DNA of 52,443 nucleotides, from positions 1 to 52,443 of IMG/VR virus record IMGVR_UViG_3300039037_000119; one strand, 5' to 3'. The translations under genes and the position numbers were made by a program. Shown piece by piece: positions 1-52,443 of this stretch. This stretch comes from a virus (Duplodnaviria > Caudoviricetes). How positions within the stretch are numbered: position 1 is the stretch's first letter; the number at the start of each line of letters is the position of its first letter. The notes beneath the pieces were generated by a model that saw only the letters and a list, made by a program, of their open reading frames with translations, was not told the DNA's origin and made no database searches.

Positions 1-2
1 TA

Positions 3-53
3 GTAAGGAACGAACAAGGACAGCCAGTAGGTTGTAAAGGGTTCGTAATGTAA
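3..53 (+). CDS. 3' end of a truncated hypothetical phage protein (..VRNEQGQPVGCKGFVM*)
   Basis: Open frame from the window edge to TAA at 51-53, followed directly by a terminator. Confidence 0.5.
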   Translation, partial: VRNEQGQPVGCKGFVM

Positions 54-60
54 AAATAAG

Positions 61-100
61 GTGGATTGGTGGCTATTAGTTACTAATCTGCTTTTTTTTT
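61..100 (+). terminator. Intrinsic terminator
   Basis: GTGGATTGGTGGC / GTTACTAATCTGC stem (several G-U pairs), TATTA loop, then T9. Confidence 0.7.
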
Positions 101-117
101 ATTAAGAGGATAGGACA

Positions 118-147
118 TTTTTTTTTTTCTATTTTTTTTTTTTTTTT
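118..147. repeat. Poly-T tracts (T11 and T16)
   Basis: T11 at 118-128 and T16 at 132-147. Confidence 0.9.
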
Positions 148-307
148 CTAGAAAAAGTAAAGAAAACATAAACTTACAGTAAGAGAAACACTAGATTGGT
201 ATGAAGTAATAAATATAGAGCACTCTCACGATCTAATAGAAGGTAAACCTCCTATTGAACAAAGGTATACTTTATTTAAACAACTCTACGAAAAATAAGG
301 AGATACT

Positions 308-514
308 ATGCCTATTACTGATAAAAAGATAACAGCTGTATCTTTGGGTACTAATGATAGCCATGAGATTATTTTAATGGTTACAGAGTCTTTTACCTTA
401 GCTGGTGAAGTCTCTTGTAATGGGGATTATTTCCCTGATAGAAATAATATAGTAACAAGACCTGCAAAGGTTAAAGATATCCCTGCTGTATCTAAAATAC
501 TTAATTTAACCTAG
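308..514 (+). CDS. Hypothetical protein
   Basis: ORF with AAGGAG RBS upstream. Confidence 0.7.
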   Translation: MPITDKKITAVSLGTNDSHEIILMVTESFTLAGEVSCNGDYFPDRNNIVTRPAKVKDIPAVSKILNLT

Positions 515-781
515 GTGTCTATCATGAGGTCAGAACTTTTAAAGCTTACACCAAAGCAACAAGAAATGATGCAAAATATCCCAGTAGCAATACATTACGA
601 AGGGGTATTTGAACATATCACTATACTCTCTGTAGAAGATGATTTTAGTTGTATTGGGTTAAGGTGCACTATATGTCCCTTCAACACTAGCTCAACCATT
701 ATAACATGTAAACCTGATAAAGAAATCTTAGAAACCCTACGTAATATTGCTAAAGAACAGCACCCACAACTCTTTATATAA
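515..781 (+). CDS. Hypothetical protein with C-terminal PE-tag variant (HPQLFI*)
   Basis: ORF track; C-terminus matches the shared motif. Confidence 0.7.
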   Translation: MSIMRSELLKLTPKQQEMMQNIPVAIHYEGVFEHITILSVEDDFSCIGLRCTICPFNTSSTIITCKPDKEILETLRNIAKEQHPQLFI

Positions 782-861
782 AAGTACCCAAAACATACAC
801 AGAACTTTTTAAAAAATCGTTATTTTTACATACACTAACCTACATATAAAAGGAGTGTTTT

Positions 862-1203
862 ATGGACCTTAAAGAATTGCTATCAGAAGATATGACAATT
901 ACGATAAAACGACTTAGAGTAGAGAAAGAACAAGATTGGGTTGCTTCAAACAATAATGTTCCTATCCTAACTATTCCAGAGGGTGTCAAAATCCAAATCT
1001 TAATGCCTACTAATAATGCTACAGTCCGATTCTTTGCATTCCTCCCTGATGGAACTAGAAAGTCAATCTATTGGGACGATAAAGGAGCATTAGCTGCTAT
1101 GGATAAACCTTATTGGGAAGTCTATCCTGTAAATGGTGACGTATCTAGGCACTATGCAGATGATGAAGATGGTCTATGGGAAGCTATAAAAGCACCTATC
1201 TAA
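862..1203 (+). CDS. Hypothetical protein
   Basis: ORF with AAGGAG RBS. Confidence 0.8.
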   Translation: MDLKELLSEDMTITIKRLRVEKEQDWVASNNNVPILTIPEGVKIQILMPTNNATVRFFAFLPDGTRKSIYWDDKGALAAMDKPYWEVYPVNGDVSRHYADDEDGLWEAIKAPI

Positions 1204-1258
1204 ACTTAATAACTAAAAGGAATACACTTATTTCTATTCATGTACCTAGGAGGAAAAT

Positions 1259-1750
1259 ATGAGAAACCCACTTAGGACCTTCTTACATACCTTTTATAAG
1301 GCATTTACAGAACACCCATTCTATTCACTCCTATTTGTAGTAGGTATTCTTATTTTTTTCTTAATGCCTATACTCTTCGTAATAGGAGTAATACTAGTTA
1401 TTGTGTATGAATCTTGGAGTACTCGTACTACAAAGACAGACCACACTTATGTGCCTCACGATAACAGAGAAGTACCTATAACATCAGGTATCTATACACC
1501 TAGATCAGCAAAACAGGCTTACTTAAACTCCAAAGATTGGTGGAAAAAGAAGCAACTCATACTAGCTAGAGATAACTACAAATGTCAAATGTGTGGAGAT
1601 ACAGAAACCCAACTCAACATACATCATATCACTTATGAACGTTTAGGAAATGAAGACCTAGGTGATCTGGTATGTATATGTGAAACCTGCCATTCTGCTC
1701 TTCATGCAGAACTAGGTTACGCTCAAGACCAAACTTATCCTATCAAGTAG
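1259..1750 (+). CDS. HNH endonuclease with N-terminal transmembrane segment
   Basis: RDNYKCQMCG..LNIHHITY..DLVCICETCHSALH (CxxC-HH-CxxCH); hydrophobic stretch at residues ~22-50; AGGAGG RBS. Confidence 0.85.
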   Translation: MRNPLRTFLHTFYKAFTEHPFYSLLFVVGILIFFLMPILFVIGVILVIVYESWSTRTTKTDHTYVPHDNREVPITSGIYTPRSAKQAYLNSKDWWKKKQLILARDNYKCQMCGDTETQLNIHHITYERLGNEDLGDLVCICETCHSALHAELGYAQDQTYPIK

Positions 1751-2181
1751 AGGTTACTATGAAAGAGGGGTATCATGTAGTTGCAGGAAATTACGAAGAT
1801 AATCCTATAAATATTAAATACACTAATACTTTTGATACTCTTGAAGAGGTTATCAAGATGTAGATAGTATTTTTAACTGTTCTGTTGTTTATATTATATA
1901 TAAAGAGCGATTCTTAGATTTAATATATAAAGGATTTACTTTATAGGAGTATATTGATGAGACCAGAAAACATATTAATGAATAGCTTAGCTATCCTTAT
2001 CATAGGTTCTATTATACTTTATAACATACCTTAAAATAGATTGTCTAAATCTATTACACCTCTCTTCTCCCTATTCTCTATATATATAGAGACTTTGACT
2101 TAAACTATCTTTTGTAAAAGCTAGTTTAGCATATATTCAAAGAAAGTAAATACAAATATAAAAATTATTTTAGGAGCCATT

Positions 2182-2478
2182 ATGGAAGATTTTAAATGGT
2201 TAAAGAGTAAATACGGTAGTGATGGATGGGAATGGTACTACAGACAATTAAAATTCCGTACGGTAGTTCTTTACAGCATACCTCTCCTTATACTACTTGC
2301 AATAGTAGCAGTACCTGAGTTGAATATTCTTATAACACTACTATTACAAATAGTTTCTTTAATTATAGTACATCAAATAGTTAAAAAAGATATTAAAGAA
2401 ACATCAAAGAAAGCAAATAGTTTTATACACTGGTACTTTAAAGACTTGGAAGAACGTATCAGAATACTATCTAAATAA
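2182..2478 (+). CDS. Hypothetical membrane protein
   Basis: Two hydrophobic segments; AGGAG RBS. Confidence 0.7.
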   Translation: MEDFKWLKSKYGSDGWEWYYRQLKFRTVVLYSIPLLILLAIVAVPELNILITLLLQIVSLIIVHQIVKKDIKETSKKANSFIHWYFKDLEERIRILSK

Positions 2479-2483
2479 ACAAT

Positions 2484-2560
2484 GCTTCGGTAGCTTAGCG
2501 GTCTAAAGCATCCGTCTCATAAACGGGAGAGCAAGGGTTCAAATCCCTTTCGAGGCACCA
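2484..2560 (+). tRNA. tRNA with CAU anticodon (elongator Met or lysidine-modified Ile2)
   Basis: Acceptor GCTTCGG/TCGAGGC, D stem GCTT/AAGC, anticodon arm TCCGT-CTCATAA-ACGGG, T arm AAGGG-TTCAAAT-CCCTT, encoded ACCA; G1-C72 pair and no triple G-C in the anticodon stem argue against initiator. Confidence 0.93.
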
Positions 2561-2577
2561 AACATAAAGGATTACTT

Positions 2578-2817
2578 ATGCCACATCTAAAAATATTCAA
2601 TACCTTATATCACATAGATGAAATTAGAGTAGTCCATCCACCAACAAAAGAAACCAGTAAGAGATATGCCAGTAACTTTAAAGTAGATTTTGAATTTAAA
2701 ACTTTAGACTATCTGACAGGTAAACCACTAACTAGATCATATAGATTCGAAAATAAAGCAGAAGCGGATACATTTTTTGATAAACTGGTAAAAGACCTAG
2801 GAGCTACTGATGTCTAG
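2578..2817 (+). CDS. Hypothetical protein
   Basis: ORF with AAGGA RBS. Confidence 0.75.
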   Translation: MPHLKIFNTLYHIDEIRVVHPPTKETSKRYASNFKVDFEFKTLDYLTGKPLTRSYRFENKAEADTFFDKLVKDLGATDV

Positions 2818-3016
2818 TTTATATATACGAACACTAAATATTATATATTCTTGTAAAACAGTACCTCAGTACGAGGTAGCTGCTTCTTATATAGAGCTGA
2901 CAGACTTACCGGAAAGCTATAAACAAGGTTTACGTACCTTAGTGTATACCAGTATAGAGTCTTTAAGGAGCTACAATGATAAACTTAATACTAGCAAAAG
3001 AACGGAATATATCTGA
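2810..3016 (+). CDS. Hypothetical protein
   Basis: ORF with AGGAG RBS, overlapping the upstream gene. Confidence 0.65.
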   Translation: MSSLYIRTLNIIYSCKTVPQYEVAASYIELTDLPESYKQGLRTLVYTSIESLRSYNDKLNTSKRTEYI

Positions 3017-3308
3017 ACATAATATACGTAAGATAGAAGTCGCACATGAGGCCATAGACGCTCTTTTTTCAACTCCTTTACATAATCCTACTAAAGAAGA
3101 TATAGAACGTCTTAATACTATGCTAGAAGGCTTAGAATTCTACCTCCAATATCTATGGGGTTTTGACCTAGATCCTACATACCATACATACAAATGGAAA
3201 CACCCTTCCTGTACTTGTCCTACCCTAGATAATCTAGAACGTTTAGGCACTCCTTACCACATCATCAGTCAGGACTGTCCTTTACATCAGGAAACGTGTA
3301 ATTTGTGA
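2976..3308 (+). CDS. Hypothetical phage protein with C-terminal Cys/His cluster
   Basis: CTCPxxDN...CPLH, a putative metal-binding motif; AAGGAG RBS. Confidence 0.75.
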   Translation: MINLILAKERNISEHNIRKIEVAHEAIDALFSTPLHNPTKEDIERLNTMLEGLEFYLQYLWGFDLDPTYHTYKWKHPSCTCPTLDNLERLGTPYHIISQDCPLHQETCNL

Positions 3309-3341
3309 AGTGTTTTTAATGATGGATACAGGAGAAGAATA

Positions 3342-3674
3342 ATGAGTGAAAAAGAAGTACAAGCACTAGACCGTTCAATGTCAGAAATGATAACTACAAT
3401 AACAGAAGCTATTGAGCGTATTAAAGAACTTGAAGCCTATAGTGATAATTTATTAAGCTATATCGTTAGACTTTCTAATACCTTCACAATTAGTCCAGGG
3501 TTACACTTTGAATTACAAGAGATTGCTAAACAATCTCCTCAATATTCAATTAAAAAAATAAAAGCTGATGCTATTCGTGAAACGGCTAGAGAACTAGACA
3601 AGCTATATACAGACTGCGATGTTGTAATTGAACTAATGACTAACTACGCAGACGAATTAGAGGGTGATTTATGA
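3342..3674 (+). CDS. Hypothetical coiled-coil protein
   Basis: ORF with AGGAG RBS; helical heptad pattern. Confidence 0.7.
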   Translation: MSEKEVQALDRSMSEMITTITEAIERIKELEAYSDNLLSYIVRLSNTFTISPGLHFELQEIAKQSPQYSIKKIKADAIRETARELDKLYTDCDVVIELMTNYADELEGDL

Positions 3675-3757
3675 AAGATGAAAATGAGTTAGAGGGTAAG
3701 TTATGCATAAACAAATCATAGATAAACAACTATATAACATAACCAAAGAAAAAAAAA

Positions 3758-4390
3758 ATGATCAAGATAGATAAGTACTCAACAGGTAAGTACTCAACAG
3801 GGAATCGCTCAACAGGGTATCATTCAACAGGGAATCGCTCAACAGGGTATCATTCAACAGGGGATTGCTCAACAGGGTATCATTCAACAGGGGATTGCTC
3901 AACAGGGAATCGCTCAACAGGTAAGTACTCAACAGGGGATTGGTCAACAGGGAATCGCTCAACAGGAAATTGGTCAATTTCAAATTACTCAACAGGGCAT
4001 TTTTCAACAGAAGATTATGCAGGTTTTGGGGCTTTTAATAAACCATGTACCCTAGAAGAGTGGGGTGAAGCTAAGAAACCTGATTTCATTTACTTTAAAT
4101 TAACGCAATGGGTTCCTTCTGAGGGAATGACAACAAAAGAAAAAGAAGATAACCCTACCCATAAAATAACAGGCGGGTATTTAAAAGTATATGAACATAA
4201 AGAAGCTTGGAGACAAGCATGGGAAAAAGCAACAGATGCCGACAAAGAATTACTATATGCTCTACCTAACTTTGATGCAGAAGTGTTTAAAGAAATCTCA
4301 GGTATTGACGTAAACGAAGATAGTACTAAAGAATTGACTATCGCTGAGATTGAAAAACAACTTGGTTATAAAATTAAAGTGGTGAAATAA
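3758..4390 (+). CDS. Phage pentapeptide (xxSTG) repeat protein
   Basis: 16 five-residue units (KYSTG/NRSTG/YHSTG/DCSTG), then TGGYLK..AW..LPNFDAEVFKEISGID typical of phage NTG/STG repeat proteins; C-terminal ELTIAEIEKQLGYKIKVVK module. Confidence 0.85.
   Translation: MIKIDKYSTGKYSTGNRSTGYHSTGNRSTGYHSTGDCSTGYHSTGDCSTGNRSTGKYSTGDWSTGNRSTGNWSISNYSTGHFSTEDYAGFGAFNKPCTLEEWGEAKKPDFIYFKLTQWVPSEGMTTKEKEDNPTHKITGGYLKVYEHKEAWRQAWEKATDADKELLYALPNFDAEVFKEISGIDVNEDSTKELTIAEIEKQLGYKIKVVK
3773..4012 (+). repeat. 15-bp coding tandem repeat (core TCAACAGG)
   Basis: About 16 imperfect 15-nt units, in frame within 3758..4390. Confidence 0.95.
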
Positions 4391-4431
4391 TGACTGATTA
4401 TATCAGTTGAAGCTTTTGAGAAATTGGAGGA

Positions 4432-4665
4432 TTGATTATGTTTAAAACTTATGAGTACGCTAACAACAATGGCAGTTTTGTGGCTTTCTTGGTAATGCTT
4501 ATTGGGATTATCAGCACAATAGTCGTCTTTACTCTGTTAACAGTGGCGTTTATCGAGTGGAAGATTGATTACGCAACAATTAGGGCATTAATCGCTTTCT
4601 CTGTACTAACCCAAGCACCCACTGTATTTGTGTTCTTTCATAAAAGGATGAACAAAGATGCCTAA
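4432..4665 (+). CDS. Hypothetical membrane protein (likely start ATG 4438)
   Basis: Two hydrophobic segments; GGAGG RBS. Confidence 0.65.
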   Translation: MIMFKTYEYANNNGSFVAFLVMLIGIISTIVVFTLLTVAFIEWKIDYATIRALIAFSVLTQAPTVFVFFHKRMNKDA

Positions 4666-4745
4666 AAAAACTAGAAACAATTAACGAAGTCCTACACGCT
4701 TTAGCTAATGGACATGAAGTGGAAGCAGCAGATAGGAAGCTTTGA
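4658..4745 (+). pseudogene. Small ORF broken at an A7 tract
   Basis: Removing one A at 4664-4670 gives MPKKLETINEVLHALANGHEVEAADRKL*. Confidence 0.4.
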
Positions 4746-4770
4746 CATCTATCAATTTAAACTATAAGAT
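4742..4770 (+). promoter_or_regulatory. Sigma70-type promoter
   Basis: TTGACA (4742-4747), 17-bp spacer, TAAGAT (4765-4770). Confidence 0.65.
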
Positions 4771-4776
4771 AGTTTA

Positions 4777-5060
4777 ATACATGAACTTAACTGAATCCAA
4801 AGCTGTGAATCAGCAGTTGATAGCTTACTATCCAGTGATACATTGTTGGTATACTGAGAATACCAGAAGTACTCCCTTGCTTGAAGATGGGAGCGTTTTA
4901 TTGACTACGACATGTTCAAAGGTAAGAGCCTGAACCACACACAGGCATATGGTGGTGACCATAGCTAAGCATCGACATAAAACCAGATAGTATAGGGATA
5001 TACTATTGTTTAGGTTTAATCCTCGTTCGAGGTGGTCAAGCTTCGAACCCTTGACCTACA
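4777..5060 (+). ncRNA. Candidate structured ncRNA (~280 nt)
   Basis: ORF-free region after a promoter with at least 7 hairpins, including ATAGTATA-GGGA-TATACTAT (GNRA loop) and a terminal GGTCAAG-CTTCGAACC-CTTGACC. Confidence 0.6.
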
Positions 5061-5157
5061 TACAATTTTTACACCAGAAGAAGTAAACCTAGCTGCTCAA
5101 ATCTCAAATACATTCACATTATGTGAAGTATTTTTATAACCTAAAAAGGATAATATA

Positions 5158-5892
5158 ATGAAATTCCCAATTAAAATGACCTCAACAGTTTCAAATGCAG
5201 TAGTAGAATTTGATTCACCGACAGCAGGCATTATCTTAGATAAAGGAACTAACGAATTCCTAGAAGAAGGCACCTACGTAAAAGGCTTAGTTGCTTGTAC
5301 AAATACTTCTTTATGGAAAAAAGTAGGTTCCTCTAATGAAGATAAATACCCTCTAGTATTACGCCATAAAGCACGAACAGAAGTACATATAGTCATGTTA
5401 GATGAAGACACTATTATACCTATCAACGCCCCTACAGAGGATAACAGGAAACAAATCAGCTTAGAAGGGACACACTATTCAGAACTAGGGTTAGAGATTA
5501 TGCCTGATGATACTGTATACCCAGTAACTATCGTACATGATGGTAAAACATTTACATTCGATACCCTATATACAGGTACTACAGATGAAGGTGATAGTTT
5601 TGTAGGCAACAAAACACATATCGAGCTTCAAGAAGCTTTAGATAGCCAGGAAGAAGAAGGATCTCAAATGTTTGAAGGTGTCCAAGAAATGTTAAGCACC
5701 TTAAAAGGAAAAGTAGCAGACCTTGTAAACCCTGATAAAGACCATCACTACCTAGCTTTTAACGGAAGAACAGGTCAATACGAACGTATCTCTTTAGAAG
5801 GTACTCAAATCCTTTCTATTGAAACGCTAGACCTAGAAACAGTAGAAGGTATGGCAGCAATGGCTAACGGAGAACTAAACAGTACTCACTAG
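5158..5892 (+). CDS. Hypothetical protein with internally repeated small domains
   Basis: Three segments starting KFPIKM / KYPLVL / VYPVTI; AAGGA RBS. Confidence 0.8.
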   Translation: MKFPIKMTSTVSNAVVEFDSPTAGIILDKGTNEFLEEGTYVKGLVACTNTSLWKKVGSSNEDKYPLVLRHKARTEVHIVMLDEDTIIPINAPTEDNRKQISLEGTHYSELGLEIMPDDTVYPVTIVHDGKTFTFDTLYTGTTDEGDSFVGNKTHIELQEALDSQEEEGSQMFEGVQEMLSTLKGKVADLVNPDKDHHYLAFNGRTGQYERISLEGTQILSIETLDLETVEGMAAMANGELNSTH

Positions 5893-5901
5893 GAGTAAGC
5901 T

Positions 5902-6096
5902 ATGTCTAAGAATAAATGGCAACATAAACTAGATGCTCACACAAAAAAGAAACCTGGGAAACAAGATTCTTTTGTCTACATCACTATACCTCTTACATAT
6001 ACAGAAGATGATGAAGAAGACCTGGCTTACTACAGGTCTATGGCTAATGAGTGTGCTTTAGAGCATCAAATGGGGGGCACAAGTGAATTCTACTAA
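5902..6096 (+). CDS. Hypothetical protein
   Basis: ORF with AGGAG RBS. Confidence 0.65.
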   Translation: MSKNKWQHKLDAHTKKKPGKQDSFVYITIPLTYTEDDEEDLAYYRSMANECALEHQMGGTSEFY

Positions 6097-6322
6097 TCTA
6101 TATAAGCTATACATGTATACAAAATATCGTTCATACTTTATAACTTATAAAGGTAAAAGAACCTACTGTCACCCCTCTATAAAAAAAGTTGTAACAATTA
6201 CCGGTTTTCCTGTAAAGGAAGAAGATAGGCCTTTTTTTGACCATACAGAACTTATCCTAGAATCCACTAAACCAATAACCTTAAATAATATAAAAAAGCA
6301 CTATCCAGAGCTACTTGTATGA
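6083..6322 (+). CDS. PE-tag small protein (HYPELLV*)
   Basis: C-terminal motif; ATGA-coupled to the next gene. Confidence 0.75.
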   Translation: MNSTNLYKLYMYTKYRSYFITYKGKRTYCHPSIKKVVTITGFPVKEEDRPFFDHTELILESTKPITLNNIKKHYPELLV

Positions 6323-6585
6323 AAACTATTATATTTTTACTATCTATACTATATACCTCTAGCTCTTATGCAGATTACCAAAATGAAGCATTAGAGCATG
6401 AATGCTTACACCAGCTATACCTAAAAAACGGTAAAGCTCCTTATAAAAAACTAGGGTCTAAATACACTGATTCTTATGGTATCGCTAAAGTAAGTTACGC
6501 AAACAAAACCTATAAATGCCATTTTAAAAAAGTAAGAAAACGTTACGAACTAAAGGAGGTGTTATATGGAATATCGGTTCTATAG
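6319..6585 (+). CDS. Putative secreted/periplasmic small protein
   Basis: MKTIIFLLSILYTSSSYA resembles a Sec signal peptide; two Cys in the mature part. Confidence 0.65.
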   Translation: MKTIIFLLSILYTSSSYADYQNEALEHECLHQLYLKNGKAPYKKLGSKYTDSYGIAKVSYANKTYKCHFKKVRKRYELKEVLYGISVL

Positions 6586-6784
6586 GTATGAAAATGCTAT
6601 AGCAGTACTAACATACCACAAAGTACGTTATACAATGTATAGGAGCTACCAAAAAGCACTAGATTCCTTTCTAGATTACTCTTGGGAGTACAGAGAAGTA
6701 GATTGTGTAACTGCTATAAATACTTGGAATCAAGAACCTTTACTGAAGATAACAGAAAAGTCTCATCCAGAATATTTTATCTAA
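6566..6784 (+). CDS. PE-tag small protein (HPEYFI*)
   Basis: C-terminal motif; AAGGAGG RBS. Confidence 0.8.
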   Translation: MEYRFYRYENAIAVLTYHKVRYTMYRSYQKALDSFLDYSWEYREVDCVTAINTWNQEPLLKITEKSHPEYFI

Positions 6785-6794
6785 GGGAATTAAT

Positions 6795-7226
6795 ATGAAA
6801 CATTTAAAAGTAGCAAAACTAAACCAACTAATTACAACAAACCAAAACGAATTTAGAGCCGGTTGCGTACTATCAGAAAAACGTCTATGTGAACTAGCAT
6901 CGCTAGATATCCCAAAAACTTATAAGTCTCCTAAAGAAGTGCAACAATTCGCTCTTAAGAAGATGAGTTTCTACGTAACTTTAAATAAGCTATTAGCTAA
7001 ACGTGGTTTATACATCACTGCTAAAGACTATTACACAGAGTTTAAGATTCTGCCTAAAACAAAAGTACAAGGTAAAGTAAAAAACCTAGACCACCGCTCT
7101 AAGAACTACACGACTTCTGCTCGTGTTTTGGCTCAAGGTGAGCGTCTATACCACTCTACCTGGAAACCTTTGACTCCGGATGAAGAAATGGAAGTATCCT
7201 CTAGAGTACAGCAAGTGACTTTATAA
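6795..7226 (+). CDS. Hypothetical basic protein
   Basis: Lys-rich ORF with core-gene-like codon usage. Confidence 0.8.
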   Translation: MKHLKVAKLNQLITTNQNEFRAGCVLSEKRLCELASLDIPKTYKSPKEVQQFALKKMSFYVTLNKLLAKRGLYITAKDYYTEFKILPKTKVQGKVKNLDHRSKNYTTSARVLAQGERLYHSTWKPLTPDEEMEVSSRVQQVTL

Positions 7227-7235
7227 GTATTTACC

Positions 7236-7577
7236 ATGTATATACTTATTAAATTAATGAACAGCCCTATATACAGTATTCCAGAAGGAACTTCTGATAA
7301 TGTTAGATATACTTATTACGGCTGGTCAAAAGATATAAAAACTGCAATAAACAATAAGTCTTTTACTACTATATCTTCTTTATACCTACTACATCCAAAA
7401 GAAGCAAAAGCATATATCGACCCAGGTCTTCCTACTACCGGAGAAGATTGTTATATACCACTAGAAAACTGGATAAAATTCTTAGAGATGGTAGATAAGA
7501 TTAAGGTAATTATAAAGCAAGAAACGCCTATCACATTAAGACAGATAGAAACGTACTACCCGGAGTTATTATTATGA
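7236..7577 (+). CDS. PE-tag small protein (YYPELLL*), paralog of 7574..7921
   Basis: Shares YGW and PITLxQIET with the neighbour. Confidence 0.8.
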   Translation: MYILIKLMNSPIYSIPEGTSDNVRYTYYGWSKDIKTAINNKSFTTISSLYLLHPKEAKAYIDPGLPTTGEDCYIPLENWIKFLEMVDKIKVIIKQETPITLRQIETYYPELLL

Positions 7578-7921
7578 CAGAAGATAATGTATATTTAATA
7601 TACGTAACTACTAACACTCCTGAACAAGAATACAACTATACTATGCTTAGCGGTAAGCTAGATAGTGAGAATATTATGTGGTATGGTTGGGCTTCTAAAA
7701 TACCTGTATTACTACGTCGTGTAGGCGAGCCAGAAACACTCGTCTATGCTGATATACCTGATAATAGGATTACTGAAAACATACCGCCAAACAAACCTAT
7801 CCACTTATCTCAATGGTTATCAGAACTCGAACACTCTAAAGAACTAAAGCTAGTAATAATACAAGAAGAACCTATAACTTTAACCCAAATAGAAACAGAT
7901 CATCCCGAACTATTAATATAG
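7574..7921 (+). CDS. PE-tag small protein (HPELLI*)
   Basis: C-terminal motif; paralog of the upstream gene. Confidence 0.8.
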   Translation: MTEDNVYLIYVTTNTPEQEYNYTMLSGKLDSENIMWYGWASKIPVLLRRVGEPETLVYADIPDNRITENIPPNKPIHLSQWLSELEHSKELKLVIIQEEPITLTQIETDHPELLI

Positions 7922-7929
7922 AGGTCATT

Positions 7930-9156
7930 ATGACAGACGAAAAATTTGGATTTGAAGAAGCTTTAGCTAACATGGCTACTGCATCTAGTTCCTATCACAA
8001 AGAGTATGTATTTTATGCTCACCTTATTTCACAGTGTCGTGTAACATACGATCCAAAACTAGGGGTGACTGAAGAGGACCCTGAAGGTACTCCATGTGAT
8101 GTAAACTTTATGCATGACCATTACAATCTATTCATTAACCCTACCCTATTTAATCAGATGCCTTTAACACATCGTATGGGTACTTTAAAACACAATATGT
8201 TACATATCCTATACGATCATGTAACTCGTTTAGAAGGACGTGATGTAAAGAAATTCCAAAAAGCTACAGATTGCGCTATTAACCAGCATATCAATGCAGA
8301 CCATCTACCTGATGATGCTGTCACGCCTGAAAACCTACTAGGTAATTATCCAGTCTCTGAAAACAAGACAGCAGAACAATACTTTGAGATGCTTCCTGAT
8401 GAAGACGATAATAATAATGATAATGATGATGATGGGGGTAGTGGTTCATCTACAGGTGATCACCAACAATGGGCTGAATCGCAAGGTGAAGAAGTAATCC
8501 AACAAGATCTTACAAAGAAAATGATGGAACAAGCTAATGCTGAAACCCAAAAAGTACAAGGCAATACTCCTTCTCAATATACTGATTGGCTAGATATCTT
8601 TAACAATGATAAACAAGTCAATTGGAAACAAGTATTACGTCGTATTGTAGGTAACCGTAGAGCTAACCAACGTAAAACATTACTGCGTAGAGATAGACGT
8701 TCCCCTCACTTCGAACATATCAAAGGTCGTACAAAAGACCGTACTTTTGATTTATTAGTAGTAGGGGACGAATCTGGTTCAGTATCTGATACAGAACTAG
8801 TGCAAGCTATTTCAGAAACAATACAGCTATGTAAAGTAATGAATACAAGCACTAGATATATCTCAGTAGATACTCAAGCTTACCCATCAGTAGAGTTAAA
8901 AGCTAATACCCGCTCTTTTGAACGTAATGCTCGTGGTGGTACATACATCTCAAAAGCCTTAAAACAAGCTTCTAAAGAACATCTATCTTATGATGCCTTA
9001 CTAGTCATTACAGATGGATATTTACATACGTCTGATGTAGAAGCCTTTGCTGAAGCTAATCGCCCTACTATCTTCTTAATTACCTCAGAAGGACAAATCA
9101 TGGACCAAATGCAAACAGGTCGTATGAGAGCTATCAAACTAGAGACAGGTGATTAG
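7930..9156 (+). CDS. Metallopeptidase-like (DUF2201-type) plus vWA domain protein, MoxR partner
   Basis: HNMLH at the HExxH position, ATDCAIN, acidic linker, MIDAS DESGS..GGT..ITDG. Confidence 0.85.
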   Translation: MTDEKFGFEEALANMATASSSYHKEYVFYAHLISQCRVTYDPKLGVTEEDPEGTPCDVNFMHDHYNLFINPTLFNQMPLTHRMGTLKHNMLHILYDHVTRLEGRDVKKFQKATDCAINQHINADHLPDDAVTPENLLGNYPVSENKTAEQYFEMLPDEDDNNNDNDDDGGSGSSTGDHQQWAESQGEEVIQQDLTKKMMEQANAETQKVQGNTPSQYTDWLDIFNNDKQVNWKQVLRRIVGNRRANQRKTLLRRDRRSPHFEHIKGRTKDRTFDLLVVGDESGSVSDTELVQAISETIQLCKVMNTSTRYISVDTQAYPSVELKANTRSFERNARGGTYISKALKQASKEHLSYDALLVITDGYLHTSDVEAFAEANRPTIFLITSEGQIMDQMQTGRMRAIKLETGD

Positions 9157-9157
9157 T

Positions 9158-9446
9158 ATGATAGTAGATATACATTTGACAAAGAGTGGAGAGCACTTAC
9201 ATTTACGTGTAGTAGCACAACCTCCTTATGACGGTCTAGCTAATAAAAATAACCCTTACCGACAATTACTAGATAGTAAAAAAAGGTATATATAAAAACT
9301 TAATAGAAAAATTAAAACCTCTAATACTAGAACAGGAAAGAGGTATCAAACATCCTTACGTACAATCCCTATTAGCAAAAAATAGCCTAGAAACACTTCA
9401 ACTATTTAAACAGGCTAGAAAAACAAATCCGGAATATTTTATATGA
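9158..9446 (+). pseudogene. PE-tag small protein interrupted by a +1 frameshift at an A7 tract
   Basis: ATG 9158 stops shortly after A7 (9278-9284); removing one A gives a 95-aa ORF ending KTNPEYFI*, ATGA-coupled to 9443. Confidence 0.8.
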
Positions 9447-9700
9447 AACTTATAACTAGGTTACACACTCCTGATGGTACGATCAATGAAAACCCATTAA
9501 CATTAGTAGACTTTACAGAGTTTTCTGAAGATATACAGGAAACTATAATAACTCTACTAACACCTGAAGACCAAAAAGCGGTAAGAGACGTATACAAACA
9601 AGAACGAGAGCTTATTACTTCAAGACAACAACTTATTGGAAACATTTACAGCAGAATAACAAACGAAATTAAGATTAAACACCCAGAACACTTTATCTAA
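9443..9700 (+). CDS. PE-tag small protein (HPEHFI*)
   Basis: C-terminal motif. Confidence 0.8.
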   Translation: MKLITRLHTPDGTINENPLTLVDFTEFSEDIQETIITLLTPEDQKAVRDVYKQERELITSRQQLIGNIYSRITNEIKIKHPEHFI

Positions 9701-9713
9701 TTGGAGAACATAT

Positions 9714-11003
9714 ATGAACATTAAACAAGTATTTAACTTAATTCAAGAAGCGGATGCGGTAGATCACGTACCTCTAATTGAATCATTACACGGTATTGGT
9801 AAATCAACAATTTGTGAAACCTACGCTCGTGAAAAAAACCTTCATTTTGAACCGTTAATCCTATCCTTAATGGATATTGGAGATCTTATCGGTATTCCTC
9901 GTACTACTCAAGTAGGCGGACAAACAACAACTGTATGGGCAGCGCCAGATTGGTATTCACGTATCGTAAACGCAGCTTGGCCTACAGAAATGCCTATTGA
10001 CCGTTTAAAGTTTGTAGACACAGGTTTATACGATCTAGTAAAAAATCTAGCTACAGAAATGATTAAACGTGAGAAACTAAACGAGCTATATTGCCAATTC
10101 TACAAGCTACCATCTGACGAACTACAATTACTCCGTCAAGAAAATGTAGTATACCTAGATGCAAAACGTTCTGTACTATTCCTAGATGAATTTAACCGTT
10201 CACCTAGTGATGTATTAAACGCCTCGTTACAGCTAATCCTAGAAAAACGTTTGCATACACATATCTTACCTAGAGTCGGTGGTAAAGATACATTCATCGT
10301 ATCAGCAATCAACCCTTCTGACGGTGATTATACAGTAGTAGACTTTGATCCAGCCTTATTAGACCGTTTTGTACAATGCAACCTAGATCCAGATACAAAT
10401 GCCTGGTTATCATGGGCTAACGACAACAACGTAAATGAAGTAGTACGTGACTACTTAACAGAGAACCCATCAAAACTACACTTTGTACCTAAAGATGGTA
10501 AGAAAGGCTCTTCACCACGTTCATGGACTAGATTAGCCTCATACCTAGACAGTATTAATAACAAACCTACTGAGACCACTTCATACTACTTAAAAGGTAT
10601 TATCGGTGAATCACTAGCAGCAGAATTCTTACTATTCTTACAAGGTTATGCTCGTTCTATGTCAGTAGAAGAGATTCAAGAAATTGTAGAGAAGAAAGCA
10701 AAACGTGTTAAAGACATCGAAAAACTAGGTGCTCATGTAGGTAAAGCTATCGACAAGGTAGAGGCTATTAAAAAAATGGAGTTAGCCCACAACCTGCAAA
10801 AGGCTTATACCGATGTAAAAGATGCTTCAGAAGCATTACCATACCTAGCTTACTTATACGGGTTGCCTCTAGAAAACTTAACAGCCTTCTTAACAAATCT
10901 AAAATCAGACAATCAAACTGCGTTCCAGCAACTAGTGGCTTTTGATGGAGAATTGAATAGTAAAGGTTTATTCCGAAAAATTGTAACTAAGGTAGCAAGC
11001 TAA
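9714..11003 (+). CDS. MoxR-like AAA+ ATPase
   Basis: Walker A SLHGIGKS, DLIGIP, Walker B LFLDEFNR, AINP, DPALLDRF, SPRSW; adjacent to the vWA gene. Confidence 0.9.
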   Translation: MNIKQVFNLIQEADAVDHVPLIESLHGIGKSTICETYAREKNLHFEPLILSLMDIGDLIGIPRTTQVGGQTTTVWAAPDWYSRIVNAAWPTEMPIDRLKFVDTGLYDLVKNLATEMIKREKLNELYCQFYKLPSDELQLLRQENVVYLDAKRSVLFLDEFNRSPSDVLNASLQLILEKRLHTHILPRVGGKDTFIVSAINPSDGDYTVVDFDPALLDRFVQCNLDPDTNAWLSWANDNNVNEVVRDYLTENPSKLHFVPKDGKKGSSPRSWTRLASYLDSINNKPTETTSYYLKGIIGESLAAEFLLFLQGYARSMSVEEIQEIVEKKAKRVKDIEKLGAHVGKAIDKVEAIKKMELAHNLQKAYTDVKDASEALPYLAYLYGLPLENLTAFLTNLKSDNQTAFQQLVAFDGELNSKGLFRKIVTKVAS

Positions 11004-11005
11004 TT

Positions 11006-11416
11006 ATGTTACGTATTCTACTATTAGAGACTCTAATATGGAGTCTCATTTATTTCGGTTTGTACGTAACTAACTATCCTATATTTACAGGTATAGCCTA
11101 CTTCGTACTTATAACCATAACCTTAGCAACAGGTATCTTTGCTATAGCATCACTTGGAATACAGGCAGCAATAAAAAGAAAAGGTACTTTACCTAAAGAG
11201 GTGGTACCTGAAGCAATAAACTTCTTACTCAAATCTTCACCTCTGTATGCGGGTATCGTCTTCCTATTAATTCTAGCTAAAACATATGTAATATACTATT
11301 CAGGGCATATGGAATTAGCTGTGTTCTATGGAGGTACCTTACTCTTATCTAGTGCATACATTAACCTAGTATTTAGCCCTTTCCTTAAAAAACAAATATT
11401 AAACTATAAGCTATAA
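11006..11416 (+). CDS. Multi-pass membrane protein
   Basis: About four hydrophobic segments. Confidence 0.75.
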   Translation: MLRILLLETLIWSLIYFGLYVTNYPIFTGIAYFVLITITLATGIFAIASLGIQAAIKRKGTLPKEVVPEAINFLLKSSPLYAGIVFLLILAKTYVIYYSGHMELAVFYGGTLLLSSAYINLVFSPFLKKQILNYKL

Positions 11417-11517
11417 GGATATTTAAACCTTCTCCAAGGTAACCTATCCCTGTGATGGTTAATCAGGGACCTATTAAAATACGTATTCTTTAAGTACTTA
11501 TCTTAGTAGGTCAAACC

Positions 11518-11526
11518 TGCTATAAT
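11518..11526 (+). promoter_or_regulatory. Extended -10 promoter upstream of phoH
   Basis: TGCTATAAT (TGnTATAAT) in an intergenic gap, following hairpins at ~11447-11512. Confidence 0.65.
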
Positions 11527-11558
11527 AGAGTTTCTATCAACTAGATAAAGGCTACTAA

Positions 11559-12260
11559 ATGGCTCGTAAGAAACCGCATAACGCTAAACCCCTAGAAAAA
11601 GACAACCTAAAAGTCTCTGATGTCCAACCTTTTAATGACAGACAAGCAGACATTCTCCACACACTCCAAGCAACAGATAAACACATATCCCTACTAGGTT
11701 ATGCCGGGGTAGGTAAGTCCTATCTAGCTTTAGCAGGTGCATCTCTTCTCCTTGAACGAGGTGACTACAACAAAATAGTAATTATCCGCTCAGCAGTTCA
11801 AACTCGTGATATAGGGCATCTTCCTGGTTCGCTTGAGGAAAAAGGCCTAGTTTACGAACTTCCGTATAGAAAGATATTTTCAGACATTTTTAAACGTGAC
11901 GACGCTTATGACATACTTAAAAAGAAAGACATTGTACGCTTTATGCTTACTAGTTATGTTCGAGGTCTTACTATGGATAATGCAATTATCGTAGTAGAGG
12001 AAGCTCAAAATTTTACAGCTCATGAACTAGCTAGTGTAATCACTCGTGCAGGACAGAATAGTCGTATTATAATCACAGGAGACATCCTACAACGAGACTT
12101 AACACGAGAGAAAGAGAAAGATGTGGAAAAAGTATTTAAAGTCCTGGAAGAGCTACCACAGTTCGCTAGATTTGACTTTGAAGCAGATGACATAGTACGA
12201 TCCGGTCTAGTTAAAGACTTCATTATCAAATCAACTGAAATGTACCCTGAAGGGTTATAG
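11559..12260 (+). CDS. phoH: PhoH-family ATPase
   Basis: GYAGVGKS, IGHLPGSLEEK, RGLT, IVVEEAQN, TRAG, GDxxQ, DIVRSGLV. Confidence 0.95.
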   Translation: MARKKPHNAKPLEKDNLKVSDVQPFNDRQADILHTLQATDKHISLLGYAGVGKSYLALAGASLLLERGDYNKIVIIRSAVQTRDIGHLPGSLEEKGLVYELPYRKIFSDIFKRDDAYDILKKKDIVRFMLTSYVRGLTMDNAIIVVEEAQNFTAHELASVITRAGQNSRIIITGDILQRDLTREKEKDVEKVFKVLEELPQFARFDFEADDIVRSGLVKDFIIKSTEMYPEGL

Positions 12261-12286
12261 ACTAATCTAAATATAAGGAGCTCTAT

Positions 12287-12526
12287 ATGGCAGCTCCTTA
12301 CTTACTTACAACCTTCATATACCCTAACGAAACTTGTCTTTACCGAGTGGTAGATCACACTAATCCAAAAAATCCTATATTCTACCCAAGTCATAAAACT
12401 ATCTCAGGAGCTATCCGTAACTTTAAAACAAAACCTCCTATCCCTTTTCCTAAACCGTACACTATAGCTCTACCTTTCTATACTATAGAATCCCTACAAG
12501 AAGGGTATCCGGAGTTCTTTATATGA
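12287..12526 (+). CDS. PE-tag small protein (YPEFFI*)
   Basis: C-terminal motif; AAGGAG RBS. Confidence 0.8.
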   Translation: MAAPYLLTTFIYPNETCLYRVVDHTNPKNPIFYPSHKTISGAIRNFKTKPPIPFPKPYTIALPFYTIESLQEGYPEFFI

Positions 12527-12563
12527 ATATACTAACTACAATCACCCCGAATTTTTTATCTAG
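12523..12563 (+). pseudogene. Remnant of a PE-tag gene (start and tagged end only)
   Basis: Coupled ATG at 12523, then out-of-frame CAC CCC GAA TTT TTT ATC TAG (HPEFFI*) at 12543-12563. Confidence 0.7.
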
Positions 12564-12571
12564 GAACTATT

Positions 12572-13483
12572 ATGAACCAAATTAAAGCAACAATCATCTC
12601 AGACTCTATCACTCCTGCAGGTAAACGTATTACCTCATTTGAACTGGAGTATCCAAGATTCATCCACGCAGAGCTTATGACCCATCGTCAGTTTAGTCGT
12701 AATGCAGCTAGTTCTCGTGCTATCCCGGTATCTACTACTTCTGCTCAAATTAAAGCTAACCCCGCTGTACCTTTTTATTTTGGTTCTAATCAAAAAGGTA
12801 TGCAAGCAGGTGCAGAGCTTACAGGTAAACGCTTAGACCTAACCCAATCAATCTGGAAAGAAGCTGCTACTTCAGCTGCAGAGTATGCATCTATCCTATC
12901 AGACCTAGGTCTCCACAAACAACACGCTAACAGGGTATCGGAAGTATTCCAAACTTACAAAGTAGTACTAACAACCACAGAAATCGCAAACTTCTTACAC
13001 TTACGTGATCATCCCGATGCTCAACCTGAAATACGTCTCCTAGCTTCATATATGAATACTGCTATGGAAGCGTCTACCCCTAAGCATTTAAACCCAGGTG
13101 AATGGCATTTACCTTACACCACTACAGTAAAAAGCACAGAAGGCAAAGTAACATATCTAGATGCTGACGGCACTGTACTAACAGAGGAAGAAGCCATCAA
13201 AGTATCTGCTAGTTGCTGTGCTCAAGTTAGCTATCGTGTACTAGACCATTCCTTACCTAAAGCATTAGCTATCTATGACCAACTAGTATCTTCGGAACCT
13301 GTCCATGCTTCACCTTTCGAACATCAAGCTACTCCAATGAAAGTAGAAAACCACCTAGATTCTACCTTATTTGAATGGCAAGAAGGTGTAACACATGTAG
13401 ACAAGAACGGTTATTTTTGGTCAGGAAACTTCCAAGGTTGGATTCAAAATCGTCAATTAATCCCTAACCATGTAATTTCTTAA
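12572..13483 (+). CDS. thyX: Flavin-dependent thymidylate synthase
   Basis: AELMTHRQFSRNAASSRAIP (ThyX signature variant), KQHANR, LRDHPDAQPEIR, HASPFEHQA. Confidence 0.92.
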   Translation: MNQIKATIISDSITPAGKRITSFELEYPRFIHAELMTHRQFSRNAASSRAIPVSTTSAQIKANPAVPFYFGSNQKGMQAGAELTGKRLDLTQSIWKEAATSAAEYASILSDLGLHKQHANRVSEVFQTYKVVLTTTEIANFLHLRDHPDAQPEIRLLASYMNTAMEASTPKHLNPGEWHLPYTTTVKSTEGKVTYLDADGTVLTEEEAIKVSASCCAQVSYRVLDHSLPKALAIYDQLVSSEPVHASPFEHQATPMKVENHLDSTLFEWQEGVTHVDKNGYFWSGNFQGWIQNRQLIPNHVIS

Positions 13484-13492
13484 GGACTCTTT

Positions 13493-13702
13493 ATGTATTT
13501 CGATAATCTTAATATTCACCAAACGGTAGACACAGAATGTAAAGGATTATTTGATTATTATACAGATATGACTGCAAAAGCTTTTGAAGACGCTATATAC
13601 AAGCAATCCCTGGAAAAGGTTCTAGAAAAAGAATTTAAGGGACTTACCTTAAAACAAGTACAAAAAGCTGCTAAAGAGTTATACCCAGAAAAATTTATAT
13701 AG
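13493..13702 (+). CDS. PE-tag small protein (YPEKFI*)
   Basis: C-terminal motif; AAGGA RBS. Confidence 0.8.
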   Translation: MYFDNLNIHQTVDTECKGLFDYYTDMTAKAFEDAIYKQSLEKVLEKEFKGLTLKQVQKAAKELYPEKFI

Positions 13703-13710
13703 AGACCATT

Positions 13711-14031
13711 ATGCGAGTAAATATCTACCTAGTAGGAACATCTATCGGTTGTGCTTTAGAGATAGAAGTAGCAAGATATACAGGATGGAGTCACATACAA
13801 CTAACAGATGACAAAAGCTCTAGACGTAAAGATTTATGCTTTTTACTCACTGACCCGTTGTTAGATTTGTCTTCCTCCCCAGACCGGATGTACCAAGACA
13901 AGCTAGATGAAGAAGACTACACCAACGTAAGATTACTAGAATCCTTTACTGTACAAGAGAAAGACCTAGAAACCAGACTAGTTTATTGGATGTCTGTCGT
14001 AGAAGAAAAATACCCGGAGTACTTTATATGA
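13711..14031 (+). CDS. PE-tag small protein (YPEYFI*), paralog of 14345..14677
   Basis: Shares MRxxIYLV, EVAxY, LCxxLTDP, YxNVxLxxSFTVxExDLETxLxYW. Confidence 0.85.
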   Translation: MRVNIYLVGTSIGCALEIEVARYTGWSHIQLTDDKSSRRKDLCFLLTDPLLDLSSSPDRMYQDKLDEEDYTNVRLLESFTVQEKDLETRLVYWMSVVEEKYPEYFI

Positions 14032-14336
14032 AACTAGACATATATAAATATGCAACTATACCTATACTAGAATATGAGATAGACGGAGTAATGGGTATTG
14101 CTCATGTAGAAATTAGTATAGAGGACAGTAATATAGATACAGAAAAAGCACTTAAAAAAGCTCATCAAAGAAACTATCCTACAGACCCATCTATGTTATC
14201 ACTAAAAGAGTGGGCTCCTAATACAGAATTTATTCATATGGTCACAGCAGAAGTAAATAATGTTTCGGAAATTCGTGAAGTATTTACTAATACTTTAAAA
14301 AACCTAAAAACAACAAACCCCGAACTTTACCTATAG
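14028..14336 (+). CDS. PE-tag small protein (NPELYL*)
   Basis: Start revised to ATG 14028 (ATGA overlap, GGAG upstream); C-terminal motif. Confidence 0.8.
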   Translation: MKLDIYKYATIPILEYEIDGVMGIAHVEISIEDSNIDTEKALKKAHQRNYPTDPSMLSLKEWAPNTEFIHMVTAEVNNVSEIREVFTNTLKNLKTTNPELYL

Positions 14337-14344
14337 GAAAATGT

Positions 14345-14677
14345 ATGCGTATATGTATATACTTAGTGGAAACTCATGACAGAAATTACGGTTTAGATAT
14401 AGAAGTTGCTGGGTACTCTCCTTACACTTTTGCATGTGTAAACACCCACACACCACGATCACATGCTGATCGTGCTAATCTATGTGATGTACTTACCGAC
14501 CCTTTTTTACGTTACAATACACCTCTCGAATCTTTATACAGTTATAAAGTAAAAGATGAAGAGTACGTTAACGTAACATTAATAGACTCTTTTACAGTAC
14601 ATGAAACAGATCTAGAAACTAAGTTACTGTACTGGCTAGACAACGTTACTTCTATATACCCTGAGTTATTCCTATGA
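14345..14677 (+). CDS. PE-tag small protein (YPELFL*)
   Basis: C-terminal motif; paralog of 13711..14031. Confidence 0.85.
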   Translation: MRICIYLVETHDRNYGLDIEVAGYSPYTFACVNTHTPRSHADRANLCDVLTDPFLRYNTPLESLYSYKVKDEEYVNVTLIDSFTVHETDLETKLLYWLDNVTSIYPELFL

Positions 14678-14916
14678 ATATATATACACTTTACGATAGC
14701 TATGACGTATCACGCCTGCCTTTTATATGTTCAGGCAATAACTGTCTATTTATACCTTACTTGTTGTATGGACGTATAGAAGAAACAATAAATCAGCTTG
14801 ATGCTGGCTGGTCTAAGGAAATTCTACCTACATATGCACCTATAGCTACAATTCAATCTACATCAGAAAACTTCCTCCAAACACTCCAACAAGAATACCC
14901 AGAACTATTCCTATAA
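14674..14916 (+). CDS. PE-tag small protein (YPELFL*)
   Basis: C-terminal motif; ATGA overlap with the upstream gene. Confidence 0.8.
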   Translation: MNIYTLYDSYDVSRLPFICSGNNCLFIPYLLYGRIEETINQLDAGWSKEILPTYAPIATIQSTSENFLQTLQQEYPELFL

Positions 14917-14929
14917 TAACGAGAATACT

Positions 14930-17182
14930 ATGTACGAACTAACTAAAATGGAACTTGAGAACCGAGATGCTCTTACACCTAAACTAAACCCAATTACAGA
15001 ATGTGTTATTAATGCTATGCCTTTCCCTACAGTACCTGACAAAATGAAAGCAGTAATAGCAATCTCCCAATTAATTACTTTTGCATCTCAATTCAAACGT
15101 AATATCCTACTATGGGATCAATCGACTTCTGTACCAATCAACAGCATCTCATTCGTAGTAGCCGGTTCAGGAGCAGGTAAAGACTCTTCAGTAAAGAATG
15201 CTCGTAAATGTTTTCAACCAGGCTACAACATCGTAGAAAAAGAACGAGAGCATCTAGTTATCCAAGAAGCTATTGGACGAGCTAAACATGCTGGTGAAGA
15301 GTTACCAGAAGACCCAGACGTATATAGAGACTATATGCGTAGTATCCCACCAATCGACATTATGCCTACTACTGAACCTGGTCTAATCCAGCATATCAAC
15401 GATATCGGAAACTTAGGTATCTCAAGTGGTTACTTATATAGTGGTGAGTTTGCAGATGAATTAGCTTATAACCAGGATATGCTATCAAATATCAAGGTAC
15501 TATCAGAAACATTCGATCTAGGTGACAAAGAAGCTAAATACACAAAAGGAGCAGAATTCCGCTCTAACGCTATCTCAGGTCAGCCTGTATCAGCCTTATT
15601 CGTAGGTTCTCCTGGACACCTACTATACGATGAACCTACAAAGAAAAAATTCAATGTAGCGTTCATGTCAAAACTAGCTAGACGTTCATTCTTCTGCTAT
15701 ACTCCAGAAGTACTACCAGAACCTAGCTTTGACTCTATCTCGGAAATGTTAGATTACCAGAAAGGTATCCAAAATACTGCTTACGAAGCCCGTGGAGCAA
15801 TGGAAGATGCTGTCACAGCAATAGCAAATTACGGTATCAAAACTCTAGGTATGGACATCGAAACCTCACCAGAAGTATTCGAGTTATTTGAGATTTACAA
15901 ACGCTATAATAGCGAAGTAGTAACGAGACTATCTAACCAGGAATCAACCTACGCCCTAATCCGCCGACACCTACAATGGAAAGCACTAAAACTAGCGGGT
16001 GCATTTGCCCTACTAGATCAAAAAGATGTAATCTTAGAAGACCACTACATCCAAGCAATTCAATTCTGTGAACTACTAGATGAGGATATGGAACTCTTCG
16101 AGAAAGACCTAAATAAATCTAGTCATGAGCTATTCTCAGACTATATCCGCACCCAGTTAGTAGAAGACGGTAAAGCAGAAGTTACAGTACACGACATTAA
16201 AAAACTAGGGTTTGTACCATCAGTATCCAAACCTAAACTACAAGAACTAGTTCAATTATGTGCCGGCTACGATCCTAACGGAATCTACTCTGTAATTAAT
16301 GACGGTGGTGCTATCGAATACGAACCTGTAATTAAGACAGAAGTATTAGGTATCTCATTCAAACCTATCAACATCACTGCCTTAGACAGAGCTATTGAAA
16401 ATAACGATGCTAACGCCATTAGAGACGCTAAATACAATATTGCTGCTACAGCCTTATACGGATTTGAAGTAGAGGATACTACATTCGCAGAACTAGGTGA
16501 CTTACTACAAGGAAGCTATGCCTACTCTCCATTCAAATACGCTGATGGAAAACGAGGTAAAGCAAACATTCTAGGAGGTACTAAATGGTTAGTACTAGAT
16601 GTAGATGAGGCTCCTATGTCTGCAGAAGAAGCTCATTTCATGCTAAACGATGTAAATCACCATATTGCCTTATCTAGTGATCCGTCAAATGAGTACAAGT
16701 ATAGAATCCTAATTGAACTAGATTCTGTAGTAGACATTAACGCTGTTGAATGGAAGCACTTTTACCTAGGTATTGCGGAAGAATTAGCCTTAAAGGTAGA
16801 TATCCTACCCCAATCACAAATCTTCTTCTCTTATGAAGGACGTAAAGTATACTCTCAACTAGAAGCAGAACCTTTGACCACTCGTGATTTCGTAATGCAG
16901 GCTAAAGAAAAAGCTATTACTAAAGAGCAAAATAATAAAACAACCAATGCTCAGAAGAAAGCACTATTAAACGATCCACTAGAGACATTTAACTTTGCTT
17001 ACGAAGCTCCAATGGGACAAGGTTCTCGATCCTTAATCAGAGCGGCTTATTATGCAATCGACCTAGGTGCCACTAAAGAAGAGACACTAAACCTTATGGA
17101 AGCTATCAACAACTATTGGCAACTACCAATGGAAGCTTCTCGTTTTGAGAAAATTCTAACCCAAGTAACTAGTATGTATTAA
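14930..17182 (+). CDS. Putative helicase-primase: N-terminal P-loop (DUF3987-like) domain, C-terminal AEP-like primase plus PriCT-like domain
   Basis: Walker A AGSGAGKDS, LARR; WLVLDVDE..HH..KYRILIEL..QIFFSY; C-terminal GQGSRSLIRAA..IN..PM. Confidence 0.7.
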   Translation: MYELTKMELENRDALTPKLNPITECVINAMPFPTVPDKMKAVIAISQLITFASQFKRNILLWDQSTSVPINSISFVVAGSGAGKDSSVKNARKCFQPGYNIVEKEREHLVIQEAIGRAKHAGEELPEDPDVYRDYMRSIPPIDIMPTTEPGLIQHINDIGNLGISSGYLYSGEFADELAYNQDMLSNIKVLSETFDLGDKEAKYTKGAEFRSNAISGQPVSALFVGSPGHLLYDEPTKKKFNVAFMSKLARRSFFCYTPEVLPEPSFDSISEMLDYQKGIQNTAYEARGAMEDAVTAIANYGIKTLGMDIETSPEVFELFEIYKRYNSEVVTRLSNQESTYALIRRHLQWKALKLAGAFALLDQKDVILEDHYIQAIQFCELLDEDMELFEKDLNKSSHELFSDYIRTQLVEDGKAEVTVHDIKKLGFVPSVSKPKLQELVQLCAGYDPNGIYSVINDGGAIEYEPVIKTEVLGISFKPINITALDRAIENNDANAIRDAKYNIAATALYGFEVEDTTFAELGDLLQGSYAYSPFKYADGKRGKANILGGTKWLVLDVDEAPMSAEEAHFMLNDVNHHIALSSDPSNEYKYRILIELDSVVDINAVEWKHFYLGIAEELALKVDILPQSQIFFSYEGRKVYSQLEAEPLTTRDFVMQAKEKAITKEQNNKTTNAQKKALLNDPLETFNFAYEAPMGQGSRSLIRAAYYAIDLGATKEETLNLMEAINNYWQLPMEASRFEKILTQVTSMY

Positions 17183-17191
17183 GGAGCCGTA

Positions 17192-17482
17192 ATGAATGAT
17201 GGCGCAACAATATACTTAATACAAAGACTTGACACCAACTCTTTTGCATTTTTTTACACTGGTCTTGATCATTGTTGTTGGTTTTTAGGAGGCTCTATCT
17301 ACGAAAGTCTTGAGTATATAGACGATACTCAAGAAGATTTTAAAGATCGAGTATCCTACAAAATTAAAAGCCTGCAAGACTATATGAACATTTCAAATAT
17401 ACCTCTACAGGTGTTAAAAACCTTTAATGAAATACCTACTATAGAGTACTTAGAGGATAACTACCCAGAGGTACTCTTATGA
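17192..17482 (+). CDS. PE-tag small protein (YPEVLL*)
   Basis: C-terminal motif; AAGGAG RBS. Confidence 0.8.
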   Translation: MNDGATIYLIQRLDTNSFAFFYTGLDHCCWFLGGSIYESLEYIDDTQEDFKDRVSYKIKSLQDYMNISNIPLQVLKTFNEIPTIEYLEDNYPEVLL

Positions 17483-17763
17483 AAACATATATAGTAAAAG
17501 TAGAGGAATGGAATAAAACAGGTCTTCTTATAATTATAGGTGAAAGGGAAGGAAGCAGGTGGGAATTTACTTTTAAGAATTTTAAAGATAATTTACAAAA
17601 AATAAAGAAAAGACTAGAAGACAAAGCTTACACATCAAATAATATACGATCTATAAGTGATTTTAGAAATCACTTAGGCAAGCCATTAAAAATTTTAGCC
17701 ACTTTTGATCAATTACCCCCAGTAGAAGAAATAAAATCAACCTATCCGGAGCTATTTATATGA
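17479..17763 (+). CDS. PE-tag small protein (YPELFI*)
   Basis: C-terminal motif; C-terminal 25 aa resemble the upstream gene. Confidence 0.8.
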   Translation: MKTYIVKVEEWNKTGLLIIIGEREGSRWEFTFKNFKDNLQKIKKRLEDKAYTSNNIRSISDFRNHLGKPLKILATFDQLPPVEEIKSTYPELFI

Positions 17764-18587
17764 GCAAAGACTACTTCTCTTATAACTCAGGTACTGGAAT
17801 CATCCCAAAAGATGATTTTCGTATCAGTCCTTCCCAACTAAGTAAATTCTTTGACTCCACCTCTCAGTGGTACAGAGAACATTTACTAGGTGAAGAAGGT
17901 TTTACAGGAAATACAGCAACATATCTAGGGACGTGTGTCCACGCAGCAGCAGAGATGTACACAGACTCTGGAAAAGTAGACCATTCAGCTATACTATCCT
18001 ACATCGACTCTATAAAAGACCCTGAAGTAGATAAGCAAGAGATACGTTCTCAATACCCTGTAATGGTAAATACTCTTATAGCTAAATACTTATCTCTATA
18101 TAACCATCCAGTAGAGACAGAAATATTTGTACATGAAGAACTACTACCTAAAGTCCATGCTGCTGGTTCCATTGACCGATATGATGAAACACGTAGAAGG
18201 ATCATAGACTACAAATCCATCGGATCACTAGATAAAGCCCGTGTACCTACAAAATTTCCACGAAACTACTGGTTCCAGCAAATGACTTATGCCTGGATCC
18301 TAAAAAAACAAGGTAAGCCAGTAGACTTCGTAGATCTAGTGTACATCAGCCGCTCAAATACAGGTCGTATAAGCGAAAAAACAGGTAAACCTATGAAAGA
18401 CTACCCTTCTGAAGTAAACATCCTTACACATCAAATTACACAAGATGATATGGACGCTATCGAGGGTATCCTTCAACTAGTATCTGAATCTGTAGACACT
18501 TGGAATAGCCACCCAGAGCTACGTCATATCCTAGCTCAAGACCAACGCTTAAAGGCTAAAAAACCTCCTAGACTATTCAAGAATTAG
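17760..18587 (+). CDS. PD-(D/E)XK exonuclease (RecB/Cas4-like)
   Basis: ISPSQL, LGTCVH, E..GSIDRYD..IIDYKS, QQMTYAW. Confidence 0.88.
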   Translation: MSKDYFSYNSGTGIIPKDDFRISPSQLSKFFDSTSQWYREHLLGEEGFTGNTATYLGTCVHAAAEMYTDSGKVDHSAILSYIDSIKDPEVDKQEIRSQYPVMVNTLIAKYLSLYNHPVETEIFVHEELLPKVHAAGSIDRYDETRRRIIDYKSIGSLDKARVPTKFPRNYWFQQMTYAWILKKQGKPVDFVDLVYISRSNTGRISEKTGKPMKDYPSEVNILTHQITQDDMDAIEGILQLVSESVDTWNSHPELRHILAQDQRLKAKKPPRLFKN

Positions 18588-18588
18588 T

Positions 18589-18888
18589 ATGAAATACCTA
18601 GATAGACACGTATACCAAACCCAATGGGACGAACAGGGCTATACCTACTTTAACTACGTATCCTACAGAGGATCTGAGTTTTACCACATAGCTATCGCCA
18701 CTGACGACCCTCATTTTGGTAGGCCAGATACGCCAGAAGAGGTGGACAGCTTCACAGAAGACGACGCTGGTACGTATACCGAAAAGATGTCTCCTTGTAA
18801 TTATGAACCTCACTTCGTAAAAGACTTGGGCCATGTAGGCGATGTCTACCCTTACCTGCGTACTACTCACCCTGAATATTTCATTTAA
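18589..18888 (+). CDS. PE-tag small protein (HPEYFI*)
   Basis: C-terminal motif. Confidence 0.8.
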   Translation: MKYLDRHVYQTQWDEQGYTYFNYVSYRGSEFYHIAIATDDPHFGRPDTPEEVDSFTEDDAGTYTEKMSPCNYEPHFVKDLGHVGDVYPYLRTTHPEYFI

Positions 18889-18899
18889 AGGAGTTACTT

Positions 18900-19286
18900 A
18901 TGGGCTATTGCTCTACTGTTCACCTTACCTTTCCGACAGAAAAGCTTCCAGAAGTCTATAGCTTACTTCAAGAAAATAACCTAATCTATTGGATTTCTTC
19001 TGACGTACTTACCCTAAACTCCGTCACTACCTTCGTTATCGAAGACATAAAGTGGTACTCATCTTACGATGAAATAGCCGCAGTAGAAAACTATGCAGCA
19101 GACAATAGTACTTGGTTCTCCCTCTTACGTGTAGGAGAGGATGCAGCGGATATAGAACACCTAGGTTTAGATCCTTGTGAATATGATATCTATGCTTACA
19201 CAGAAATAAATAACCCTGGATCTCCAGAGTCTCTATCCACTGTAAAGGCACAACTCCAAACCACCAACCCCGAACTTTTCTTATAG
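18900..19286 (+). CDS. PE-tag small protein (NPELFL*), distant paralog of 19296..19643
   Basis: MGYC start and IKWYS shared with the neighbour; AAGGAG RBS. Confidence 0.85.
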   Translation: MGYCSTVHLTFPTEKLPEVYSLLQENNLIYWISSDVLTLNSVTTFVIEDIKWYSSYDEIAAVENYAADNSTWFSLLRVGEDAADIEHLGLDPCEYDIYAYTEINNPGSPESLSTVKAQLQTTNPELFL

Positions 19287-19295
19287 GAGCTACAA

Positions 19296-19643
19296 ATGGG
19301 ATACTGTACAGACTTTACCCTAGAAGTGGTAAATGGCCCTTCAATAATAGAATCACCCTCATCAGAGTTCAGAGACAGATTCTATAATCTAACAGGTTAT
19401 AATGTACACAATCTAGACTATATAAAGTGGTACTCTGCAGAGAGTGATATGAAAAAACTATCTCTTCACTACCCTGACGTAGTATTCTGCTTAGAAGGTC
19501 AAGGAGAGAACCATGACGACTTTTGGGTTATATATATATGCAACGGTCACATACAAAATGCAAATAGAAGAATAGTAGAGGATCCAATAGACTTCTCTCA
19601 ACTAGATAATTACGATAAAAAGTATCCAGAGTATTTATTATGA
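19296..19643 (+). CDS. PE-tag small protein (YPEYLL*)
   Basis: MGYC..IKWYS..YPDVVF..GQGE..D; C-terminal motif; AGGAG RBS. Confidence 0.85.
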   Translation: MGYCTDFTLEVVNGPSIIESPSSEFRDRFYNLTGYNVHNLDYIKWYSAESDMKKLSLHYPDVVFCLEGQGENHDDFWVIYICNGHIQNANRRIVEDPIDFSQLDNYDKKYPEYLL

Positions 19644-20026
19644 ACCTGTCTAGCATGACCCATAAGTTACACTTACAAGGTATTCAAACCGATATGTCAG
19701 GTACTCTTATTAAAGTAGGGGATACCGTACTCTGTAAAGGTTACTATTCTTTAGATAAAGATACATTAGGTACTGTTCTAAAAATAAATAAAAAGTCCAT
19801 TATAGTAAGTATAAAAACTAAAGTATTGAAATACGGAGAGTACCACCCAAAACCTCTTGGGTATGTAGGTTATTGGGATTGTTACCCTGATAAACATCCA
19901 GTAGAGCGTATACAAAAATTAAAACGTTGCGGTATGGACGTTCTTATAGTACCTCCAAATTTAAAACAAACCTTAGAGACGGCAGAGGAAAGGATAGCAG
20001 TAAGTTATCCAGAAATCTTTATTTAA
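19640..20026 (+). CDS. PE-tag protein with KOW/SH3-like N-terminus (YPEIFI*)
   Basis: DMSGTLIKVGDTV..GTVLKINKKSIIV; C-terminal motif. Confidence 0.8.
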   Translation: MNLSSMTHKLHLQGIQTDMSGTLIKVGDTVLCKGYYSLDKDTLGTVLKINKKSIIVSIKTKVLKYGEYHPKPLGYVGYWDCYPDKHPVERIQKLKRCGMDVLIVPPNLKQTLETAEERIAVSYPEIFI

Positions 20027-20051
20027 ACAATCAACAAAAAAAGGAACCACT

Positions 20052-20714
20052 ATGTCAGTAAAACTACTAGTATCTGGCTTATCAGGGGCAGGTAAAACCT
20101 CCCTTACAAAATGCTTAAAAGATACAATGGTAATCTACCATGACGGGAAAAAGTACCCTTACTCAATCCCTCACGTTACTGTAAATGACTTCGAAGATGT
20201 AAATCAATTTACAGACCTAGTCTCAGAAAAAATCGAAGCTTACAAAGAGAAAATGGGTTCTTACCCTAGATCAATCGTATTCGACTCTGTATCTAAGATA
20301 TTCGATACTATCTCAGATAACTGTAACCGTAAATATAATAACTATGATATCTACACAAACCTAAACCGTGAAATCAACCTATTTACGTCTTTTATCGAAG
20401 ATTCTTTAGTCGCATCCGGCATGAACGTAATCTTAATCAGCCACGCATTATATGACTCAGATAACGCTCGTTACTCTCTTGTAGCTGGTGGTGCTTTCGC
20501 CAAACGTGGTGGATTTTACGCTGAAGTAGATGAAGCTATCTTTGTAGAGGCTAAATCAAACAAACGTCTTATCCACTTCCGTTCAACGAAATTCCCCGCT
20601 CGTACCTTATACGATGAGAATGAAGACCTAACGGACGTAAAAGACTTTAATCTCCAAGAGTATGTAGAAACTCTGGAAGATATCCAACAAAACGTAGATA
20701 ACTACGAATTGTAA
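20052..20714 (+). CDS. AAA_24 / Sak4-like P-loop ATPase
   Basis: GLSGAGKT, IVFDSVS, ILISH; lies between the exonuclease and SSB. Confidence 0.85.
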   Translation: MSVKLLVSGLSGAGKTSLTKCLKDTMVIYHDGKKYPYSIPHVTVNDFEDVNQFTDLVSEKIEAYKEKMGSYPRSIVFDSVSKIFDTISDNCNRKYNNYDIYTNLNREINLFTSFIEDSLVASGMNVILISHALYDSDNARYSLVAGGAFAKRGGFYAEVDEAIFVEAKSNKRLIHFRSTKFPARTLYDENEDLTDVKDFNLQEYVETLEDIQQNVDNYEL

Positions 20715-20744
20715 CACCTATAAAAACCAAAAAAGGAAAATACC

Positions 20745-21407
20745 ATGTTTAAAGTATCAACAAGTAAAGAAGCCACTCAAGAATCATCTGGTGGTAAGTT
20801 CATTGGAAAAAGTGGTATCTATGATATTACTATCCTATTCGCATCAGTAGACACAACTAAAAACGGTGCTATTCAAGTAAACTTCAACATCGAATATAAC
20901 GGTAATACTCAAACTCTTTGGGGACCTATCGTACAAAATAAAGATGGTTCAGATAACACTATCGGTATGACTCTAATCAACAAGCTAGCTATTATTGCTG
21001 GTTTAGGTGATGGTGATGAGCCTACAATCGAAGAAGAAACACACCCAGTAGGTAAAGATAACACAGAACGTGATTTCGCAGTTATCACAGACTTCTCTGA
21101 CTTAGAATGTAAAATCCGAGTTCAAGAAGAATATTCTACCTACAACGGTAATATCAGCGACAAACTGAATATTAAAGCTTTCTACTCTGCAGATGGTGCT
21201 GTAGCTGACGAAATCGTCAACGAAACAGAAATCGGTGTGCAGTTAGAAAAAGACCAAGCTTATGCTTCAAACGTAACCTATCGTGATGGGCTTACTGCTG
21301 AAGACGTAGACGCTTGGATCGCAGGCGGACGCAAAAATGGTGGTGGAAACCAGCCTAAAGCTAAAGCCAAACCTAGTGCCAAAAAAGGCCCTTTATTTAA
21401 ACGATAA
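20745..21407 (+). CDS. Putative single-stranded DNA-binding protein
   Basis: FIGKSGIYDITI start, beta-rich acidic body, flexible tail ending PLFKR; follows the Sak4-like ATPase. Confidence 0.65.
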   Translation: MFKVSTSKEATQESSGGKFIGKSGIYDITILFASVDTTKNGAIQVNFNIEYNGNTQTLWGPIVQNKDGSDNTIGMTLINKLAIIAGLGDGDEPTIEEETHPVGKDNTERDFAVITDFSDLECKIRVQEEYSTYNGNISDKLNIKAFYSADGAVADEIVNETEIGVQLEKDQAYASNVTYRDGLTAEDVDAWIAGGRKNGGGNQPKAKAKPSAKKGPLFKR

Positions 21408-21415
21408 GGTGATTT

Positions 21416-22570
21416 ATGGCTAAGCATAAAATATCCGCTAAAGCTTTCGTAAAACTTTGCGAAACCTCTAACATGAATGTTGGAGAAATCCAAAAAAGGA
21501 TAAAACGAAAGTATCCCGGCTATTGTGCTAGACCTAGCCGTATCTTAAAACGAATAGAGAACTACCGTCGTAAAGGACTCCTACCCCTAGATTCAGGCAA
21601 CTACGTAAGTACTGGCGAAATCTTAACAGGTACGACTACCCTGTATGACGAAGATGGTTCAATAAAACACCAATATGTAAAAACATCAGTACCAAAAGAG
21701 AACCTCCTCTACGCAATGGAGGAAGCAATCGCATCTATGGTTACAGAATACGTCACCCCGGCAGATCCTGTAGGCGGTCCAACCACCCCCTTAAACGAGG
21801 AGTTGGCTACTGTCTATATCTCAAACGATCTACACCTAGGTTTACGCAATGCTGGAAACGAAGTAGAAAAAGATTGGAATCTTGACAGTGCTGTACAGAC
21901 TACGTACAAAGCATACGACTACCTAATGGATTGCTCACCAAAAGCATCCGTAGGTATAGTAGTAGACTTAGGTGACTTAACAGAGAACAATGACGGTTCT
22001 AACATGACACCTAAATCAAAGCATGTACTAGATGTAGATGGACGTTTCCACCAAGTTCTTAAAGCAGCTTACGAAACCTTAATATATGGTATCAAATCAG
22101 CTTTAGAACGGCATGAAACAGTTTATTTCTACTCCATACCTGGTAATCACGATCCATCAGTTAATCTCTCTATCAATGCTATCATAGAAGCCTATTTCAA
22201 AGATGAACCTCGTGTCATCGTTGATTCTGAACCTCGCTCAATCAAATATCATCAACACGGCAAAACCCTCCTTCAATTTGCTCACGGTGATATGATGAAA
22301 ATGCAGCATACAGGGGAAGTAATGGCACATGATTGTCTAGATATATTTAGCGAAACATTACATCGTTATTCTCATCTAGGTCACATTCATTCTATGAAAG
22401 CTATGGATACACGGCTATGTTCAGCTGAAAGCCATCGTAATCTACCACCACTAAATGCCTGGGCCTATAGCATGGGTTTTAGAGGACCGTTAGGTACGAT
22501 GAAGTCTATTACTTACTCCTCACAAGATGGCGAGCTTTCTCGTCAAACATTTAACGTAAACATGAAATAG
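21416..22570 (+). CDS. Calcineurin-like metallophosphoesterase with basic N-terminal domain
   Basis: NDLHLG, DLGD, PGNHD, AHGD, GHIH. Confidence 0.88.
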   Translation: MAKHKISAKAFVKLCETSNMNVGEIQKRIKRKYPGYCARPSRILKRIENYRRKGLLPLDSGNYVSTGEILTGTTTLYDEDGSIKHQYVKTSVPKENLLYAMEEAIASMVTEYVTPADPVGGPTTPLNEELATVYISNDLHLGLRNAGNEVEKDWNLDSAVQTTYKAYDYLMDCSPKASVGIVVDLGDLTENNDGSNMTPKSKHVLDVDGRFHQVLKAAYETLIYGIKSALERHETVYFYSIPGNHDPSVNLSINAIIEAYFKDEPRVIVDSEPRSIKYHQHGKTLLQFAHGDMMKMQHTGEVMAHDCLDIFSETLHRYSHLGHIHSMKAMDTRLCSAESHRNLPPLNAWAYSMGFRGPLGTMKSITYSSQDGELSRQTFNVNMK

Positions 22571-22580
22571 TAAGTATATA

Positions 22581-22602
22581 GAGCCCTCTTAGGAGGGTTT
22601 TA
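22581..22602 (+). terminator. Putative intrinsic terminator
   Basis: GAGCCCTC-TTAG-GAGGGTTT followed by a T-rich tail. Confidence 0.6.
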
Positions 22603-22624
22603 TTATACTTATTAAAGGCATCTT

Positions 22625-22909
22625 ATGAAAATTACCTTACCCCTATCTACTAATAATGATCCTCAGTATATGTACTATCTTCGAGATAACAACATGGGTT
22701 ACTACCTACGAAAAAATAATGATACATGGCACAACCGAATACCTCGTTACTCTATAGATAACTATATAGAAGAACTTCACGATCAGCTGCCTGAAAGATG
22801 GTGGGAACCTAAGTACTCACGGTGGATTGATGCTAATGTCGTAAAGGTTTTCGGTACCCATGAAGAAGTACTTAAATGGGAACAGGAACATCCAGGATAT
22901 TTTATTTAG
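22625..22909 (+). CDS. PE-tag variant small protein (HPGYFI*)
   Basis: C-terminal motif with E>G. Confidence 0.75.
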   Translation: MKITLPLSTNNDPQYMYYLRDNNMGYYLRKNNDTWHNRIPRYSIDNYIEELHDQLPERWWEPKYSRWIDANVVKVFGTHEEVLKWEQEHPGYFI

Positions 22910-22918
22910 GAACCTCTA

Positions 22919-23113
22919 ATGGAAATATGCAACGAATCTCACCCAGAAATCGTATACACAAGCTTTTGTTGTCCGTTATGTGAATCATTAGAAAAGTACG
23001 ACGAACTATCCTCAGAGCTTGAAGAAACTCAATACAACTATGAAACAACTTTAGACACTTACGCAGAGCTACGCCAAAAAGTAAATAAAGTTAATCCGGA
23101 ACTCCTATTATAA
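22919..23113 (+). CDS. PE-tag small protein with Cys-rich N-terminus and coiled coil (NPELLL*)
   Basis: C..H..CCPLC, then heptads; C-terminal motif. Confidence 0.8.
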   Translation: MEICNESHPEIVYTSFCCPLCESLEKYDELSSELEETQYNYETTLDTYAELRQKVNKVNPELLL

Positions 23114-24585
23114 TGAACCTTACCTCACACCAACAAGACGTAGTAAATTACGTAACAAGTAACGATGACCTAGTCCTAGTAGAAGCTGTAGCTGGAGCAG
23201 GTAAAACAACCCTACTTACAGCTATTGCAGACGCAGTACCTCATAAGAATAGTGCTTACCTAGCCTACAACAAATCTATAGCCGTAAACTCAAAAAAGAA
23301 GTTCCCTTCTACGACGCACTGCATGACGACCCATTCTATGGCTTACCAAGCTATCGTGATCCCAAACAAACTTAAAGTAGGTTTCTTTAACTACAAATCT
23401 ATCAAAGAGCGCATTCCTTACCTAGATAAATGTACAGTCATCGATCTAATGAAAGAGTTCTGTCTATCTAGGTACGTAACTTACGAAGAGTTCGTAGAAG
23501 CTCAAGAAGAGGACATTAGTAAGTACACAAAACATGTAGTCAAATACCTAGATCTGATGGACAATGGTAAAATCGAAGTATCTCATGAATTCTACTTAAA
23601 AAGATTCCATCTAGCCCTAGCTCATGATGAAATAGAGTACGAACCATTTGACTTTTTAATGTTAGACGAAGCTGGAGATTTAAATGAAGTCACTTTAGAA
23701 ATCTTCCTATTACTACCATCAAAAAAGAAAATTGCTGTAGGAGATCCTCACCAAAACATCTACTCGTTTAATCATACAATTAACTGTTTTGACGTACTAG
23801 AAGGTAAAGGTAAAAAATTCAATCTACCACAATCTTTCCGTGTACCTAGTAATATCGCTCCTAAAATCGAATGCTTCTGTAATACCTACCTAGATCCACA
23901 TATGGATTTTGAAGGTACCTTCACCTCAGACAAAACAATCGAATCTGAAGGCTACATCACTCGTACTAACGGAGCTTTAATCGGTAAGATGGTAACATTA
24001 AATGCTCAGGGAACCTCTTACGGATTAACACGTAAAGCATCAGAAATCTTCAAATTACCTTTAATGTTAGCAAGTATGAAGTACCAAGGTTTTGTACCAG
24101 ATCCTTCATATCAACATATCCAAACAGACTTTAACACTTGGACAGAGAAACCTGATCTTAAAATGGCTCATAAAAGTCCATTTAGTTACATCGCATCATT
24201 ATACGATGATGACATCCAGTTAGTAAATGCGTGTAAGCTCTTAAACCGCTACGGTAAAGGTACTATCTACGATACTTACAAAGAAGCTAAAAACCATGAA
24301 GGTAAAAAGCATCCTCTAACCCTAGCCACAGCCCACTCCAGTAAAGGCCTTGAATTCGACAAAGTTACTATTGGTGACGATCTGAACATGTCTATAGCAG
24401 ATGTAGTAAACTACGTATCCTCTACTGACAACCCTATCATCACCTCAGAGCAACGTGAGTCTCTAAACCTATACTACGTAGCTTGTACAAGAGCCTTAAA
24501 ACATATTGAGAATGCTACTCACTTAAAACAAACAGCAAAATGTGCAATGAAACGTAAACTAATCTGTCCAGAAGAGTTCATATGA
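23113..24585 (+). CDS. Superfamily 1 (UvrD-like) DNA helicase, ending in the PE-tag (CPEEFI*)
   Basis: AVAGAGKTT, LAYNK, TTHS, LDEAGD, VGDPHQNIYSF, LPQSFR, TAHSSKGLEFD, YYVACTRA. Confidence 0.93.
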   Translation: MNLTSHQQDVVNYVTSNDDLVLVEAVAGAGKTTLLTAIADAVPHKNSAYLAYNKSIAVNSKKKFPSTTHCMTTHSMAYQAIVIPNKLKVGFFNYKSIKERIPYLDKCTVIDLMKEFCLSRYVTYEEFVEAQEEDISKYTKHVVKYLDLMDNGKIEVSHEFYLKRFHLALAHDEIEYEPFDFLMLDEAGDLNEVTLEIFLLLPSKKKIAVGDPHQNIYSFNHTINCFDVLEGKGKKFNLPQSFRVPSNIAPKIECFCNTYLDPHMDFEGTFTSDKTIESEGYITRTNGALIGKMVTLNAQGTSYGLTRKASEIFKLPLMLASMKYQGFVPDPSYQHIQTDFNTWTEKPDLKMAHKSPFSYIASLYDDDIQLVNACKLLNRYGKGTIYDTYKEAKNHEGKKHPLTLATAHSSKGLEFDKVTIGDDLNMSIADVVNYVSSTDNPIITSEQRESLNLYYVACTRALKHIENATHLKQTAKCAMKRKLICPEEFI

Positions 24586-24884
24586 TATATATAATAGAAC
24601 TAAAAGGTTTAGAAGATCCGCTCCCTAAATTTTTTGAAGCTGTAGATATTGCTAGCTACAAAGCTTTCGATACAAATATAAATAAAATATCGTACTGGGA
24701 AGATTCTGTAGAAGAAGCACTAAAATATTTAGAAGATACGACCTCTAGATTTTTTCAAGAAGATATAAAAGAGGTACTTGCTGACGTAGAGTATAAGCCT
24801 AAAAATTATAAAATTTATGATATAGACTCTAATTATTTCTCTATATCAGACATAAAGTATAAATATCCTGAGCTATTCTTATGA
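24582..24884 (+). CDS. PE-tag small protein (YPELFL*)
   Basis: C-terminal motif; ATGA overlaps at both ends. Confidence 0.8.
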   Translation: MIYIIELKGLEDPLPKFFEAVDIASYKAFDTNINKISYWEDSVEEALKYLEDTTSRFFQEDIKEVLADVEYKPKNYKIYDIDSNYFSISDIKYKYPELFL

Positions 24885-25534
24885 TACAATCAACTATTAA
24901 AGTTACACACAAATCTACATCTAATGCCTTTATAGCAAAGCAATGGCTAGATTCTTTACCAGACTTATTTGCCGCAGATTTCGAGACTGCTGTACGCTAT
25001 AGACCAGAAGAACAAACAGCTTATCTAGAGCAATCAAAAGACCTTACACTCCCTATTCAGCAAAGAGCAGAGCTAATCTCAAAAGGAGAGGCTACAGCAC
25101 TAGATCACCCAAGCCACTGTACGATTACCCATTTTTCGGCAGCTTGGTCAGATCACGAAGGATTTGTAATAGTAATGGATAATGATGCAGTAGCTCGTGT
25201 GGTACTACGTTTCTTAGTAACCACTAAAAAAACACAAATATGGCACAACCTAAGTTACGATGCTAAGCACATAATGTACCATACAGGACAATTTCCACTG
25301 GTTTACGAAGATACACAAATCCTATCTAAAACTCTACTAAACCATGTAGATGTGCATAAAGCCTCTACAGGTCTAAAAGAACTAGCAGGCCACAAATACG
25401 GAGAATGGGCTGTAAGCTCAGATTACTTCACATTAGATAATATCCACAACCCCAAACTAATTAAGTATGCTGCCATAGATGCTTGTGCTACTTACTGGTT
25501 ATGGAACGAAATACAATCTCAAATAGAGGGATAG
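24881..25534 (+). CDS. Stand-alone 3'-5' exonuclease (proofreading domain of a family A DNA polymerase)
   Basis: ExoI ADFET, ExoII HNLSYD, EDTQI..GLKELA, ExoIII YAAID. Confidence 0.88.
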   Translation: MIQSTIKVTHKSTSNAFIAKQWLDSLPDLFAADFETAVRYRPEEQTAYLEQSKDLTLPIQQRAELISKGEATALDHPSHCTITHFSAAWSDHEGFVIVMDNDAVARVVLRFLVTTKKTQIWHNLSYDAKHIMYHTGQFPLVYEDTQILSKTLLNHVDVHKASTGLKELAGHKYGEWAVSSDYFTLDNIHNPKLIKYAAIDACATYWLWNEIQSQIEG

Positions 25535-25536
25535 AA

Positions 25537-26007
25537 ATGACAATACAAGAAGCCTATGAAGCACAAACAAAACTCTATCTATTAGAGCCTAGTGATATAA
25601 CATCTACAGGAAAACTGACAGGTGTATCTCTAAGAGCTTACGAGATAGTACTAGATGAACAAAAGTCTAAATACAGCAGTTACATGGACTATACTCCTAA
25701 ACCTACAGGCAAACTGTTTACCTTCAAAAACGGTAAAATAGTAGAGACTAAAACTTGTGCAAAGCTGAACAATAAACATATTAACCATACTATAGTTACT
25801 ACTCTAGGAGAATACACACCTAGCTGGTCTGCTTCCTGTTTTACTGATCCTGTTACAGCCATTGCTGCAAAACAGATGCTTCAAAAGGACCTAATCAACG
25901 GGTACAGAAGAGCAGCAGAAAAAACATTAGCTAGATTAGACGCACTAGATAAAGCCATTCCTTCTATTAGCAATATTGTAGAAGAAAATCCAGAATTGTT
26001 CCTGTAA
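25537..26007 (+). CDS. PE-tag protein (NPELFL*)
   Basis: Start revised to ATG 25537; C-terminal motif. Confidence 0.8.
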   Translation: MTIQEAYEAQTKLYLLEPSDITSTGKLTGVSLRAYEIVLDEQKSKYSSYMDYTPKPTGKLFTFKNGKIVETKTCAKLNNKHINHTIVTTLGEYTPSWSASCFTDPVTAIAAKQMLQKDLINGYRRAAEKTLARLDALDKAIPSISNIVEENPELFL

Positions 26008-26189
26008 TGAACCAATATAACTTTGAAAGAACTATAGCAAGGCTAAAAGCAGACATACTATACCTAAAGAAAGTGTGTATTATGCAAAAAAGCTATAACT
26101 TAGACGTTATAAATACACAAGCTTTATTAGAAGATAAAAAACGTACCTTACAAACTCTCAAAGAAACCTATCCGGAATATTTAATATGA
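26007..26189 (+). CDS. PE-tag small coiled-coil protein (YPEYLI*)
   Basis: TAATG and ATGA overlaps; C-terminal motif. Confidence 0.75.
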   Translation: MNQYNFERTIARLKADILYLKKVCIMQKSYNLDVINTQALLEDKKRTLQTLKETYPEYLI

Positions 26190-28006
26190 CTTACTCCCCA
26201 CACGATCTATTACCGGCTCCAGAACCTAAGTATACAGATTACGGACCTACCTACTTCTATGACAATGTAGCCAAATACTTAATAAAAGATACTGTACGTA
26301 TCATGCATAACGGACTTCATGTTGACCTAGATAAAGTAGAGCAGTTACAGGTAACTTTAGACAACCAGCTAGAAAGTGTAAGCAACCGATTAGCGAGTAA
26401 TCCACATATTAAAGGGTACTTAGATATACGTCATTCAGTACTAATAGTAAAATACCAAGAAGAACGTAAAACAAGACTACGAGACGCATCTTACTATCTA
26501 AAACCATTTAAACCTGGTGATATGACACATCGTAGCTACTTTATGCATATCTACGCTACAAAGTATGGTAAAACAGAGCCTACGGGGCTATTACCGACAG
26601 GTATTCCAAAATGGCCTGCTAATCTAGTGAAGAAGTTATCTAAAACAAAGCCAATGCTCAAAAAACTATTAGCTAAAGAGATTACAGACTCTCACCCTAT
26701 AGCTAAAGAAGCAATGGAGTTACTAGCAACCCATAAAGCAGAGCTACACAACCGTAAATACCTAGATCAGATAGCTTCTCCAGATATCGAGTTACCTCCT
26801 TTTAACCCAAACTCGTCAGAACAGAAAAGAGAACTATTCGAGTCTTTAGGGGTCCAGTCAGACGTGGTATCTAAAACAACAGGACTACCTAGTTATGGGA
26901 GGGATGTCATTGAAGGTATCGGAAAAATGACAGCAGACCCTGACGTCAAAGCTTTAGTAGATGCTTTAATCGACCAATCCTATGCCGCTATAGTAAGAAA
27001 CAACTTCATCAACGCTTTCTATCGCTACACTGTAGATGATCGTCTTTACGGTCAATACAAACTCCTAGGGGCCAAATCAGCAAGATATACCAGTAGTAAT
27101 CCTAACATGCTCAACATGCCTTCTACAGGCTCCATCTTTGCTAAACCTATAAAAAAATGTTTCACAGCTCCTCCAGGGTCCCTCATATGTGCTATCGACT
27201 ACGCAGCTTTAGAAGACCGTGTAGTAGCCAACTTATCTAGGGACAGCAACAAACTAGGTTTATTCTTAGAAGGCCTAGACGGTCACTCCCTATCTGCTAC
27301 CTACTATTACCCTGCTAGGGTTAAGGACATTATAGGTCCTTTTACAGATAACAAAGAGGCCTCTAAACTTCTAAAGGCTATCGTAGACGACAAGGATCAC
27401 CCTAAACATAAAGATGCTGTATCTGTCCGTCAAGACAGTAAACCCATCTCTTTCGGCTTAGCTTATGGCGCTTTCCCTCCAAAGGTTGCTGCTACTGTAA
27501 AGATCCCCCTAGACGAAGCTGAGCTCATATTCAACGCATACCACAATGATCTATTCCCTGGTATCACAGAATTCCGAGAAAGCTACGTACTCCCTACAGC
27601 CATAGAGAACGGACGCATTCACCTAGGGTTAGGTTTCTACATCTACACGGATGACCCTGACAGAGACATCAGGACGATCAACAACGCTTGCTCTCAGTTC
27701 TGGTCCATCCTAACAGCCTTAACGATAAACCGTTTACATGCCTTAATTGATGAAGCAGGGCTACAAGATGATATCAAAGTAACCTCAACCATTTATGACT
27801 CCATATATTTTGAAGTAACCGATGACCCAGAAATTATCAAATGGCTTAATGACCACATCATTCCAGTCATGACAACTGACTTTATGGAAAACCAACTTGT
27901 TCATAATGATGCAGACCTAGAAATAGGTAAGGACTGGGCTAACTTAGAGGTCCTGCCTCACAACGCTTCCATCGAAGAAATACAAACCATAAGGAACTCC
28001 CTATGA
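26186..28006 (+). CDS. Family A DNA polymerase, polymerase domain
   Basis: FNPNSSEQ, ARYTSSNPNMLNMP, motif A IDYAALEDR, motif B RQDSKPISFGLAYG (Phe at the E. coli 762-equivalent position), motif C TIYDSIYF. Confidence 0.95.
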   Translation: MTYSPHDLLPAPEPKYTDYGPTYFYDNVAKYLIKDTVRIMHNGLHVDLDKVEQLQVTLDNQLESVSNRLASNPHIKGYLDIRHSVLIVKYQEERKTRLRDASYYLKPFKPGDMTHRSYFMHIYATKYGKTEPTGLLPTGIPKWPANLVKKLSKTKPMLKKLLAKEITDSHPIAKEAMELLATHKAELHNRKYLDQIASPDIELPPFNPNSSEQKRELFESLGVQSDVVSKTTGLPSYGRDVIEGIGKMTADPDVKALVDALIDQSYAAIVRNNFINAFYRYTVDDRLYGQYKLLGAKSARYTSSNPNMLNMPSTGSIFAKPIKKCFTAPPGSLICAIDYAALEDRVVANLSRDSNKLGLFLEGLDGHSLSATYYYPARVKDIIGPFTDNKEASKLLKAIVDDKDHPKHKDAVSVRQDSKPISFGLAYGAFPPKVAATVKIPLDEAELIFNAYHNDLFPGITEFRESYVLPTAIENGRIHLGLGFYIYTDDPDRDIRTINNACSQFWSILTALTINRLHALIDEAGLQDDIKVTSTIYDSIYFEVTDDPEIIKWLNDHIIPVMTTDFMENQLVHNDADLEIGKDWANLEVLPHNASIEEIQTIRNSL

Positions 28007-28245
28007 AAGATGCACTCGGAATCCCGCTAAAAGTAGGGGACACAGTATACTTAGCGCATTCACATACTAATACCAACTTTTCAGGTTTGACAAAAGTTCT
28101 AAAACTTACCTCCAAAAGAGTAACTGTATGGGATCCCTACTTCCCTGATACTCCTAGTAAGCTTAGTGTACAACCAGAACGTCTACTAAAAGTGTCTGAC
28201 CAGATCAAAGCCAACCAAGTTAACTACCCCGAACTCTACCTATAA
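28003..28245 (+). CDS. PE-tag small protein with KOW/SH3-like fold (YPELYL*)
   Basis: DALGIPLKVGDTVY..KVLKLTSKRVTV; C-terminal motif. Confidence 0.8.
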   Translation: MKDALGIPLKVGDTVYLAHSHTNTNFSGLTKVLKLTSKRVTVWDPYFPDTPSKLSVQPERLLKVSDQIKANQVNYPELYL

Positions 28246-28255
28246 GGAACCTAAT

Positions 28256-28525
28256 ATGGCCCATTTCTACGCCTCCATTCAAGGTAACCGTGGCGAAGCT
28301 ACTCGTTGTGGTTCTAAAACCTCTGGCCTTACCTCCACTGTCTCAGGGTGGGACATCGGAGTAGAGGTCACCTTAGAGTACGACGCTAACCTAGGTACCG
28401 ACATAGTTCATATCTATGCTACTGAAGGATCTAACGGATGCTCTCGAAAACGTATCCTATCCTACATCCAAAAGGAAGGTAGACGGGTTATCCTAGACAC
28501 AGAACATCCAGAGGTCTTGCTATGA
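28256..28525 (+). CDS. PE-tag small protein (HPEVLL*)
   Basis: MAHFYASIQGNRGEATRCG start; AAGGA RBS; C-terminal motif. Confidence 0.85.
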   Translation: MAHFYASIQGNRGEATRCGSKTSGLTSTVSGWDIGVEVTLEYDANLGTDIVHIYATEGSNGCSRKRILSYIQKEGRRVILDTEHPEVLL

Positions 28526-28863
28526 ATCTACACAGAAAGTTATATAATGCGGTATATAATAAACGTCTTACTATATATGTAAATACTACTCCAGTCTCTG
28601 TAAAAGGGTCTGAACACACTACAGTCAAGGTAACCCATAAGAAGTTAGCAGCTAAGCGAAAAGCTGTTTTAGACTCGATCCTAAAGGATTTTACTTATTA
28701 CGCACTACCAAAACTAGGGGTGACTCTTGTAGTTTCATCAGATATGCCTGCAGACGAAGTTAAAAAACATATAGCTGCTGTAGGTCTTTCTGCTATTCTT
28801 AATAAAACAGAAGAACTAAAAAATCTCCATAAAGAATTGGCAGATACACTCTCCATAGTTTAA
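28522..28863 (+). CDS. Hypothetical protein
   Basis: ATGA-coupled ORF. Confidence 0.7.
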   Translation: MNLHRKLYNAVYNKRLTIYVNTTPVSVKGSEHTTVKVTHKKLAAKRKAVLDSILKDFTYYALPKLGVTLVVSSDMPADEVKKHIAAVGLSAILNKTEELKNLHKELADTLSIV

Positions 28864-28864
28864 T

Positions 28865-28887
28865 AGGATGGTCGGTTATCCTTTTTT
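28865..28887 (+). terminator. Intrinsic terminator
   Basis: AGGATGG-TCGG-TTATCCT then T run, directly after a stop codon. Confidence 0.65.
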
Positions 28888-28919
28888 AGCAAGTAACCTA
28901 CTATCATACGCTATTTAAC

Positions 28920-29007
28920 CCCCTATGCCCCTTAAGTTCGCCTCCTAAGCGAATGACAAAAACTATTAAGGTGGAGTCAGGATGTTCGATTCGTCCATAG
29001 GGGACCA
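28920..29007 (+). tRNA. Atypical tRNA-Arg(CCU)-like RNA lacking a D arm
   Basis: Acceptor CCCCTAT/ATAGGGG plus ACCA; anticodon arm TTCGC-CTCCTAA-GCGAA; T arm GGATG-TTCGATT-CGTCC; only 10 nt where the D arm should be; 26-nt variable region. Confidence 0.8.
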
Positions 29008-29015
29008 CATTTATA

Positions 29016-29105
29016 GGCCTATGTACCAGTTAGTTACAGGTGCACTGCATAGGTCCGCCAATAGGTTTTATTTTTTGTCCTATGGCGCATATACTAACCT
29101 GTAAC
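29016..29105 (+). ncRNA. Candidate pseudoknotted RNA element
   Basis: Stem 29016-25/29046-55, stem 29056-65/29079-87, and loop GTTACAGGT (29033-41) complementary to ACCTGTAAC (29097-105). Confidence 0.55.
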
Positions 29106-29172
29106 AGTTAAAGACAATTACCTCCTCTACCTCTTGCGATATGCAGGTAGTTCTTTTGTGCTTTAGCGGACA

Positions 29173-29188
29173 GCCCGGAAAGACGGGC
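29173..29188 (+). promoter_or_regulatory. GC-rich hairpin with purine-rich loop (boxB-like)
   Basis: GCCCG-GAAAGA-CGGGC upstream of the resolvase/RNR genes. Confidence 0.4.
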
Positions 29189-29212
29189 CTTAATTTACTC
29201 TCAAGGAACTTT

Positions 29213-29617
29213 ATGACTATTACTCTACCTCTTTACTGGACCCAAGAATATAAAACAAAAGCGGATAAGACCTGGTTAGTAGGTATGAATGCCTATAGAA
29301 ATTGGCACCATTTCACCTCCAACAAATGGAAGACTGATTTCCACGAACTAGTAAAAGCTCAAATCCCAGCTGATAGCCCTAGCTTCCAACTCTTCCACCT
29401 AGATCTCCGCATTTATTATAAAAACGTGTGTGATGGCTCTAACATAGCAGCCCTAATGGAAAAGGTAGTTTTAGACACCCTTCAAAAAGAAGGCATCCTA
29501 GTAAACGATAACGTAAAGTTCCACCTTTCTTCTACCTGGTCCGTAGCTGGTCAGGACAAGACTAACCCTCGTTGTGAAATAACTATAAAGGAGGTAGAAT
29601 GCAAATCCGCTCAATAG
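29213..29617 (+). CDS. RusA-like Holliday junction resolvase
   Basis: Start revised to ATG 29213 (AAGGA RBS); DGSN....EKVVLDTL..GILVNDN, C-terminal NPRCEITI. Confidence 0.7.
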   Translation: MTITLPLYWTQEYKTKADKTWLVGMNAYRNWHHFTSNKWKTDFHELVKAQIPADSPSFQLFHLDLRIYYKNVCDGSNIAALMEKVVLDTLQKEGILVNDNVKFHLSSTWSVAGQDKTNPRCEITIKEVECKSAQ

Positions 29618-29805
29618 GTTCGTATGAAATCGTATTGTACGATAGTAAAAATTCCCGTATACTAGAGGAAATTAGCGACCTATCTATGATAGGTTCTAGC
29701 AATAAGGCCGAACAGTTGTTAGATGCTGTACCTGAAGCTACCTCTTATACTGTAAGTCGTATCCTTTATAACAGTAAATACAATGTTTGGGCTCCTAAAC
29801 AATAA
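29599..29805 (+). CDS. Hypothetical protein
   Basis: AAGGAGG RBS. Confidence 0.7.
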   Translation: MQIRSIGSYEIVLYDSKNSRILEEISDLSMIGSSNKAEQLLDAVPEATSYTVSRILYNSKYNVWAPKQ

Positions 29806-29824
29806 AACTAAAATAAGGAACAGC

Positions 29825-30826
29825 ATGAAACTACCTATAGAGACAGGAAACCCTTTATTCGGTCTGTACCTTTACCCTCAAGCTAAACATATTATGGAAG
29901 AGCAACAGGATAAAGCATGGACCGCACAAGAAATCCCTGTAGACAAAGATATATCTGATTACAGAAACAAGATGTCAAAGGAACAGTACAATATGGTATC
30001 TGTAACCCTTCAACTCTTCGTAGAGATCGAACAAACTGTAGGGGAGGTATGGGAAAAGATTGCTCATTGGTTTCCTCACAGTGAGATAGAGGGTTGTTGT
30101 GCTGAGATCTCCCGTATGGAGAAGTCTGTACATGCTTTCTTTTACCAAAAAATGTCAGATGAACTAAATATCAACCCAGAAGACATTTTAAAGAACCAGC
30201 AAACAATCCAAGTACTGAAAAGTAAACTAGAATTCTTAAAAGAGATTACATCTAACTTACCAAAAGATAAACCTCTAGCGTTAGCTACTGTAGCCTCAAT
30301 AGAGCAAGTTCTACTGTTTAGTAACTTTGCAATGCTTAAATCTTTCCAAGCTAACGGTCATAACCTAATCACCAATACGATTACTGGTGTAGAGTTTGTA
30401 ATCCAAGATGAGACCTTACACGGAGACTTCGCTGCCTACTTATTCAATACATATATGAAAGAATCAAATATGCGTGAGTCTACCAGAGAAGCTTTAAAAC
30501 AGGACATCCACAAACTCCTAAAAGAAGTAGTAGCACATGAAGATTCTGTAATCGAATACGTATTCGGAACACAGGAGTCTATTAACGATATCACAAAAGA
30601 TCAACTTAAGACATTCATCCGTTTCCGAGCAAATGAGACTCTTAAGCTTCTTCATTATGATCCTATCTTTGAAATTGGTAAGAACCCAATCAAAGACTGG
30701 TTCTACCGAGGAAAGGCATCTATCGTTCAACACGACTTCTTTAACTCAGGAACTTCCCAGTACAGACGAAATTGGAAAGTTGACAACTTCTCAGTCTTAC
30801 AATTTATGGAGGAACCTAATGAATAA
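29825..30826 (+). CDS. nrdB: Class I ribonucleotide reductase beta subunit
   Basis: AWTAQEI, EKSVHAFFY, IEQVLLFSNF, DETLHG, HDFF; start revised to ATG 29825. Confidence 0.93.
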   Translation: MKLPIETGNPLFGLYLYPQAKHIMEEQQDKAWTAQEIPVDKDISDYRNKMSKEQYNMVSVTLQLFVEIEQTVGEVWEKIAHWFPHSEIEGCCAEISRMEKSVHAFFYQKMSDELNINPEDILKNQQTIQVLKSKLEFLKEITSNLPKDKPLALATVASIEQVLLFSNFAMLKSFQANGHNLITNTITGVEFVIQDETLHGDFAAYLFNTYMKESNMRESTREALKQDIHKLLKEVVAHEDSVIEYVFGTQESINDITKDQLKTFIRFRANETLKLLHYDPIFEIGKNPIKDWFYRGKASIVQHDFFNSGTSQYRRNWKVDNFSVLQFMEEPNE

Positions 30827-32555
30827 ATATGACCAACTCTCATTCCAACGCAAGGAACTGCAAAAACAAGACCTAGCTCCTGCATGGATGTCTACAGCCT
30901 CTTTCCAAATGATAACGGAAAAGGCTTATTTAGATAGGGGTGAAAATCCTCGTGATATGTATACTCGTATCGCTAAACGTGCCGCTGAGCTTACCCGACT
31001 TCATAACGTAGAACGATGGGGCTACTCTTCATGGGAAGACGCTTTCTTCGACGTAATGTGGAAAGGTTGGCTTTCACCTTCCACCCCTGTCCTAACAAAT
31101 ATGGGCAATGAACGAGGTCATCCAATTGCATGTTCTGGCACCGATCTATCCGACAGCATCCCAGGCTTCTACGACGCACGTAAAGAGATAGCTCAGCTCA
31201 CTCAACGTGGTTACGGAACCTCATGGTGCCTAGACGCAGTCAGACCTAGGGGTTCTGCTATCTCTAAGGGAGGTACTGCTAATGGACCTATCCAACCTGC
31301 ATCGGGTGCTGTCCAAGACTGTCGTGAAGTCTCCCAAGGAGGAACTCGTCGTGGTTCAATCGGCCAATACTTAAACGTCCTATCTCCAGACTTTAAGGAA
31401 TTCGTAGACCAAATCATTGCAGATGATGACGGTTGGAATATAGGCTGGAACATAGATGAACGCTATCGTGAACTCTTTCGTACCGATCCTGCTAGTGCAG
31501 AAGAAATCTGGAAACAGATGCTGAAAGCCCGTATGGTCAAAGGAAAAGGCTACCAACTCTACTTAGATAAAGTAAACCGTGACCGTCCTCAAGTCTACAA
31601 AGACCTAGGTCTCCACGTAAAGCACTCAAACCTTTGCTCGGAAATCGAACTCTTTAATGACAAAGACCACTCATTCACTTGTGTACTTTCTTCGATGAAC
31701 ATAAGTAAATGGGACGAATGGCATGACACTAAAGCAGTCCAAATCGCTACGATCTTCTTAGATGCTGTAGTAGAGGATATGCTAATTAAAGCTCGTCAAG
31801 AAGAAGGTTTCGAACGTATCATAGCTTTTACCGAAAAGTCCCGTGCTATCGGTCTTGGTGTACTAGGTCTATCCACCTACTACCAACAAAGTGATATGAT
31901 ATTTGGTGACTTCGACTCTATTATGTTCAACCAAAAAATGATGCGTCACCTAGATACCGAATCTTTAGCTGCTTCTAAAACACTAGCTACAGAAATAGGT
32001 GAACCAGAATGGATGAAAGGTTACGGAGAACGTTTCTCTCACCGTCTAGCCCTTCCTCCAACTAAATCTACAGCCATCATCCAAGGTGGGATTTCTGAAG
32101 GTACTATGCCGGTCTTCGCCAATGTGTTTGAACAACGTACTGCTGGAGGTATTGTTTACCGTATCAACCCAACGCTCCTAAAGTTAATGAAGGAACGTGA
32201 TACATATAACGAAGATACTATGAAGCGTATATCGGAAGCTCAAGGATCTATTCAAGGCGAATCTTGGCTTACTTCTCATGAAAAGAAGGTATTCAAAACT
32301 GCTTTTGAACTTAACCAAGAAACCATCATCTTAATGGCATCTCACAGGCAACGTATTATGTCAGAAGGGGGTGGAGGTCAAGGCCAGTCTACTAACCTTT
32401 ACATCCAAAAAGAGGAAACCGAGGAAGAGATCTCTCGCCTACACTATATAGCTTGGCAAGACCCTTACCTACACTCACTCTACTATGTCCACTCCTTAAA
32501 CGAGGATTCTGTACATCAAGTAGACAAAAGTGTATGTGAAGGCTGTCAAGGCTAA
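30819..32555 (+). CDS. nrdA: Class I ribonucleotide reductase alpha subunit (no ATP cone)
   Basis: SPSTPVLTN, IAC, SNLCSEI, TCVLSS, GLGVLG, PTKST, LYY, C-terminal CEGCQG; start revised to ATG 30819. Confidence 0.95.
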   Translation: MNKYDQLSFQRKELQKQDLAPAWMSTASFQMITEKAYLDRGENPRDMYTRIAKRAAELTRLHNVERWGYSSWEDAFFDVMWKGWLSPSTPVLTNMGNERGHPIACSGTDLSDSIPGFYDARKEIAQLTQRGYGTSWCLDAVRPRGSAISKGGTANGPIQPASGAVQDCREVSQGGTRRGSIGQYLNVLSPDFKEFVDQIIADDDGWNIGWNIDERYRELFRTDPASAEEIWKQMLKARMVKGKGYQLYLDKVNRDRPQVYKDLGLHVKHSNLCSEIELFNDKDHSFTCVLSSMNISKWDEWHDTKAVQIATIFLDAVVEDMLIKARQEEGFERIIAFTEKSRAIGLGVLGLSTYYQQSDMIFGDFDSIMFNQKMMRHLDTESLAASKTLATEIGEPEWMKGYGERFSHRLALPPTKSTAIIQGGISEGTMPVFANVFEQRTAGGIVYRINPTLLKLMKERDTYNEDTMKRISEAQGSIQGESWLTSHEKKVFKTAFELNQETIILMASHRQRIMSEGGGGQGQSTNLYIQKEETEEEISRLHYIAWQDPYLHSLYYVHSLNEDSVHQVDKSVCEGCQG

Positions 32556-32559
32556 ATCT

Positions 32560-32583
32560 TAAGCTAGGGTAACACCTAGCTTA
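32560..32583 (+). terminator. Hairpin after nrdA (possible terminator or processing site)
   Basis: TAAGCTAGG-GTAACA-CCTAGCTTA; weak U tail. Confidence 0.45.
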
Positions 32584-32606
32584 CTTAACCAAAAAAGGAA
32601 CTAAAA

Positions 32607-32780
32607 ATGCAAAACTATAATGACCTAATGAAACTAGTAGCCACTCTTAACGATCAAGATGCGGCTTATTCAGAAAAACCAACCAAAGCAGAATCTGCTC
32701 GTATTCGTAAATCTCTAAACGAAATCAAGAAACTAGTAACTCCTGCCAAACAAGATCTAATCGAAGCAGATAAAGGGTAA
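32607..32780 (+). CDS. 57-aa helical protein resembling Hc1-like (histone H1-like) small proteins; not in the ORF track
   Basis: MQNYNDLMKLVATLNDQDAAYSEKPTKAESARIRKSLNEIKKLVTPAKQDLIEADKG*; AAGGA RBS. Confidence 0.7.
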   Translation: MQNYNDLMKLVATLNDQDAAYSEKPTKAESARIRKSLNEIKKLVTPAKQDLIEADKG

Positions 32781-32784
32781 AACG

Positions 32785-33153
32785 ATGTCACATTATTCCA
32801 ACCAAGCCGAGGCTTATGAGGAAAAGGTATCGCAAATCGAAGAGCAAATGAAAGCAGCCTTAAACGAACCTCTAGATCTAGATACCACCCTAGATCAACG
32901 AGGGGACCGTTACGGCTCTTTCGTTTCTCATTCCGCTCTATCTCAAACCCTCAAAAACACAATCATGCAACACTACTTCTTAACCCACGGTCAAGACAAA
33001 GCCACTCCACTTCCACCTTACATGGTAGAGGCTATCTCAATGATCTGCCACAAACTTGCCCGTATCGCCAACGGTGACCCTCACTACGACGACTCTTGGC
33101 ATGACATTTCAGGCTATGCAGAACTAGTGGTAAAAGAACTAAATAAATCTTAA
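32785..33153 (+). CDS. Conserved phage protein (DUF6378-like)
   Basis: TLDQRGDRYGSF..KLARIANGD..DSWHDISGYAEL. Confidence 0.75.
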   Translation: MSHYSNQAEAYEEKVSQIEEQMKAALNEPLDLDTTLDQRGDRYGSFVSHSALSQTLKNTIMQHYFLTHGQDKATPLPPYMVEAISMICHKLARIANGDPHYDDSWHDISGYAELVVKELNKS

Positions 33154-33163
33154 AGGAACCCTT

Positions 33164-33733
33164 ATGGAAATCCCTATGCTCCTAAAACCAAGTTTACCTG
33201 AACGTGCTTGGGAAACCTACGTACCAATTGTAAAAACACGTAAAGGCTATACAGCTTACTTAACAGATAATATCGCAGATGTCAGCGAATACAACGAACT
33301 TTGTTTCATCTTATCTCAAGCCCAAAGCGATGAAGAGGTCACTCTTATCATCAACAATCATGGTGGTATGATCGACTCTGCCTTAATGATTCGTGCCGCT
33401 ATCCAAAGCTCTCAAGCTACGGTAATCGCTCATTTATCCGGTACAGTAGCGTCAGCTGCTACTATCATTGCTCTATCTTGCGACGTACTAGAAGCTGAAC
33501 CTCATATGTCTTTCATGATTCATAACTACAGTTCAGGAGCTCACGGCAAAGGTCACGAAATGAAAGCTCGTCAAGAGTTCATCGATCAAGAACTAAACTC
33601 AGCCTTCCGTACCTTCTATAATGGATTCCTAACCGACGACGAAATGACCTCTGTCATCGACGGTAAAGATCTATGGCTAAATACGGAAGACACAATGAAA
33701 CGTTGGGAACAAACACATAAAGGAGACATGTAA
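33164..33733 (+). CDS. clpP: ClpP-like serine protease
   Basis: INNHGG, VASAAT (Ser), FMIH (His), KDLWL (Asp). Confidence 0.88.
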   Translation: MEIPMLLKPSLPERAWETYVPIVKTRKGYTAYLTDNIADVSEYNELCFILSQAQSDEEVTLIINNHGGMIDSALMIRAAIQSSQATVIAHLSGTVASAATIIALSCDVLEAEPHMSFMIHNYSSGAHGKGHEMKARQEFIDQELNSAFRTFYNGFLTDDEMTSVIDGKDLWLNTEDTMKRWEQTHKGDM

Positions 33734-33939
33734 TGTTAGACGACAAATCTATCTCAGACCTGCTAGGCAACCTAGGTGGCAGCTCTACTATCCAGACACC
33801 TTCAGGAAACCCAGACACAAACAACCTAAAAGTAACTACCCTAGCTAAAATCGAAGGCATCGTCAACCAAGACGAAATCAACACTGCTCAATTAGCAGCC
33901 TTAAAAGAACTAACCAGTCTATTGAGCGTACTGCCATGA
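33733..33939 (+). CDS. Hypothetical protein
   Basis: TAATG coupling; AGGAG RBS. Confidence 0.7.
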   Translation: MLDDKSISDLLGNLGGSSTIQTPSGNPDTNNLKVTTLAKIEGIVNQDEINTAQLAALKELTSLLSVLP

Positions 33940-34418
33940 CCTCTATAATCCAGTCTATCTACGACTTCAACCACGAAGCCGACCTAGTTAAGGGTGGTTA
34001 TAACGACTACTTAGAGAGCTCCTTTCAAATCGAGGAAGCTCTTGAGGGTTTATCTCCTGAATACATCATGTACTCAATGCATGGTGAAATCCAAGATACG
34101 CTAGACGGATCCCCTACATCTCCCAAGGACGTAGCAAGACACCTAGTTCAAACAGCCACAGCATCTACTACTCCTATCCCAGACGTAGACCGCCTAGATA
34201 AAGCTTGTGATGCTGTAGTCTTCGCTATAGGCTCCATGACCAAGCTAGGTCTCTCTCCTTCTCAAATAGAGCAAGCTCTATCTGTAGTAGTGGAAGCCAA
34301 TACAGCTAAACTAGGCTGTCCTAAGGACCCTCAAGGTAAGCTAATCAAACCACCTAACTTTAACGAACTCTACGCACCTGAACCAAAACTCCAAGAAATT
34401 CTAGACCAAAGGAGTTGA
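33936..34418 (+). CDS. MazG-like / PRA-PH family NTP pyrophosphohydrolase
   Basis: IEEALE, DRLDKACDAVVFAIG, VVEANTAK, DPQGKLIKP. Confidence 0.75.
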   Translation: MTSIIQSIYDFNHEADLVKGGYNDYLESSFQIEEALEGLSPEYIMYSMHGEIQDTLDGSPTSPKDVARHLVQTATASTTPIPDVDRLDKACDAVVFAIGSMTKLGLSPSQIEQALSVVVEANTAKLGCPKDPQGKLIKPPNFNELYAPEPKLQEILDQRS

Positions 34419-34419
34419 T

Positions 34420-34746
34420 ATGGAATTTATAATTATAGGTATAGTTACTGCCCTTAACCTTATAATCATACTTAAAAAAGTATCATTAGGAAGATATGAA
34501 GATGCGGTAATAGATACCTCATTATTTATTTTTGTAGTAGCTATATTCTCAGGAACATATAGCGGTATGGTAGTAGGTATGATAGCCTCTATGGTGGTTA
34601 GTATATATCTATACAAAAACCCACCTAACTATTTTCAAGGCTTCTTTAAGTCAGATAAAGCAAGCATCATTTGGCATAATATTAAAACTATGAATCCAGA
34701 TGGGCCTACTGCCCCCAAAAAACGACAAAATTTTGAGGACTTATAA
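34420..34746 (+). CDS. Membrane protein (three TM segments, possible holin)
   Basis: Hydrophobic segments with a charged C-terminus; AGGAG RBS. Confidence 0.65.
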   Translation: MEFIIIGIVTALNLIIILKKVSLGRYEDAVIDTSLFIFVVAIFSGTYSGMVVGMIASMVVSIYLYKNPPNYFQGFFKSDKASIIWHNIKTMNPDGPTAPKKRQNFEDL

Positions 34747-34904
34747 TGAAAAATTTCATACAATCCATTGGGATAGTGATGTCGTTAGTCATACTTACAG
34801 TCCTCTCATTTGTTACGCTTTACGTATCCTACATACTAGCAATAGGTATATTAATAGTAGGGCTTATATATATTGTATACTCCCTACTAAGTATGACTAG
34901 ATGA
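34746..34904 (+). CDS. 52-aa membrane protein; not in the ORF track
   Basis: MKNFIQSIGIVMSLVILTVLSFVTLYVSYILAIGILIVGLIYIVYSLLSMTR*; TAATG coupling; GAGGA RBS. Confidence 0.65.
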   Translation: MKNFIQSIGIVMSLVILTVLSFVTLYVSYILAIGILIVGLIYIVYSLLSMTR

Positions 34905-37900
34905 GCCCCATATAGGTCTCTTCTTTAACTAGTGCTGGTGTAGTGATATTAGTAATTATCTCTACAGGATTGGAGTTAGTAAATACATTAGTAAAGGAGA
35001 AATCCCCATCTGTTCCAAACCCTTTAGTTAAGAATGCTTGATCTTGTATATTATCAAGGTCTATAGCTAATACTGCTAATGCTAGTACTGCAGAACTTCT
35101 GATAGGATGTTGTAGTGCAGTAGTAGCAATTACTCGTTGAACCCTTTTCACATACTTAGTGAACATCAACACACCAATCCTATTTAAGTACTCTTCAAAC
35201 CTACCGTTAGGTTTATTGTAGTTAATAAACGAGTCTAACAAATGGTTTATCCTATACTCCTTAGACTTCTCTAAAAACTCATCCCTTAAAGCACCTGTTA
35301 TCTTTACAGGTTTATCGGATTTAATACCTATAGCTTCTCTTAACGCTTTAGGTACAACCCTCTTACCATCCATCATAGCTGTCTCAGCTCTCTTCATCTT
35401 CTTATTCTGCACATCTCTAGCAATCAAATCAGACAACTGTAATATTTCCTGGTTAAATCTATACCATCCAGTCTCTTTACTTAAATACGCCCATTGTAGT
35501 CCTTTACGTACTGCTACAGGACTTTTCTGTAAGACCTTATCCATTTTATCAGATAACGTATTAGAATCCCCTAAAACATCCGTATTTACATCTTCAACCA
35601 CAGACTGAAACAACCCTGCTTCAAATAATTCATGTACAGAGTTCTCTTCCAATTCCTTATTTAAGACTTTCAATCTAGCCTTTTTCTTTTTAATATCTGT
35701 AAGCACACTACTCTTATCGGTAGCATTACTCCTAAGAACACTTTCCAGCTTACTTATTTCAATACCTAACCTATGTATTTCCCTATAACCATCTAGGTAT
35801 GCCTTAGCACTCTGGTAACTCTCCTTATGCATTTGCAATAATTCAATAGGGCCTGCTCCTCCAGTAGTAAGTAAGTACAAGAAGTTACTTACAATATTAC
35901 TTACCAGTATAGCTGGCATTTTCAGTAATATATTACCTTTAGCAATCTTAACCAATTCAATCCAAAACCCTTCCACCATATTAACTAGTTGTGTCAATAC
36001 TTTAGGTAGCACTTTTCTTAGCTTTTCTGTTAGCATCATATGCTTATACCCAAACAACATCGGTACCAGTGAAGCTGGCACTGCCATTGTCTGATCCGCT
36101 CTATGGTTAATGAACTCTTGAAAACTCTTAGGCAGCATATAATAAAGCTCTTTCATCTCTTCGTTTTCGCTTTCAGGTCCAATCAAAACAAACTCTTCAC
36201 CATCTTTCCCTACCGGTCCGAATTCCCAATTCTCTTTCATAGTTTTCTTGATCATATCAAGTACTTTTTCGTTATGTTCTTCTCGTACTTCTTTATCAAT
36301 TATACTTCCCATTGACCTAGATAAAATAGTTATTACATCTGTTTCCTGCCCCAACAACTTTTCTTTCTGCTCTTTACTCATCATATACCTATAGTTAACT
36401 ACTTTCCCTGTAGCATCCTTTATCGGCATCATCCCCATACCAATTTCACTATAATCTATATCTTCGCCTTTACTCATCTTTATACGAATCTTCTCCGCTT
36501 CAAGGTCAATTCTGGCTTTATCTCTTTTAAACAGCTTCCCACCTAGTTCTGGATCCTCTAAGTACTTTATCTCCCTTAGGTCTGTACCTCTAGCAGCCAA
36601 ACTACTTAAATTCGTAGCTCCTCTAAACCTTTCCGCTTTCGAGAACGAGTTCGTTACAAACATCCCTACAGGTTTCTTACGGATCTCTCCATTCTTGGCT
36701 GGTACTTCTCCTTTAAACTCATACCCTGCAGATTCCATTTCTGCTCTTTTACTCATCGGCTTATACGCAATCTCGATACCACTGTCAAAAATTTCTTTAG
36801 AATACCCATCCATCATATGAGCTTCATCACCCTTAAACAACCTAGATCTCGAATCCTTTTTAAACCCTTCGTAGACATCCATAAGATTGCTAACACCTTT
36901 CCAGTCATCTTTCATCAGGTTACTAACTAACTTCTTATCTTCCTTACTAGTATATTGTAATGCTGTTAGCACAGAAATCTCTTCTACTAAAGCCACTAGA
37001 TCCGCATCAATTTTAAATCTCTCATTAGACAAATCACCTTTAACAATACTTCTAGCATTAGTATTTAACCCAGGATGCCCCTGATGAGTAGCCATAAAAT
37101 ATCCTAGCCCTTTACTCTGCCCTACTACCCAATCATACCTATGCCCCTCACCAGCAGCATTTAACGCTCCTTTTAAGGACTTCAATGCAGTCTCACGTCT
37201 CTTTAACCTAGCCTCATCACTATCGAGTACTTTTCTGACATCCCTATTATTATACTTATGCCTAGACCCTCTAGTGTACATCAAAGCACTTAAATTAACA
37301 TCCAATACAGCTCTAGTTAGTGCTCTAGATTCTTTTTCGTTAGGTCTACGTTTAAATGCTGCTTCTAAATCCTTACCAGTTTGTACAATATTAGTGTTAC
37401 GTATCGTATCTAAATGCTCATTCTCAAGACTCAATCTTTCCGCTGCTCTAGCATGGTCTGTAGATGCTACAAAACTACTAAAAAACTCCCTAACAGTCCC
37501 TCCAGCCTTTAAAGGAATGCCCACAGTACTCCAGTTAGACATTAACAAACCTAAGTAGTTTCTATACTTCCTATTAACCATAGCTTTTATAAGAACTTCA
37601 GCAGCAAACTTCATACCAGTAACAAAATCATCTGATTGAGGTACTTTAATCTTATCTTCTACAGTAAAATACTTATCTTGAAACTCTTCAGCCCAATCAG
37701 CAAACTTACCTTCAGTATTATCAATAGCATTATAGAATCTACCTATTAGATTAGTTTCTTCAATATGACTGTCTGCAGTATTATTAATATCCGCCAATCT
37801 AAGACTCAATGCATGTAATTGGGCCACTGCATTATTATTACGCTCTTTAAAAGCATACTTCCCTAACACGATATCGAATAAAGTATGAACAACATTCATT

Positions 37901-39081
37901 ACCTTATCTAGGAAAGTTTTATTGTCAGTATCTTCCTTAATACTATCCATTTTAGTAAGTAACGCAATAGTTTTAGGGTGAGTCAAACCATGAGCTAAAA
38001 ATTCATCTTTAGCATTCTCACTCTCGAATATATAACTATATAACTCTTTAGCTTTAGTCTTATCAGAATCGCTTGCTTCTTCTTCCGGCATATCTAGGTA
38101 ATCCTGCCAACTAACCCTTTCGCTAGCTACCTTAAATAAATGGTTAAGTTCTCTCCTAATAGTAGGTAATTTATCACTATCGCTACGCAAAGCCCATGAA
38201 GTCATACTATGTACTACCTCATGTAAATAAACTTCAGCATTGGACTTTTCTTTAGACTTATCCTTACCTGTAACAATAACCATGTCACTTTCGTCTAGGT
38301 TGATCCAACCACCGGATTTATCCTTCGTATTCTTAATAAACAAGTCCATCTTTCTAAAGAAATGAGGATGCATACCATCTAATAAAGTCTTACCATATTC
38401 TACATATTCTTCACCGGCATTACCTTCATCAATAGTGTTCAACTCATCTAGTAATCTCTTCATCTGGTCTATATCACCATGCGTATACTCATCCCTACGC
38501 TTAGCACCTCGAGTATTCAAACTAGCTCTGTCACTAGCTATTCTAAGCTGCTTACGAATCCTTGCAATCTCCGCATTACCGTTTTCTTTAGCTTGTTCTG
38601 GGTCTAGTGTACTAGTTACCATCTCCTTAGTATTACTAGCTTTATATAGTACAGTACTCATATTAGGTACATACAGTTGCTTACCTCTATAGCTAGGTAA
38701 CGATCTATCTGTACCAGGTTTGAACTTAAAAGTATAAACTTTATCATTATCCAAATTCTTCATAGTAATTGTATATAAATTACCATTATTAATCTGTTCT
38801 ACATCCATCAGAGCAAAACGTATATTAGCCTCTTTACTAAATCCTGCATAGAACACATCAGTAAGCTCTTTCCTAACCGCAGTAAAAAGAACTTCATCCC
38901 TGTGGCTATTAAGAGCTTCTAAATCTTTAGTATCTAAAGTTCTGTAAGCACCAGTAACCTTATCCTGCAGATGACGTAAATCTACCCCATCACTGGTTAC
39001 TTCAATACCTTTATCCAACAACCCGTTAATTTTTGTTAAACTATTTTTAAGGTATTTTTTATACTCTACAGAACAACTCAT
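34897..39081 (-). CDS. Large virion/ejection protein resembling the C-terminal part of the N4-type vRNAP; contains a zincin HExxH motif
   Basis: YLHEVVHSMT..DEFLAHGLT; C-terminal FINYN..GRFEEYLNRIGVLMF recalls N4 gp50 C-termini; TAATG-coupled to the polymerase gene. Confidence 0.7.
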   Translation of the reverse strand: MSCSVEYKKYLKNSLTKINGLLDKGIEVTSDGVDLRHLQDKVTGAYRTLDTKDLEALNSHRDEVLFTAVRKELTDVFYAGFSKEANIRFALMDVEQINNGNLYTITMKNLDNDKVYTFKFKPGTDRSLPSYRGKQLYVPNMSTVLYKASNTKEMVTSTLDPEQAKENGNAEIARIRKQLRIASDRASLNTRGAKRRDEYTHGDIDQMKRLLDELNTIDEGNAGEEYVEYGKTLLDGMHPHFFRKMDLFIKNTKDKSGGWINLDESDMVIVTGKDKSKEKSNAEVYLHEVVHSMTSWALRSDSDKLPTIRRELNHLFKVASERVSWQDYLDMPEEEASDSDKTKAKELYSYIFESENAKDEFLAHGLTHPKTIALLTKMDSIKEDTDNKTFLDKVMNVVHTLFDIVLGKYAFKERNNNAVAQLHALSLRLADINNTADSHIEETNLIGRFYNAIDNTEGKFADWAEEFQDKYFTVEDKIKVPQSDDFVTGMKFAAEVLIKAMVNRKYRNYLGLLMSNWSTVGIPLKAGGTVREFFSSFVASTDHARAAERLSLENEHLDTIRNTNIVQTGKDLEAAFKRRPNEKESRALTRAVLDVNLSALMYTRGSRHKYNNRDVRKVLDSDEARLKRRETALKSLKGALNAAGEGHRYDWVVGQSKGLGYFMATHQGHPGLNTNARSIVKGDLSNERFKIDADLVALVEEISVLTALQYTSKEDKKLVSNLMKDDWKGVSNLMDVYEGFKKDSRSRLFKGDEAHMMDGYSKEIFDSGIEIAYKPMSKRAEMESAGYEFKGEVPAKNGEIRKKPVGMFVTNSFSKAERFRGATNLSSLAARGTDLREIKYLEDPELGGKLFKRDKARIDLEAEKIRIKMSKGEDIDYSEIGMGMMPIKDATGKVVNYRYMMSKEQKEKLLGQETDVITILSRSMGSIIDKEVREEHNEKVLDMIKKTMKENWEFGPVGKDGEEFVLIGPESENEEMKELYYMLPKSFQEFINHRADQTMAVPASLVPMLFGYKHMMLTEKLRKVLPKVLTQLVNMVEGFWIELVKIAKGNILLKMPAILVSNIVSNFLYLLTTGGAGPIELLQMHKESYQSAKAYLDGYREIHRLGIEISKLESVLRSNATDKSSVLTDIKKKKARLKVLNKELEENSVHELFEAGLFQSVVEDVNTDVLGDSNTLSDKMDKVLQKSPVAVRKGLQWAYLSKETGWYRFNQEILQLSDLIARDVQNKKMKRAETAMMDGKRVVPKALREAIGIKSDKPVKITGALRDEFLEKSKEYRINHLLDSFINYNKPNGRFEEYLNRIGVLMFTKYVKRVQRVIATTALQHPIRSSAVLALAVLAIDLDNIQDQAFLTKGFGTDGDFSFTNVFTNSNPVEIITNITTPALVKEETYMGLI

Positions 39082-42000
39082 TACTTACATTCCTTATATT
39101 TATCTGTTACATCACCTAATGCTGACACAAGCTCTAGTATTTCTTTACCTGGAGATGGTGGCTTCTTAGACTTCTTTTTACTCCTAGTATCAGCCATAAC
39201 TTTGTATAGGCCCCTAGTTTCAAACTCAGTCTCATAGTCACTATTAACCTCTACACCTTCTTTGTACATACCACCAGGAGTACCAACCATATTGCCATAC
39301 CAAGCAGTCTTAAGACGATCAGCCCACTCTTCTCTCTTAGCTTTAACTAGGTCAGCTTTGGTTTTAACACGTTCTTGTACCTTACCTAGTACTTCTCCAA
39401 AACCAGGTGCTTCTTTGCCTTTTTTAGTCATGCTTATAGTAGTTTTTAGACTTTTAGAAGAAATCTGATCAAGGTTTACACCATCTAGGTCAATCCTATT
39501 CATCATATTTTGTATCTCTTCTACGATAGAATAACCACTATTGACATTAAACATACCTTTATTATAGCCAAATAGAGCAGTGTTTGACTCATCTAGTGCA
39601 GTCATTATAGCATCATGGATACCTAAAATCCCGGCTTTATCGCTATCAACTTCCTTATAGAACTCTTGGAACATCAAAGCCATCTCAGCACCATCTATAA
39701 AATGGTAAGGTAATACAGAACCAGCACTCCTAGCTTCTTCCATAGAGTAGACTAACGGGTTTATAACAATACCTGTACCACCTTTAGTACCTTCTTTTTT
39801 AAGTTTAGTACGACCAGACAAAGCAGCTTGCTCTATTTGATTAGGTGTACCCAGACCTTTAGATACGACAGGTATAATATCCTTAAAATCTTTTCTCTTA
39901 CTTAGTGGTCCCATAATGTAAGGAAAGTCTGCCCAAAGCTTATCTTGTATCTTACCCATATCCTCTTGGTTAAAATACCCTTTATCTTTATAAGCTTCTT
40001 TAAGCATATTAATACGTTTACTATCGAAAATCCTAAACATAGCTTTAAAAGCATCATTAGTGACTTCTTGTATATCTAAGTATTCGGCAAACTCTTTCTC
40101 AAATACTGTCTTTACCTCTTCCCCGTAGGTATCTTTCATGACACCAGCTAACCCATTGAGCATAGTATCAGTACTATTACCGACTAATTGCATCTTAATA
40201 GCGTTAGCAGGCCTATTCCTGATAGCTTGTTGTAGCTCCTTAGGAGAAATCTTCTTCATAACAGGAGCACCAGCAGCCCCTTCTGTCCTGATACCAAACT
40301 TACGACTATTGGCTAAGTACTCCAACATCAAAGTACCTTTATCTTCAGGATCCTTTAAATCCGCTTTAGCCATGGTAGAAATCAAGTCTTTACTGATATC
40401 AATACCTAAATTCTTAATAATAGTACTAATAGCAGCACTATAGTTAAAAATCATAAAAGGATTTTTAAACATATTACGTAAAGAAGAGCTAATCTCTATA
40501 CTAGATTCATCAACAAGCGTATGTAACATATCAGAACCAGGTAGTACATCTAGTGACGCTAGTTTATTAAACATAGTCTTTTTATAAGCATTTTTCTTAG
40601 CTTCTTTTGTATTACCTTTACCTAAGGCTTCTACTCTATTAGGTAATCCAAGTAGTGTTTTCTTAGCTAGGTTTTTATAGCTATCTAAGAATCCTTCTGC
40701 TCCACCTAAGACATCATTAACAGCCCCATTAGTACCTATCTTAACCTCAAATCCTTGACTCTCTAACTTAGCTAGGTACTCTTCAGTCAATACACCAACC
40801 CTAGCTAAGTGCTCATGCATAGTAGCATCATCGAAGATAGGCATTTGTTGAACCTTGTTAGCAAAACCACTAGTTAAGGAGTCAAATTCTGCAGTAAGCC
40901 TACTGGTAACCTTACCTGTCTTAACCTGCCTCAAGAAATCAATACCATCTAATGCATGTGTAAGATGCTCTGCTTCTACTTTTACAACACCATTAGATGT
41001 TTTAATAGAAGCTTCTCCTTTGTCTAGTAGTTTAGTCTCTAGCTTATCTAGGTCTTTCTCAGTCAACCCCAATAGCTTATTACCAAATTCGATGATAGCT
41101 GGTGTAACTTCTTTATCTATACCAAAACCAAAGGCTTGTCCTAATGCCATCCTAACTAAGAAAGACACCTTCTTACCATCAGAAGTGAACACACCATCTT
41201 TATACTCATACACCCTTTCATTTGCTTTAGGCTGTATAAGAAATCTATGTAATTTATCAGTTTGAGGATTAATTGTAGTACTATCTAGCTGATAACGACC
41301 GTTATTAATATAGTAAAAAGGGAAATACAGATCTAGGTCCTTCCCATCAGCCTTTTCCGCTGTATCCCTAAGATTCTGGATAGATTCTTCTATATCACGG
41401 TTTTTACTGATCTGCATATCTTTTTCTTCAAAAGTCAAAGCTTCAAATGCACTACTCTCAGGGTCTATATACCCAAGCTGTTTAAATACTCCTTCCTTAT
41501 GGGCATCTACTTTAGCTAGGAAATCCACCACCTTACTTGTCTCGAACGTATAGGCAGTATCCATCATGTTACGTAAAGTATCTTGTGCTTCTTTAGGAGG
41601 TACAAACCCAACCTCATCGTTATGTACAGAATTGACCTGATTATTCAAAAACTTTTCACTAAAAGGTTTTAAACTAGGTCCTCTGCCTACTGTACGAACC
41701 TCTGGTAACCTATCAGCAATACCTTCAAATGTAGCCAAGGCTCTATCCACTTTCTTAACAGGTACTTCTTGTTTACTTACCTTGTCTTTCTTACTTACAA
41801 TATTGACAAAACCTACGTTAATCTTATCATTAGACACGTTATAGTCAGATGTAGTATTTTTAAGTAAATCGGCTAAGTCTTTACTAGGCTTATTTTTAAA
41901 CTCTACTAAACCTTCTGCCTCAGCTGCAAGTAAAGCTGTTTGCCCTAACTCTGCAATAAATCTTTCATATGTGTTGTAACCTAGGTCTTTAGCATTTTTC

Positions 42001-45000
42001 TTACTATAACCCAACAACTTAGCCACATTCTTACCAACACTAGTAGCTAAAGTCTTTTTCAAGCTACCGATATCCTTAACGAAGTCCATCATTTCTTTAG
42101 TGACTTCATGAGGCTGTACGTTAAACATTTGACCTATCTGTTCTACGTTTTTATAACCTTTCATTAGCTTACGTTTATCTGTACTAATAGTATCCAGTAC
42201 AGCCAGTCCCATAGCAGCGGCAACCTCAGGAGCAATACCACTGCCATCAAATATCAAAGCTCTAGCAGGAGAATCGTATAGGCCGTACTTAGCAACTCTG
42301 TCACCCTTCTTAACTAGTGTGTCGTACTCTTCTCCTACTGCCTTCTCACCCTTACCTAAAGGTTGTAGAATCTTCTCAAGAGCCTTTTTAAAACGACCGG
42401 CTACTTCTTTAACGTCTCCAGGAAGAGCTTCAACAGGTACAGAACCTAATAGAGTTTTCTTACTAAGAGTAACAAATTTACTAGGATCCACCGTAACCTG
42501 TTTAACACTGATAGGTATTTTTCTATACTTGCGTCCTTTGCTTGTATGAGGTTCTGGTTTCTGTTTTAAATACTCCGTTGCCTCCTCTTCTGAGTACGAT
42601 TCTACAGAGATGGTTTTATCTACACCTTCATCTCTCCATTTACCATTAACAAATACTTCTTTCTTAAAGGTATACTCAACTAGGTCAGGTTTATCTTTAC
42701 CTACAGCCTTCTCTTCTAGTAAACTTTTACTGACAGAGCCCATATCTATAGCCATACCTAGGTCTTTCGCTTTCTTTTCTAAAACCTCTTCAAGCTTCTT
42801 ACCTTTGAGACCCTCTTCTTCTACAGCGTCTTTCCAAAAAGCTAACAGCTCTAATACATCCTTATCAACTGTTTTACTCTTCTCAATATCTCTTTCTGCA
42901 AGAGTGGTAATACTATCAGCATCATAAACAATATCAGCCTCTTCCACTTTACCTGCATTGTACCCTTCCAAAGACTTCTTAACAGCATCTACACGCTCTT
43001 TAAGATTTCTTTCTACATAAGAATCTACCTTATCTGTATCACCTTTAAAGTACTCTTTAGCAACTTCTTTAATAGTTTTATTGTACTCAGTCCTAGAACT
43101 AGTAGAATCCCCGACAGCTAGATCAGCAGCCATCTCCACTATACTATTAAGGGCCTTGTCCTTAACAGCTTTAGCCTTCTTCTCCGTAGCTCGTTCTTTC
43201 TCTACTGCCTTTTTACGTTCAGCAAAGTCTACTACACGAGCATCTGTCTTAGGTACATAAGCATCCGTACCAGGGACATTAGTATAGCCTACCTTATCGC
43301 CAGTAAGAAATCTCCTTACACTGACACTAGCTTTATTGTTAGTCTTGTACTCCCTATCCAGAACAATAGTGGCACCAGCCTTAGCAGCTTTCAACACCTC
43401 TTTCCTAGCAGGGTTACTAGCATCGTACAAAGTAGTGATATAGAAAGTCTTATCACCCTTTTTATATGTAGTTGCCATAGCATTCAATAAAACTACATCA
43501 CTAGCTTGATATTCTTCATCTCCGTTAATAATACCTACATTAGCCTTTCTATAGTCACTATTAGCAGCCCATTTAGGTGAGGTACCTCCATCCTTCTCAT
43601 CAAGAATAACCCTAGATACACGACTAGGTACACCTACCTCATCAAGTACTTTGCTAGTCTTACTTAAATAATTTTCATCATAAGATCTAGCTTTGTCCTT
43701 ACTAGACCCTTTAGGTATGATAAAGGTATCTAAAGCAACTTTATCACCTAGATACTTATAACCTTTAGACCCTACGTCTTTCAAAATGCTTAGAATTTCG
43801 TTACTACGCTCTTTCTTCTTACTAAGACGTTTCTCTGCTTCTTTTAAATCCGGAGTCCACTTGCCACTAACATAAGATACGGCAATATCAAACCTCTTAC
43901 GATTACCTTTCCTATCCTTCTCATCTTTCAAATAGTCAGTAAGGACTAGTACACGTTTACCAGGCTTACCTAACGCATTTAACCTAGCGGCTTCTTCTTT
44001 AGCCTTCTTGATACCCTTCTCTAGATTTTTCTGGGAGTTTAAGGTAGCAGAATAAAAACTAGTCAACCTATCAAATTCTTTCTCTACAGCCTTAGTATCA
44101 GGATCGCCACTCTCTAAAGCACCCATAATCCTATTTTCAGCAGCTAGGAAACCTCTATCACCATCCCTAGCTTCTTCATCTACACTCTCATAGCTCTTAA
44201 TGATCTTACCGATACGTTCTTCACTCATACCGTTAGCTTTACCGAAAGTAGTAAGTTTTCCTACAAACTCATCAGTAATAGCTTTATCACTACCAAGAAT
44301 AGTATGCATCACTCGTTCTGCTTCTATAGCTTTATCAGGTACAGTGGCACCATCCTTCTCTAGAACTTTCTTATCCAGATTAAGATTAGGATTCTTTTCA
44401 ATCATCCCTATAACAGTATCGATAGCGGTGCTAATTTGTTTTTCAGCTTGTGCTAACAATTCTTTATTAGGACTATCAGCAACCCCCTCTCTACTATCCT
44501 GCGCCTTAGATATAAAATCCATAACAGACCCTAGATTATCCTCAGTGATACCTTCATCATTGACGGCTCTAAGACTCTTAACAGAAGATATATAATCAGC
44601 CCTAAGACTAGCTTTAATATCCTCATCTAATACAGGAGGCTCTTCTTTAGAAACTACATACTTATCCTTAATCTCAAGTCCTTTACCTAGTCCTTTCTGT
44701 ACAGCTTGTCCTACTGCACCTACACCTTCAAACTGTACAGCTCCACCAGCACCAGCTAACGCAGCAATACCAGACTCTCTTATATTGTCTTCATCACTGA
44801 CAAACTTCACAAAAGTATCTAGGTCTTGGAACTTCTCACTACCAAACTTCTCGTTGAACATCTCCATCATGGTTTGAGCGTATTCCTGACCAGCTTCTTT
44901 ACTCATATTCAAAGTACCGCCAGTAATAGTCTTACTAACACCTAAAGCAAAATCAGAAAACTCTTTATTACTTAAAGCTTTAACGGTATCTTTAGCGGCC

Positions 45001-47060
45001 CCTAGCATAGCAGGATTCTTCAAAATACCTACATCTACAATTTTCTCTAAGTTCTGGTTAAACATCTGCACACCTAGTCTAGTGGCAAACCAATTAACCT
45101 TATCCATACCCTCTAAAGGAACACCATCATTATTTGCTACAAAAGCATCATACTGGGCGTTAACGTTACCTAGTGCTGCACTTAACTGACCAGATTGTGC
45201 TACTAGTGCTGACTTAAGTCCTTCAGCTCCTGCAAACACTTTTGCTTTCTCAGCTGCTGCTTGAACAGAGTTTAGAGTACCTTCAAGCTTAGCCTTATCA
45301 ATAGCTCGCAGTGCTTTAAACCCTTGAGCACCATAACCAAGCACCTTCAGAATCTTACCAGGGGCTAACCACGCTGCTACTGTACCTAGTGAAGTAGTCA
45401 ACAACTCAGGGGTAGTAATAGCTTCAATAACCCCATTAAACCCAGCCTTCACTCGATCTGCTATAGAAGCATTACCGTCAGTAAGGATATCAAACTGCTT
45501 ACCGACATAGTCCATAGAAGACTCTAATAATAGCGGATTATAACCCGTTACATCATATTTATGGGCAGCCTTATCTTCTTCTGCTATAAGGTCACCACCT
45601 GCTACCTGTTCTGCAAAAAAGTCAGCAGGATCTAATACACCTTCACCATAAAAAGCATCTACAAAACCTTTAAGAGCGTTACCTACCCTATCAAGCCCAT
45701 CCATACTATCTGCTTTATATTTAAGGTATTCCTCGTCTAAAGACCTATTTTGAATCTTTAACGAACTATCTGAAGTACCAGTATCATAATATGTTTCTTT
45801 ACCTAGGTTGAAGTACTCTAGTCCTGATGTGTTATTGGCATCAACATTGTCAAGACCTTCTTTAACCTTACCAGCCCCTAACAAATGAGCAGCAGCTAAA
45901 TAACCTTGTACATCTTCTGGTAGGGTATTATCATCAATAACCCCAATAGAGCGTAATACATTTTCATTGAACGCTAAATTCTCATCAAAAGCCTTATCTT
46001 GCACTTCCTTACTAGATAGAAAATCTTCTAATGATTCTACACCGGACTTACCTGTCCAATTATCAGCATTTTCTAAAGCCTTATTACCTTCTTTAGAGGA
46101 TCCTTTTTTCAGGTACCCTAAAGTTTCTAGAGCAGAGGCACCAAACTGGTAACCTCCAGAGTACCCTAGATCATTACGTACACTATAATCACCACCAGAC
46201 TCTCTATGCAACATAGTATCACGAAAGCTTTTTTTATCCCCAGCAGGTCGAACTGCTTTTTGCTTAACCTGACGTAGGCCAAAACGTTCCTCAAAGTCTT
46301 TCCACAGCTTTTCTTTATCACCAATTTCATACTGTCTAGAATCACCACCAAAAGCACCTACAGACCCATCTGAGTAAGCTTCTGTAGAACCAGTACCAAA
46401 CCTATCCTTAAAACCAGTTTCTAGATCCGCCCTATGGTTCATAGTACTACGATTACCATGCTGTAATCCTTCGGATATCTTCTCAATACCTCTAGGGTAC
46501 AACAATTCCATCCTAGACTGCTCTATATCTACACCGCCAGGACCTATAGTATTACCATAGTAATCTAGTCCATCTTTCCCTTGCTTGTTAGTGTATCTAG
46601 TGTCAGGGTTAGCGCCGCCCCAACGACCATACTTATCTACACCTTCCGTACCAGTACCGTAACCATAGTAAGACCCTAGATCCTCACTAGTACCTTGATA
46701 AGGAGCTAGTTGCCCTGAGGAATCCTTAGTAGTTAATGCTCCTGTCTCAGGGTCTTTAAAAACTCCATATTCACTATATAACCTACCTTCAAGGTACTGT
46801 AACTGTGCAGGGTTATAGTCATTAACAATCTTATTGCCGTACCACTCATCTTCCCTGCCGAAGATAGTACCTTTTTCATCCTGTAAATCATTACCTTGTA
46901 GACCAGTAAGTTTATACTCACCTACACCTAACTTCTTCCCTCTATTCCTAGATAAAGTATCAATTTTACTAGTACGGATATCTTGTTCAAAAGGTTGGTT
47001 TACATAAGCATCATACATCTCATCACTGATATAGGTTCCGAATGGGTCATTGGTAGACAT
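39081..47060 (-). CDS. Virion-encapsidated single-subunit RNA polymerase (N4 vRNAP-like) with N-terminal lysozyme-like domain
   Basis: NGRYQL..NPQTDKLHR, motif A EFDSLTSG, motif B RNMFKNPFMIFNYS, motif C IHDAI; N-terminal RESGGDY..GGYQFG..LAAAHLLGAG. Confidence 0.88.
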   Translation of the reverse strand: MSTNDPFGTYISDEMYDAYVNQPFEQDIRTSKIDTLSRNRGKKLGVGEYKLTGLQGNDLQDEKGTIFGREDEWYGNKIVNDYNPAQLQYLEGRLYSEYGVFKDPETGALTTKDSSGQLAPYQGTSEDLGSYYGYGTGTEGVDKYGRWGGANPDTRYTNKQGKDGLDYYGNTIGPGGVDIEQSRMELLYPRGIEKISEGLQHGNRSTMNHRADLETGFKDRFGTGSTEAYSDGSVGAFGGDSRQYEIGDKEKLWKDFEERFGLRQVKQKAVRPAGDKKSFRDTMLHRESGGDYSVRNDLGYSGGYQFGASALETLGYLKKGSSKEGNKALENADNWTGKSGVESLEDFLSSKEVQDKAFDENLAFNENVLRSIGVIDDNTLPEDVQGYLAAAHLLGAGKVKEGLDNVDANNTSGLEYFNLGKETYYDTGTSDSSLKIQNRSLDEEYLKYKADSMDGLDRVGNALKGFVDAFYGEGVLDPADFFAEQVAGGDLIAEEDKAAHKYDVTGYNPLLLESSMDYVGKQFDILTDGNASIADRVKAGFNGVIEAITTPELLTTSLGTVAAWLAPGKILKVLGYGAQGFKALRAIDKAKLEGTLNSVQAAAEKAKVFAGAEGLKSALVAQSGQLSAALGNVNAQYDAFVANNDGVPLEGMDKVNWFATRLGVQMFNQNLEKIVDVGILKNPAMLGAAKDTVKALSNKEFSDFALGVSKTITGGTLNMSKEAGQEYAQTMMEMFNEKFGSEKFQDLDTFVKFVSDEDNIRESGIAALAGAGGAVQFEGVGAVGQAVQKGLGKGLEIKDKYVVSKEEPPVLDEDIKASLRADYISSVKSLRAVNDEGITEDNLGSVMDFISKAQDSREGVADSPNKELLAQAEKQISTAIDTVIGMIEKNPNLNLDKKVLEKDGATVPDKAIEAERVMHTILGSDKAITDEFVGKLTTFGKANGMSEERIGKIIKSYESVDEEARDGDRGFLAAENRIMGALESGDPDTKAVEKEFDRLTSFYSATLNSQKNLEKGIKKAKEEAARLNALGKPGKRVLVLTDYLKDEKDRKGNRKRFDIAVSYVSGKWTPDLKEAEKRLSKKKERSNEILSILKDVGSKGYKYLGDKVALDTFIIPKGSSKDKARSYDENYLSKTSKVLDEVGVPSRVSRVILDEKDGGTSPKWAANSDYRKANVGIINGDEEYQASDVVLLNAMATTYKKGDKTFYITTLYDASNPARKEVLKAAKAGATIVLDREYKTNNKASVSVRRFLTGDKVGYTNVPGTDAYVPKTDARVVDFAERKKAVEKERATEKKAKAVKDKALNSIVEMAADLAVGDSTSSRTEYNKTIKEVAKEYFKGDTDKVDSYVERNLKERVDAVKKSLEGYNAGKVEEADIVYDADSITTLAERDIEKSKTVDKDVLELLAFWKDAVEEEGLKGKKLEEVLEKKAKDLGMAIDMGSVSKSLLEEKAVGKDKPDLVEYTFKKEVFVNGKWRDEGVDKTISVESYSEEEATEYLKQKPEPHTSKGRKYRKIPISVKQVTVDPSKFVTLSKKTLLGSVPVEALPGDVKEVAGRFKKALEKILQPLGKGEKAVGEEYDTLVKKGDRVAKYGLYDSPARALIFDGSGIAPEVAAAMGLAVLDTISTDKRKLMKGYKNVEQIGQMFNVQPHEVTKEMMDFVKDIGSLKKTLATSVGKNVAKLLGYSKKNAKDLGYNTYERFIAELGQTALLAAEAEGLVEFKNKPSKDLADLLKNTTSDYNVSNDKINVGFVNIVSKKDKVSKQEVPVKKVDRALATFEGIADRLPEVRTVGRGPSLKPFSEKFLNNQVNSVHNDEVGFVPPKEAQDTLRNMMDTAYTFETSKVVDFLAKVDAHKEGVFKQLGYIDPESSAFEALTFEEKDMQISKNRDIEESIQNLRDTAEKADGKDLDLYFPFYYINNGRYQLDSTTINPQTDKLHRFLIQPKANERVYEYKDGVFTSDGKKVSFLVRMALGQAFGFGIDKEVTPAIIEFGNKLLGLTEKDLDKLETKLLDKGEASIKTSNGVVKVEAEHLTHALDGIDFLRQVKTGKVTSRLTAEFDSLTSGFANKVQQMPIFDDATMHEHLARVGVLTEEYLAKLESQGFEVKIGTNGAVNDVLGGAEGFLDSYKNLAKKTLLGLPNRVEALGKGNTKEAKKNAYKKTMFNKLASLDVLPGSDMLHTLVDESSIEISSSLRNMFKNPFMIFNYSAAISTIIKNLGIDISKDLISTMAKADLKDPEDKGTLMLEYLANSRKFGIRTEGAAGAPVMKKISPKELQQAIRNRPANAIKMQLVGNSTDTMLNGLAGVMKDTYGEEVKTVFEKEFAEYLDIQEVTNDAFKAMFRIFDSKRINMLKEAYKDKGYFNQEDMGKIQDKLWADFPYIMGPLSKRKDFKDIIPVVSKGLGTPNQIEQAALSGRTKLKKEGTKGGTGIVINPLVYSMEEARSAGSVLPYHFIDGAEMALMFQEFYKEVDSDKAGILGIHDAIMTALDESNTALFGYNKGMFNVNSGYSIVEEIQNMMNRIDLDGVNLDQISSKSLKTTISMTKKGKEAPGFGEVLGKVQERVKTKADLVKAKREEWADRLKTAWYGNMVGTPGGMYKEGVEVNSDYETEFETRGLYKVMADTRSKKKSKKPPSPGKEILELVSALGDVTDKYKECK

Positions 47061-47091
47061 TAATATATTCTCAAGTTAGTTATTTACACTT

Positions 47092-47100
47092 ATTTTAACA
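47092..47100 (-). promoter_or_regulatory. Extended -10 promoter upstream of the vRNAP gene
   Basis: TGTTAAAAT on the - strand, just downstream of a terminator. Confidence 0.55.
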
Positions 47101-47101
47101 C

Positions 47102-47137
47102 AAAAAAACACCGAATACCAAGAAGGTAGACGGTGTC
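47102..47137 (-). terminator. Intrinsic terminator
   Basis: - strand GACACCGTCTACC-TTCTT-GGTATTCGGTGTT followed by a T run. Confidence 0.75.
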
Positions 47138-47158
47138 CTATCTAGAAATGGTTGATTA

Positions 47159-49213
47159 CTATGGGTAACTTTTACGAAGATTTTCCATAACCATTAAGTA
47201 CGCTTCTCCTTTAGGGATGCCTAACCTTTCTGCAATAGCTATAGCTTGGTCCTCTAGACTGGCCCCTACCTCACTAACACTAGTGTTATAGAAGTTTTTA
47301 AAATACTCCTTAACTAGATCAGGATGGTTAGGAGCCAAAGCTTGCATAACTTTATCCTGGAATTCTCTATTCCCACTGTTTAACGCTCTTGCAGCAAGCT
47401 CTCTTCCTAAACCTACATTACGACCTACATACTCTTGTAGTCCTTGTACCGTAGGATCATAAGAAGGTGCTTTAGGTGCCTCCGCTACAGGTCTTTTAGG
47501 TACTTCAGGTACCGCAGGAGCCTTCTCTGTAAGAGCGTAACGGCTTTCCTTAGGCTCAAAAAACCCGCCTTCTTTACGGCTTAACCCCATATCATCCAAA
47601 GTATCTGATATCCATTGCCCTGCTTGACTAAACGCAGCACCTACCTTCTCTCTTGCAGCCACCTCTTTAGGGTCATTCCATCTAGACGCTACTAAGCCCT
47701 TCAAGTAACTTCTGTTATCTGCCCCTTGTTCCAGGCCGTAATCCACAAGTCTACCAAAAGCAGCCCTGTTATCTGCCCCTTGTTTTATACCTTTTTCCAC
47801 AAGTAGATTAGGAGTAGGGTTTGTATTCCTTAAAGCCCTATTTCGACTATACCTACTACTAGATGTTTTAGGATCTACCTCTTGTACAGCAGGTTTTTCA
47901 GTCAATCCTCTGTTCTGTAACTTCAAACGCTCCTTATTAAGGGCAGCATCTAATCTAGTGGGTTCAGCTTCGCTTAACCCGTCAGTTATCGTCTCTTCTT
48001 TTCTAGTACGTTTAGGTGCTTCTTTCTTTCCATTTTCTTTGGTCTCCGAAGCAGTACTAACCTCACCTTCAGGCGCTTTTGCGATACGGTTAAGCCGTTC
48101 TAGCGCCCTTTCTAATCTATTTGCCTTGGGGTTTATATTAGGATTAAGCATCTTAGGAGTATTAGTTGAGACATAGTTAGCAATATTATTAGTACCTCCA
48201 GCTTCTAAATCCTTAGCTAGTGCCAATATTTGAGCTTTCTTATCCTCAACAGGTACTTTCTTGTTACCAAAGACAGCATCTGTCTCCATATACCTAGCCA
48301 TAGCTTCTGCCATAGCTTTAGGGCTTATACCCTTTTCAGTAACACCAAATTTTAAAAAGTCCATAGCACTACGAGTATCAAACCAACCGGTATCTAGTCC
48401 TTTTACAGTCTCCATAGCATCGGTTATAGAACCGCCAGTAAAAGAGTTCTTACTCCCAGACCTAGCTTTATTCGCAGCTGCTGTAAGCTTATCTCTAGCT
48501 ATCCTATCCTTCTGCTCAAAGGTTGCTCTCCATTGACGATCTTTATTCGCATCTTTCACAGAGTCGGCATATGCCTTCTTAACATCCGCTTCACTCTGAA
48601 ATCTACCCGAAATCTTAGGCTCTAATTCCAATAACGTAGCAGGATCTAGTCCCATCTCTACTCCTTGCTTCAATGTAGATGCTTGTACCTCACCCCTAAG
48701 AGGCGTGTACCCAGTGTAAGTCTCAATTACCTCACTACCTAGATCTCCTGTAGCCCATACATCCTGCCTAAGCTGCTCACGTCTAGCATCTAGATTCGCA
48801 TCTTCCGCACTCAAAAGCCCATGACGCACGTTCAGCTCATCTTCCTGTATAGCCTGTTCCCTAGCTTGTAGCTCAGGACTTTGAGCCAACGTACGGTTAA
48901 ACGCGTCCACAGCACCCGCATTAATCTTATTTCTATCCGATACGTTAGCTGCCAATGCATGTGCAGGAAGGTTACGACTCGTATTAAGGATCAAATCCCT
49001 ACTTAACGCATCCTGCTCCTCTGCTTTAGCCCTATCCTCACGCTTCCACTGAAGCTGTTCTTCCGCTCGCTTATTCTCTAGCTCAAGCTGCTTTCTCTGC
49101 AAAGCAAGCTGCTCTCTCTTGTCTTTCCTATCTAGGTAGTTTGCATACGTAGCACCCAACTCACTCATTGGATTTCCAATACTGCCTACACTTACTTGAG
49201 TCGGTCTACTCAT
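47159..49213 (-). CDS. Putative internal virion/ejection protein (N4 gp51 position)
   Basis: 684 aa, helical, Cys-free, adjacent to the vRNAP gene; assignment by synteny and size. Confidence 0.6.
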   Translation of the reverse strand: MSRPTQVSVGSIGNPMSELGATYANYLDRKDKREQLALQRKQLELENKRAEEQLQWKREDRAKAEEQDALSRDLILNTSRNLPAHALAANVSDRNKINAGAVDAFNRTLAQSPELQAREQAIQEDELNVRHGLLSAEDANLDARREQLRQDVWATGDLGSEVIETYTGYTPLRGEVQASTLKQGVEMGLDPATLLELEPKISGRFQSEADVKKAYADSVKDANKDRQWRATFEQKDRIARDKLTAAANKARSGSKNSFTGGSITDAMETVKGLDTGWFDTRSAMDFLKFGVTEKGISPKAMAEAMARYMETDAVFGNKKVPVEDKKAQILALAKDLEAGGTNNIANYVSTNTPKMLNPNINPKANRLERALERLNRIAKAPEGEVSTASETKENGKKEAPKRTRKEETITDGLSEAEPTRLDAALNKERLKLQNRGLTEKPAVQEVDPKTSSSRYSRNRALRNTNPTPNLLVEKGIKQGADNRAAFGRLVDYGLEQGADNRSYLKGLVASRWNDPKEVAAREKVGAAFSQAGQWISDTLDDMGLSRKEGGFFEPKESRYALTEKAPAVPEVPKRPVAEAPKAPSYDPTVQGLQEYVGRNVGLGRELAARALNSGNREFQDKVMQALAPNHPDLVKEYFKNFYNTSVSEVGASLEDQAIAIAERLGIPKGEAYLMVMENLRKSYP

Positions 49214-49222
49214 ACTTATCCC

Positions 49223-49624
49223 CTACCTTAGAGCCGATGCAATGTTTCTACGGTTTTGTTGATTCTCAGCAGCAAACTGCCTATTCTGTCTCAAACCTTT
49301 AAGCTGTTCTTCATACAAAGGAGCTAGTTGTAGATAGCTAGCAAGACCTAACGCCCCTGTCATCAACCCTTCGTTACCCAGCACACTAGATACGCCATCC
49401 CAAGCACTGTCTGCAAAGTCTCCAATACTGCTTAGACTTAATCCATCTAAACCTCCAGACGTACCCTGATCCAAGGCAGATCCTTTCAACATATCCGTAA
49501 TCTGAGTACCTGTATACCCATCCCGAGCCAATTTATCTATCAACCCTGGCTGGTACGCCCCCTTACTGAACGATCCACCTGCAGTACCTACACTACCAGC
49601 CAATCCTGTATTTTCAATAGTCAT
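49223..49624 (-). CDS. Putative small ejection protein (N4 gp52 position)
   Basis: Gly-rich, hydrophobic GLMTGALGLASY segment, then a Q/N-rich helix; synteny. Confidence 0.6.
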   Translation of the reverse strand: MTIENTGLAGSVGTAGGSFSKGAYQPGLIDKLARDGYTGTQITDMLKGSALDQGTSGGLDGLSLSSIGDFADSAWDGVSSVLGNEGLMTGALGLASYLQLAPLYEEQLKGLRQNRQFAAENQQNRRNIASALR

Positions 49625-49648
49625 TTCTTATCCTCTTTATTTTCTACC

Positions 49649-49657
49649 ATTATACCA
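49649..49657 (-). promoter_or_regulatory. Extended -10 promoter
   Basis: TGGTATAAT on the - strand in a short intergenic gap. Confidence 0.65.
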
Positions 49658-49660
49658 CAG

Positions 49661-51565
49661 CTACTTAGCCTTGTCAGCCAGCCACATAGCACTTACACCG
49701 TTATATTGACAACACCCTGTATGGTATCTAGTACTCCACCATTCATAAGGCTTAGCATAAGTAGCAGCATACATACTTTGGTCTTTAGCTAAGGGGGCAT
49801 AAAGACCTCTGTTAATATCTACAAGCAAGTCATTAACTTGTACTTCTTCTTTTTGTAAAGCCTCTAACTTACTTCTTTCGTCAGCAATTTGATCTTTAAT
49901 CTGAGCAGTCTCGTTCTTTTGTACTTGCTCAAATACATAGTTAGCTACTTTTATCCCTTGCTCAAAGGTAATATCTGTAATCTTACTACTCAATAAGTTT
50001 GCAAATCTATCTTTAACACCTACCCATACCATAGAATTAAACTGGTCTGTAACTAGTTCTAAGGCTACCTCATCTACCATGCCGTCAAACAAAGCTTTAC
50101 CCATCTCATCTGCCAGCTCCTTAGCTATATCTACCCCAGCATCTTTTAGCTGCTCCGTAACTAACGCAGATGCGGTAGCCTTACTTCCTTCCTCTGCCAG
50201 CTTTTTAACAGTATTTACTATATTGACTAAGGTAACTATAGTAGCTATCATAACCAAAGGTTCAATCGCTTTAGAAAACTTCGCAAAGGAGTTAGCCAAC
50301 TCTACCGCACCTGCTGCGTAAAGGGCTACAGTAGTAACAGCCAACACTAACGCTCCAAAAGTTATAGCCGAAGCTACCATTAAAGTAGTAGCAGTACCTG
50401 CAGATAAGGCTACATATAAGCTAGCTCCACCTGTCACGGGAGTCAACAGTACCGCTACTGCAAACACCGCTATAGTTAACAGAAATCCGAAAAGACCTCC
50501 ATCGTTACTCTCTTCCCTATAGTCAGAATCGATAAGACTGTTAAGAAATTCTATACGTTCTTGTAGAGGTATCTCTTTATTTAGTAGAAAGTCAACCCTC
50601 AAGTATCTAGAGCCATCTACAGAGGTCTCCCATACCAAAGGGTCAACCGGTACAGAAGATGTCGTATACAACGAATTAGCCAAACCCACCGTACTATCTT
50701 GTGCCCTAGACTGTAGTAGGTTTACTGCTTGTTGTGTTACAATACGGTTTAAAGGACTACCGGAACCAAAAATACTATTCGTGTTTTGAACATCTGCGTT
50801 AATAGCTAAGACCATATCCGTAGTTTCACTAAAGTTAAACTGAGGCACTTTTAACCGCACTTTATACCCCTGGTAGTACCTAGGTACATACGTAGTGGTG
50901 CGTGAAAACCCTTCTCCATCTTCGTAAGTAACCTCTGTCACAGGTACCTTAGCTTCTACCATAGCAGAAGTCACTTCTATCATCTCATAAGGGACATCGC
51001 TAGACTTCAATAAATACCTAGCAAGTATATCCTTGTACACATCACTAGGAGTCCCACTAGATATTACACAGTTATCCCACAGATAGTCAATCTCCTGTAA
51101 AAGCTCTGCCATAATACCTTCTTGGTCTGTTAATGGGGTACTAATGTTTAGCTTACTTAAGGTCAACTTCTTGCCTAAGGTCCCTCCTACGACTTTAGGT
51201 CCTATCATTACACTAACCTCTAGATCTCCCTCTACAGCACCCATTACTGCATCCAAATTAGAGGCTATCAAACTATCTGTAAAAGCTGCTGTATCTGCTT
51301 TTTCTTCGTTTAAAAATACCCAAGCATTTTCAACACCTTCCATCTTGGGGTCTTTAAAACTTCCCCATATACCTAGCAGTTTAGCCCACCGCTCGAATGT
51401 GTCTCTACGTGTCCAGGTAGGGTAATGGTAGTTAGTATTAACTAATACCTCCCTTCCGTTAACAGTAGTAGTACCCCAATACTTGATAAACTTCCGTAAA
51501 TACGAAAGCTTCTGCAAGTATTGAGTAGTAGCTACTTGATAAAGGTCAGGGTTAGCTTTTTTCAT
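49661..51565 (-). CDS. Putative virion protein with multiple hydrophobic segments (N4 gp53 position)
   Basis: Hydrophobic block at ~aa 360-450, then coiled coil; synteny. Confidence 0.55.
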   Translation of the reverse strand: MKKANPDLYQVATTQYLQKLSYLRKFIKYWGTTTVNGREVLVNTNYHYPTWTRRDTFERWAKLLGIWGSFKDPKMEGVENAWVFLNEEKADTAAFTDSLIASNLDAVMGAVEGDLEVSVMIGPKVVGGTLGKKLTLSKLNISTPLTDQEGIMAELLQEIDYLWDNCVISSGTPSDVYKDILARYLLKSSDVPYEMIEVTSAMVEAKVPVTEVTYEDGEGFSRTTTYVPRYYQGYKVRLKVPQFNFSETTDMVLAINADVQNTNSIFGSGSPLNRIVTQQAVNLLQSRAQDSTVGLANSLYTTSSVPVDPLVWETSVDGSRYLRVDFLLNKEIPLQERIEFLNSLIDSDYREESNDGGLFGFLLTIAVFAVAVLLTPVTGGASLYVALSAGTATTLMVASAITFGALVLAVTTVALYAAGAVELANSFAKFSKAIEPLVMIATIVTLVNIVNTVKKLAEEGSKATASALVTEQLKDAGVDIAKELADEMGKALFDGMVDEVALELVTDQFNSMVWVGVKDRFANLLSSKITDITFEQGIKVANYVFEQVQKNETAQIKDQIADERSKLEALQKEEVQVNDLLVDINRGLYAPLAKDQSMYAATYAKPYEWWSTRYHTGCCQYNGVSAMWLADKAK

Positions 51566-52443
51566 GGAGTATCACAGGCAGCATCACCGTAAGGGGAAAC
51601 AGCAGAGTTCAACTTACAAGCAGTATTTCGAATAGTAGAGATAAGCGCATCACCAGTACCATTACTAAGTTCAGTAAAAATATCCGCTTCACCAGCAAGT
51701 GCAGTACCAATCAAACTAGCTGATCCGTTCATAGCATTAGCCCAAGCATTGTAAGAATACCCATTAGCCTGCTCTTTAGCAATCACTGCCTGTATATCAC
51801 TCAAAGTCTCATACGTACCTGAGGTTTTAGACACACCTGTAAGTCCACCATCTGCTAATGCAAAAGTGTAACTACCGTAGTTTCTATAAGTATCAGCTAC
51901 CACTTTATGCACAGCTGCCTGAGACTCAGTTTTCTTAGCGTCTAATAACACACCTTCTTTACCTGCATTCAACGTCTGCTGTTGTATTAGTTGAATCTCT
52001 TTGTATAACTTACCTGTATCAGTTAACGAAGCTACATTACCATCAATAATAGTTGGAGTACCAAACATTCTAATAGTCTGTGCCTGTGTAGCAATACTAT
52101 CGTCTTTCATCTTCTCAATCTGGGCATCCTTAAGTTTAACCTCATTAGCTAAAATATCTAGCTGTTGTTCTAACTCAAGCTTCTTAAGTGCTACATCCTT
52201 CTCATTAGCTGCCCACTGCATAGCAGTACTCATACTAGAATTAACCAACGAAGTATTCAGCGAACTAAGTACTTGTGAGATAATCGCAGCTTTGTCTGAA
52301 TCTTTCAAATTGTTGTTCTTAAAAAAGTCTTCTAGTGTCTCCTTCGTACGTATATATACGGAGTCGGAACCCATAGACTCGCTAACCAAACCTTTGTATT
52401 TATTAATTACATCTAGTTCTGATGTAATACTGATAGTAGCCAT
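51562..52443 (-). CDS. Putative structural protein (N4 gp54 position)
   Basis: 293 aa coiled-coil-rich protein; ATG at the window edge; synteny. Confidence 0.55.
   Translation of the reverse strand: MATISITSELDVINKYKGLVSESMGSDSVYIRTKETLEDFFKNNNLKDSDKAAIISQVLSSLNTSLVNSSMSTAMQWAANEKDVALKKLELEQQLDILANEVKLKDAQIEKMKDDSIATQAQTIRMFGTPTIIDGNVASLTDTGKLYKEIQLIQQQTLNAGKEGVLLDAKKTESQAAVHKVVADTYRNYGSYTFALADGGLTGVSKTSGTYETLSDIQAVIAKEQANGYSYNAWANAMNGSASLIGTALAGEADIFTELSNGTGDALISTIRNTACKLNSAVSPYGDAACDTP

Follow-up and report, generated by a model that had tools for sequence, protein, structure and literature searches.

The window, by which we mean the whole 52,443-nucleotide stretch that was analyzed, makes up half of the ∼100 kb genome of an N4-like phage related to Alteromonas phage AD45. 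About a third of the genes of this marine phage, most of them small and unrelated, terminate in the same six-residue tail. In the window, [YHN]-P-E-x-[FLY]-[ILV]-stop closes 26 plus-strand open reading frames (ORFs) and is also found at the end of a frameshifted ORF and as a remnant that lacks a body (Table 1). All of the ORFs listed as tagged by a sequence-only reading of this DNA exist and have the termini that it claimed, the three deviants included. Its two irregular copies are likewise present, as NPEYFI-stop closes an interrupted frame, which breaks close to an A-run, beyond the end of the 9149-9295 ORF, and HPEFFI-stop stands without an ORF body. The starts at 14028 and 25537 are in-frame ATGs located 3' of the TTG starts given by the ORF lister (13986 and 25483). 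Most tagged proteins are accessory proteins unrelated to one another, and their genes are interspersed among conserved replication genes.

Table 1. Tail-bearing features of the window and the two genes of the candidate reader.
Position	Strand	Length (aa)	C-terminus	Description
515..781	+	88	HPQLFI	Tagged ORF; Gln for Glu; sole tag in the first 6 kb
6083..6322	+	79	YPELLV	Tagged ORF; stop overlaps next ATG
6566..6784	+	72	HPEYFI	Tagged ORF
7236..7577	+	113	YPELLL	Tagged ORF; paralogue of 7574
7574..7921	+	115	HPELLI	Tagged ORF; paralogue of 7236
7930..9156	+			Candidate reader, part 1: fusion of zincin-like peptidase domain (DUF2201_N) and vWA domain
9158..9446	+		NPEYFI	Interrupted (frameshifted) tagged gene right after vWA gene; tail at 9426-9446
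9443..9700	+	85	HPEHFI	Tagged ORF between vWA and MoxR genes
9714..11003	+			Candidate reader, part 2: MoxR-type AAA+ ATPase (Pfam AAA_5)
12287..12526	+	79	YPEFFI	Tagged ORF
12543..12563	+		HPEFFI	Scar: bodiless tail and stop, just 5' of thymidylate synthase start (12572)
13493..13702	+	69	YPEKFI	Tagged ORF
13711..14031	+	106	YPEYFI	Tagged ORF; paralogue of 14345
14028..14336	+	102	NPELYL	Tagged ORF; length from ATG 14028 (TTG 13986 also possible)
14345..14677	+	110	YPELFL	Tagged ORF; paralogue of 13711
14674..14916	+	80	YPELFL	Tagged ORF just 5' of primase gene
17192..17482	+	96	YPEVLL	Tagged ORF; paralogue of 17479
17479..17763	+	94	YPELFI	Tagged ORF; paralogue of 17192
18589..18888	+	99	HPEYFI	Tagged ORF
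18900..19286	+	128	NPELFL	Tagged ORF; starts MGYC
19296..19643	+	115	YPEYLL	Tagged ORF; phrog_6306; tagged homologues in G001 and G002
19640..20026	+	128	YPEIFI	Tagged ORF; KOW-like conserved tagged family (phrog_2251)
22625..22909	+	94	HPGYFI	Tagged ORF; Gly for Glu
22919..23113	+	64	NPELLL	Tagged ORF; Cys-rich
23113..24585	+	490	CPEEFI	UvrD-like helicase; ∼19 extra residues
24582..24884	+	100	YPELFL	Tagged ORF
25537..26007	+	156	NPELFL	Tagged ORF; length from ATG 25537 (TTG 25483 also possible); tagged homologue in G001
26007..26189	+	60	YPEYLI	Tagged ORF
28003..28245	+	80	YPELYL	Tagged ORF; KOW-like conserved tagged family
28256..28525	+	89	HPEVLL	Tagged ORF; last tag of the window

The tail is real, selected as a peptide, anchored to the C-terminus, and modular. 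The DNA pattern CCNGARNNNYWNNTNTRR has 27 matches in the window (26 on the plus strand and a spurious one on the minus strand), as compared to 1.00 ± 0.96 matches in 100 dinucleotide shuffles, the largest count being 4. The amino-acid frequencies of the window predict the motif at 1.2e-5 per C-terminus, or 0.0009 occurrences in 72 heuristic gene calls. In a six-frame translation, xPEx[FLYM][ILV] occurs 26 times immediately before a stop and three times internally on the plus strand, whereas the minus strand has two internal matches and none before a stop. The 26 tails use all four Pro codons (CCA 13, CCG 6, CCC 4, CCT 3), both Glu codons (GAA 14, GAG 10), and all three stops (TGA 12, TAA 9, TAG 5). 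Since the wobble positions vary, selection acts on the peptide. Conservation at the peptide level and anchoring to the C-terminus had both been proposed from the sequence and are borne out, as is confinement to the early/middle module: the tail is absent from every ORF past 28525 and from every minus-strand ORF, in the window ORFs and in the six-frame translation alike. The amphipathic helix said usually to precede the motif likewise has support, from a helix-like pattern with hydrophobic residues at −13 and −10 and K/R/E/Q at −9. An AF2 model of the 28003 product consists of a small beta-barrel, a predicted helix at residues 64-74, and then the tail. The extended form Φ-x-x-Φ-[KR]-x-x-[YHF]-P-E-x-[FL]-[IL] (Φ, hydrophobic) recurs in other genomes. 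The tail is a portable C-terminal short linear motif, hydrophobic(−13)-x-x-hydrophobic(−10)-[K/R](−9)-x-x-[Y/H/F](−6)-P-E-x-[F/L]-[I/L/V]-COOH.

The proteins that carry the tail have little else in common. An all-against-all BLASTP of the 26 tail-less bodies gave only four pairs with E below 1e-3, and each Pfam family occurs in at most one of 25 tagged proteins. This agrees with the earlier description of the bodies as mostly unrelated, and the tagged genes, taken as a set, do not form one homologous family. The tail-bearing bodies comprise a beta-barrel, the UvrD helicase, the Cys-rich 64-mer, and proteins of ∼280-380 aa, to which G007 adds a nucleotidyltransferase-like protein. The tail of the UvrD-like helicase is an extension that is missing from its orthologues in five relatives, all of which terminate at the canonical position. 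On the other hand, the KOW-like family and the ∼280-380 aa family nearly always keep the tail; of 150 KOW-like representatives, 92 have a strict tag and roughly 35 more a tag in which residue −2 is variable. Inheritance therefore accounts for some of the tails, and not every copy is a new acquisition.

The tail is spread over phage groups with little other common gene content, alongside a MoxR-vWA gene pair. Among N4-like relatives, G001 and G002 have 17 tagged ORFs each, G006 has 21 pattern hits, and the complete genome G007 has 49 pattern hits, with 46 strict tags in 169 gene calls. The cultured Vibrio phage phiKT1024, in which T4-type baseplate and tail genes are annotated beside the vWA gene, has 70 forward hits and one reverse hit against 1/0 for the control, and 72 of its 336 gene calls are tagged. 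Two jumbo records of ∼230 kb each gave 17+9 hits against a control of 2+1 (G008) and 17+13 against 4+1 (G025). In some lineages the tail is carried by 20-36% of all ORFs. Tag-rich records range in GC from about 27% to 46%, and the tags have genome-specific dialects, the last residue being I in G007, L in G002, F in G009, and often V (GTA) in G020 and G024.

The proteins of phiKT1024 that match both G008 and all four N4-like tag-rich genomes (BLASTP, 1e-4) are PhoH, the zincin-vWA protein, and MoxR. Apart from the ubiquitous PhoH, the pair is the only content common to the tag-rich lineages compared, which lends comparative support to its nomination as a candidate reader. ClpP, named alongside it, gains no specific support, as homologues of the ClpP-like gene (33164-33733) occur in each of the five relatives compared, even in those with few or no tags. 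Six tag-rich records have a completeness of 79% or more, and each has the vWA gene (G001, G007, G008, G015, G025, and phiKT1024), with G025 found by a tag-first scan, G001 by PolA bait, and the other four by vWA bait. Tags are at control level in six vWA-less records that are complete or at least 78% complete (G004, G005, G016, G017, G018, and KVP40); for G004 and G005, vWA absence comes from BLASTP at 1e-4 and a MoxR search rather than from the vWA profile. KVP40, a large T4-like phage with the same host genus as phiKT1024, has neither tags nor the vWA-MoxR pair. It should be noted that this co-occurrence is confounded by the vWA bait, by possible kinship, and by fragmentary records. G008 and phiKT1024 have further genes in common and may be distant kin, leaving perhaps just two or three independent tag-rich lineages, and most records from the tag-first scans are 5-28% fragments, from which vWA absence is uninformative. 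The pair is also insufficient for many tags, as AD45-P1, G003, and G012-G014 have 0-3 tags despite a vWA gene. G011 has nine pattern hits against a control of two, and no MoxR match.

The zincin-vWA protein has a complete MIDAS (D280, S282, S284, T338, and D362), and the C-terminal half of its model matches VWA/MIDAS structures, including Rea1-MIDAS/Ytm1 (6qtb) and NorQD. Across 29 vWA homologues, the MIDAS residues and three zincin His are invariant. The HExxH motif reads HNMLH in the window, with the catalytic Glu replaced, and HEMLH in the 28 other homologues, so peptidase activity cannot be required for the role of the tag in this phage. Together with the interrupted tagged ORF beside the vWA gene and a split MoxR gene in G001, this replacement suggests that the reader may be decaying in tag-rich genomes. 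Homologues of the vWA protein are rare (63 of 50,697 cultured-phage records). The ∼280-380 aa tagged protein adjoins the 3' side of MoxR in L046 (G006), L062, and phiKT1024 and lies one small tagged ORF further past MoxR in G001; its homologue in AD45-P1 is the only clear tag of that phage. A tagged ORF directly 3' of the vWA gene was found in seven of the 30 genomes looked at, which we counted both for and against the MoxR-vWA reading, and the separation of the vWA and MoxR genes by ∼46 and ∼100 kb in phiKT1024 and G008, respectively, was counted against it. The tag-poor vWA-bearing genomes have their few tags on conserved partners.

Our current hypothesis, to which we give about an even chance, is that the tail is a portable docking tag marking clients of a phage MoxR-vWA machine; binding, the identity of the domain that serves as reader, and what becomes of the client are what we infer. 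The tail would mark a protein as a client of a two-protein machine, one part of which is the MoxR-type ATPase. The near-invariant Glu, the free terminal carboxylate, or both may complete the coordination sphere of the MIDAS metal (or of the zincin zinc), and a pocket would be in keeping with the constant distance of three residues from the C-terminus and with the hydrophobic character of the final two. The ATPase might then remodel, release, hand on, or help degrade the client. Seemingly, the ancestral state was one to three cognate clients, and in some lineages the tag has spread, mainly onto small accessory proteins that evolve fast and belong to the early/middle module. Genome-specific dialects are expected if the reader co-evolves. 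Tail and pair together suggest a phage-encoded protein-addressing system, and literature searches found no description of this tail system.

Alternatively, the tail could dock onto a conserved host hub or serve as a degron for a host protease (e.g., the sliding clamp, ClpX/ClpA, Lon, FtsH, RNA polymerase, or the ribosome), with the MoxR-vWA co-occurrence reflecting a gene pool shared by marine phages. Several host-read C-terminal signals resemble an acidic residue followed by a terminal hydrophobic pair, as seen here, and small early/middle accessory proteins are a class that usually acts on the host. The almost tagless vWA-bearing phages also point this way, as the pair alone does not explain tag number. 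We nevertheless consider a host reader unlikely, given that KVP40 is tagless and that the rare pair occurs in every near-complete tag-rich genome. The GC range of the tag-rich records may mean diverse hosts, which would require a near-universal reader, yet the dialects are genome-specific. For the clamp, position −6 is Y/H/F/N rather than the Gln of the clamp-binding consensus.

It is also conceivable, though quite improbable in our view, that there is no common reader and that the tail is an inherited structural C-terminus (helix, Pro kink, and hydrophobic cap) of a fast-diverging small-protein superfamily, spread by tandem duplication and kept for small-fold stability or protection of the C-terminus. 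The tandem paralogue pairs (7236/7574, 13711/14345, and 17192/17479), the near-universal tail of the KOW-like family, the C-terminal helix that runs on into the tail in the AF2 model, and other shared C-termini on tandem ORFs in other phages of the group are consistent with such descent. It is difficult to reconcile with bodies as different as the beta-barrel, the helicase, and the Cys-rich 64-mer; the exact stop-codon register, near-invariant Pro-Glu, and genome-wide dialect shifts would be unexpected of a fold cap, and the MoxR-vWA link would be left unexplained. It is very improbable that the tail is a nucleic-acid or translation signal, either a termination-modulating nascent peptide or a gene-end cassette that promotes recombination or couples translation. 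Among 89 tails with an ATGA overlap, 77 encode the Glu as GAG, as compared to 18 of the 155 others (Fisher p = 1e-32), so the tail also supplies a Shine-Dalgarno-like GAG/GGAG ∼9 nt 5' of the next start, and the remnant tail is kept 5' of its downstream gene. However, tails that end in TAA/TAG and are followed by a spacer and a separate Shine-Dalgarno sequence have the same peptide and encode its Glu as GAA, the peptide is conserved across every Pro codon and many codons for Leu/Ile/Phe, with the variation at wobble positions, and no MoxR-vWA link would be predicted.

Among known systems, the ssrA tag, peroxisomal PTS1, encapsulin cargo-loading peptides, and the T4 capsid-targeting sequence are short terminal peptides by which one receptor serves many proteins. 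The tail resembles them as a short end peptide on many unrelated proteins, for which we propose a single receptor. It differs in sequence, in being phage-wide (20-36% of ORFs), in being gene-encoded rather than added, and in that its receptor is putative; the T4 sequence is found at the N-terminus of a few late proteins. The MIDAS of Rea1 grips a conserved Glu in its client, and the phage vWA model matches the Rea1-MIDAS/Ytm1 structure. Rea1/midasin, however, is a eukaryotic single polypeptide without a peptidase domain that reads a folded UBL domain (Ytm1/Rsa4) and not a terminal peptide. Passages of PMC4660213 describe it as an AAA+ machine of the same clade that grips its client via the MIDAS.

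The same source, in its passages on the CbbQO Rubisco activase, offers a precedent for docking-tag reading by a MoxR-vWA machine. The AAA+ protein CbbQ (MoxR) and the vWA adaptor CbbO require two features of their client, an acidic residue for the MIDAS and a C-terminal motif at a critical distance from the terminus; one added Ala at the client terminus abolishes function, and a C-terminal 11-mer peptide stimulates the ATPase (PMC4660213). As described there, CbbQO shares with the phage pair a MoxR ATPase, a vWA/MIDAS protein, and clients with a C-terminal motif, to which the phage pair would bind. It differs in having a single client, Rubisco, with an HK/R terminal motif, whereas up to ∼70 unrelated clients per genome carry another motif here, and the phage adaptor has a zincin domain in addition. 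A MoxR AAA+ protein accompanies a vWA protein with an N-terminal metallopeptidase in group 2.2 jumbo phages, and virion assembly and structural-protein processing were proposed for the pair (Iyer et al. 2021, PMC7824862). The passages of that paper on MoxR, vWA, and zincin mention no tail, and the term "C-terminal motif" is absent from its text. Judging from those passages, the pair described here appears to be the same (Pfam DUF2201_N + VWA), and in contrast to the role proposed there, the tags lie on early/middle accessory proteins, not on structural ones.

All 26 open reading frames (ORFs, named by start position) listed in the sequence-only reading end in [YHN(C)]-P-[E(Q,G)]-x-[FLY]-[ILV] followed directly by a stop codon, and the two extra copies that it described, at the end of an interrupted gene and as a bodiless scar, are likewise present. 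We refer to this C-terminus as the tail and to ORFs that carry it as tagged. Six-frame translation revealed that the strict core occurs on the plus strand 26 times before a stop and three times internally, as compared to zero and two times on the minus strand. A degenerate DNA pattern covering the tail and its stop matched 27 times in the window versus 1.0 ± 0.96 times in shuffled sequences, and amino-acid frequencies predict 0.0009 tagged C-termini among the 72 window gene calls. Glu occupies position -4 in 24 of the 26 tails and the distance to the stop codon is fixed. The varied codon usage noted from the sequence was borne out, with four of four Pro codons, both Glu codons, three of three stop codons, and many Leu, Ile, and Phe codons in use; the conserved entity is the peptide. 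As had also been claimed, tags are absent from the late strand and from all positions beyond 28525 in the window.

Coordinates of the principal features of the window
Feature	Position	Strand	Remark
Zincin-vWA protein	7930-9156	+	
Tail of interrupted tagged gene	9426-9446		follows the vWA gene
MoxR AAA+ ATPase	9714-11003	+	Pfam AAA_5 match
PhoH	11559	+	
Scar (bodiless tail)	12543-12563		
Thymidylate synthase	12572	+	
Early/middle module		+	primase, exonuclease, Sak4-like, SSB, helicase, PolA, ribonucleotide reductase, etc.
Primase	14930	+	
PD-(D/E)XK exonuclease	17760-18587	+	
Sak4-like protein	20052	+	
SSB	20745-21407	+	
UvrD-like helicase	23113	+	
PolA exonuclease	24881	+	
PolA polymerase	26186	+	
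Ribonucleotide reductase	29783-32555	+	
ClpP-like protein	33164-33733	+	
Virion RNA polymerase, N4-type, split into adjacent ORFs	34897-39081 and 39081-47060	-	1394 aa and 2659 aa; phrog_2206

The window, an entire IMG/VR record of 52,443 bases, is estimated to be ~50% complete. Among cultured phages it is closest to vB_AmaP_AD45-P1 to P4, N4-like Alteromonas phages of ~100 kb (PolA ~55% identical), and a megablast search of cultured phages with 10 kb of the window gave no matches. In the tag-poor first 6 kb, an HNH endonuclease is encoded at 1259-1750, and the 210 aa product of 3758-4390 weakly matches a pentapeptide-repeat family (phrog_14105). The longer virion RNA polymerase ORF has an additional baseplate-hub/lysozyme PHROG match close to its N-terminus. 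A second C-terminal motif, of basic character (basic-P-x-L-F-x-K), is common to the exonuclease (…PPRLFKN) and the SSB (…GPLFKR) and is kept in the orthologues of tag-rich and tag-free loci alike (L007, L008, L011, L014, and L044, the last from AD45-P1); it may serve as a docking tail in the replisome or in recombination.

The proteins that bear the tail are for the most part otherwise unrelated. When the last eight residues were removed and the 26 bodies compared, E values below 1e-3 were obtained solely for the pairs 7236/7574, 13711/14345, 17192/17479, and 17192/24582, with 19640/28003 scoring 0.004. Only two of 20 tagged proteins scanned matched PHROGs below E 1e-3, to two different families, and each Pfam family was found in at most one of 25; neither database gave a model of the tail itself for the proteins scanned. 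With four pairs below threshold and no common Pfam or PHROG family, a single paralogous family with end-to-end homology is rejected for the set as a whole. A homologue search with the phrog_6306 member (19296) returned the query as the sole match, and among ten larger tagged proteins from related genomes none reached a Pfam family cut-off, one nucleotidyltransferase match falling just below. A comparison with five related genomes showed conservation of the replication genes, whereas almost all of the tagged ORFs lying between these genes are lineage-specific insertions. The window helicase runs ~19 residues past its canonical end to CPEEFI and its orthologues end canonically (e.g., ...NNAAYL), which demonstrates the modularity of the tail. 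Turnover of tagged genes is evident from the scar that precedes thymidylate synthase and from the interrupted gene that follows vWA. In an AF2 model of the 28003 product (pLDDT ~75), a small beta-barrel leads into a helix (residues 64-74) and the tail comes last.

The tail extends well beyond the window. Among relatives recovered with PolA as bait, 17 tagged ORFs were found in G001 (83 kb), 17 in G002 (47 kb), two convincing ones in G003, and none in G004 or G005. A search baited with the zincin-vWA protein (alignment A1) gave 32 loci, some of them tag-rich, and tags were confined to the vWA strand in all 32. Tag-first scans of IMG/VR yielded, among the matches listed (80 of 115 and 80 of 120 stretches), mostly short fragments and one new near-complete record; the follow-up of these matches left out one tag-rich locus of the first scan, L184. 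Whole-record counts for selected genomes, including the cultured Vibrio phage phiKT1024, are compared below with a control.

Matches to the tail DNA pattern in whole phage records, with the same pattern read backwards as control
Record	Length	Completeness	Tail, forward	Tail, reverse	Control, forward	Control, reverse
G006	56 kb	54%	21	0	0	0
G007	103.5 kb	100%	5	44	0	0
G008	224 kb	85%	17	9	2	1
G010	22.7 kb	12%	0	9	0	1
G015	205.6 kb	100%	2	8	2	0
phiKT1024 (cultured)	191 kb		70	1	1	0

At the level of gene calls, the strict tail is on 46 of 169 in G007, with variants on a few others, and 72 of 336 are tagged in phiKT1024. The G007 tags lie in early/middle blocks, plus five small ORFs heading the late block. 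The MoxR gene of this genome spans the record ends (1-592 and 102684-103340), which, with the IMG/VR label of direct terminal repeats, suggests a complete genome that is circular or permuted in its behavior. A logo across genomes has hydrophobic residues at -13 and -10, K/R at -9, and Y/H/F at -6, followed by P-E-x-[F/L]-[I/L/V]. The last residue follows genome-specific dialects: I in G007, L in G002, F in G009, and often V in G020 and G024. Tandem small ORFs with other common C-termini were also observed, in AD45-P1 (L044, 4771-6741), G005 (L016, 8589-9959), and L011 (3031-3590), with the ends …QLRKEQ…, …SGKKDWxxSLRKIxD, and …LPNIKLLKPRxxN; these runs suggest that shared C-termini are a recurring theme in this phage group.

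The sequence-only reading had named the phage's own MoxR-vWA pair among possible partners, and when co-occurrence was examined the pair was present in tag-rich near-complete records. Using phiKT1024 queries (BLASTP, 1e-4), three proteins were common to phiKT1024, G008, and four N4-like tag-rich genomes, namely PhoH, zincin-vWA, and MoxR; G008 has almost no other gene content in common with the window. PhoH is also encoded in the tag-free G004. Homologues of the vWA protein are rare (63 of 50,697 cultured-phage records), and the gene is in all tag-rich records that are at least 79% complete. These include G025 (235.6 kb, 86%), which was recovered by the tag-first scan and not via vWA, and which also has MoxR. 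MoxR homologues were found in G001, G003, G006, G007, G008, G009, G015, G025, phiKT1024, and AD45-P1. Tags were at control level in records without the vWA gene, as judged by BLASTP and a MoxR search for G004 and G005 and by the vWA profile for G016, G017, and G018; they were also at control level in the T4-like Vibrio phage KVP40, which has the same host genus as phiKT1024. Comparison of gene content across G000-G005 revealed no untagged gene exclusive to the tag-rich members of this small set. Ascertainment weakens the argument from co-occurrence, as the vWA bait was the source of several genomes; further weaknesses are that independent lineages are few, that records are fragmentary, that ORFs were called heuristically, and that the scans listed 80 of 115 and 80 of 120 stretches.

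The pair is insufficient for many tags, as AD45-P1, G003, and G012-G014 have it and carry 0-3 tags. In such tag-poor genomes the tags are on conserved partners. One partner is a tagged protein of ~280-380 aa. Its gene is directly 3' of MoxR in L046 (G006), L062, and phiKT1024, whereas in G001 a single small tagged ORF intervenes; its homologue carries the sole clear tag of AD45-P1. The second is a KOW-like family of ~90 aa, for which 92 strict tails and ~35 with a different -2 residue were found among 150 representatives listed from a 1.84-billion-protein library. A universal rule of a vWA gene followed by a tagged ORF was dropped, as this arrangement was found in seven of 30 genomes. Other observations concern the neighborhood of the module. 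An ORF of ~133-139 aa ending in …FGN[KR]EL[RK] lies immediately after vWA in L052, L054, and L060 and ~2.5 kb downstream in L107 (phiKT1024 85713-86111), and may be another conserved neighbor. Annotated T4-type baseplate and tail genes lie beside the phiKT1024 vWA gene. Near the zincin-vWA gene of G008 (L089 and L090, 26842-47023) are a PAS-GGDEF protein, an M16 peptidase, EF-Tu, an Alp7A-like actin, and a TnpB/Cas12f-like protein. The MoxR gene of G001 (L026, 73779-74970), a genome with 17-21 tags, is present as two overlapping ORFs (300 and 98 aa), reflecting either a frameshift or an assembly error.

We then consider the candidate reader. The vWA MIDAS (DxSxS...T...D) is intact, with D280, S282, S284, T338, and D362 invariant in 29 homologues; in the zincin domain three His are invariant and the Glu nearly so. 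The window protein has HNMLH at codon 89 versus HEMLH in the other 28 homologues of alignment A2, a Glu to Asn exchange of two base changes with the three His and MIDAS intact. This is a real exception, since the search pattern admitted both forms, and the window zincin has the look of a variant without peptidase activity. The vWA protein modelled with AF2 (pLDDT 84) has a C-terminal VWA/MIDAS fold for which Foldseek matched CMG2, Rea1-MIDAS/Ytm1, and NorQD, and no solved relative was matched by the N-terminal domain. A PDB sequence search with the vWA profile gave weak matches alone (best E 0.067), which suggests that the zincin domain is without a close solved relative. When a complex of the vWA protein (alignment A2) with Zn, Mg, and a 60 aa tagged protein (tail alignment A3) was predicted without control runs, ipSAE was 0.00 and 0.00, which carries no weight either for or against binding.

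Our current hypothesis, to which we give roughly even credence, is that the tail is a portable docking tag for the phage MoxR-vWA-zincin module. Docked clients would then be remodelled, handed over, processed, or degraded; the substituted zincin Glu of the window, in which 26 tags are kept, argues against cleavage as the universal outcome. It is unlikely that a host hub or host degron reads the tail instead, and an inherited structural cap without any reader seems quite improbable. A bias that could favor a nucleic-acid or translation-level signal was found at gene overlaps: GAG encodes the tail Glu in 77 of 89 tails with a stop overlapping the following ATG (ATGA) and in 18 of 155 others (Fisher p = 1e-32; 26 window tails plus G001, G002, G006, G007, G008, G010, and phiKT1024). 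Thus, at such overlaps the tail contains a Shine-Dalgarno element, GAG/GGAG, ~9 nt ahead of the following start codon and doubles as the next gene's ribosome-binding site, a bias that bears on how the tail spreads. Against a DNA-level repeat or regulatory cassette, wobble positions vary in the tails, and we regard a nucleic-acid or translation-level signal as very improbable.

Several specific readers or destinations fit the data poorly. Among C-terminal degrons of a Clp/FtsH/Lon-type protease, one for the phage ClpP had been suggested, and this gained no specific support, as the ClpP-like gene is core and has homologues in the tag-poor or tag-free G003-G005, so that its co-occurrence is not specific to tagged genomes. 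The beta-clamp-binding consensus, QL[SD]LF, needs Gln first and Leu second, whereas the tail has Y/H/F/N and an invariant Pro. Virion cargo-loading peptides of the encapsulin CLP or T4 CTS type would be carried by late or virion proteins, which is at odds with the lack of tags on late-strand genes of the window and with the mainly early/middle placement in G007, where five small tagged ORFs head the late block in addition.

Returning to the docking tag, a stronger version is that these phages encode their own proteome-addressing system, in which the tail is the private encoded tag of a split ATP-dependent machine, an FtsH-like protease or remodeller formed by the MoxR ATPase and the zincin-vWA protein. 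We consider this version doubtful. If it were true, one machine would time the removal, activation, or hand-over of the entire early host-takeover arsenal, the tail would mark up to a third of phage genes, and accessory newcomers would enlist by gaining ~14 codons that at the same time provide the next gene's ribosome-binding site.

One terminal tag with one reader is a concept familiar from cells. To our knowledge, an encoded tag that is linked to MoxR-vWA and marks 20-36% of phage ORFs, across groups that otherwise have little in common, is new. If one phage machine reads the tail, it would provide a simple handle on dozens of function-unknown proteins per genome, applicable in growable phages (Vibrio phage phiKT1024 and relatives, and the Alteromonas AD45 type), and would define a functional class among phage ORFans, the MoxR-vWA clients. 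It would also give the phage MoxR-vWA-zincin pair a first concrete role, show how a short terminal motif plugs fast-evolving accessory genes into a common control or delivery step, and offer a small portable engineering tag. Even without a mechanism, a six-residue C-terminal signature on such a share of ORFs in several groups is a strong annotation feature, and no description of it was found in the literature searched.

Iyer et al. noted that group 2.2 jumbo phages carry this pair of MoxR and a peptidase-vWA protein, for which they proposed a virion-assembly role (PMC7824862). For a tail in which a near-invariant Glu stands at a set spacing from the free carboxylate, the MoxR-vWA activase CbbQO offers the closest precedent in mechanism. 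In that system, recognition requires an acidic client residue at the MIDAS together with a motif at the client's C-terminus, the exact spacing of which to the chain end is critical, and the ATPase is stimulated by a C-terminal 11-mer (PMC4660213). The likeness between the tail and the CbbQO client is at the level of sequence.

Follow-up and report, generated by a model that had tools for sequence, protein, structure and literature searches.

Why do copies of one short peptide, repeated at the ends of many genes of a single phage, switch between synonymous codons? The stretch of DNA that raises this question (52,443 nucleotides, referred to as the window) covers half of the genome of a marine, N4-like phage. 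Of the early and replication-module genes in it, about 26, many of them small, share the C-terminal peptide [YHN]-P-E-x-[FLY]-[LIV], here called the PE tag. The window scan identified 26 open reading frames with a C-terminal P-E-x-[FLY]-[LIV] on the + strand, where all tags and control junctions described below are located, and one or two matches on the - strand. The stop codon is TGA in 13 of these strict tags, and TAA or TAG in the other 13. Each of the 13 TGA codons overlaps the next start codon as ATGA; when two relatives are included, all 21 TGA-ending tags overlap it as ATGA or GTGA. The original prediction held that the tag-coding DNA of such coupled copies doubles as the ribosome-binding site of the downstream gene.

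The PE tag is a signal at the level of the peptide. The proline of its Pro-Glu pair is invariant in 61/61 aligned tags, and the last two residues are F/L/Y followed by I/L/V in the same 61/61. According to BLASTP, most tagged proteins are alike in the tag alone and otherwise have no mutual similarity. None of the ten tagged proteins tested against Pfam scored above a curated gathering score, and ESM Atlas provided no usable match for tagged proteins. In an AlphaFold model, the tag is a coil following a helix and is the lowest-confidence part of the chain. We found no published description of the tag. As a short, exposed, hydrophobic-acidic C-terminus shared by different proteins, it may be likened to the C-terminal tails of T4 gp33, gp55, and gp43, which bind the gp45 clamp, and to the hub-binding C-terminal tail of bacterial SSB. 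However, the tag has about 25 carriers per genome, and [YH]-P-E matches none of the motifs of those tails. The β-clamp-binding motif QL[SD]LF, which is usually C-terminal, has Gln at its first position, four residues before Phe/Leu; it was rejected as an identity for the tag, which has Pro at the required Gln position in 61/61 copies. The last three residues of the tag are hydrophobic, similar to the non-polar C-termini of ssrA-type degradation tags, but the tag also contains the invariant Pro-Glu, a pair that degrons are not known to have. Among the phage genes is one for a Clp-family protease (33164-33733; PF00574, E=4.7e-13). This Clp-like gene does not follow the number of tags per genome: relatives with almost no tags have it too.

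The codon of the tag glutamate follows the type of junction. GAG is used in 10/13 ATGA tags and in 0/13 tags ending in TAA or TAG (Fisher p=1.1e-4, window), which reproduces the counts originally reported for the TGA copies. The accompanying claim that none of 15 TAA/TAG tags contains GAG is true for the 13 strict tags together with two degenerate ones, HPGYFI (22909) and YPEGL (12260). The three exceptions among the ATGA tags read CCG GAA (ends 9446 and 26189) or GAA GAG (helicase, end 24585). CCG, a rare codon that makes up about 6% of Pro codons, is confined to coupled copies as originally noted, namely to six ATGA tags and the TAATG copy at 23113, and occurs in no other tag of the window. 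For comparison, GAG constitutes 26% (153/593) of Glu codons in the window and 26-31% across the genomes compared, and internal Pro-Glu dipeptides use GAG in 42/154 cases (27%) and CCG in 9/154. Counted from the A of the ATG, the GAG codon occupies positions -11 to -9; the resulting 8-nt spacer confirms the original estimate. In coupled tags, GGAG or GAG is found at -12 to -9, still within the preceding open reading frame and in the range of about 5-13 nt before the start that is required of an intragenic SD.

The coupled tags of the window differ in their predicted pairing with the anti-SD 9-mer, for which we used the standard bacterial sequence; it may not match the 16S 3' end of the host. 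The two copies in which GAG is extended to GAGG are YPEVLL (CCA GAG GTA; 17462-17482, ATGA start of gene 17479-17763), with -7.1 kcal/mol, and HPEVLL (CCA GAG GTC; 28505-28525, gene 28522-28863), with -6.5 kcal/mol. CCG GAG is present in YPELLL (7557-7577, gene 7574-7921; -6.1 kcal/mol), YPEFFI (12506-12526; -6.1), YPEYFI (14011-14031, gene 14028-14336; -6.1), and YPELFI (17743-17763, PD-(D/E)XK nuclease gene 17760-18587; -5.8). The ATGA of YPEFFI at 12523-12526 opens just a 20-codon open reading frame (12523-12585) and no real gene. Four copies have just GAG following CCA or CCT, with about -2 kcal/mol: YPELLV (CCA; 6302-6322, gene 6319-6585; -2.1), YPELFL (CCT; 14657-14677, gene 14674-14916; -2.2), YPEYLL (CCA; 19623-19643, gene 19640-20026; -2.4), and a second YPELFL (CCT; 24864-24884, 3'-5' exonuclease gene 24881-25534; -1.9). 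CCG GAA occurs in NPEYFI, which provides GGA only (9426-9446, gene 9443-9700; -3.5) and whose open reading frame has no ATG, GTG, or TTG start, and in YPEYLI (26169-26189, DNA polymerase gene 26186-28006; -3.5). CPEEFI (CCA GAA GAG; 24565-24585, gene 24582-24884; -2.4) belongs to a C-terminal extension of the helicase; the helicases of relatives end at ...NATHL and lack this tag-bearing extension. Three of the ATGA junctions thus feed the nuclease, exonuclease, and polymerase genes, in agreement with the original prediction.

In uncoupled tags, it is the stop codon that bears the SD (TAAGGA, TAGGAG), and the Glu codon in the window is GAA throughout. The Pro codon is CCA in HPEYFI (6764-6797; TAA-GGG SD, ATG 6795), HPEHFI (9680-9716; TAA then TTGGAG, ATG 9714), YPEKFI (13682-13713; TAG-AGA, ATG 13711), YPELFL (14896-14932; TAA, primase gene ATG 14930), and YPEIFI (20006-20054; TAA, a 25-nt spacer with AAGGAA, ATG 20052). 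It is CCC in HPELLI (7901-7932; TAG-AGG SD, ATG 7930), NPELYL (14316-14347; TAG-GAA SD, ATG 14345), NPELFL (19266-19298; TAG-GAG SD, ATG 19296), and YPELYL (28225-28258; TAA-GGA SD, ATG 28256), and CCT in HPEYFI (18868-18902; TAA-AGGAG SD, ATG 18900). A ghost tag, HPEFFI (CCC GAA; 12543-12574), provides the TAG-GAA SD of thyX (ATG 12572); its 24-codon open frame (tag at 12543-12563) has no gene body. Two tags form -1 overlaps (TAATG), in which the Glu codon would be 11 nt from the start, and both use GAA: NPELLL (23093-23115, overlapping the helicase gene), with CCG GAA 12 nt from the ATG, and NPELFL (CCA; 25987-26009), without an SD-like run. Such overlaps account for 2/23 tag junctions vs 13/30 untagged pairs (p=0.006).

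Pro-Glu is kept invariant in the 43/64 tags of the window and two relatives that have no SD-like codons. The wobble positions of these 43 uncoupled tags vary freely (Pro CCC 15, CCA 14, CCT 11; Phe TTT 14, TTC 13; Ile ATC 11, ATT 10). Because uncoupled copies keep the peptide without the SD codons, the ribosome-binding site cannot explain the peptide, as had been argued from the window.

The association persists in related genomes. In two relatives with polymerase identity of about 60%, GAG is found in 5/5 ATGA tags vs 0/12 others and in 3/3 vs 0/18, respectively, which combine to 8/8 coupled vs 0/30 uncoupled tags. Pooled with the window, the counts are 18/21 vs 0/43 for GAG (p=3.7e-13), 12/21 vs 2/43 for CCG (p=5.7e-6), and 6/21 vs 1/43 for a G-starting codon after the Glu (p=0.004). 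Eleven further loci have GAG in 14/17 coupled vs 5/14 uncoupled tags (p=0.012), and the rule recurs among genomes with only 51-60% polymerase identity. The three ATGA tags with GAA in more distant relatives represent a single orthologous junction preceding the helicase, which in AD45-P1 is without any SD-like run. Homologues switch between junction types through synonymous changes: within two homologous groups of mixed coupling state, the codon differs accordingly. The paralogue (end 7921) of the tagged gene ending at 7577 is uncoupled and has GAA, as do the homologues of the 19623-19643 copy in two relatives.

Under the assumed standard bacterial anti-SD, the mean predicted duplex of the 21 coupled tags is -5.1 kcal/mol, compared with -0.27 kcal/mol after recoding to CCA GAA and -0.22 kcal/mol for the equivalent nucleotides of uncoupled tags. 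Pairing of -2 kcal/mol or stronger is reached by 20/21 coupled vs 2/43 uncoupled tags, and in 11/21 coupled tags none of the eight possible codon pairs would pair more strongly than the one present. The 30 untagged overlapping junctions, whose genes were called by a crude ORF finder, so that some of the open reading frames may be spurious, have a mean of -5.0 kcal/mol, with 23/30 at or below -4 kcal/mol; 12.8% of 670 internal 15-mers reach this value. Untagged overlaps of the same genomes embed the SD via Lys-Glu, Lys-Asp, or AGG-Arg codons. The polymerase gene ends with ATA AGG AAC TCC CTA TGA (27986-28006), where TAAGGA, formed via an AGG Arg codon, precedes an ATGA start at 28003 (-6.2 kcal/mol). 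The end of the Clp-like protease gene, AAA GGA GAC ATG TAA TG (33716-33735), contains AAGGAG (-8.7 kcal/mol) in a -1 overlap with a start at 33733. The equally strong SDs at untagged overlaps indicate that the effect extends beyond the tag. The notion of a dual-use gene end stands for ATGA copies, whose Pro-Glu codons provide an SD-like GGAG or GAG suitably spaced from the start, and falls as a property of the tag.

Codon use at E. coli gene ends has been described before: Eyre-Walker (J Mol Evol, 1996) reportedly observed that gene proximity affects stop and synonymous codon use, with 3'-end codons said to be shaped by the ribosome-binding site of the next gene as a genome-wide statistical tendency. 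In the phage, the switch is nearly deterministic and concerns one codon of one motif. According to Huber et al. 2019 (PMC6728339), the SD of overlapping pairs lies in the 3' end of the upstream gene for the majority of pairs in most prokaryote groups, and SD removal strongly reduced re-initiation in 4/5 E. coli pairs. As in the overlaps treated in that study, the phage junctions have a -4 stop/start overlap and an SD-complementary run among the final codons of the preceding open reading frame, whatever the upstream protein. Unlike those overlaps, about 20 phage junctions per clade, known from sequence alone, have one conserved peptide, so that the effect is purely synonymous (GAG vs GAA, CCG vs CCH), and uncoupled copies of the identical peptide allow a direct comparison. 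Given this published norm and the equal SDs of untagged overlaps, the codon switch very probably reflects ordinary selection for an intragenic SD that would serve initiation or re-initiation at -4 overlaps. The tag is a very clean case of a known rule, and the mechanism is not new; the switch is unusually visible because the amino acids of the tag are held constant.

The tag has two stereotyped junctions, on which we propose that selection acts as follows. In the overlapped junction, CCG GAG nnn nnn nnA TGA, the next ATG overlaps the stop and leaves room for an SD inside the tag alone; G-ending synonyms of Pro and Glu would therefore be fixed, placing GGAG or GAG at -12 to -9, and a G-starting next codon (GAGG) would sometimes also be favoured. 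In the separated junction, CCH GAA ... TAA GGA n5-7 ATG, the SD begins with the stop codon (UAAGGA, UAGGAG), and SD-like codons are absent from the tag. SD-like tag codons would raise downstream translation.

The tag could instead have evolved, or been retained, as a plug-in gene end, with Pro-Glu as a ready ribosome-binding site easing insertion between essential genes while their coupling stays unbroken, as was originally inferred. This reading draws on the lineage-specificity of the small tagged genes, of which 4/23 have any tblastn match in six relatives, compared with 16/17 larger genes (at least 140 aa, 6795-33733). The -4 overlap is also commoner at tagged than at untagged ends (18/57 vs 7/111, with the untagged ends likewise taken from the crude ORF calls), and homologues toggle between junction types by synonymous change. 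The ghost tag and the helicase extension show gene turnover with the junctions left intact. We nevertheless consider it unlikely, since tags without SD-like codons retain Pro-Glu and untagged overlaps match the SD strength without a tag. Moreover, at 8 nt from the ATG the tag SD is less well spaced than the ordinary SDs of separated genes in these genomes, which lie 2-3 nt closer (5-7 nt), and core enzymes lie downstream of only 3/13 ATGA junctions.

Common descent, in which CCG GAG..ATGA and CCH GAA..TAA GGA lineages spread by duplication or recombination with their codons hitch-hiking, would account for the tandem paralogue pairs 14031/14677 and 17482/17763, which are all ATGA/GAG, as tandem duplication of an ATG...ATGA unit recreates the junction. 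It is made highly improbable by the scrambled remaining wobble positions within each class, the dissimilarity of most tagged proteins, the recurrence of the rule in distant genomes, and the codon differences between homologues of different coupling. SD need alone does not predict that all 43 uncoupled tags of the window and the two relatives lack GAG (p ~1e-6 against background); this lack, below the 27% background, would fit selection for accurate decoding by GAA at an invariant Glu, with GAG acting via the weak UGA stop. The pattern breaks down in further relatives, whose uncoupled tags use GAG at about background (5/14). A role in termination or decoding also leaves unexplained the joint rise of rare CCG and G-starting next codons with GAG, the AAGGA embedded in untagged overlaps by other amino acids, and the lack of GAG in -1 overlaps, where spacing is wrong; we regard it as the least credible of all. 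Selection for an intragenic SD remains our preferred explanation, although the wider spacing of the tag SD, the weak pairing of the four copies with GAG following CCA or CCT, and the GAA-bearing ATGA junction of the more distant relatives count against it.

The phage offers a natural experiment on synonymous-site selection: dozens of same-peptide copies differ in junction type alone, and the Glu codon tracks the junction almost without exception, and the pressure even affects the residues themselves, by way of a G-starting codon following the Glu. The native junction pairs are ready for measuring what a bare GAG or GGAG, 8 nt from the start, adds to re-initiation. For annotation, a tag that ends in TGA points to an overlapping start, and behind a TAA or TAG that runs into GGA a start can be expected 8-10 nt downstream. 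The codon result itself shows only that the tag is selected as a peptide. The genes marked by the tag are lineage-specific accessory genes situated between conserved replication genes. We tentatively speculate, as a possibility with the odds against it, that the PE tag is a phage-wide C-terminal address joining about 25 otherwise dissimilar accessory proteins per genome, fast in turnover, to one hub, of host or phage, or to a protease, while its Pro-Glu serves as a ribosome-binding site switchable by synonymous change. If so, accessory genes could shift between coupled and autonomous expression with the protein unchanged.

The PE tag, the C-terminal peptide [YHN]-P-E-x-[FLY]-[LIV] of many small genes in the window, is encoded by different codons at different gene junctions. 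Each stop codon of the window was checked for a preceding P-E-x-x-x, which identified 26 open reading frame (ORF) ends on the + strand and one or two on the − strand. As the original prediction stated, all 13 tags ending in TGA overlap the next ATG (ATGA, hereafter coupled tags), and ten of these 13 encode the tag Glu as GAG. The other three read CCG GAA (ends at 9446 and 26189) or GAA GAG (helicase end, 24585). The predicted absence of GAG from 15 tags ending in TAA or TAG holds for all 13 strict copies, which use GAA, but a count of 15 requires two degenerate tags, HPGYFI (22909) and YPEGL (12260), both without GAG. The Pro codon CCG is confined to six ATGA copies and the copy at 23113, whose stop overlaps the next start by one nucleotide (TAATG). 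The GAG codon occupies positions −11 to −9, leaving 8 nt between GAG and ATG. GAG use depends on coupling status (Fisher test, p = 1.1 × 10⁻⁴); for comparison, GAG makes up 26% of all the window's Glu codons (153/593) and 27% (42/154) of those in internal Pro-Glu dipeptides of three genomes, of which 9/154 carry CCG. Degenerate tags are located at 761–781 (HPQLFI, Gln replacing Glu), beyond the range of the original prediction, at 12243–12260 on PhoH (YPEGL), and at 22889–22909 (HPGYFI, Gly replacing Glu).

Two tag-rich relatives, G1 (47 kb) and G2 (83 kb), whose polymerases are each approximately 60% identical to that of the window, were analyzed whole. Strict tags were defined as PE.[FLY][LIV] ending an open frame with 20 codons or more, which leaves out the near-tags YPEFLN and YPEYSL in G2 and HPQLFI, HPGYFI, and YPEGL in the window. 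Among the 17 strict tags of G1, GAG is present in 5/5 ATGA or GTGA copies and 0/12 others; the corresponding numbers for the 21 strict tags of G2 are 3/3 and 0/18. When the three genomes are pooled, GAG is used in 18/21 coupled tags and 0/43 others (p = 3.7 × 10⁻¹³), and CCG in 12/21 and 2/43 (p = 5.7 × 10⁻⁶). A codon starting with G follows the Glu, producing GAGG or GGAGG, in 6/21 coupled tags and 1/43 others (p = 0.004). A scan of 32 more loci (ORFs of at least 50 codons, exact duplicates dropped) yielded 31 tags in 11 loci, with GAG in 14/17 tags at −4 overlaps and 5/14 others (p = 0.012); one pair among the 14 is 99% identical, which leaves 13/16 independent cases. All three exceptions come from a single orthologous junction, located upstream of the helicase gene in phages resembling Alteromonas phage AD45-P1, with CCG GAA in two and CCC GAA in one. 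The link between codon and junction is robust, having been recounted in the window and replicated in relatives.

The codon pattern could reflect a recent shared origin of the tag DNA. Few BLASTP similarities are detected among the tagged proteins after removal of their last eight residues. Three homologous groups contain both junction types, and in two of them the codon tracks the junction: the homologues ending at 7577 (ATGA, GAG) and 7921 (TAG, GAA), and the gene ending at 19643 (ATGA, GAG) with its homologues in G1 and G2 (TAA, GAA). The third, helicase-upstream group breaks the rule. The Pro wobble position in uncoupled tags is varied (CCC 15, CCA 14, CCT 11), as are those of Phe (TTT 14, TTC 13) and Ile (ATC 11, ATT 10). 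Because wobble positions other than those following the junction are scrambled within each class, recent common descent fails to explain the codon pattern. The wobble variation also shows that selection acts on the tag as a peptide. Comparison of strains over 20 kb in four runs revealed 47 differences; none of the 40 that are listed falls inside a tag, numbers too small for a test.

According to the original prediction, tag-coding DNA is a dual-use gene end that provides both the peptide and the Shine-Dalgarno (SD) sequence of the next gene. Duplex energies were computed for positions −18 to −4 against the standard anti-SD 9-mer, which was assumed for the host and may differ from the host's own. 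The mean predicted energy of the 21 coupled tags is −5.1 kcal/mol; recoding in silico changes it to −0.27 kcal/mol with CCA GAA and to −7.1 kcal/mol with the best synonymous pair. Of the 21 coupled tags, 11 already have the optimal one of the eight Pro-Glu codon pairs. For the 43 uncoupled copies, the corresponding tag nucleotides yield −0.22 kcal/mol. The control set of 30 untagged overlapping junctions (−4 or −1, both strands, three genomes, crude ORF calls) has a mean of −5.0 kcal/mol, and 23/30 reach −4 kcal/mol or lower, compared to 12.8% of 670 internal 15-mers (p = 5 × 10⁻¹⁰). In untagged overlaps, the SD is supplied by Lys-Glu or Lys-Asp (AAG GA.) or by the rare Arg codon AGG, as in the polymerase end ATA AGG AAC TCC CTA TGA. 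Such AGG codons at 27992–27994 (polymerase end) and 34410–34412 (gene ending at 34418) build TAAGGA or AAAGGAG for the start of the next gene. The embedded-SD effect is not special to the tag: the dual-use reading holds in the ATGA subset, as a case of the known intragenic-SD rule that untagged overlaps follow equally. A study of overlapping gene pairs locates an SD inside the upstream gene, at its 3′ end, in at least about half of the pairs in most prokaryote groups, and describes a strong reduction of re-initiation upon SD removal in four of five E. coli pairs (PMC6728339); the SDs of untagged overlaps in these phages agree with the pairs described there. A 2025 review counts the SD among the factors affecting coupling (PMC12548453).

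In tags separated from the next gene, the SD adjoins or overlaps the stop codon in 27/41 cases (TAAGGA, TAAAGGA, TAGGAG, TAGAGG), with the start lying 7–11 nt from the stop codon and 5–7 nt from the GGA or GAG core. The choice of stop codon is therefore also set by the junction, and TGA terminates 21/21 overlapping tags and 0/43 others. In the −1 overlap, the Glu codon would sit 11 nt from the start, and both such tags use GAA. TAATG junctions are rarer in tags (2/23) than in untagged pairs (13/30, p = 0.006), which fits a spacing-dependent SD and none of the rival models considered. In the window, G1, and G2, none of the 43 uncoupled tags has GAG (p ~ 10⁻⁶ versus background), an indication that this codon is actively avoided or that the invariant residue has a preferred codon; in the further relatives GAG occurs in 5/14 uncoupled tags, approximately the background level. 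In the three genomes, CCC is more common in uncoupled tags (15/43) than in internal Pro-Glu dipeptides (17/154, p = 3 × 10⁻⁵). Neither the CCC excess nor the GAG absence is explained by a need for an SD. A model in which the Pro codon of uncoupled junctions forms a hairpin with the SD downstream was rejected, as minimum free energies are only −0.2 to −5.6 kcal/mol, pairing is inconsistent, and CCC copies behave the same as others.

Across 61 aligned tails, Pro and Glu never vary, 54 of the tails have Y, H, or N at position −6, and hydrophobic residues recur at positions −10 and −13. An exhaustive HMMER search with the 80-residue protein encoded by 28003–28245 identified 15 proteins at E ≤ 10⁻³. 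Nine were inspected: all eight full-length small ones, including the window's own, end with [YH]-P-E-x-x-[LI], and the ninth is incomplete. The six long matches are similar to the barrel only. The AlphaFold model of the 28003–28245 protein (8-row alignment, mean pLDDT 82) is composed of a small β-barrel and a helix at residues 64–74, and its final six residues form a coil in the lowest-confidence block (mean 65), which is weakly consistent with the tag being an exposed tail. In a Foldseek comparison of the model to the PDB, the only structures to appear were generic KOW/SH3-like barrels, all with E > 0.001. None of ten tagged proteins scored above the Pfam cut-off, and the ESM Atlas contained no usable match for a tagged protein. 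A word-indexed homologue search with gene 19296–19640 returned only itself, and viral contigs contained no relatives of query proteins P0003 and P0016. We found no description of the motif in the literature on C-terminal motifs shared by phage early genes, phage Clp and degrons, or tag letters, supplements aside.

The 52,443-bp IMG/VR virus record has an estimated completeness of approximately 50%. Its DNA polymerase is 54–55% identical to those of N4-like Alteromonas phages vB_AmaP_AD45-P1 to P4, and 51–60% identical to those on several contigs from uncultured viruses and metagenomes. A short metagenome contig, L039, matches it in part, at 75% identity. Sequencing runs containing the window DNA are labeled hydrothermal vent metagenome or metagenome, and none is recorded as RNA. 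Megablast of 15 kb of the window against a phage collection gave no matches. The + strand block, reaching to about 34.9 kb, encodes a DUF2201_N/VWA protein and an AAA_5 ATPase, PhoH, an N4 gp43-like primase, a PD-(D/E)XK nuclease, an AAA_24 (Sak4-like) ATPase, an SSB homologue, helicase, 3′-5′ exonuclease, DNA polymerase, ribonucleotide reductase, and a Clp-family protease. Judged by its sequence, ORF 12572–13483 is a putative thyX. The Clp-family protease (33164–33733; PF00574, E = 4.7 × 10⁻¹³, with a weaker NfeD1b_N match) lies in this early/middle + strand block and is kept in 6/6 relatives compared, tag-rich and tag-poor alike. A terminator-like hairpin of 11 pairs followed by a T run is located at 22578–22603 on the + strand, 3′ of gene 21416–22570. 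Since it is the sole strong one on this strand within 5.5–25.4 kb, the tagged genes appear to lie in long operons. Gene 6319–6585, started by the first ATGA junction, has the signal-peptide-like N-terminus MKTIIFLLSILYTSSSYA and no tag.

With both strands scanned and a minimum ORF length of 50 codons, tags number 25 in the window (52 kb scanned), 17 in G1 (47 kb), 19 in G2 (83 kb), 13 in L046 (22 kb), 2 in AD45-P1 (100 kb), 1 in G4 (78 kb), and 0 in G5 (80 kb); core genes are common to all seven genomes. No window gene was a candidate receptor gene, present in tag-rich and absent from tag-poor genomes, although three of the genomes compared are incomplete. A receptor, if any, would thus belong to the phage core or to the host. 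In AD45-P1 (L002), an unannotated 56-codon ORF at 23139–23309, between the annotated rIIA-like and nuclease genes, has the C-terminus EEWPEYCL followed by TAA-GGA, and tagged ORFs ending with WPEYLL, WPEYAL, and YPEYSL are present in three relatives (L005, L006, L007). None of these ORFs aligned convincingly with the window's genes there.

Three tagged loci are unusual. The tagged ORF ending with KTNPEYFI at 9446 has no ATG, GTG, or TTG start, and prolongs a 45-codon ORF (9158–9295) in the +1 frame across an A7 run at 9278–9284. The run is probably not an assembly slip, because no indel is listed in the contigs that span it, which come from four runs of four studies; 9158–9446 could be a pseudogene or could be subject to frameshifting or transcriptional slippage. 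The ATGA start at 12523, which follows the tag at 12526, begins a frame of just 20 codons (12523–12585), and a second full tag, YNHPEFFI with TAG-GAA, lies 16 nt further on in another frame and supplies the SD for 12572–13483. The short frame looks like the ghost of a deleted tagged gene of which both junctions were kept. The window helicase has a 17-residue extension (24535–24585) ending with the tag-like CPEEFI and ATGA, whereas the helicases of G1 and G2 end at NATHL and that of AD45-P1 four residues past the matching NANHL. Fusion with an adjacent small gene may have brought this tag to the helicase.

Among the small tagged window genes, 4/23 have a tblastn match at 10⁻⁵ in six relatives; for window genes of at least 140 residues between 6795 and 33733 the proportion is 16/17. 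By crude gene calls, a −4 overlap is found at the end of 18/57 tagged and 7/111 untagged genes (p = 4 × 10⁻⁵). Tagged genes, having few matches and more often overlapping ends, are therefore variable accessory genes packed among conserved replication genes. We infer that the SD-like codons of coupled tags act on downstream translation; the further proposal of the original prediction, that the tag enables the insertion of genes without uncoupling their neighbors, is a hypothesis.

What the first reader, a model, noticed from the sequence alone, without database searches (positions are those of the whole stretch)
28920..29007. D-armless tRNA-Arg(CCU)-like RNA with a possible pseudoknot replacing the D arm
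Seen: perfect acceptor and anticodon stems, a canonical T arm and encoded CCA, but only GCCCCTTAAG between the acceptor and anticodon stems. The variable region forms TGAC/GTCA around an 18-nt loop. CCTTAA (28930-35) is exactly complementary to TTAAGG (28966-71) in that loop, which is followed by TGGA, reminiscent of the D-loop GG. Inference: a topologically rearranged tRNA in which D-arm function is supplied from the variable loop. It may decode AGG, or act as a decoy for anticodon nucleases or other tRNA-binding proteins.
Basis: partly seen in the sequence, partly recalled or inferred. Interest (0 to 1): 0.75.

Follow-up and report, generated by a model that had tools for sequence, protein, structure and literature searches.

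The report
Phage tRNA-Arg with pseudoknotted D domain
This phage gene encodes an arginine tRNA that has no D arm and instead builds that part of its core by pairing with its own variable loop, and it belongs to a widespread, unannotated family of such tRNAs in phages and bacterial tRNA arrays.

Summary
Window 28920-29007 (+) has a 7-bp acceptor stem, a 6-bp anticodon stem with loop CUCCUAA, a canonical T arm and A-CCA, but no D arm. ARAGORN and Rfam do not call it.

It is not a one-off or a pseudogene. A covariance model built without the window finds it at 68 bits (E 1.5e-20); the window's canonical tRNA-Met scores 22.

Relatives turned up in IMG/VR phage contigs, metagenomes, three cultured phages (unannotated there) and giant tRNA arrays of Planctomycetota. 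Only GUA (Tyr), UCU and CCU (Arg) anticodons were seen.

Over 75 distinct sequences the CCUUAA/UUAAGG-type helix is 97% paired, with compensatory changes at 5 of 6 pairs. The crossing variable-region stem is 89% paired, 3 of 3 compensatory.

A U-GG motif follows the helix in 72 of 75 sequences. In Arg members the next base is A in 16 of 17, matching the A20 identity element.

Phage arrays carrying the Tyr form never carry a canonical tRNA-Tyr (0 of 15). AGG is 18.7% of the window's Arg codons.

Most likely it is a working AGG-decoding tRNA. Expression, charging and decoding are untested. No description was found in ten literature searches.

The parts
28920..28926 (+). Acceptor stem, 5' strand (CCCCTAT)
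   Evidence: Pairs 7 of 7 with 28997-29003. The acceptor helix is 98.2% paired over 75 relatives.
28927..28929 (+). Connector G-CC. G8 may form an 8th acceptor pair with C28996. The CC may pair with GG 28973-74 or stay free.
   Evidence: Column 8:84 is paired in 72 of 75 relatives. The CC/GG pairs appear in the MFE fold. Their role is inferred.
28930..28935 (+). D-helix 5' strand (CCTTAA), running directly into the anticodon stem
   Evidence: Pairs with 28966-71. Compensatory changes occur at 5 of 6 pairs in relatives.
28936..28954 (+). Anticodon arm: GTTCGC / CTCCTAA / GCGAAT, with anticodon CCT at 28944-46, U33 and A37
   Evidence: The stem is 94.9% paired with 6 of 6 pairs compensatory in relatives.
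28955..28957 (+). Variable stem 5' strand (GAC)
   Evidence: Pairs with GTC 28976-78 and crosses the D-helix, which makes a pseudoknot. Relatives are 89.3% paired with 3 of 3 pairs compensatory. A register-free test exceeds the cross-sequence control.
28958..28965 (+). A-rich linker (AAAAACTA)
   Evidence: Variable in length and A-rich in all relatives (alignments). Its role is unknown.
28966..28971 (+). D-helix 3' strand (TTAAGG)
   Evidence: As for 28930-35.
28972..28975 (+). U-GG-A. The GG is proposed to stand in for G18 G19, and the A for the A20 arginine identity element.
   Evidence: GG is present in 72 of 75 relatives. A follows GG in 16 of 17 Arg members, against 17 of 69 Tyr members. 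The structural role is inferred.
28976..28978 (+). Variable stem 3' strand (GTC)
   Evidence: As for 28955-57.
28980..28996 (+). T arm: GGATG / TTCGATT / CGTCC
   Evidence: The T-loop is close to the tRNA consensus.
28997..29007 (+). Acceptor stem 3' strand (ATAGGGG), discriminator A and encoded CCA
   Evidence: CCA is encoded in all 23 phage and metagenome members of alignment A4.
28866..28887 (+). Hairpin followed by a T run just after the upstream ORF; a possible terminator that would separate the element from upstream transcription
   Evidence: Read by eye and present in the fold. The terminator scan did not list it.

Best explanation
Window 28920-29007 is a real gene for a non-canonical tRNA-Arg(CCU) of an N4/AD45-like phage.

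The D arm is absent. Six bases directly 5' of the anticodon stem (CCUUAA) pair with six bases in an enlarged variable loop (UUAAGG). This gives a helix that can stack on the 6-bp anticodon stem, about 12 bp in all, roughly the length of the normal anticodon/D domain. A short stem (GAC/GUC) closes the variable region and crosses that helix, so the core is a pseudoknot. The U-GG-A that follows the helix is proposed to do the work of D-loop G18 G19 (docking on the T loop) and of A20 (recognition by ArgRS). The acceptor and T helices total 12 bp, as EF-Tu requires.

The RNA is proposed to be cut out by RNase P, charged by the host ArgRS through A20-like A, C35, U36 and A73, and used to read AGG. 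AGG is common in this phage's late genes.

Shown here: the sequence features, family membership, covariation of both helices, genomic context, and isotype-specific bases. Inferred: the 3D arrangement, processing, charging and decoding.
For: 1. Family membership. Model R2, built from 54 relatives without the window, scores the element at 68.0 bits (E 1.5e-20) with no non-standard pair. The window's tRNA-Met scores 22.2.

2. Score separation. In 911,865 bases of tRNA-rich loci, scores are bimodal. 31 hits lie at 64.5-86.7 bits, the next is at 45.6, and canonical tRNAs are at or below about 34.

3. Covariation over 75 distinct sequences. The acceptor helix is 98.2% paired, the D-helix 97.1% (5 of 6 pairs compensatory), the anticodon stem 94.9%, the V stem 89.3% (3 of 3 compensatory) and the T stem 95.7%. 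The covariation score is 0.616, against 0.186 for shuffles (0 of 500 reach it) and 0.08-0.15 for slid partners.

4. Arg-only set of 17 distinct sequences: the D-helix is paired in 93 of 93 cells and the acceptor in 119 of 119.

5. tRNA context. Tyr-type members sit inside tRNA arrays on the same strand, a few bases from their neighbours. Two arrays, with 27 and 29 ARAGORN tRNAs, cover 19 amino acids and lack only Tyr. Among 36 loci with 10 or more tRNAs, the Tyr form and a canonical Tyr co-occur in 0, the Tyr form alone in 15, canonical alone in 7, and neither in 14. In four whole phage contigs the only GUA match is this form.

6. Identity elements. Arginine identity is A20, C35, U/C36 and A/G73 (PMC9976931, section 9, read). 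The element has C35, U36, A73 and an A right after GG. That A is present in 16 of 17 Arg members of this subfamily. It is also present in 8 of 8 and 17 of 17 (by eye) members of a second Arg subfamily. Only 17 of 69 Tyr members have it.

7. Codon demand. AGG accounts for 105 of 14,256 codons, 18.7% of Arg codons, and 84 of the 105 lie in the minus-strand late genes.

8. Feasibility. E. coli HisRS, EF-Tu and the ribosome accept an engineered D-arm-less tRNA (PMC11551756, abstract).
Against: There is no expression, processing, charging or decoding evidence for any member.

The window element is solitary. The nearest tRNA gene lies 26 kb away, so the array argument is borrowed from the Tyr members.

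Five of five Planctomycetota genomes checked carry a canonical tRNA-Tyr as well as the pseudoknotted one. There the odd form is not needed for basic decoding.

One Arg member has U, not A, after GG (L187). One cultured-phage Tyr member lacks the GG.

The alignments used for counting were fitted to the model's nested structure, which favours those pairs. The V stem was not in the model, and subfamily 1 was counted on a structure-blind MAFFT alignment.

No sigma-70-like promoter was found next to the element. N4-like phages use their own polymerases (recalled), so this carries little weight.
Confidence: 0.62

Rival explanations
1. It is a structured tRNA mimic that does not work in translation. 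It could be a decoy or sponge for host tRNA-targeting nucleases or other tRNA-binding proteins, or an amino-acid donor for a non-ribosomal reaction.
For: Planctomycetota keep a canonical tRNA-Tyr beside the pseudoknotted one (5 of 5 genomes). Only Tyr and Arg anticodons were seen among family-level hits. tRNA-Tyr is a known target of an anti-phage effector, and phage tRNA-Tyr counters it (PMC11555353, abstract). Aminoacyl-tRNA is used outside the ribosome by a phage enzyme (PMC13219725, passages).
Against: Conservation of a 7-nt anticodon loop with U33 and A37, of the 12-bp acceptor/T branch, of A73-CCA and of the Arg-specific A after GG fits a charged, decoding tRNA. Arrays that cover 19 amino acids and have this form as the only Tyr candidate argue for decoding. 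A decoy would not need to be mutually exclusive with the canonical gene.
Confidence: 0.22
2. It is the same gene and function, but with no pseudoknot. The CCUUAA/UUAAGG helix simply extends the anticodon arm in a three-way junction, and the short GAC/GUC stem does not form at the same time.
For: The nested fold is the MFE at -26.9 kcal/mol. Swapping in the V stem gives only -21.3 to -21.7. In the window the V stem is 3 bp. At fixed columns it is paired in only 71% of 20 sequences.
Against: With more sequences the V stem is 89.3% paired with compensatory changes at all 3 pairs (UA 41, CG 18, GC 7, AU 1 at the middle pair). Register-free complementarity averages 3.45 pairs, against 2.86 +/- 0.075 (maximum 3.13) in 500 cross-sequence controls. 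The stem was not part of the model used to align the sequences.
Confidence: 0.2
3. It is a decaying tRNA pseudogene, or a tRNA fragment left by recombination, with accidental complementarity.
For: Standard tRNA finders reject it. Syntenic AD45-like phages lack it.
Against: The same architecture recurs in 17 distinct Arg and 69 distinct Tyr sequences from unrelated contigs, with compensatory changes in every helix. The element is identical in contigs of four runs from four studies, while nearby intergenic bases vary.
Confidence: 0.03

Closest known systems
Canonical bacterial and phage tRNA-Arg(CCU)
   Same: It shares the acceptor stem, the anticodon loop CUCCUAA, the T arm, A73-CCA, and the Arg identity bases C35 and U36. 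Normal examples with the same anticodon arm occur in other phage contigs.
   Different: There is no D hairpin. The variable region is 26 nt and pairs with the 5' connector. ARAGORN and Rfam RF00005 do not find it.
D-arm-lacking mitochondrial tRNAs of animals, such as mt-tRNA-Ser(AGY) and nematode tRNAs (PMC7609411, passages read)
   Same: No D hairpin sits between the acceptor and anticodon stems, yet they are functional adaptors.
   Different: The mitochondrial forms are shortened, replace the arm by a flexible connector, and often lose T-loop/D-loop contacts. This family is full length (84-91 nt). It rebuilds a D-like helix with the variable loop, keeps a consensus T loop and a GG, and occurs in phages and bacteria.
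8/4 and 9/3 'allo-tRNAs', and the 8/4 tRNA-Ser and tRNA-His of phages (Mukai et al., PMC5389517, passages read)
   Same: Most family members have an 8-bp acceptor stem and a 4-bp T stem (column 8:84 paired in 72 of 75), a long variable region, and a home in phage tRNA clusters.
   Different: Allo-tRNAs have a D stem-loop (long stem, tetraloop). A term search of that paper found no pseudoknot. The isotypes also differ (Ser, His, Cys, Sec against Tyr, Arg). The window element can be drawn as 7/5 or as 8/4.
Bacterial class II tRNA-Tyr
   Same: The Tyr members share the GUA anticodon loop CUGUAAA, A73 and a stem in the variable region. The 5' UUCC(C/U) resembles positions 8-12 of E. coli tRNA-Tyr (recalled, not tested).
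   Different: The canonical D loop and D-stem 3' strand are missing, and the partner strand plus GG lie in the variable loop. Planctomycetota carry both kinds.
Engineered D-arm-less 'mini HisT' in E. coli (PMC11551756, abstract)
   Same: It shows that a bacterial synthetase, EF-Tu and the ribosome can use a tRNA without a D arm.
   Different: It is man-made and truncated, with no compensating pseudoknot. The same abstract states that all known bacterial tRNAs are canonical.
tRNA-like structures at the 3' ends of plant RNA virus genomes (recalled; PMC5723415 seen in a search listing only)
   Same: They are pseudoknot-containing tRNA mimics that can be aminoacylated.
   Different: Their pseudoknot builds the acceptor stem, they are part of a genome end, and they do not decode. 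Here the pseudoknot replaces the D arm of a free-standing gene with an anticodon loop.

Membership tests
Canonical tRNA (cloverleaf; Rfam RF00005) | 7-bp acceptor stem, discriminator base and 3' CCA | tested here: met
   28920-26 pairs with 28997-29003, followed by A and CCA.
Canonical tRNA (cloverleaf; Rfam RF00005) | Anticodon stem with a 7-nt loop, U33 and a purine at position 37 | tested here: met
   GTTCGC / CTCCTAA / GCGAAT.
Canonical tRNA (cloverleaf; Rfam RF00005) | T arm with a T-loop consensus | tested here: met
   GGATG / TTCGATT / CGTCC.
Canonical tRNA (cloverleaf; Rfam RF00005) | D stem-loop between the acceptor and anticodon stems | tested here: not met
   Only 10 nt lie there, with no hairpin.
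Canonical tRNA (cloverleaf; Rfam RF00005) | Recognised by tRNA gene finders and the covariance model | tested here: not met
   ARAGORN gives no call. Rfam gives no match at gathering score or at E<=10. tRNAscan-SE was not available.
Canonical tRNA (cloverleaf; Rfam RF00005) | Aminoacylated and used by the ribosome | not testable with these tools
   No RNA run holds the locus. No biochemical data exist.
Pseudoknotted-D-domain tRNA family defined here (models R1, R2) | Family-level score with a model that excludes the query | tested here: met
   68.0 bits, E 1.5e-20, full length, no non-standard pair.
Pseudoknotted-D-domain tRNA family defined here (models R1, R2) | 6-bp helix between the bases 5' of the anticodon stem and the variable loop | tested here: met
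   CCTTAA/TTAAGG pairs 6 of 6. The family shows covariation.
Pseudoknotted-D-domain tRNA family defined here (models R1, R2) | Short stem closing the variable region and crossing that helix | tested here: met
   GAC/GTC is 3 bp in the window. The family is 89.3% paired. Whether both helices form at once cannot be tested here.
Pseudoknotted-D-domain tRNA family defined here (models R1, R2) | Bulged pyrimidine followed by GG after the helix | tested here: met
   T-GG at 28972-74. GG is present in 72 of 75.
Pseudoknotted-D-domain tRNA family defined here (models R1, R2) | Location inside a tRNA gene cluster (typical, not defining) | tested here: not met
   The element stands alone in a 277-nt gap between an ORF and a RusA-like gene. 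The only other tRNA is at 2484-2560. The record is about 50% of a genome.
8/4 allo-tRNA group (Mukai et al.) | 8-bp acceptor stem with a 4-bp T stem | tested here: inconclusive
   G28927 can pair with C28996 in place of G28980, so both 7/5 and 8/4 drawings fit. 72 of 75 relatives fit 8/4.
8/4 allo-tRNA group (Mukai et al.) | D stem-loop with a long stem and a tetraloop | tested here: not met
   No D hairpin is present. The feature is as described in PMC5389517.
Animal mitochondrial D-arm-lacking tRNAs | Organellar origin, truncated length, D arm replaced by an unpaired connector | tested here: not met
   The element lies in a phage contig, is 88 nt long, and its connector is paired with the variable loop.

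The most novel reading that the evidence does not exclude
This is a third architecture of cellular and viral tRNA, beside the cloverleaf and the truncated mitochondrial forms. The D arm is assembled as a pseudoknot from the variable loop. The fold is used for Tyr and Arg by many phages and by mobile long tRNA arrays. It would have been selected because it keeps charging and decoding while escaping host nucleases that recognise the normal tRNA-Tyr or tRNA-Arg core or anticodon arm. Present gene finders miss it, so phage and array tRNA repertoires are systematically under-counted.
Probability: 0.3. Interest if true: 0.95.

Novelty: new variant of a known kind. Interest (0 to 1): 0.88.

Why it matters
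If these RNAs are charged and decode, the statement that all bacterial tRNAs are cloverleaves (PMC11551756, abstract) no longer holds, and the L-shape can be built by a different strand topology.

That bears on several things:
- How synthetases, RNase P, EF-Tu, modification enzymes and the ribosome read the tRNA core.
- tRNA annotation. ARAGORN, Rfam and three GenBank phage records miss these genes, so 'missing' tRNA-Tyr in phage arrays may be an artefact.
- Phage-host conflict over tRNAs.
- The design of orthogonal tRNAs.

For this phage it explains how AGG-rich late genes, including the virion RNA polymerase, may be translated.

Tried and rejected
- blastn of the intergenic region and of 20 kb around it against cultured phages: no match.
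- Relatives of the RusA-like neighbour in IMG/VR: none.
- Exact T-arm-plus-acceptor string in IMG/VR: none.
- Window-specific anticodon arm pattern in IMG/VR: only five normal tRNA-Arg(CCU) genes.
- DNA-polymerase relatives L003-L017 (37-60% identity): none carries a family member. L013 and L016 have T-loop-like motifs but score only 12-15 bits with R1. AD45-P1 has no tRNA-like element in the syntenic gap.
- Subfamily-1 signature pattern in IMG/VR: no hit.
- blastn of two Tyr members against cultured phages: no hit. A third query found the cultured examples.
- Sequencing runs: no RNA holder listed.
- Contigs of four DNA runs carry the element unchanged, so they give no covariation.
- Sigma-70 promoter scan: nothing near the element.
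- The idea that the loop CCUCCUAA mimics the anti-Shine-Dalgarno sequence was dropped once relatives showed other anticodons in the same place.
- An attP or tRNA-fragment origin was dropped, because both acceptor strands and all helices covary.
- Supplementary files of the papers were not seen. Those of PMC5389517 and PMC8421152 list tRNA sequences and could include members of this family.

Full report
**What is there.**
The window is an IMG/VR virus record of 52,443 bases, estimated at 50% complete. Its genes are those of an N4-like podovirus. They include a helicase, a family A DNA polymerase, a RusA-like resolvase, ribonucleotide reductase, a Clp-like protease, and a virion RNA polymerase in two adjacent ORFs. 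The closest cultured relatives are Alteromonas phages AD45-P1 to P4, with 54-55% polymerase identity and the same gene order.

The element lies on the + strand in a 277-nt gap (28864-29140). The gap sits between a 113-aa ORF of no known family and the RusA-like gene.

ARAGORN finds only a tRNA-Met at 2484-2560. Rfam finds nothing at the element, at gathering score or at E<=10.

**Fold of the single sequence.**
The MFE fold is -26.9 kcal/mol, z -2.48. It has these parts, in order:
- the 7-bp acceptor stem;
- G8;
- a helix CC-CCUUAA / UUAAGG-U-GG that continues without a break into a 6-bp anticodon stem;
- an 11-nt bulge on the 3' side;
- a 5-nt connector;
- the T arm.

The CCUUAA/UUAAGG helix lowers the energy from -20.3 to -23.8 kcal/mol. 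The two helices cross, so if both form the core is a pseudoknot. One sequence cannot decide this.

**Finding relatives.**
Nucleotide searches and close-protein searches gave nothing, and polymerase relatives lack the element. Structure-shaped patterns were productive.
- A metagenome scan asked for a CUCCUAA loop, 24-39 bases, a T loop and ACCA. It returned 11 loci. By eye, ten are D-arm-less tRNA-like genes in two layouts.
- An IMG/VR scan for AGGTGG, a T loop and ACCA gave 80 matches in 79 loci. ARAGORN called 53 of them canonical tRNAs. Most of the other 27 showed the window's layout with GUA or UCU anticodons.

From 14 of these sequences I built model R1. Over 911,865 bases of loci its scores were bimodal. 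There were 31 hits at 64.5-86.7 bits, the next hit was at 45.6, and canonical tRNAs were at or below about 34. Six hits were new sequences that no pattern had forced.

Further members:
- A genome scan for the Tyr layout gave 54 loci with 52 distinct sequences. Nearly all are Planctomycetota, including complete chromosomes.
- blastn with one of these found Pseudomonas phages Rembedalsseter and Lyrsu01-03 and Rhizobium phage RHph_N3_2. R1 scores in three of them are 80-83 bits. Nothing is annotated at those places, although Lyrsu02 has the adjacent tRNA-Pro annotated.
It added 11 distinct window-like Arg members and 17 of the second layout.

**Is the window element a member?**
Model R2 was built from 54 relatives and excludes the window. 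It finds 28920-29007 at 68.0 bits, E 1.5e-20, full length, with every modelled pair standard. The canonical tRNA-Met scores 22.2.

**Covariation.**
Counts on 75 distinct sequences:

| Helix | Cells paired | Pairs with compensatory change |
|---|---|---|
| Acceptor (8 bp) | 98.2% | 8 of 8 |
| D-helix | 97.1% | 5 of 6 |
| Anticodon stem | 94.9% | 6 of 6 |
| Crossing V stem | 89.3% | 3 of 3 |
| T stem (4 bp) | 95.7% | 3 of 4 |

The covariation score is 0.616. Shuffles give 0.186 and none of 500 reaches the observed value. Slid partners give 0.08-0.15.

The V stem was not part of the alignment model. A register-free test gives 3.45 contiguous pairs, against 2.86 +/- 0.075 (maximum 3.13) when the strands are exchanged between sequences.

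Among the 17 distinct Arg members of the window's layout, the D-helix is paired in 93 of 93 cells, with up to five pair types per column.

The second Arg layout has a 3-bp helix and a longer spacer before GG. It is 100% paired in all four helices on a structure-blind MAFFT alignment of 8 sequences.

Two caveats apply. The R1 and R2 alignments lean towards the modelled helices, and related sequences inflate the shuffle tests.

**Reading the architecture (inference).**
The strand 5' of the anticodon stem runs straight into that stem. It therefore occupies the place of the normal D-stem 3' strand. Its partner comes from the variable loop and is followed by U-GG, which is present in 72 of 75 sequences. 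That is the order 'stem strand, then GG' seen in a D loop.

The D-helix and anticodon stem together give 12 stacked pairs, close to the length of the normal anticodon/D limb. The acceptor and T helices give 12 pairs, as 8/4 in most members and as 7/5 or 8/4 in the window.

**Function.**
The Tyr members sit inside tRNA arrays, on the same strand and a few bases from their neighbours.
- Arrays with 27 and 29 ARAGORN tRNAs cover 19 amino acids and lack only Tyr.
- Among 36 loci with 10 or more tRNAs, the pseudoknotted Tyr and a canonical Tyr never co-occur. The counts are 0 with both, 15 with the pseudoknotted form only, 7 with the canonical form only, and 14 with neither. Some of these loci are near-duplicates.
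- In four whole phage contigs the only GUA candidate is this form.

In Planctomycetota the gene lies in arrays of 16-39 tRNAs that otherwise lack Tyr. A canonical tRNA-Tyr sits elsewhere, in a Thr-Tyr-Gly-Thr cluster. Only 6 of 121 sampled genomes of that phylum have a hit at E<=1e-8, and at most 36 candidates were scored per genome. This fits accessory long arrays of the kind described by Santamaria-Gomez et al. (PMC8421152). A term search of that paper found no occurrence of tRNATyr and no relevant use of 'non-canonical' or 'unusual'.

For arginine, the identity set is A20, C35, U/C36 and A/G73 (PMC9976931, section 9). The window element has C35, U36 and A73. It also has an A immediately after GG. 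So do 16 of 17 Arg members of its layout, and 8 of 8 plus 17 of 17 members of the second layout (read by eye). Only 17 of 69 Tyr members do.

The phage uses AGG for 105 of 14,256 codons, 18.7% of its Arg codons. Of those, 84 lie in the minus-strand late genes.

A D-arm-less engineered tRNA is accepted by an E. coli synthetase, EF-Tu and the ribosome (PMC11551756, abstract).

Together these points make a decoding tRNA-Arg(CCU) the best reading, at about 0.6. Nothing here shows expression, processing, charging or decoding. No RNA run holds the locus.

**Why this fold?**
This is open. Only Tyr and Arg anticodons appear among family-level hits. tRNA-Tyr is degraded by the retron-Eco7 effector and supplied back by phage T5 (PMC11555353, abstract). 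That colicin D targets tRNA-Arg is recalled, not checked. Escape from tRNA-directed nucleases is therefore an attractive hypothesis, but an untested one. A pure decoy role remains possible, especially where a canonical gene coexists.

**Novelty.**
Ten full-text searches were made. They covered D-arm-lacking or pseudoknotted tRNAs in phages and bacteria, Planctomycetes tRNA-Tyr, and tRNA arrays.

They returned mitochondrial cases, allo-tRNAs with D arms (PMC5389517, passages), a 2020 review with no phage case (PMC7609411, passages), and a 2024 abstract stating that all known bacterial tRNAs are canonical. I found no description of this fold.

The library lacks most subscription journals, and supplements were closed, so prior description cannot be excluded.

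I file it as a new structural variant of tRNA, and the window element as an Arg(CCU) member.

**Population data.**
The DNA occurs nearly unchanged in hydrothermal-vent metagenomes of four studies. Some of these may be the source of the window itself. The element is invariant in them, while 28701, 29037 and 29045 vary.

Noticed in passing
L024:7114-7193, L031:639-718, L033:7-86, L023:396-476, L030:320-400, L026:514-594 and 895-976, L098:7694-7779; plus 17 more in L182-L258: A second layout of D-arm-less tRNA-Arg (CCU and UCU), 77-84 nt long. It reads acceptor, GUAxC, a 3-6-bp helix to the variable region, a 4-bp anticodon stem, the spacer UAAC, then GGA. All four helices are 100% paired in 8 sequences on a MAFFT alignment.
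   Followed up: partly
L129, L152, L137, L117, L123 (Planctomycetota genome contigs): Giant tRNA arrays of 16-39 tRNA genes within 8 kb carry the pseudoknotted Tyr gene between tRNA-Glu(CUC) and tRNA-Leu(CAA). The canonical tRNA-Tyr sits in a separate Thr-Tyr-Gly-Thr cluster.
   Followed up: partly
L179:513-600 (PQ464593.1), L181:601-688 (PP179324.1), L180:1495-1583 (MN988526.1): Cultured Pseudomonas and Rhizobium phages carry a pseudoknotted Tyr-type gene, often next to the terminase small subunit gene. It is unannotated in GenBank.
   Followed up: yes
window 34897-39081 and 39081-47060, minus strand: The N4-like virion RNA polymerase is split into two abutting ORFs of 2659 and 1394 aa. The AD45-P1 record flags a 'potential frameshift' in its homologue. 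These two ORFs hold 61 of the window's 105 AGG codons.
   Followed up: no
window 2484-2560: A canonical tRNA-Met(CAU) with encoded CCA, 65.7 bits with Rfam tRNA. It is the only standard tRNA in the window.
   Followed up: no
L013:6843-7787: In a distant polymerase relative, the gap after the polymerase gene is 945 nt. It holds several tRNA-like pieces: a T arm at about 7243, and a 7-bp acceptor pairing GCAGAAG...CTTCTGC-T-CCA at about 7283-7400. Neither ARAGORN, Rfam nor R1 recognises them.
   Followed up: partly
L002:7830-7880; L004-L008 gaps after the polymerase gene: AD45-like relatives carry one to three copies of a conserved hairpin (CCGGTG-GGGTGCTC.ATAATC-CACCGG type) in the polymerase-RusA gap where the window has the tRNA. 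It may be a phage promoter or regulatory site.
   Followed up: no
L101 (minus strand, elements of 88 and 99 nt listed): Other tRNA-like genes that ARAGORN does not call, with greatly enlarged D regions (for example a CUU anticodon with a 5-bp D stem and an 18-nt loop).
   Followed up: no
L041, L047, L049, L065 and other loci with 15 or more tRNAs: Ten phage loci with 15-35 ARAGORN tRNAs have neither a canonical nor this pseudoknotted tRNA-Tyr. Further undetected forms may exist, or Tyr may lie outside the stretch fetched.
   Followed up: no
L098:5466-5828: A phage contig with 22 tRNAs, a tmRNA, a pseudoknotted Tyr and a second-layout Arg(UCU).
   Followed up: no
L209 and L226: A tRNA-Arg(UCU)-like gene with a normal D arm but a long stem-loop (GGGTAACACCC) in the variable region. 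That is unusual for Arg.
   Followed up: no

Follow-up and report, generated by a model that had tools for sequence, protein, structure and literature searches.

The closest described counterparts of the locus analysed here are the single-chain virion RNA polymerases (vRNAPs) of the Schitoviridae, namely N4 gp50, DEV gp71 and the vRNAP of LUZ7. According to the available parts of the papers cited here and below, two flexible linkers connect the three domains of the N4 vRNAP, which is thought to leave the virion N-terminal domain first, like beads on a string, while its C-terminal domain binds reversibly to the polymerase and is inhibitory (PMC13434306, PMC13492108). How this 380-kDa enzyme passes through a 35-Å tail was an open question in the same two structural papers, both from 2026 (PMC13434306, PMC13492108). 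Avoidance of Cys in the ejection operon has been documented and tied to passage through the tail and the periplasm (PMC11445570, PMC3715699).

A two-piece form is encoded by ORF126 and ORF127 of the Alteromonas phages vB_AmaP_AD45-P1 to P4, with pieces of 2481-2495 and 1409 aa. Resequencing bore out the split, and gels, for which the accessible text gives no conditions, showed the two polypeptides (PMC3821669). The split form was set there against the "cysteine-free" N4 vRNAP, and the junction Cys are unmentioned in the portion of that paper available (PMC3821669). The AD45 phages are the closest cultured relatives of our locus, yet they are distant, with 34% identity over the C-terminal piece.

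Two-chain bacterial toxins rely on one inter-chain disulfide for translocation, and it is reduced once in the cytosol. They resemble the mechanism proposed below in that a cargo is tied to its partner through a narrow channel and freed by reduction on arrival. They have no sequence or structural relation to vRNAP. In addition, their chains come from a nicked precursor in which the bridge closes a loop, whereas separate genes encode those of vRNAP, whose bridge would be strictly end to end.

Results

A two-chain vRNAP with one Cys on either side of the break

The window, meaning the whole stretch of 52,443 nucleotides analysed (IMG/VR record IMGVR_UViG_3300039037_000119), is a fragment of an N4-like phage whose vRNAP is encoded as two chains (Table 1). 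Residues 1293-2544 of the upstream piece matched positions 787-1905 of the 3406-position profile phrog_2206 (virion RNA polymerase; E = 6.9e-49), and residues 215-1355 of the downstream piece matched positions 2272-3379 (E = 7.1e-133); N4 gp50, DEV gp71 and the LUZ7 vRNAP share these homologous polymerase and C-terminal domains. A tblastn search matched 281 phage records, most of which bear the annotation virion RNA polymerase; homologues number 1304 in all. In Pfam neither vRNAP piece was matched and no Hint or intein domain was found, and GenBank phages contained no blastn match to the junction region. The order on the minus strand (133-aa ORF, 684-aa ORF, vRNAP) was that of N4 gp52 (150 aa), gp51 (644 aa) and gp50. 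The 684-aa and 133-aa ORFs had no family match, and their likeness to N4 rests on position and size only.

Table 1. Features of the vRNAP locus in the window
Feature	Position	Strand	Basis or remark
Downstream vRNAP piece (C-terminal domain)	34897..39081	-	1394 aa; sole Cys is residue 3
EVYxHExxH motif, C-terminal piece residues 283-291	38209..38235	-	Invariant or nearly so (alignments A1, A3)
Cys3 codon TGT (MSCSV..), downstream piece	39073..39075	-	Column invariant in A1 (6 sequences) and A3 (42 sequences)
TAATG, one-base overlap of upstream stop and downstream start	39079..39083	-	Read in DNA
Upstream vRNAP piece (N-terminal domain + RNA polymerase domain)	39081..47060	-	2659 aa; sole Cys is residue 2658
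Cys2658 codon TGT, penultimate residue (..KYKECK, then stop) of upstream piece	39087..39089	-	Column invariant in alignment A2 (41 sequences)
AAGGAA within codons K2656-E2657, likely ribosome-binding site for downstream piece	39090..39095	-	Inferred from sequence
RNA polymerase homology region, upstream piece residues 1293-2544	39429..43184	-	phrog_2206 match
Lysozyme-like segment, N-terminal domain residues 274-423	45792..46241	-	phrog_27932 (baseplate hub subunit and tail lysozyme), E = 1.3e-29
684-aa ORF without Cys, counterpart by position of N4 gp51 (ejection protein)	47159..49213	-	N4 gene order
133-aa ORF without Cys, counterpart by position of N4 gp52 (ejection protein)	49223..49624	-	N4 gene order

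Like the genes of N4-type single-chain vRNAPs, the pair follows two Cys-free ejection-protein genes (N4 gp51 and gp52 have no Cys either) and almost wholly avoids Cys. Of the criteria for an N4-like vRNAP, homology to phrog_2206 and the gp52-gp51-gp50 placement were satisfied, whereas those of one giant chain (~3500 aa, against 2659 + 1394 aa here) and of zero Cys (against one on either side of the break) were failed. The N-terminal domain also differed from that of N4 by its lysozyme-like segment. The EVYxHExxH motif of the C-terminal piece possibly binds zinc; a putative zinc-binding motif has been noted in DEV gp71-C (PMC11445570).

The initial annotation of this DNA had placed a single Cys in each chain, at the junction, and we found them as Cys2658 of 2659 aa and Cys3 of 1394 aa, the span that it gave (39073-39089) being exactly the distance from one Cys codon to the other. 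It was also correct that the 684-aa and 133-aa neighbours lack Cys and that the N4 vRNAP is free of it: there is none in gp50 (3500 aa), as is also stated in print (PMC3821669, PMC11445570, PMC3715699). The computational count that it had called for gave 2 Cys in the 4053 aa of both chains. The 49 plus-strand ORFs of the window contained 103 Cys in 9797 residues (1.05%), from which 42.6 would be expected in 4053 aa (Poisson P(<=2) = 3e-16). If each chain has just one Cys, the two would both land in the 6-7 terminal residues bordering the junction with a probability of ~1e-5. The scarcity of Cys and its placement at the junction are far beyond chance.

Conservation of the Cys pair in split relatives

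The AD45 phages also have a single Cys at each chain end that meets the junction, although their genes lie 7 nt apart instead of overlapping by one base. In AD45-P1 the pair is kept at 34% identity, with chain ends ..KHCKQ (then stop) and MTICT.. and one Cys per chain. Among the pieces of split relatives examined, upstream pieces had a Cys 0-5 residues from the C terminus in 43/43 cases, and it was the sole Cys in 40/43; downstream pieces had a Cys at position 3-7 in 117 of 124 cases, with a sole Cys in 115/124. At the junctions seen in DNA, Cys was present on both sides in 15/15 (13 loci, the window included). The initial annotation would have been refuted by terminal Cys that are not conserved in homologous split pairs, and it survived this check; what is expected of a contact site, conserved and co-occurring Cys on both partner chains, is satisfied. 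Because the protein sets partly overlap with the DNA loci and the relatives have common ancestors, these counts cannot all be treated as separate events.

Some polymerases are cut more than once. Two three-piece forms were seen in the DNA loci, and their middle pieces had Cys at both ends. The middle pieces with exactly two Cys were L006 (408 aa, Cys3/Cys407), L018 (641 aa, Cys3/Cys640) and P0171 (1734 aa, Cys3/Cys1733), the last of which has no locus in the viral collection. The outer ends, that is the N terminus of the first piece and the C terminus of the last, were without Cys in the pieces surveyed. Stand-alone N-terminal-domain pieces ending in Cys were searched for and none was found, and no N-terminal-domain piece is adjacent at the P0140 locus.

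The 7 of 124 downstream pieces without an N-terminal Cys were P0061, P0080, P0081, P0092, P0120, P0121 and P0152. P0080 is probably a truncated unsplit form, since it shares a 90% cluster with a 3078-aa member that is Cys-free. For the other six no DNA was obtained; their starts may have been miscalled, the sequences may be truncated, or they may be genuine exceptions. Two of them, P0092 and P0120, are sister sequences in the C-terminal-domain tree. At locus L015, an in-frame TGA inside the polymerase domain is immediately followed by ATG, with no adjoining Cys. If this is a genuine break, it is a counter-example to the rule that Cys flank the cut.

Unsplit relatives and the place of the break

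Unsplit relatives were for the most part without Cys: L009, L010 and L017 had zero, as does N4 gp50, and 8/13 proteins of at least 2800 aa were without Cys. On the tree of the C-terminal domain, split and unsplit forms were intermingled and at least 8 state changes were required. Well-supported sister pairs of opposite state included P0073/P0074 (1.00) and P0083/P0103 (0.99), among others.

In relatives with an unsplit chain, one half runs straight into the other without intervening residues. The sequence comparison suggests that the break falls within a chain that is continuous in unsplit relatives, roughly at the flexible polymerase-to-C-terminal-domain linker of N4. A profile of downstream starts put the junction at about N4 residues 1980-2190, a range that spans the published 2102-2123 linker without pinning the break to it. 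From the upstream side, phmmer with N4 gp50 against the upstream pieces gave no match, BLASTP gave two weak matches only, and a profile of upstream ends did not match N4. A structure prediction with upstream residues 2300-2659 and downstream residues 1-500, run on single sequences without alignments, gave an ipSAE of 0.03, and the fold of the partner was uncertain; this weighs on neither side of the argument.

Discussion

The Cys pair is probably the site of an inter-chain disulfide that joins the split vRNAP chains tail to head, so that they could be ejected as one thread and could part in the reducing cytoplasm. The disulfide, the one-thread ejection and the separation by reduction are inferences; their support is all comparative, without biochemical evidence.

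Two other ways of using the same thiols have to be considered. Bridges might link like chains (upstream to upstream, downstream to downstream), or bonds might be made with other parts of the virion, rather than between consecutive pieces. A virion contains more than one copy of vRNAP, in fact several (PMC13434306), and which Cys pairs with which is not decidable from sequence alone. We nevertheless find such bonds unlikely: they leave unexplained why Cys stand always on both sides of the break and only there, why middle pieces have one at each end and why Cys is lost in unsplit forms, and the ejection proteins encoded upstream, on the portal side, are Cys-free in 10/10 loci. Cys pairs at chain ends are also able to bind metals. 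A zinc, iron or copper ion shared by both Cys would be a non-covalent clasp of the chain ends, and Cys paired across the junction fit it as well as they fit a disulfide. However, two thiolates alone would form a weak, incomplete site. The residues adjoining either Cys are variable, with no conserved His, Asp or extra Cys, and we infer that a clasp of this kind would hardly survive unfolding in ejection; we therefore regard it as very unlikely.

It is scarcely tenable that what preserves TGT or TGC is a DNA- or RNA-level function (for example, translational coupling or re-initiation) rather than the amino acid. A purine-rich ribosome-binding word does stand directly before the upstream Cys codon at tightly coupled junctions, and the frequent K-E, E-G and K-G before the Cys are probably due to it. 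Yet both codons are in use (TGT 10 and TGC 4, on each side), the spacing between genes ranges from -1 to +26 nt, the position of the Cys is anywhere from 0-5 codons before the stop and 2-6 after the start, and it persists at L004 and L005, where long spacers have their own GGA word. As inferred from the use of both codons and the variable spacing, selection is on the Cys residue and not on the DNA. It is equally hard to credit that the break is not real, whether through a sequencing error, a recoded stop or protein splicing with the Cys as intein remnants. The AD45 region bears the GenBank label "potential frameshift", and Cys is the usual intein nucleophile; split inteins, too, make a protein from two genes with a junction Cys. 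But over 100 diverged sequences, with spacers that vary, show this same arrangement of two genes, and the AD45 stop was upheld by resequencing, with polypeptides of 270 and 175 kDa observed (PMC3821669). Those two separate polypeptides (PMC3821669) are unlike the outcome of protein trans-splicing. The vRNAP pieces also differ from split inteins in having no intein halves and no Pfam Hint domain, and with only 0-5 residues after the upstream Cys and 2-6 before the downstream one, there is no room for such halves. These readings (split intein, recoding or frameshifting, DNA-level signal) were dropped on this evidence, as was chance.

For the tail-to-head disulfide, we propose the following course. 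The vRNAP would be made as two chains, one with the N-terminal domain and polymerase (2659 aa) and the other with the C-terminal domain (1394 aa), which would first associate non-covalently and be packed together in the reducing cytoplasm. Because virions are assembled there, the bridge would have to form later, and it may close once the virion has reached oxidising surroundings. The Cys flanking the break would then give one inter-chain disulfide between the end of the first chain and the start of the second, in place of the peptide bond that is absent from a flexible linker. Other Cys are nearly absent, a known trait of these ejected proteins, so that a single pairing would be possible; and the side branches left over would be tiny, as neither Cys is more than 5-6 residues away from the end of its chain. 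On infection, the polymerase would exit via the ~35-Å tail channel with its N-terminal domain ahead, strung out like loosely folded beads, and the trailing piece would follow because the bridge holds the string unbroken. Host thiol reductases in the cytoplasm would open the bridge and leave the C-terminal domain free to part from the polymerase.

The window covers about half a genome. When 10 of its small Cys-bearing ORFs were scanned with Pfam, no thioredoxin, glutaredoxin or thiol oxidase was found; the scan returned only an HNH nuclease and two matches under the curated cut-off. The lack of a thiol oxidase or thioredoxin among these 10 ORFs and the reducing site of assembly were counted against the bridge.

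A wider interpretation is possible, although we hold it only tentatively and would sooner doubt than assert it. Continuity of the chain may be a mechanical need, met at every cut by a disulfide stitch that also senses when the cytoplasm has been reached and serves as a release switch. The cuts would lie between N-terminal domain and polymerase, between polymerase and a variable module, and between this module and the C-terminal core. Reduction would free the polymerase from the inhibitory C-terminal domain and also, in forms cut after the N-terminal domain, from the membrane anchor.

No published description of the junction Cys pair in split vRNAP was found in the literature searched. In annotation, such pairs of genes represent genuine splits, and a Cys close to the end of a "truncated" ejection protein does not necessarily point to a sequencing error. 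The rule that emerges is that natural chain breaks are flanked by the sole Cys of an otherwise Cys-free protein, with apparent exceptions in 7/124 downstream pieces. It marks the linkers that tolerate cutting and provides independent evolutionary evidence for a polymerase that travels as a single unbroken thread. If the disulfide is confirmed, the split vRNAP would be the first disulfide-stitched, redox-released phage ejection protein described, as far as the literature searched can tell, and a natural design for delivering a protein in separable parts. If the stitches do act as sensor and switch, the split phages would hold a means of release that the single-chain N4 enzyme lacks.

Cysteine content of the split vRNAP

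Completeness of the 52,443-base IMG/VR virus record was estimated at about 50%. Its 2659-aa and 1394-aa ORFs share one base (TAATG) and, judged by their sequences, are a split N4-like virion RNA polymerase (vRNAP), with the N-terminal domain and the polymerase in the upstream piece and the C-terminal domain in the downstream piece. The gene order in coliphage N4 is likewise gp52-gp51-gp50.

Features of the window and of two loci of relatives (L015 and L021)
Feature	Positions	Strand	Remark
133-aa ORF	49223..49624	-	First in minus-strand order
684-aa ORF	47159..49213	-	Second in minus-strand order
2659-aa ORF, predicted upstream vRNAP piece	39081..47060	-	phrog_2206 profile positions 787-1905 of 3406
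1394-aa ORF, predicted downstream vRNAP piece	34897..39081	-	phrog_2206 profile positions 2272-3379 of 3406
Span between the Cys codons	39073-39089		
Lysozyme-like segment	45792-46241	-	Residues 274-423 of the upstream piece, N-terminal domain; phrog_27932, E = 1.3e-29
EVYxHExxH motif	38209-38235	-	Some 285 residues from the start of the C-terminal piece
Ribonucleotide reductase small-subunit ORF	29783-30826	+	
Ribonucleotide reductase large-subunit ORF	30633-32555	+	Overlaps the small-subunit ORF by about 190 nt as listed; start probably called too early
HNH endonuclease genes (two)	1259-1750 and 7930-9156	+	Matches for the pair: PF01844 (Pfam) and phrog_1314
L015, in-frame TGA, then immediately ATG	1105-1110		
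L021, 5'-open ORF	3-287		Ends ..LEKCG-stop
L021, 140-aa ORF	4334-4756		Starts MANC, sole Cys

The initial annotation had claimed a single Cys in each of the two vRNAP chains and none in the neighboring 684-aa and 133-aa proteins. A recount bore this out: the Cys residues were residue 2658 of the 2659-aa chain (..KYKECK-stop) and residue 3 of the 1394-aa chain (MSCSV..), the two neighbors had 0 each, and the marked span indeed has a Cys codon at either end. The statement that N4 vRNAP is Cys-free also held, with 0 Cys in the unsplit gp50 and likewise in gp51 and gp52. The background rate was taken from the 49 plus-strand ORFs of the window (103/9797 residues, 1.05%); at this rate about 43 Cys would be expected per 4053 aa, whereas the chance of at most two is 3e-16 under a Poisson model. 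According to the accessible parts of two papers, Cys makes up 0.00075% of vRNAP homologues versus 0.865% of whole proteomes, and its avoidance in ejected proteins has been attributed to transit of the tail and the periplasm (PMC11445570, PMC3715699).

Conservation of the Cys pair

The terminal Cys pair was conserved in relatives, at 15/15 DNA junctions (breaks between consecutive vRNAP pieces) and in 43/43 upstream and 117/124 downstream pieces, as the proposal of a bridge in the initial annotation would have it. A profile search of IMG/VR gave 18 loci: 12 with a junction, 3 unsplit across it (L009, L010 and L017, all with 0 Cys) and 3 ending before it (L002, L013 and L014). Together with the window, the 12 loci made 13 loci with the 15 junctions, each with a Cys 0 to 3 residues ahead of the stop and another at position 3 or 4 past the start. 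Two loci were in three pieces. The 408-aa middle piece of L006 (2497, 408 and 1356 aa) had two Cys, residues 3 and 407, and that of L018 (2519 or more, 641 and 1378 aa) had Cys 3 and 640; the first piece of L018 had one additional Cys, residue 1288. The nearest cultured relative, Alteromonas phage AD45-P1 (34% identity across the C-terminal piece), is split identically into 2481-2495 aa, depending on the start, and 1409 aa, with an intergenic gap of 7 nt and exactly one Cys per chain (..KHCKQ-stop and MTICT..).

When the C-terminal piece was used as query in a word-index search, 5 homologues came up, all of them carrying one Cys, at the start. Its first 1200 residues served as query for an exhaustive HMMER search, which yielded 1304 matches (E no higher than 0.001); the best 150 of these were pooled with the 5 homologues and the window protein (155 in total). 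We excluded 18 fragments (<1100 aa or with >150 N-terminal residues missing), 14 of them without Cys. Within this pooled set, built on the best 150 of 1304 matches, 117 of the 124 pieces of 1100-2799 aa had a start Cys at position 3-7 (3 in 83 and 4 in 24), the sole Cys in 115. Proteins of 2800 aa or more in the same set were Cys-free in 8/13 cases; 2 had 2 and 6 Cys, and 3 had CxxxxC in the C-terminal domain. These three homologues (P0119, P0145 and P0154) are unsplit, about 3500-3700 aa long and otherwise Cys-free; their common motif (..NQC[IL]MQGC..) lies late in the domain and may be an internal disulfide or metal site.

The end of the upstream piece, used as query, retrieved 42 homologues (24-50% identity). 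Including the window's piece, all had a Cys 0-5 residues from the C terminus, the sole Cys in 40. The 1734-aa homologue P0171 has Cys at 3 and 1733 and, because these lie near both ends, is inferred to be another middle piece. The Cys column was invariant in the alignments of the upstream pieces (A2, mean column identity 21%) and the downstream pieces (A3, 37%). Because the protein sets partly overlap the DNA loci and share ancestry, these counts cannot be treated as independent events.

The start Cys was missing from seven of the 124 downstream pieces (among the best 150 of 1304 matches). P0080, one of the seven, falls in a 90% identity cluster with a 3078-aa Cys-free protein and is therefore probably an unsplit form that has been truncated; the starts of the other six are unconfirmed in DNA. 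The TGA-ATG of L015 lies inside a conserved polymerase motif (..HFIDGA/E..), the TGA falling where a Glu is usually conserved, and no Cys stands beside it. Possible explanations are an error, a nonsense allele, a read-through site and a genuine break that lacks a bridge.

The EVYxHExxH motif is (nearly) invariant and similar to the zinc-protease signature, a resemblance only, with no established role. A Cys lies within it in one homologue, P0080.

Break points and changes of state

In unsplit relatives, the profiles of the upstream end and the downstream start abut; in L010, for instance, the former reaches 1863 and the latter starts from 1857. The longer downstream pieces in L019 and L008 have an N-terminal part homologous to the 408-aa piece of L006, which means that the chain can be broken ahead of a variable module, behind it, or on both sides. 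A start Cys was also present in pieces of 2377-2438 aa (P0140, P0143, P0149 and P0151). The N termini of P0140 and P0149 and the start of P0171 could be placed on the window's upstream piece, at about residue 1280-1320, where its N-terminal domain meets the polymerase. Evidence for this third break site comes from the downstream side only, and a search for a stand-alone N-terminal-domain piece found none.

The 639-aa fragment P0060 ends ..FFTYCKTK-stop, about 118 residues earlier than the C-terminal domain usually does, which may be a further break point within that domain. The two ORFs at L021, the locus of P0140 (2438 aa, polymerase plus C-terminal domain), hint that other virion proteins of this locus may obey the end-Cys rule as well.

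A FastTree phylogeny of the C-terminal domain (141 sequences, rooted on L017) placed Cys-free unsplit forms among split forms, with support of 1.00 for P0073/P0074, 0.99 for P0083/P0103 and 0.81 for P0107/P0129. Fitch parsimony, with nine Cys-lacking pieces coded as unknown, gave at least 8 changes between the split and unsplit states; some nodes were weakly supported.

Discussion

The simplest account, which we consider rather likely without regarding it as settled, is that a tail-to-head disulfide links consecutive vRNAP pieces. Such a link would explain why Cys is confined to internal chain ends and flanks each break on either side, why the number of Cys is twice the number of breaks, and why Cys is lost where the chain is continuous. 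It would also explain why they sit no more than a few residues from the ends of the chains, since the product would still be a thread with short side branches only. A metal clasp in place of the disulfide and Cys pairing between like chains are rival explanations.

Alternatively, the Cys codons could reflect a DNA-level signal. K-E, E-G or K-G often stands directly N-terminal of the upstream Cys, probably, from its sequence, a trace of the next gene's ribosome-binding word. However, both TGT and TGC are used (at 14 junctions, 10 and 4 times, respectively, per side), the intergenic spacing ranges from -1 to +26 nt, and the Cys persists at long-spacer junctions whose spacer has its own ribosome-binding word; for these reasons, the constraint at the junction acts on the protein. 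The break could also be an artefact or an intein, but the evidence contradicts this: a Pfam scan gave no match for either vRNAP piece, and for AD45, as far as the available portion of the 2013 report of its split states (PMC3821669), the stop codon was verified by resequencing and both polypeptides (270 and 175 kDa) were seen in gels whose conditions are not given. As a point against a disulfide link, a scan of 10 small window ORFs turned up no redox enzyme.

A full-text literature search found no description of a junction Cys or a disulfide link, and neither occurs in the accessible parts of PMC3821669, PMC11445570, PMC3715699, PMC13434306, PMC10654107 and PMC13492108. The vRNAP split and Cys avoidance were known before; the novelty lies in the exception to this avoidance and in its location.

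In the available parts of two 2026 cryo-EM studies (PMC13434306, PMC13492108), N4 vRNAP has three domains and two flexible unresolved linkers, residues 907-1007 and 2102-2123. It is proposed to exit the capsid loosely folded, like beads on a string, by way of a channel about 35 Å wide, with gp51 leaving before it and the N-terminal domain leading. The studies also found that binding of the C-terminal domain to the polymerase is reversible and inhibitory. The window junction maps roughly to N4 residues 1980-2190, a range that includes the second linker. With the lysozyme-like segment, a cell-wall hydrolase would ride on the ejected polymerase; some homologues carry a precomputed PF01464 or PF00959. 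The functional steps of a disulfide link are inferred, each with less confidence than the link itself: the bond would form after the protein leaves the reducing cell, it would be required so that the trailing piece gets drawn out at ejection, and host reductases in the cytoplasm would open it.
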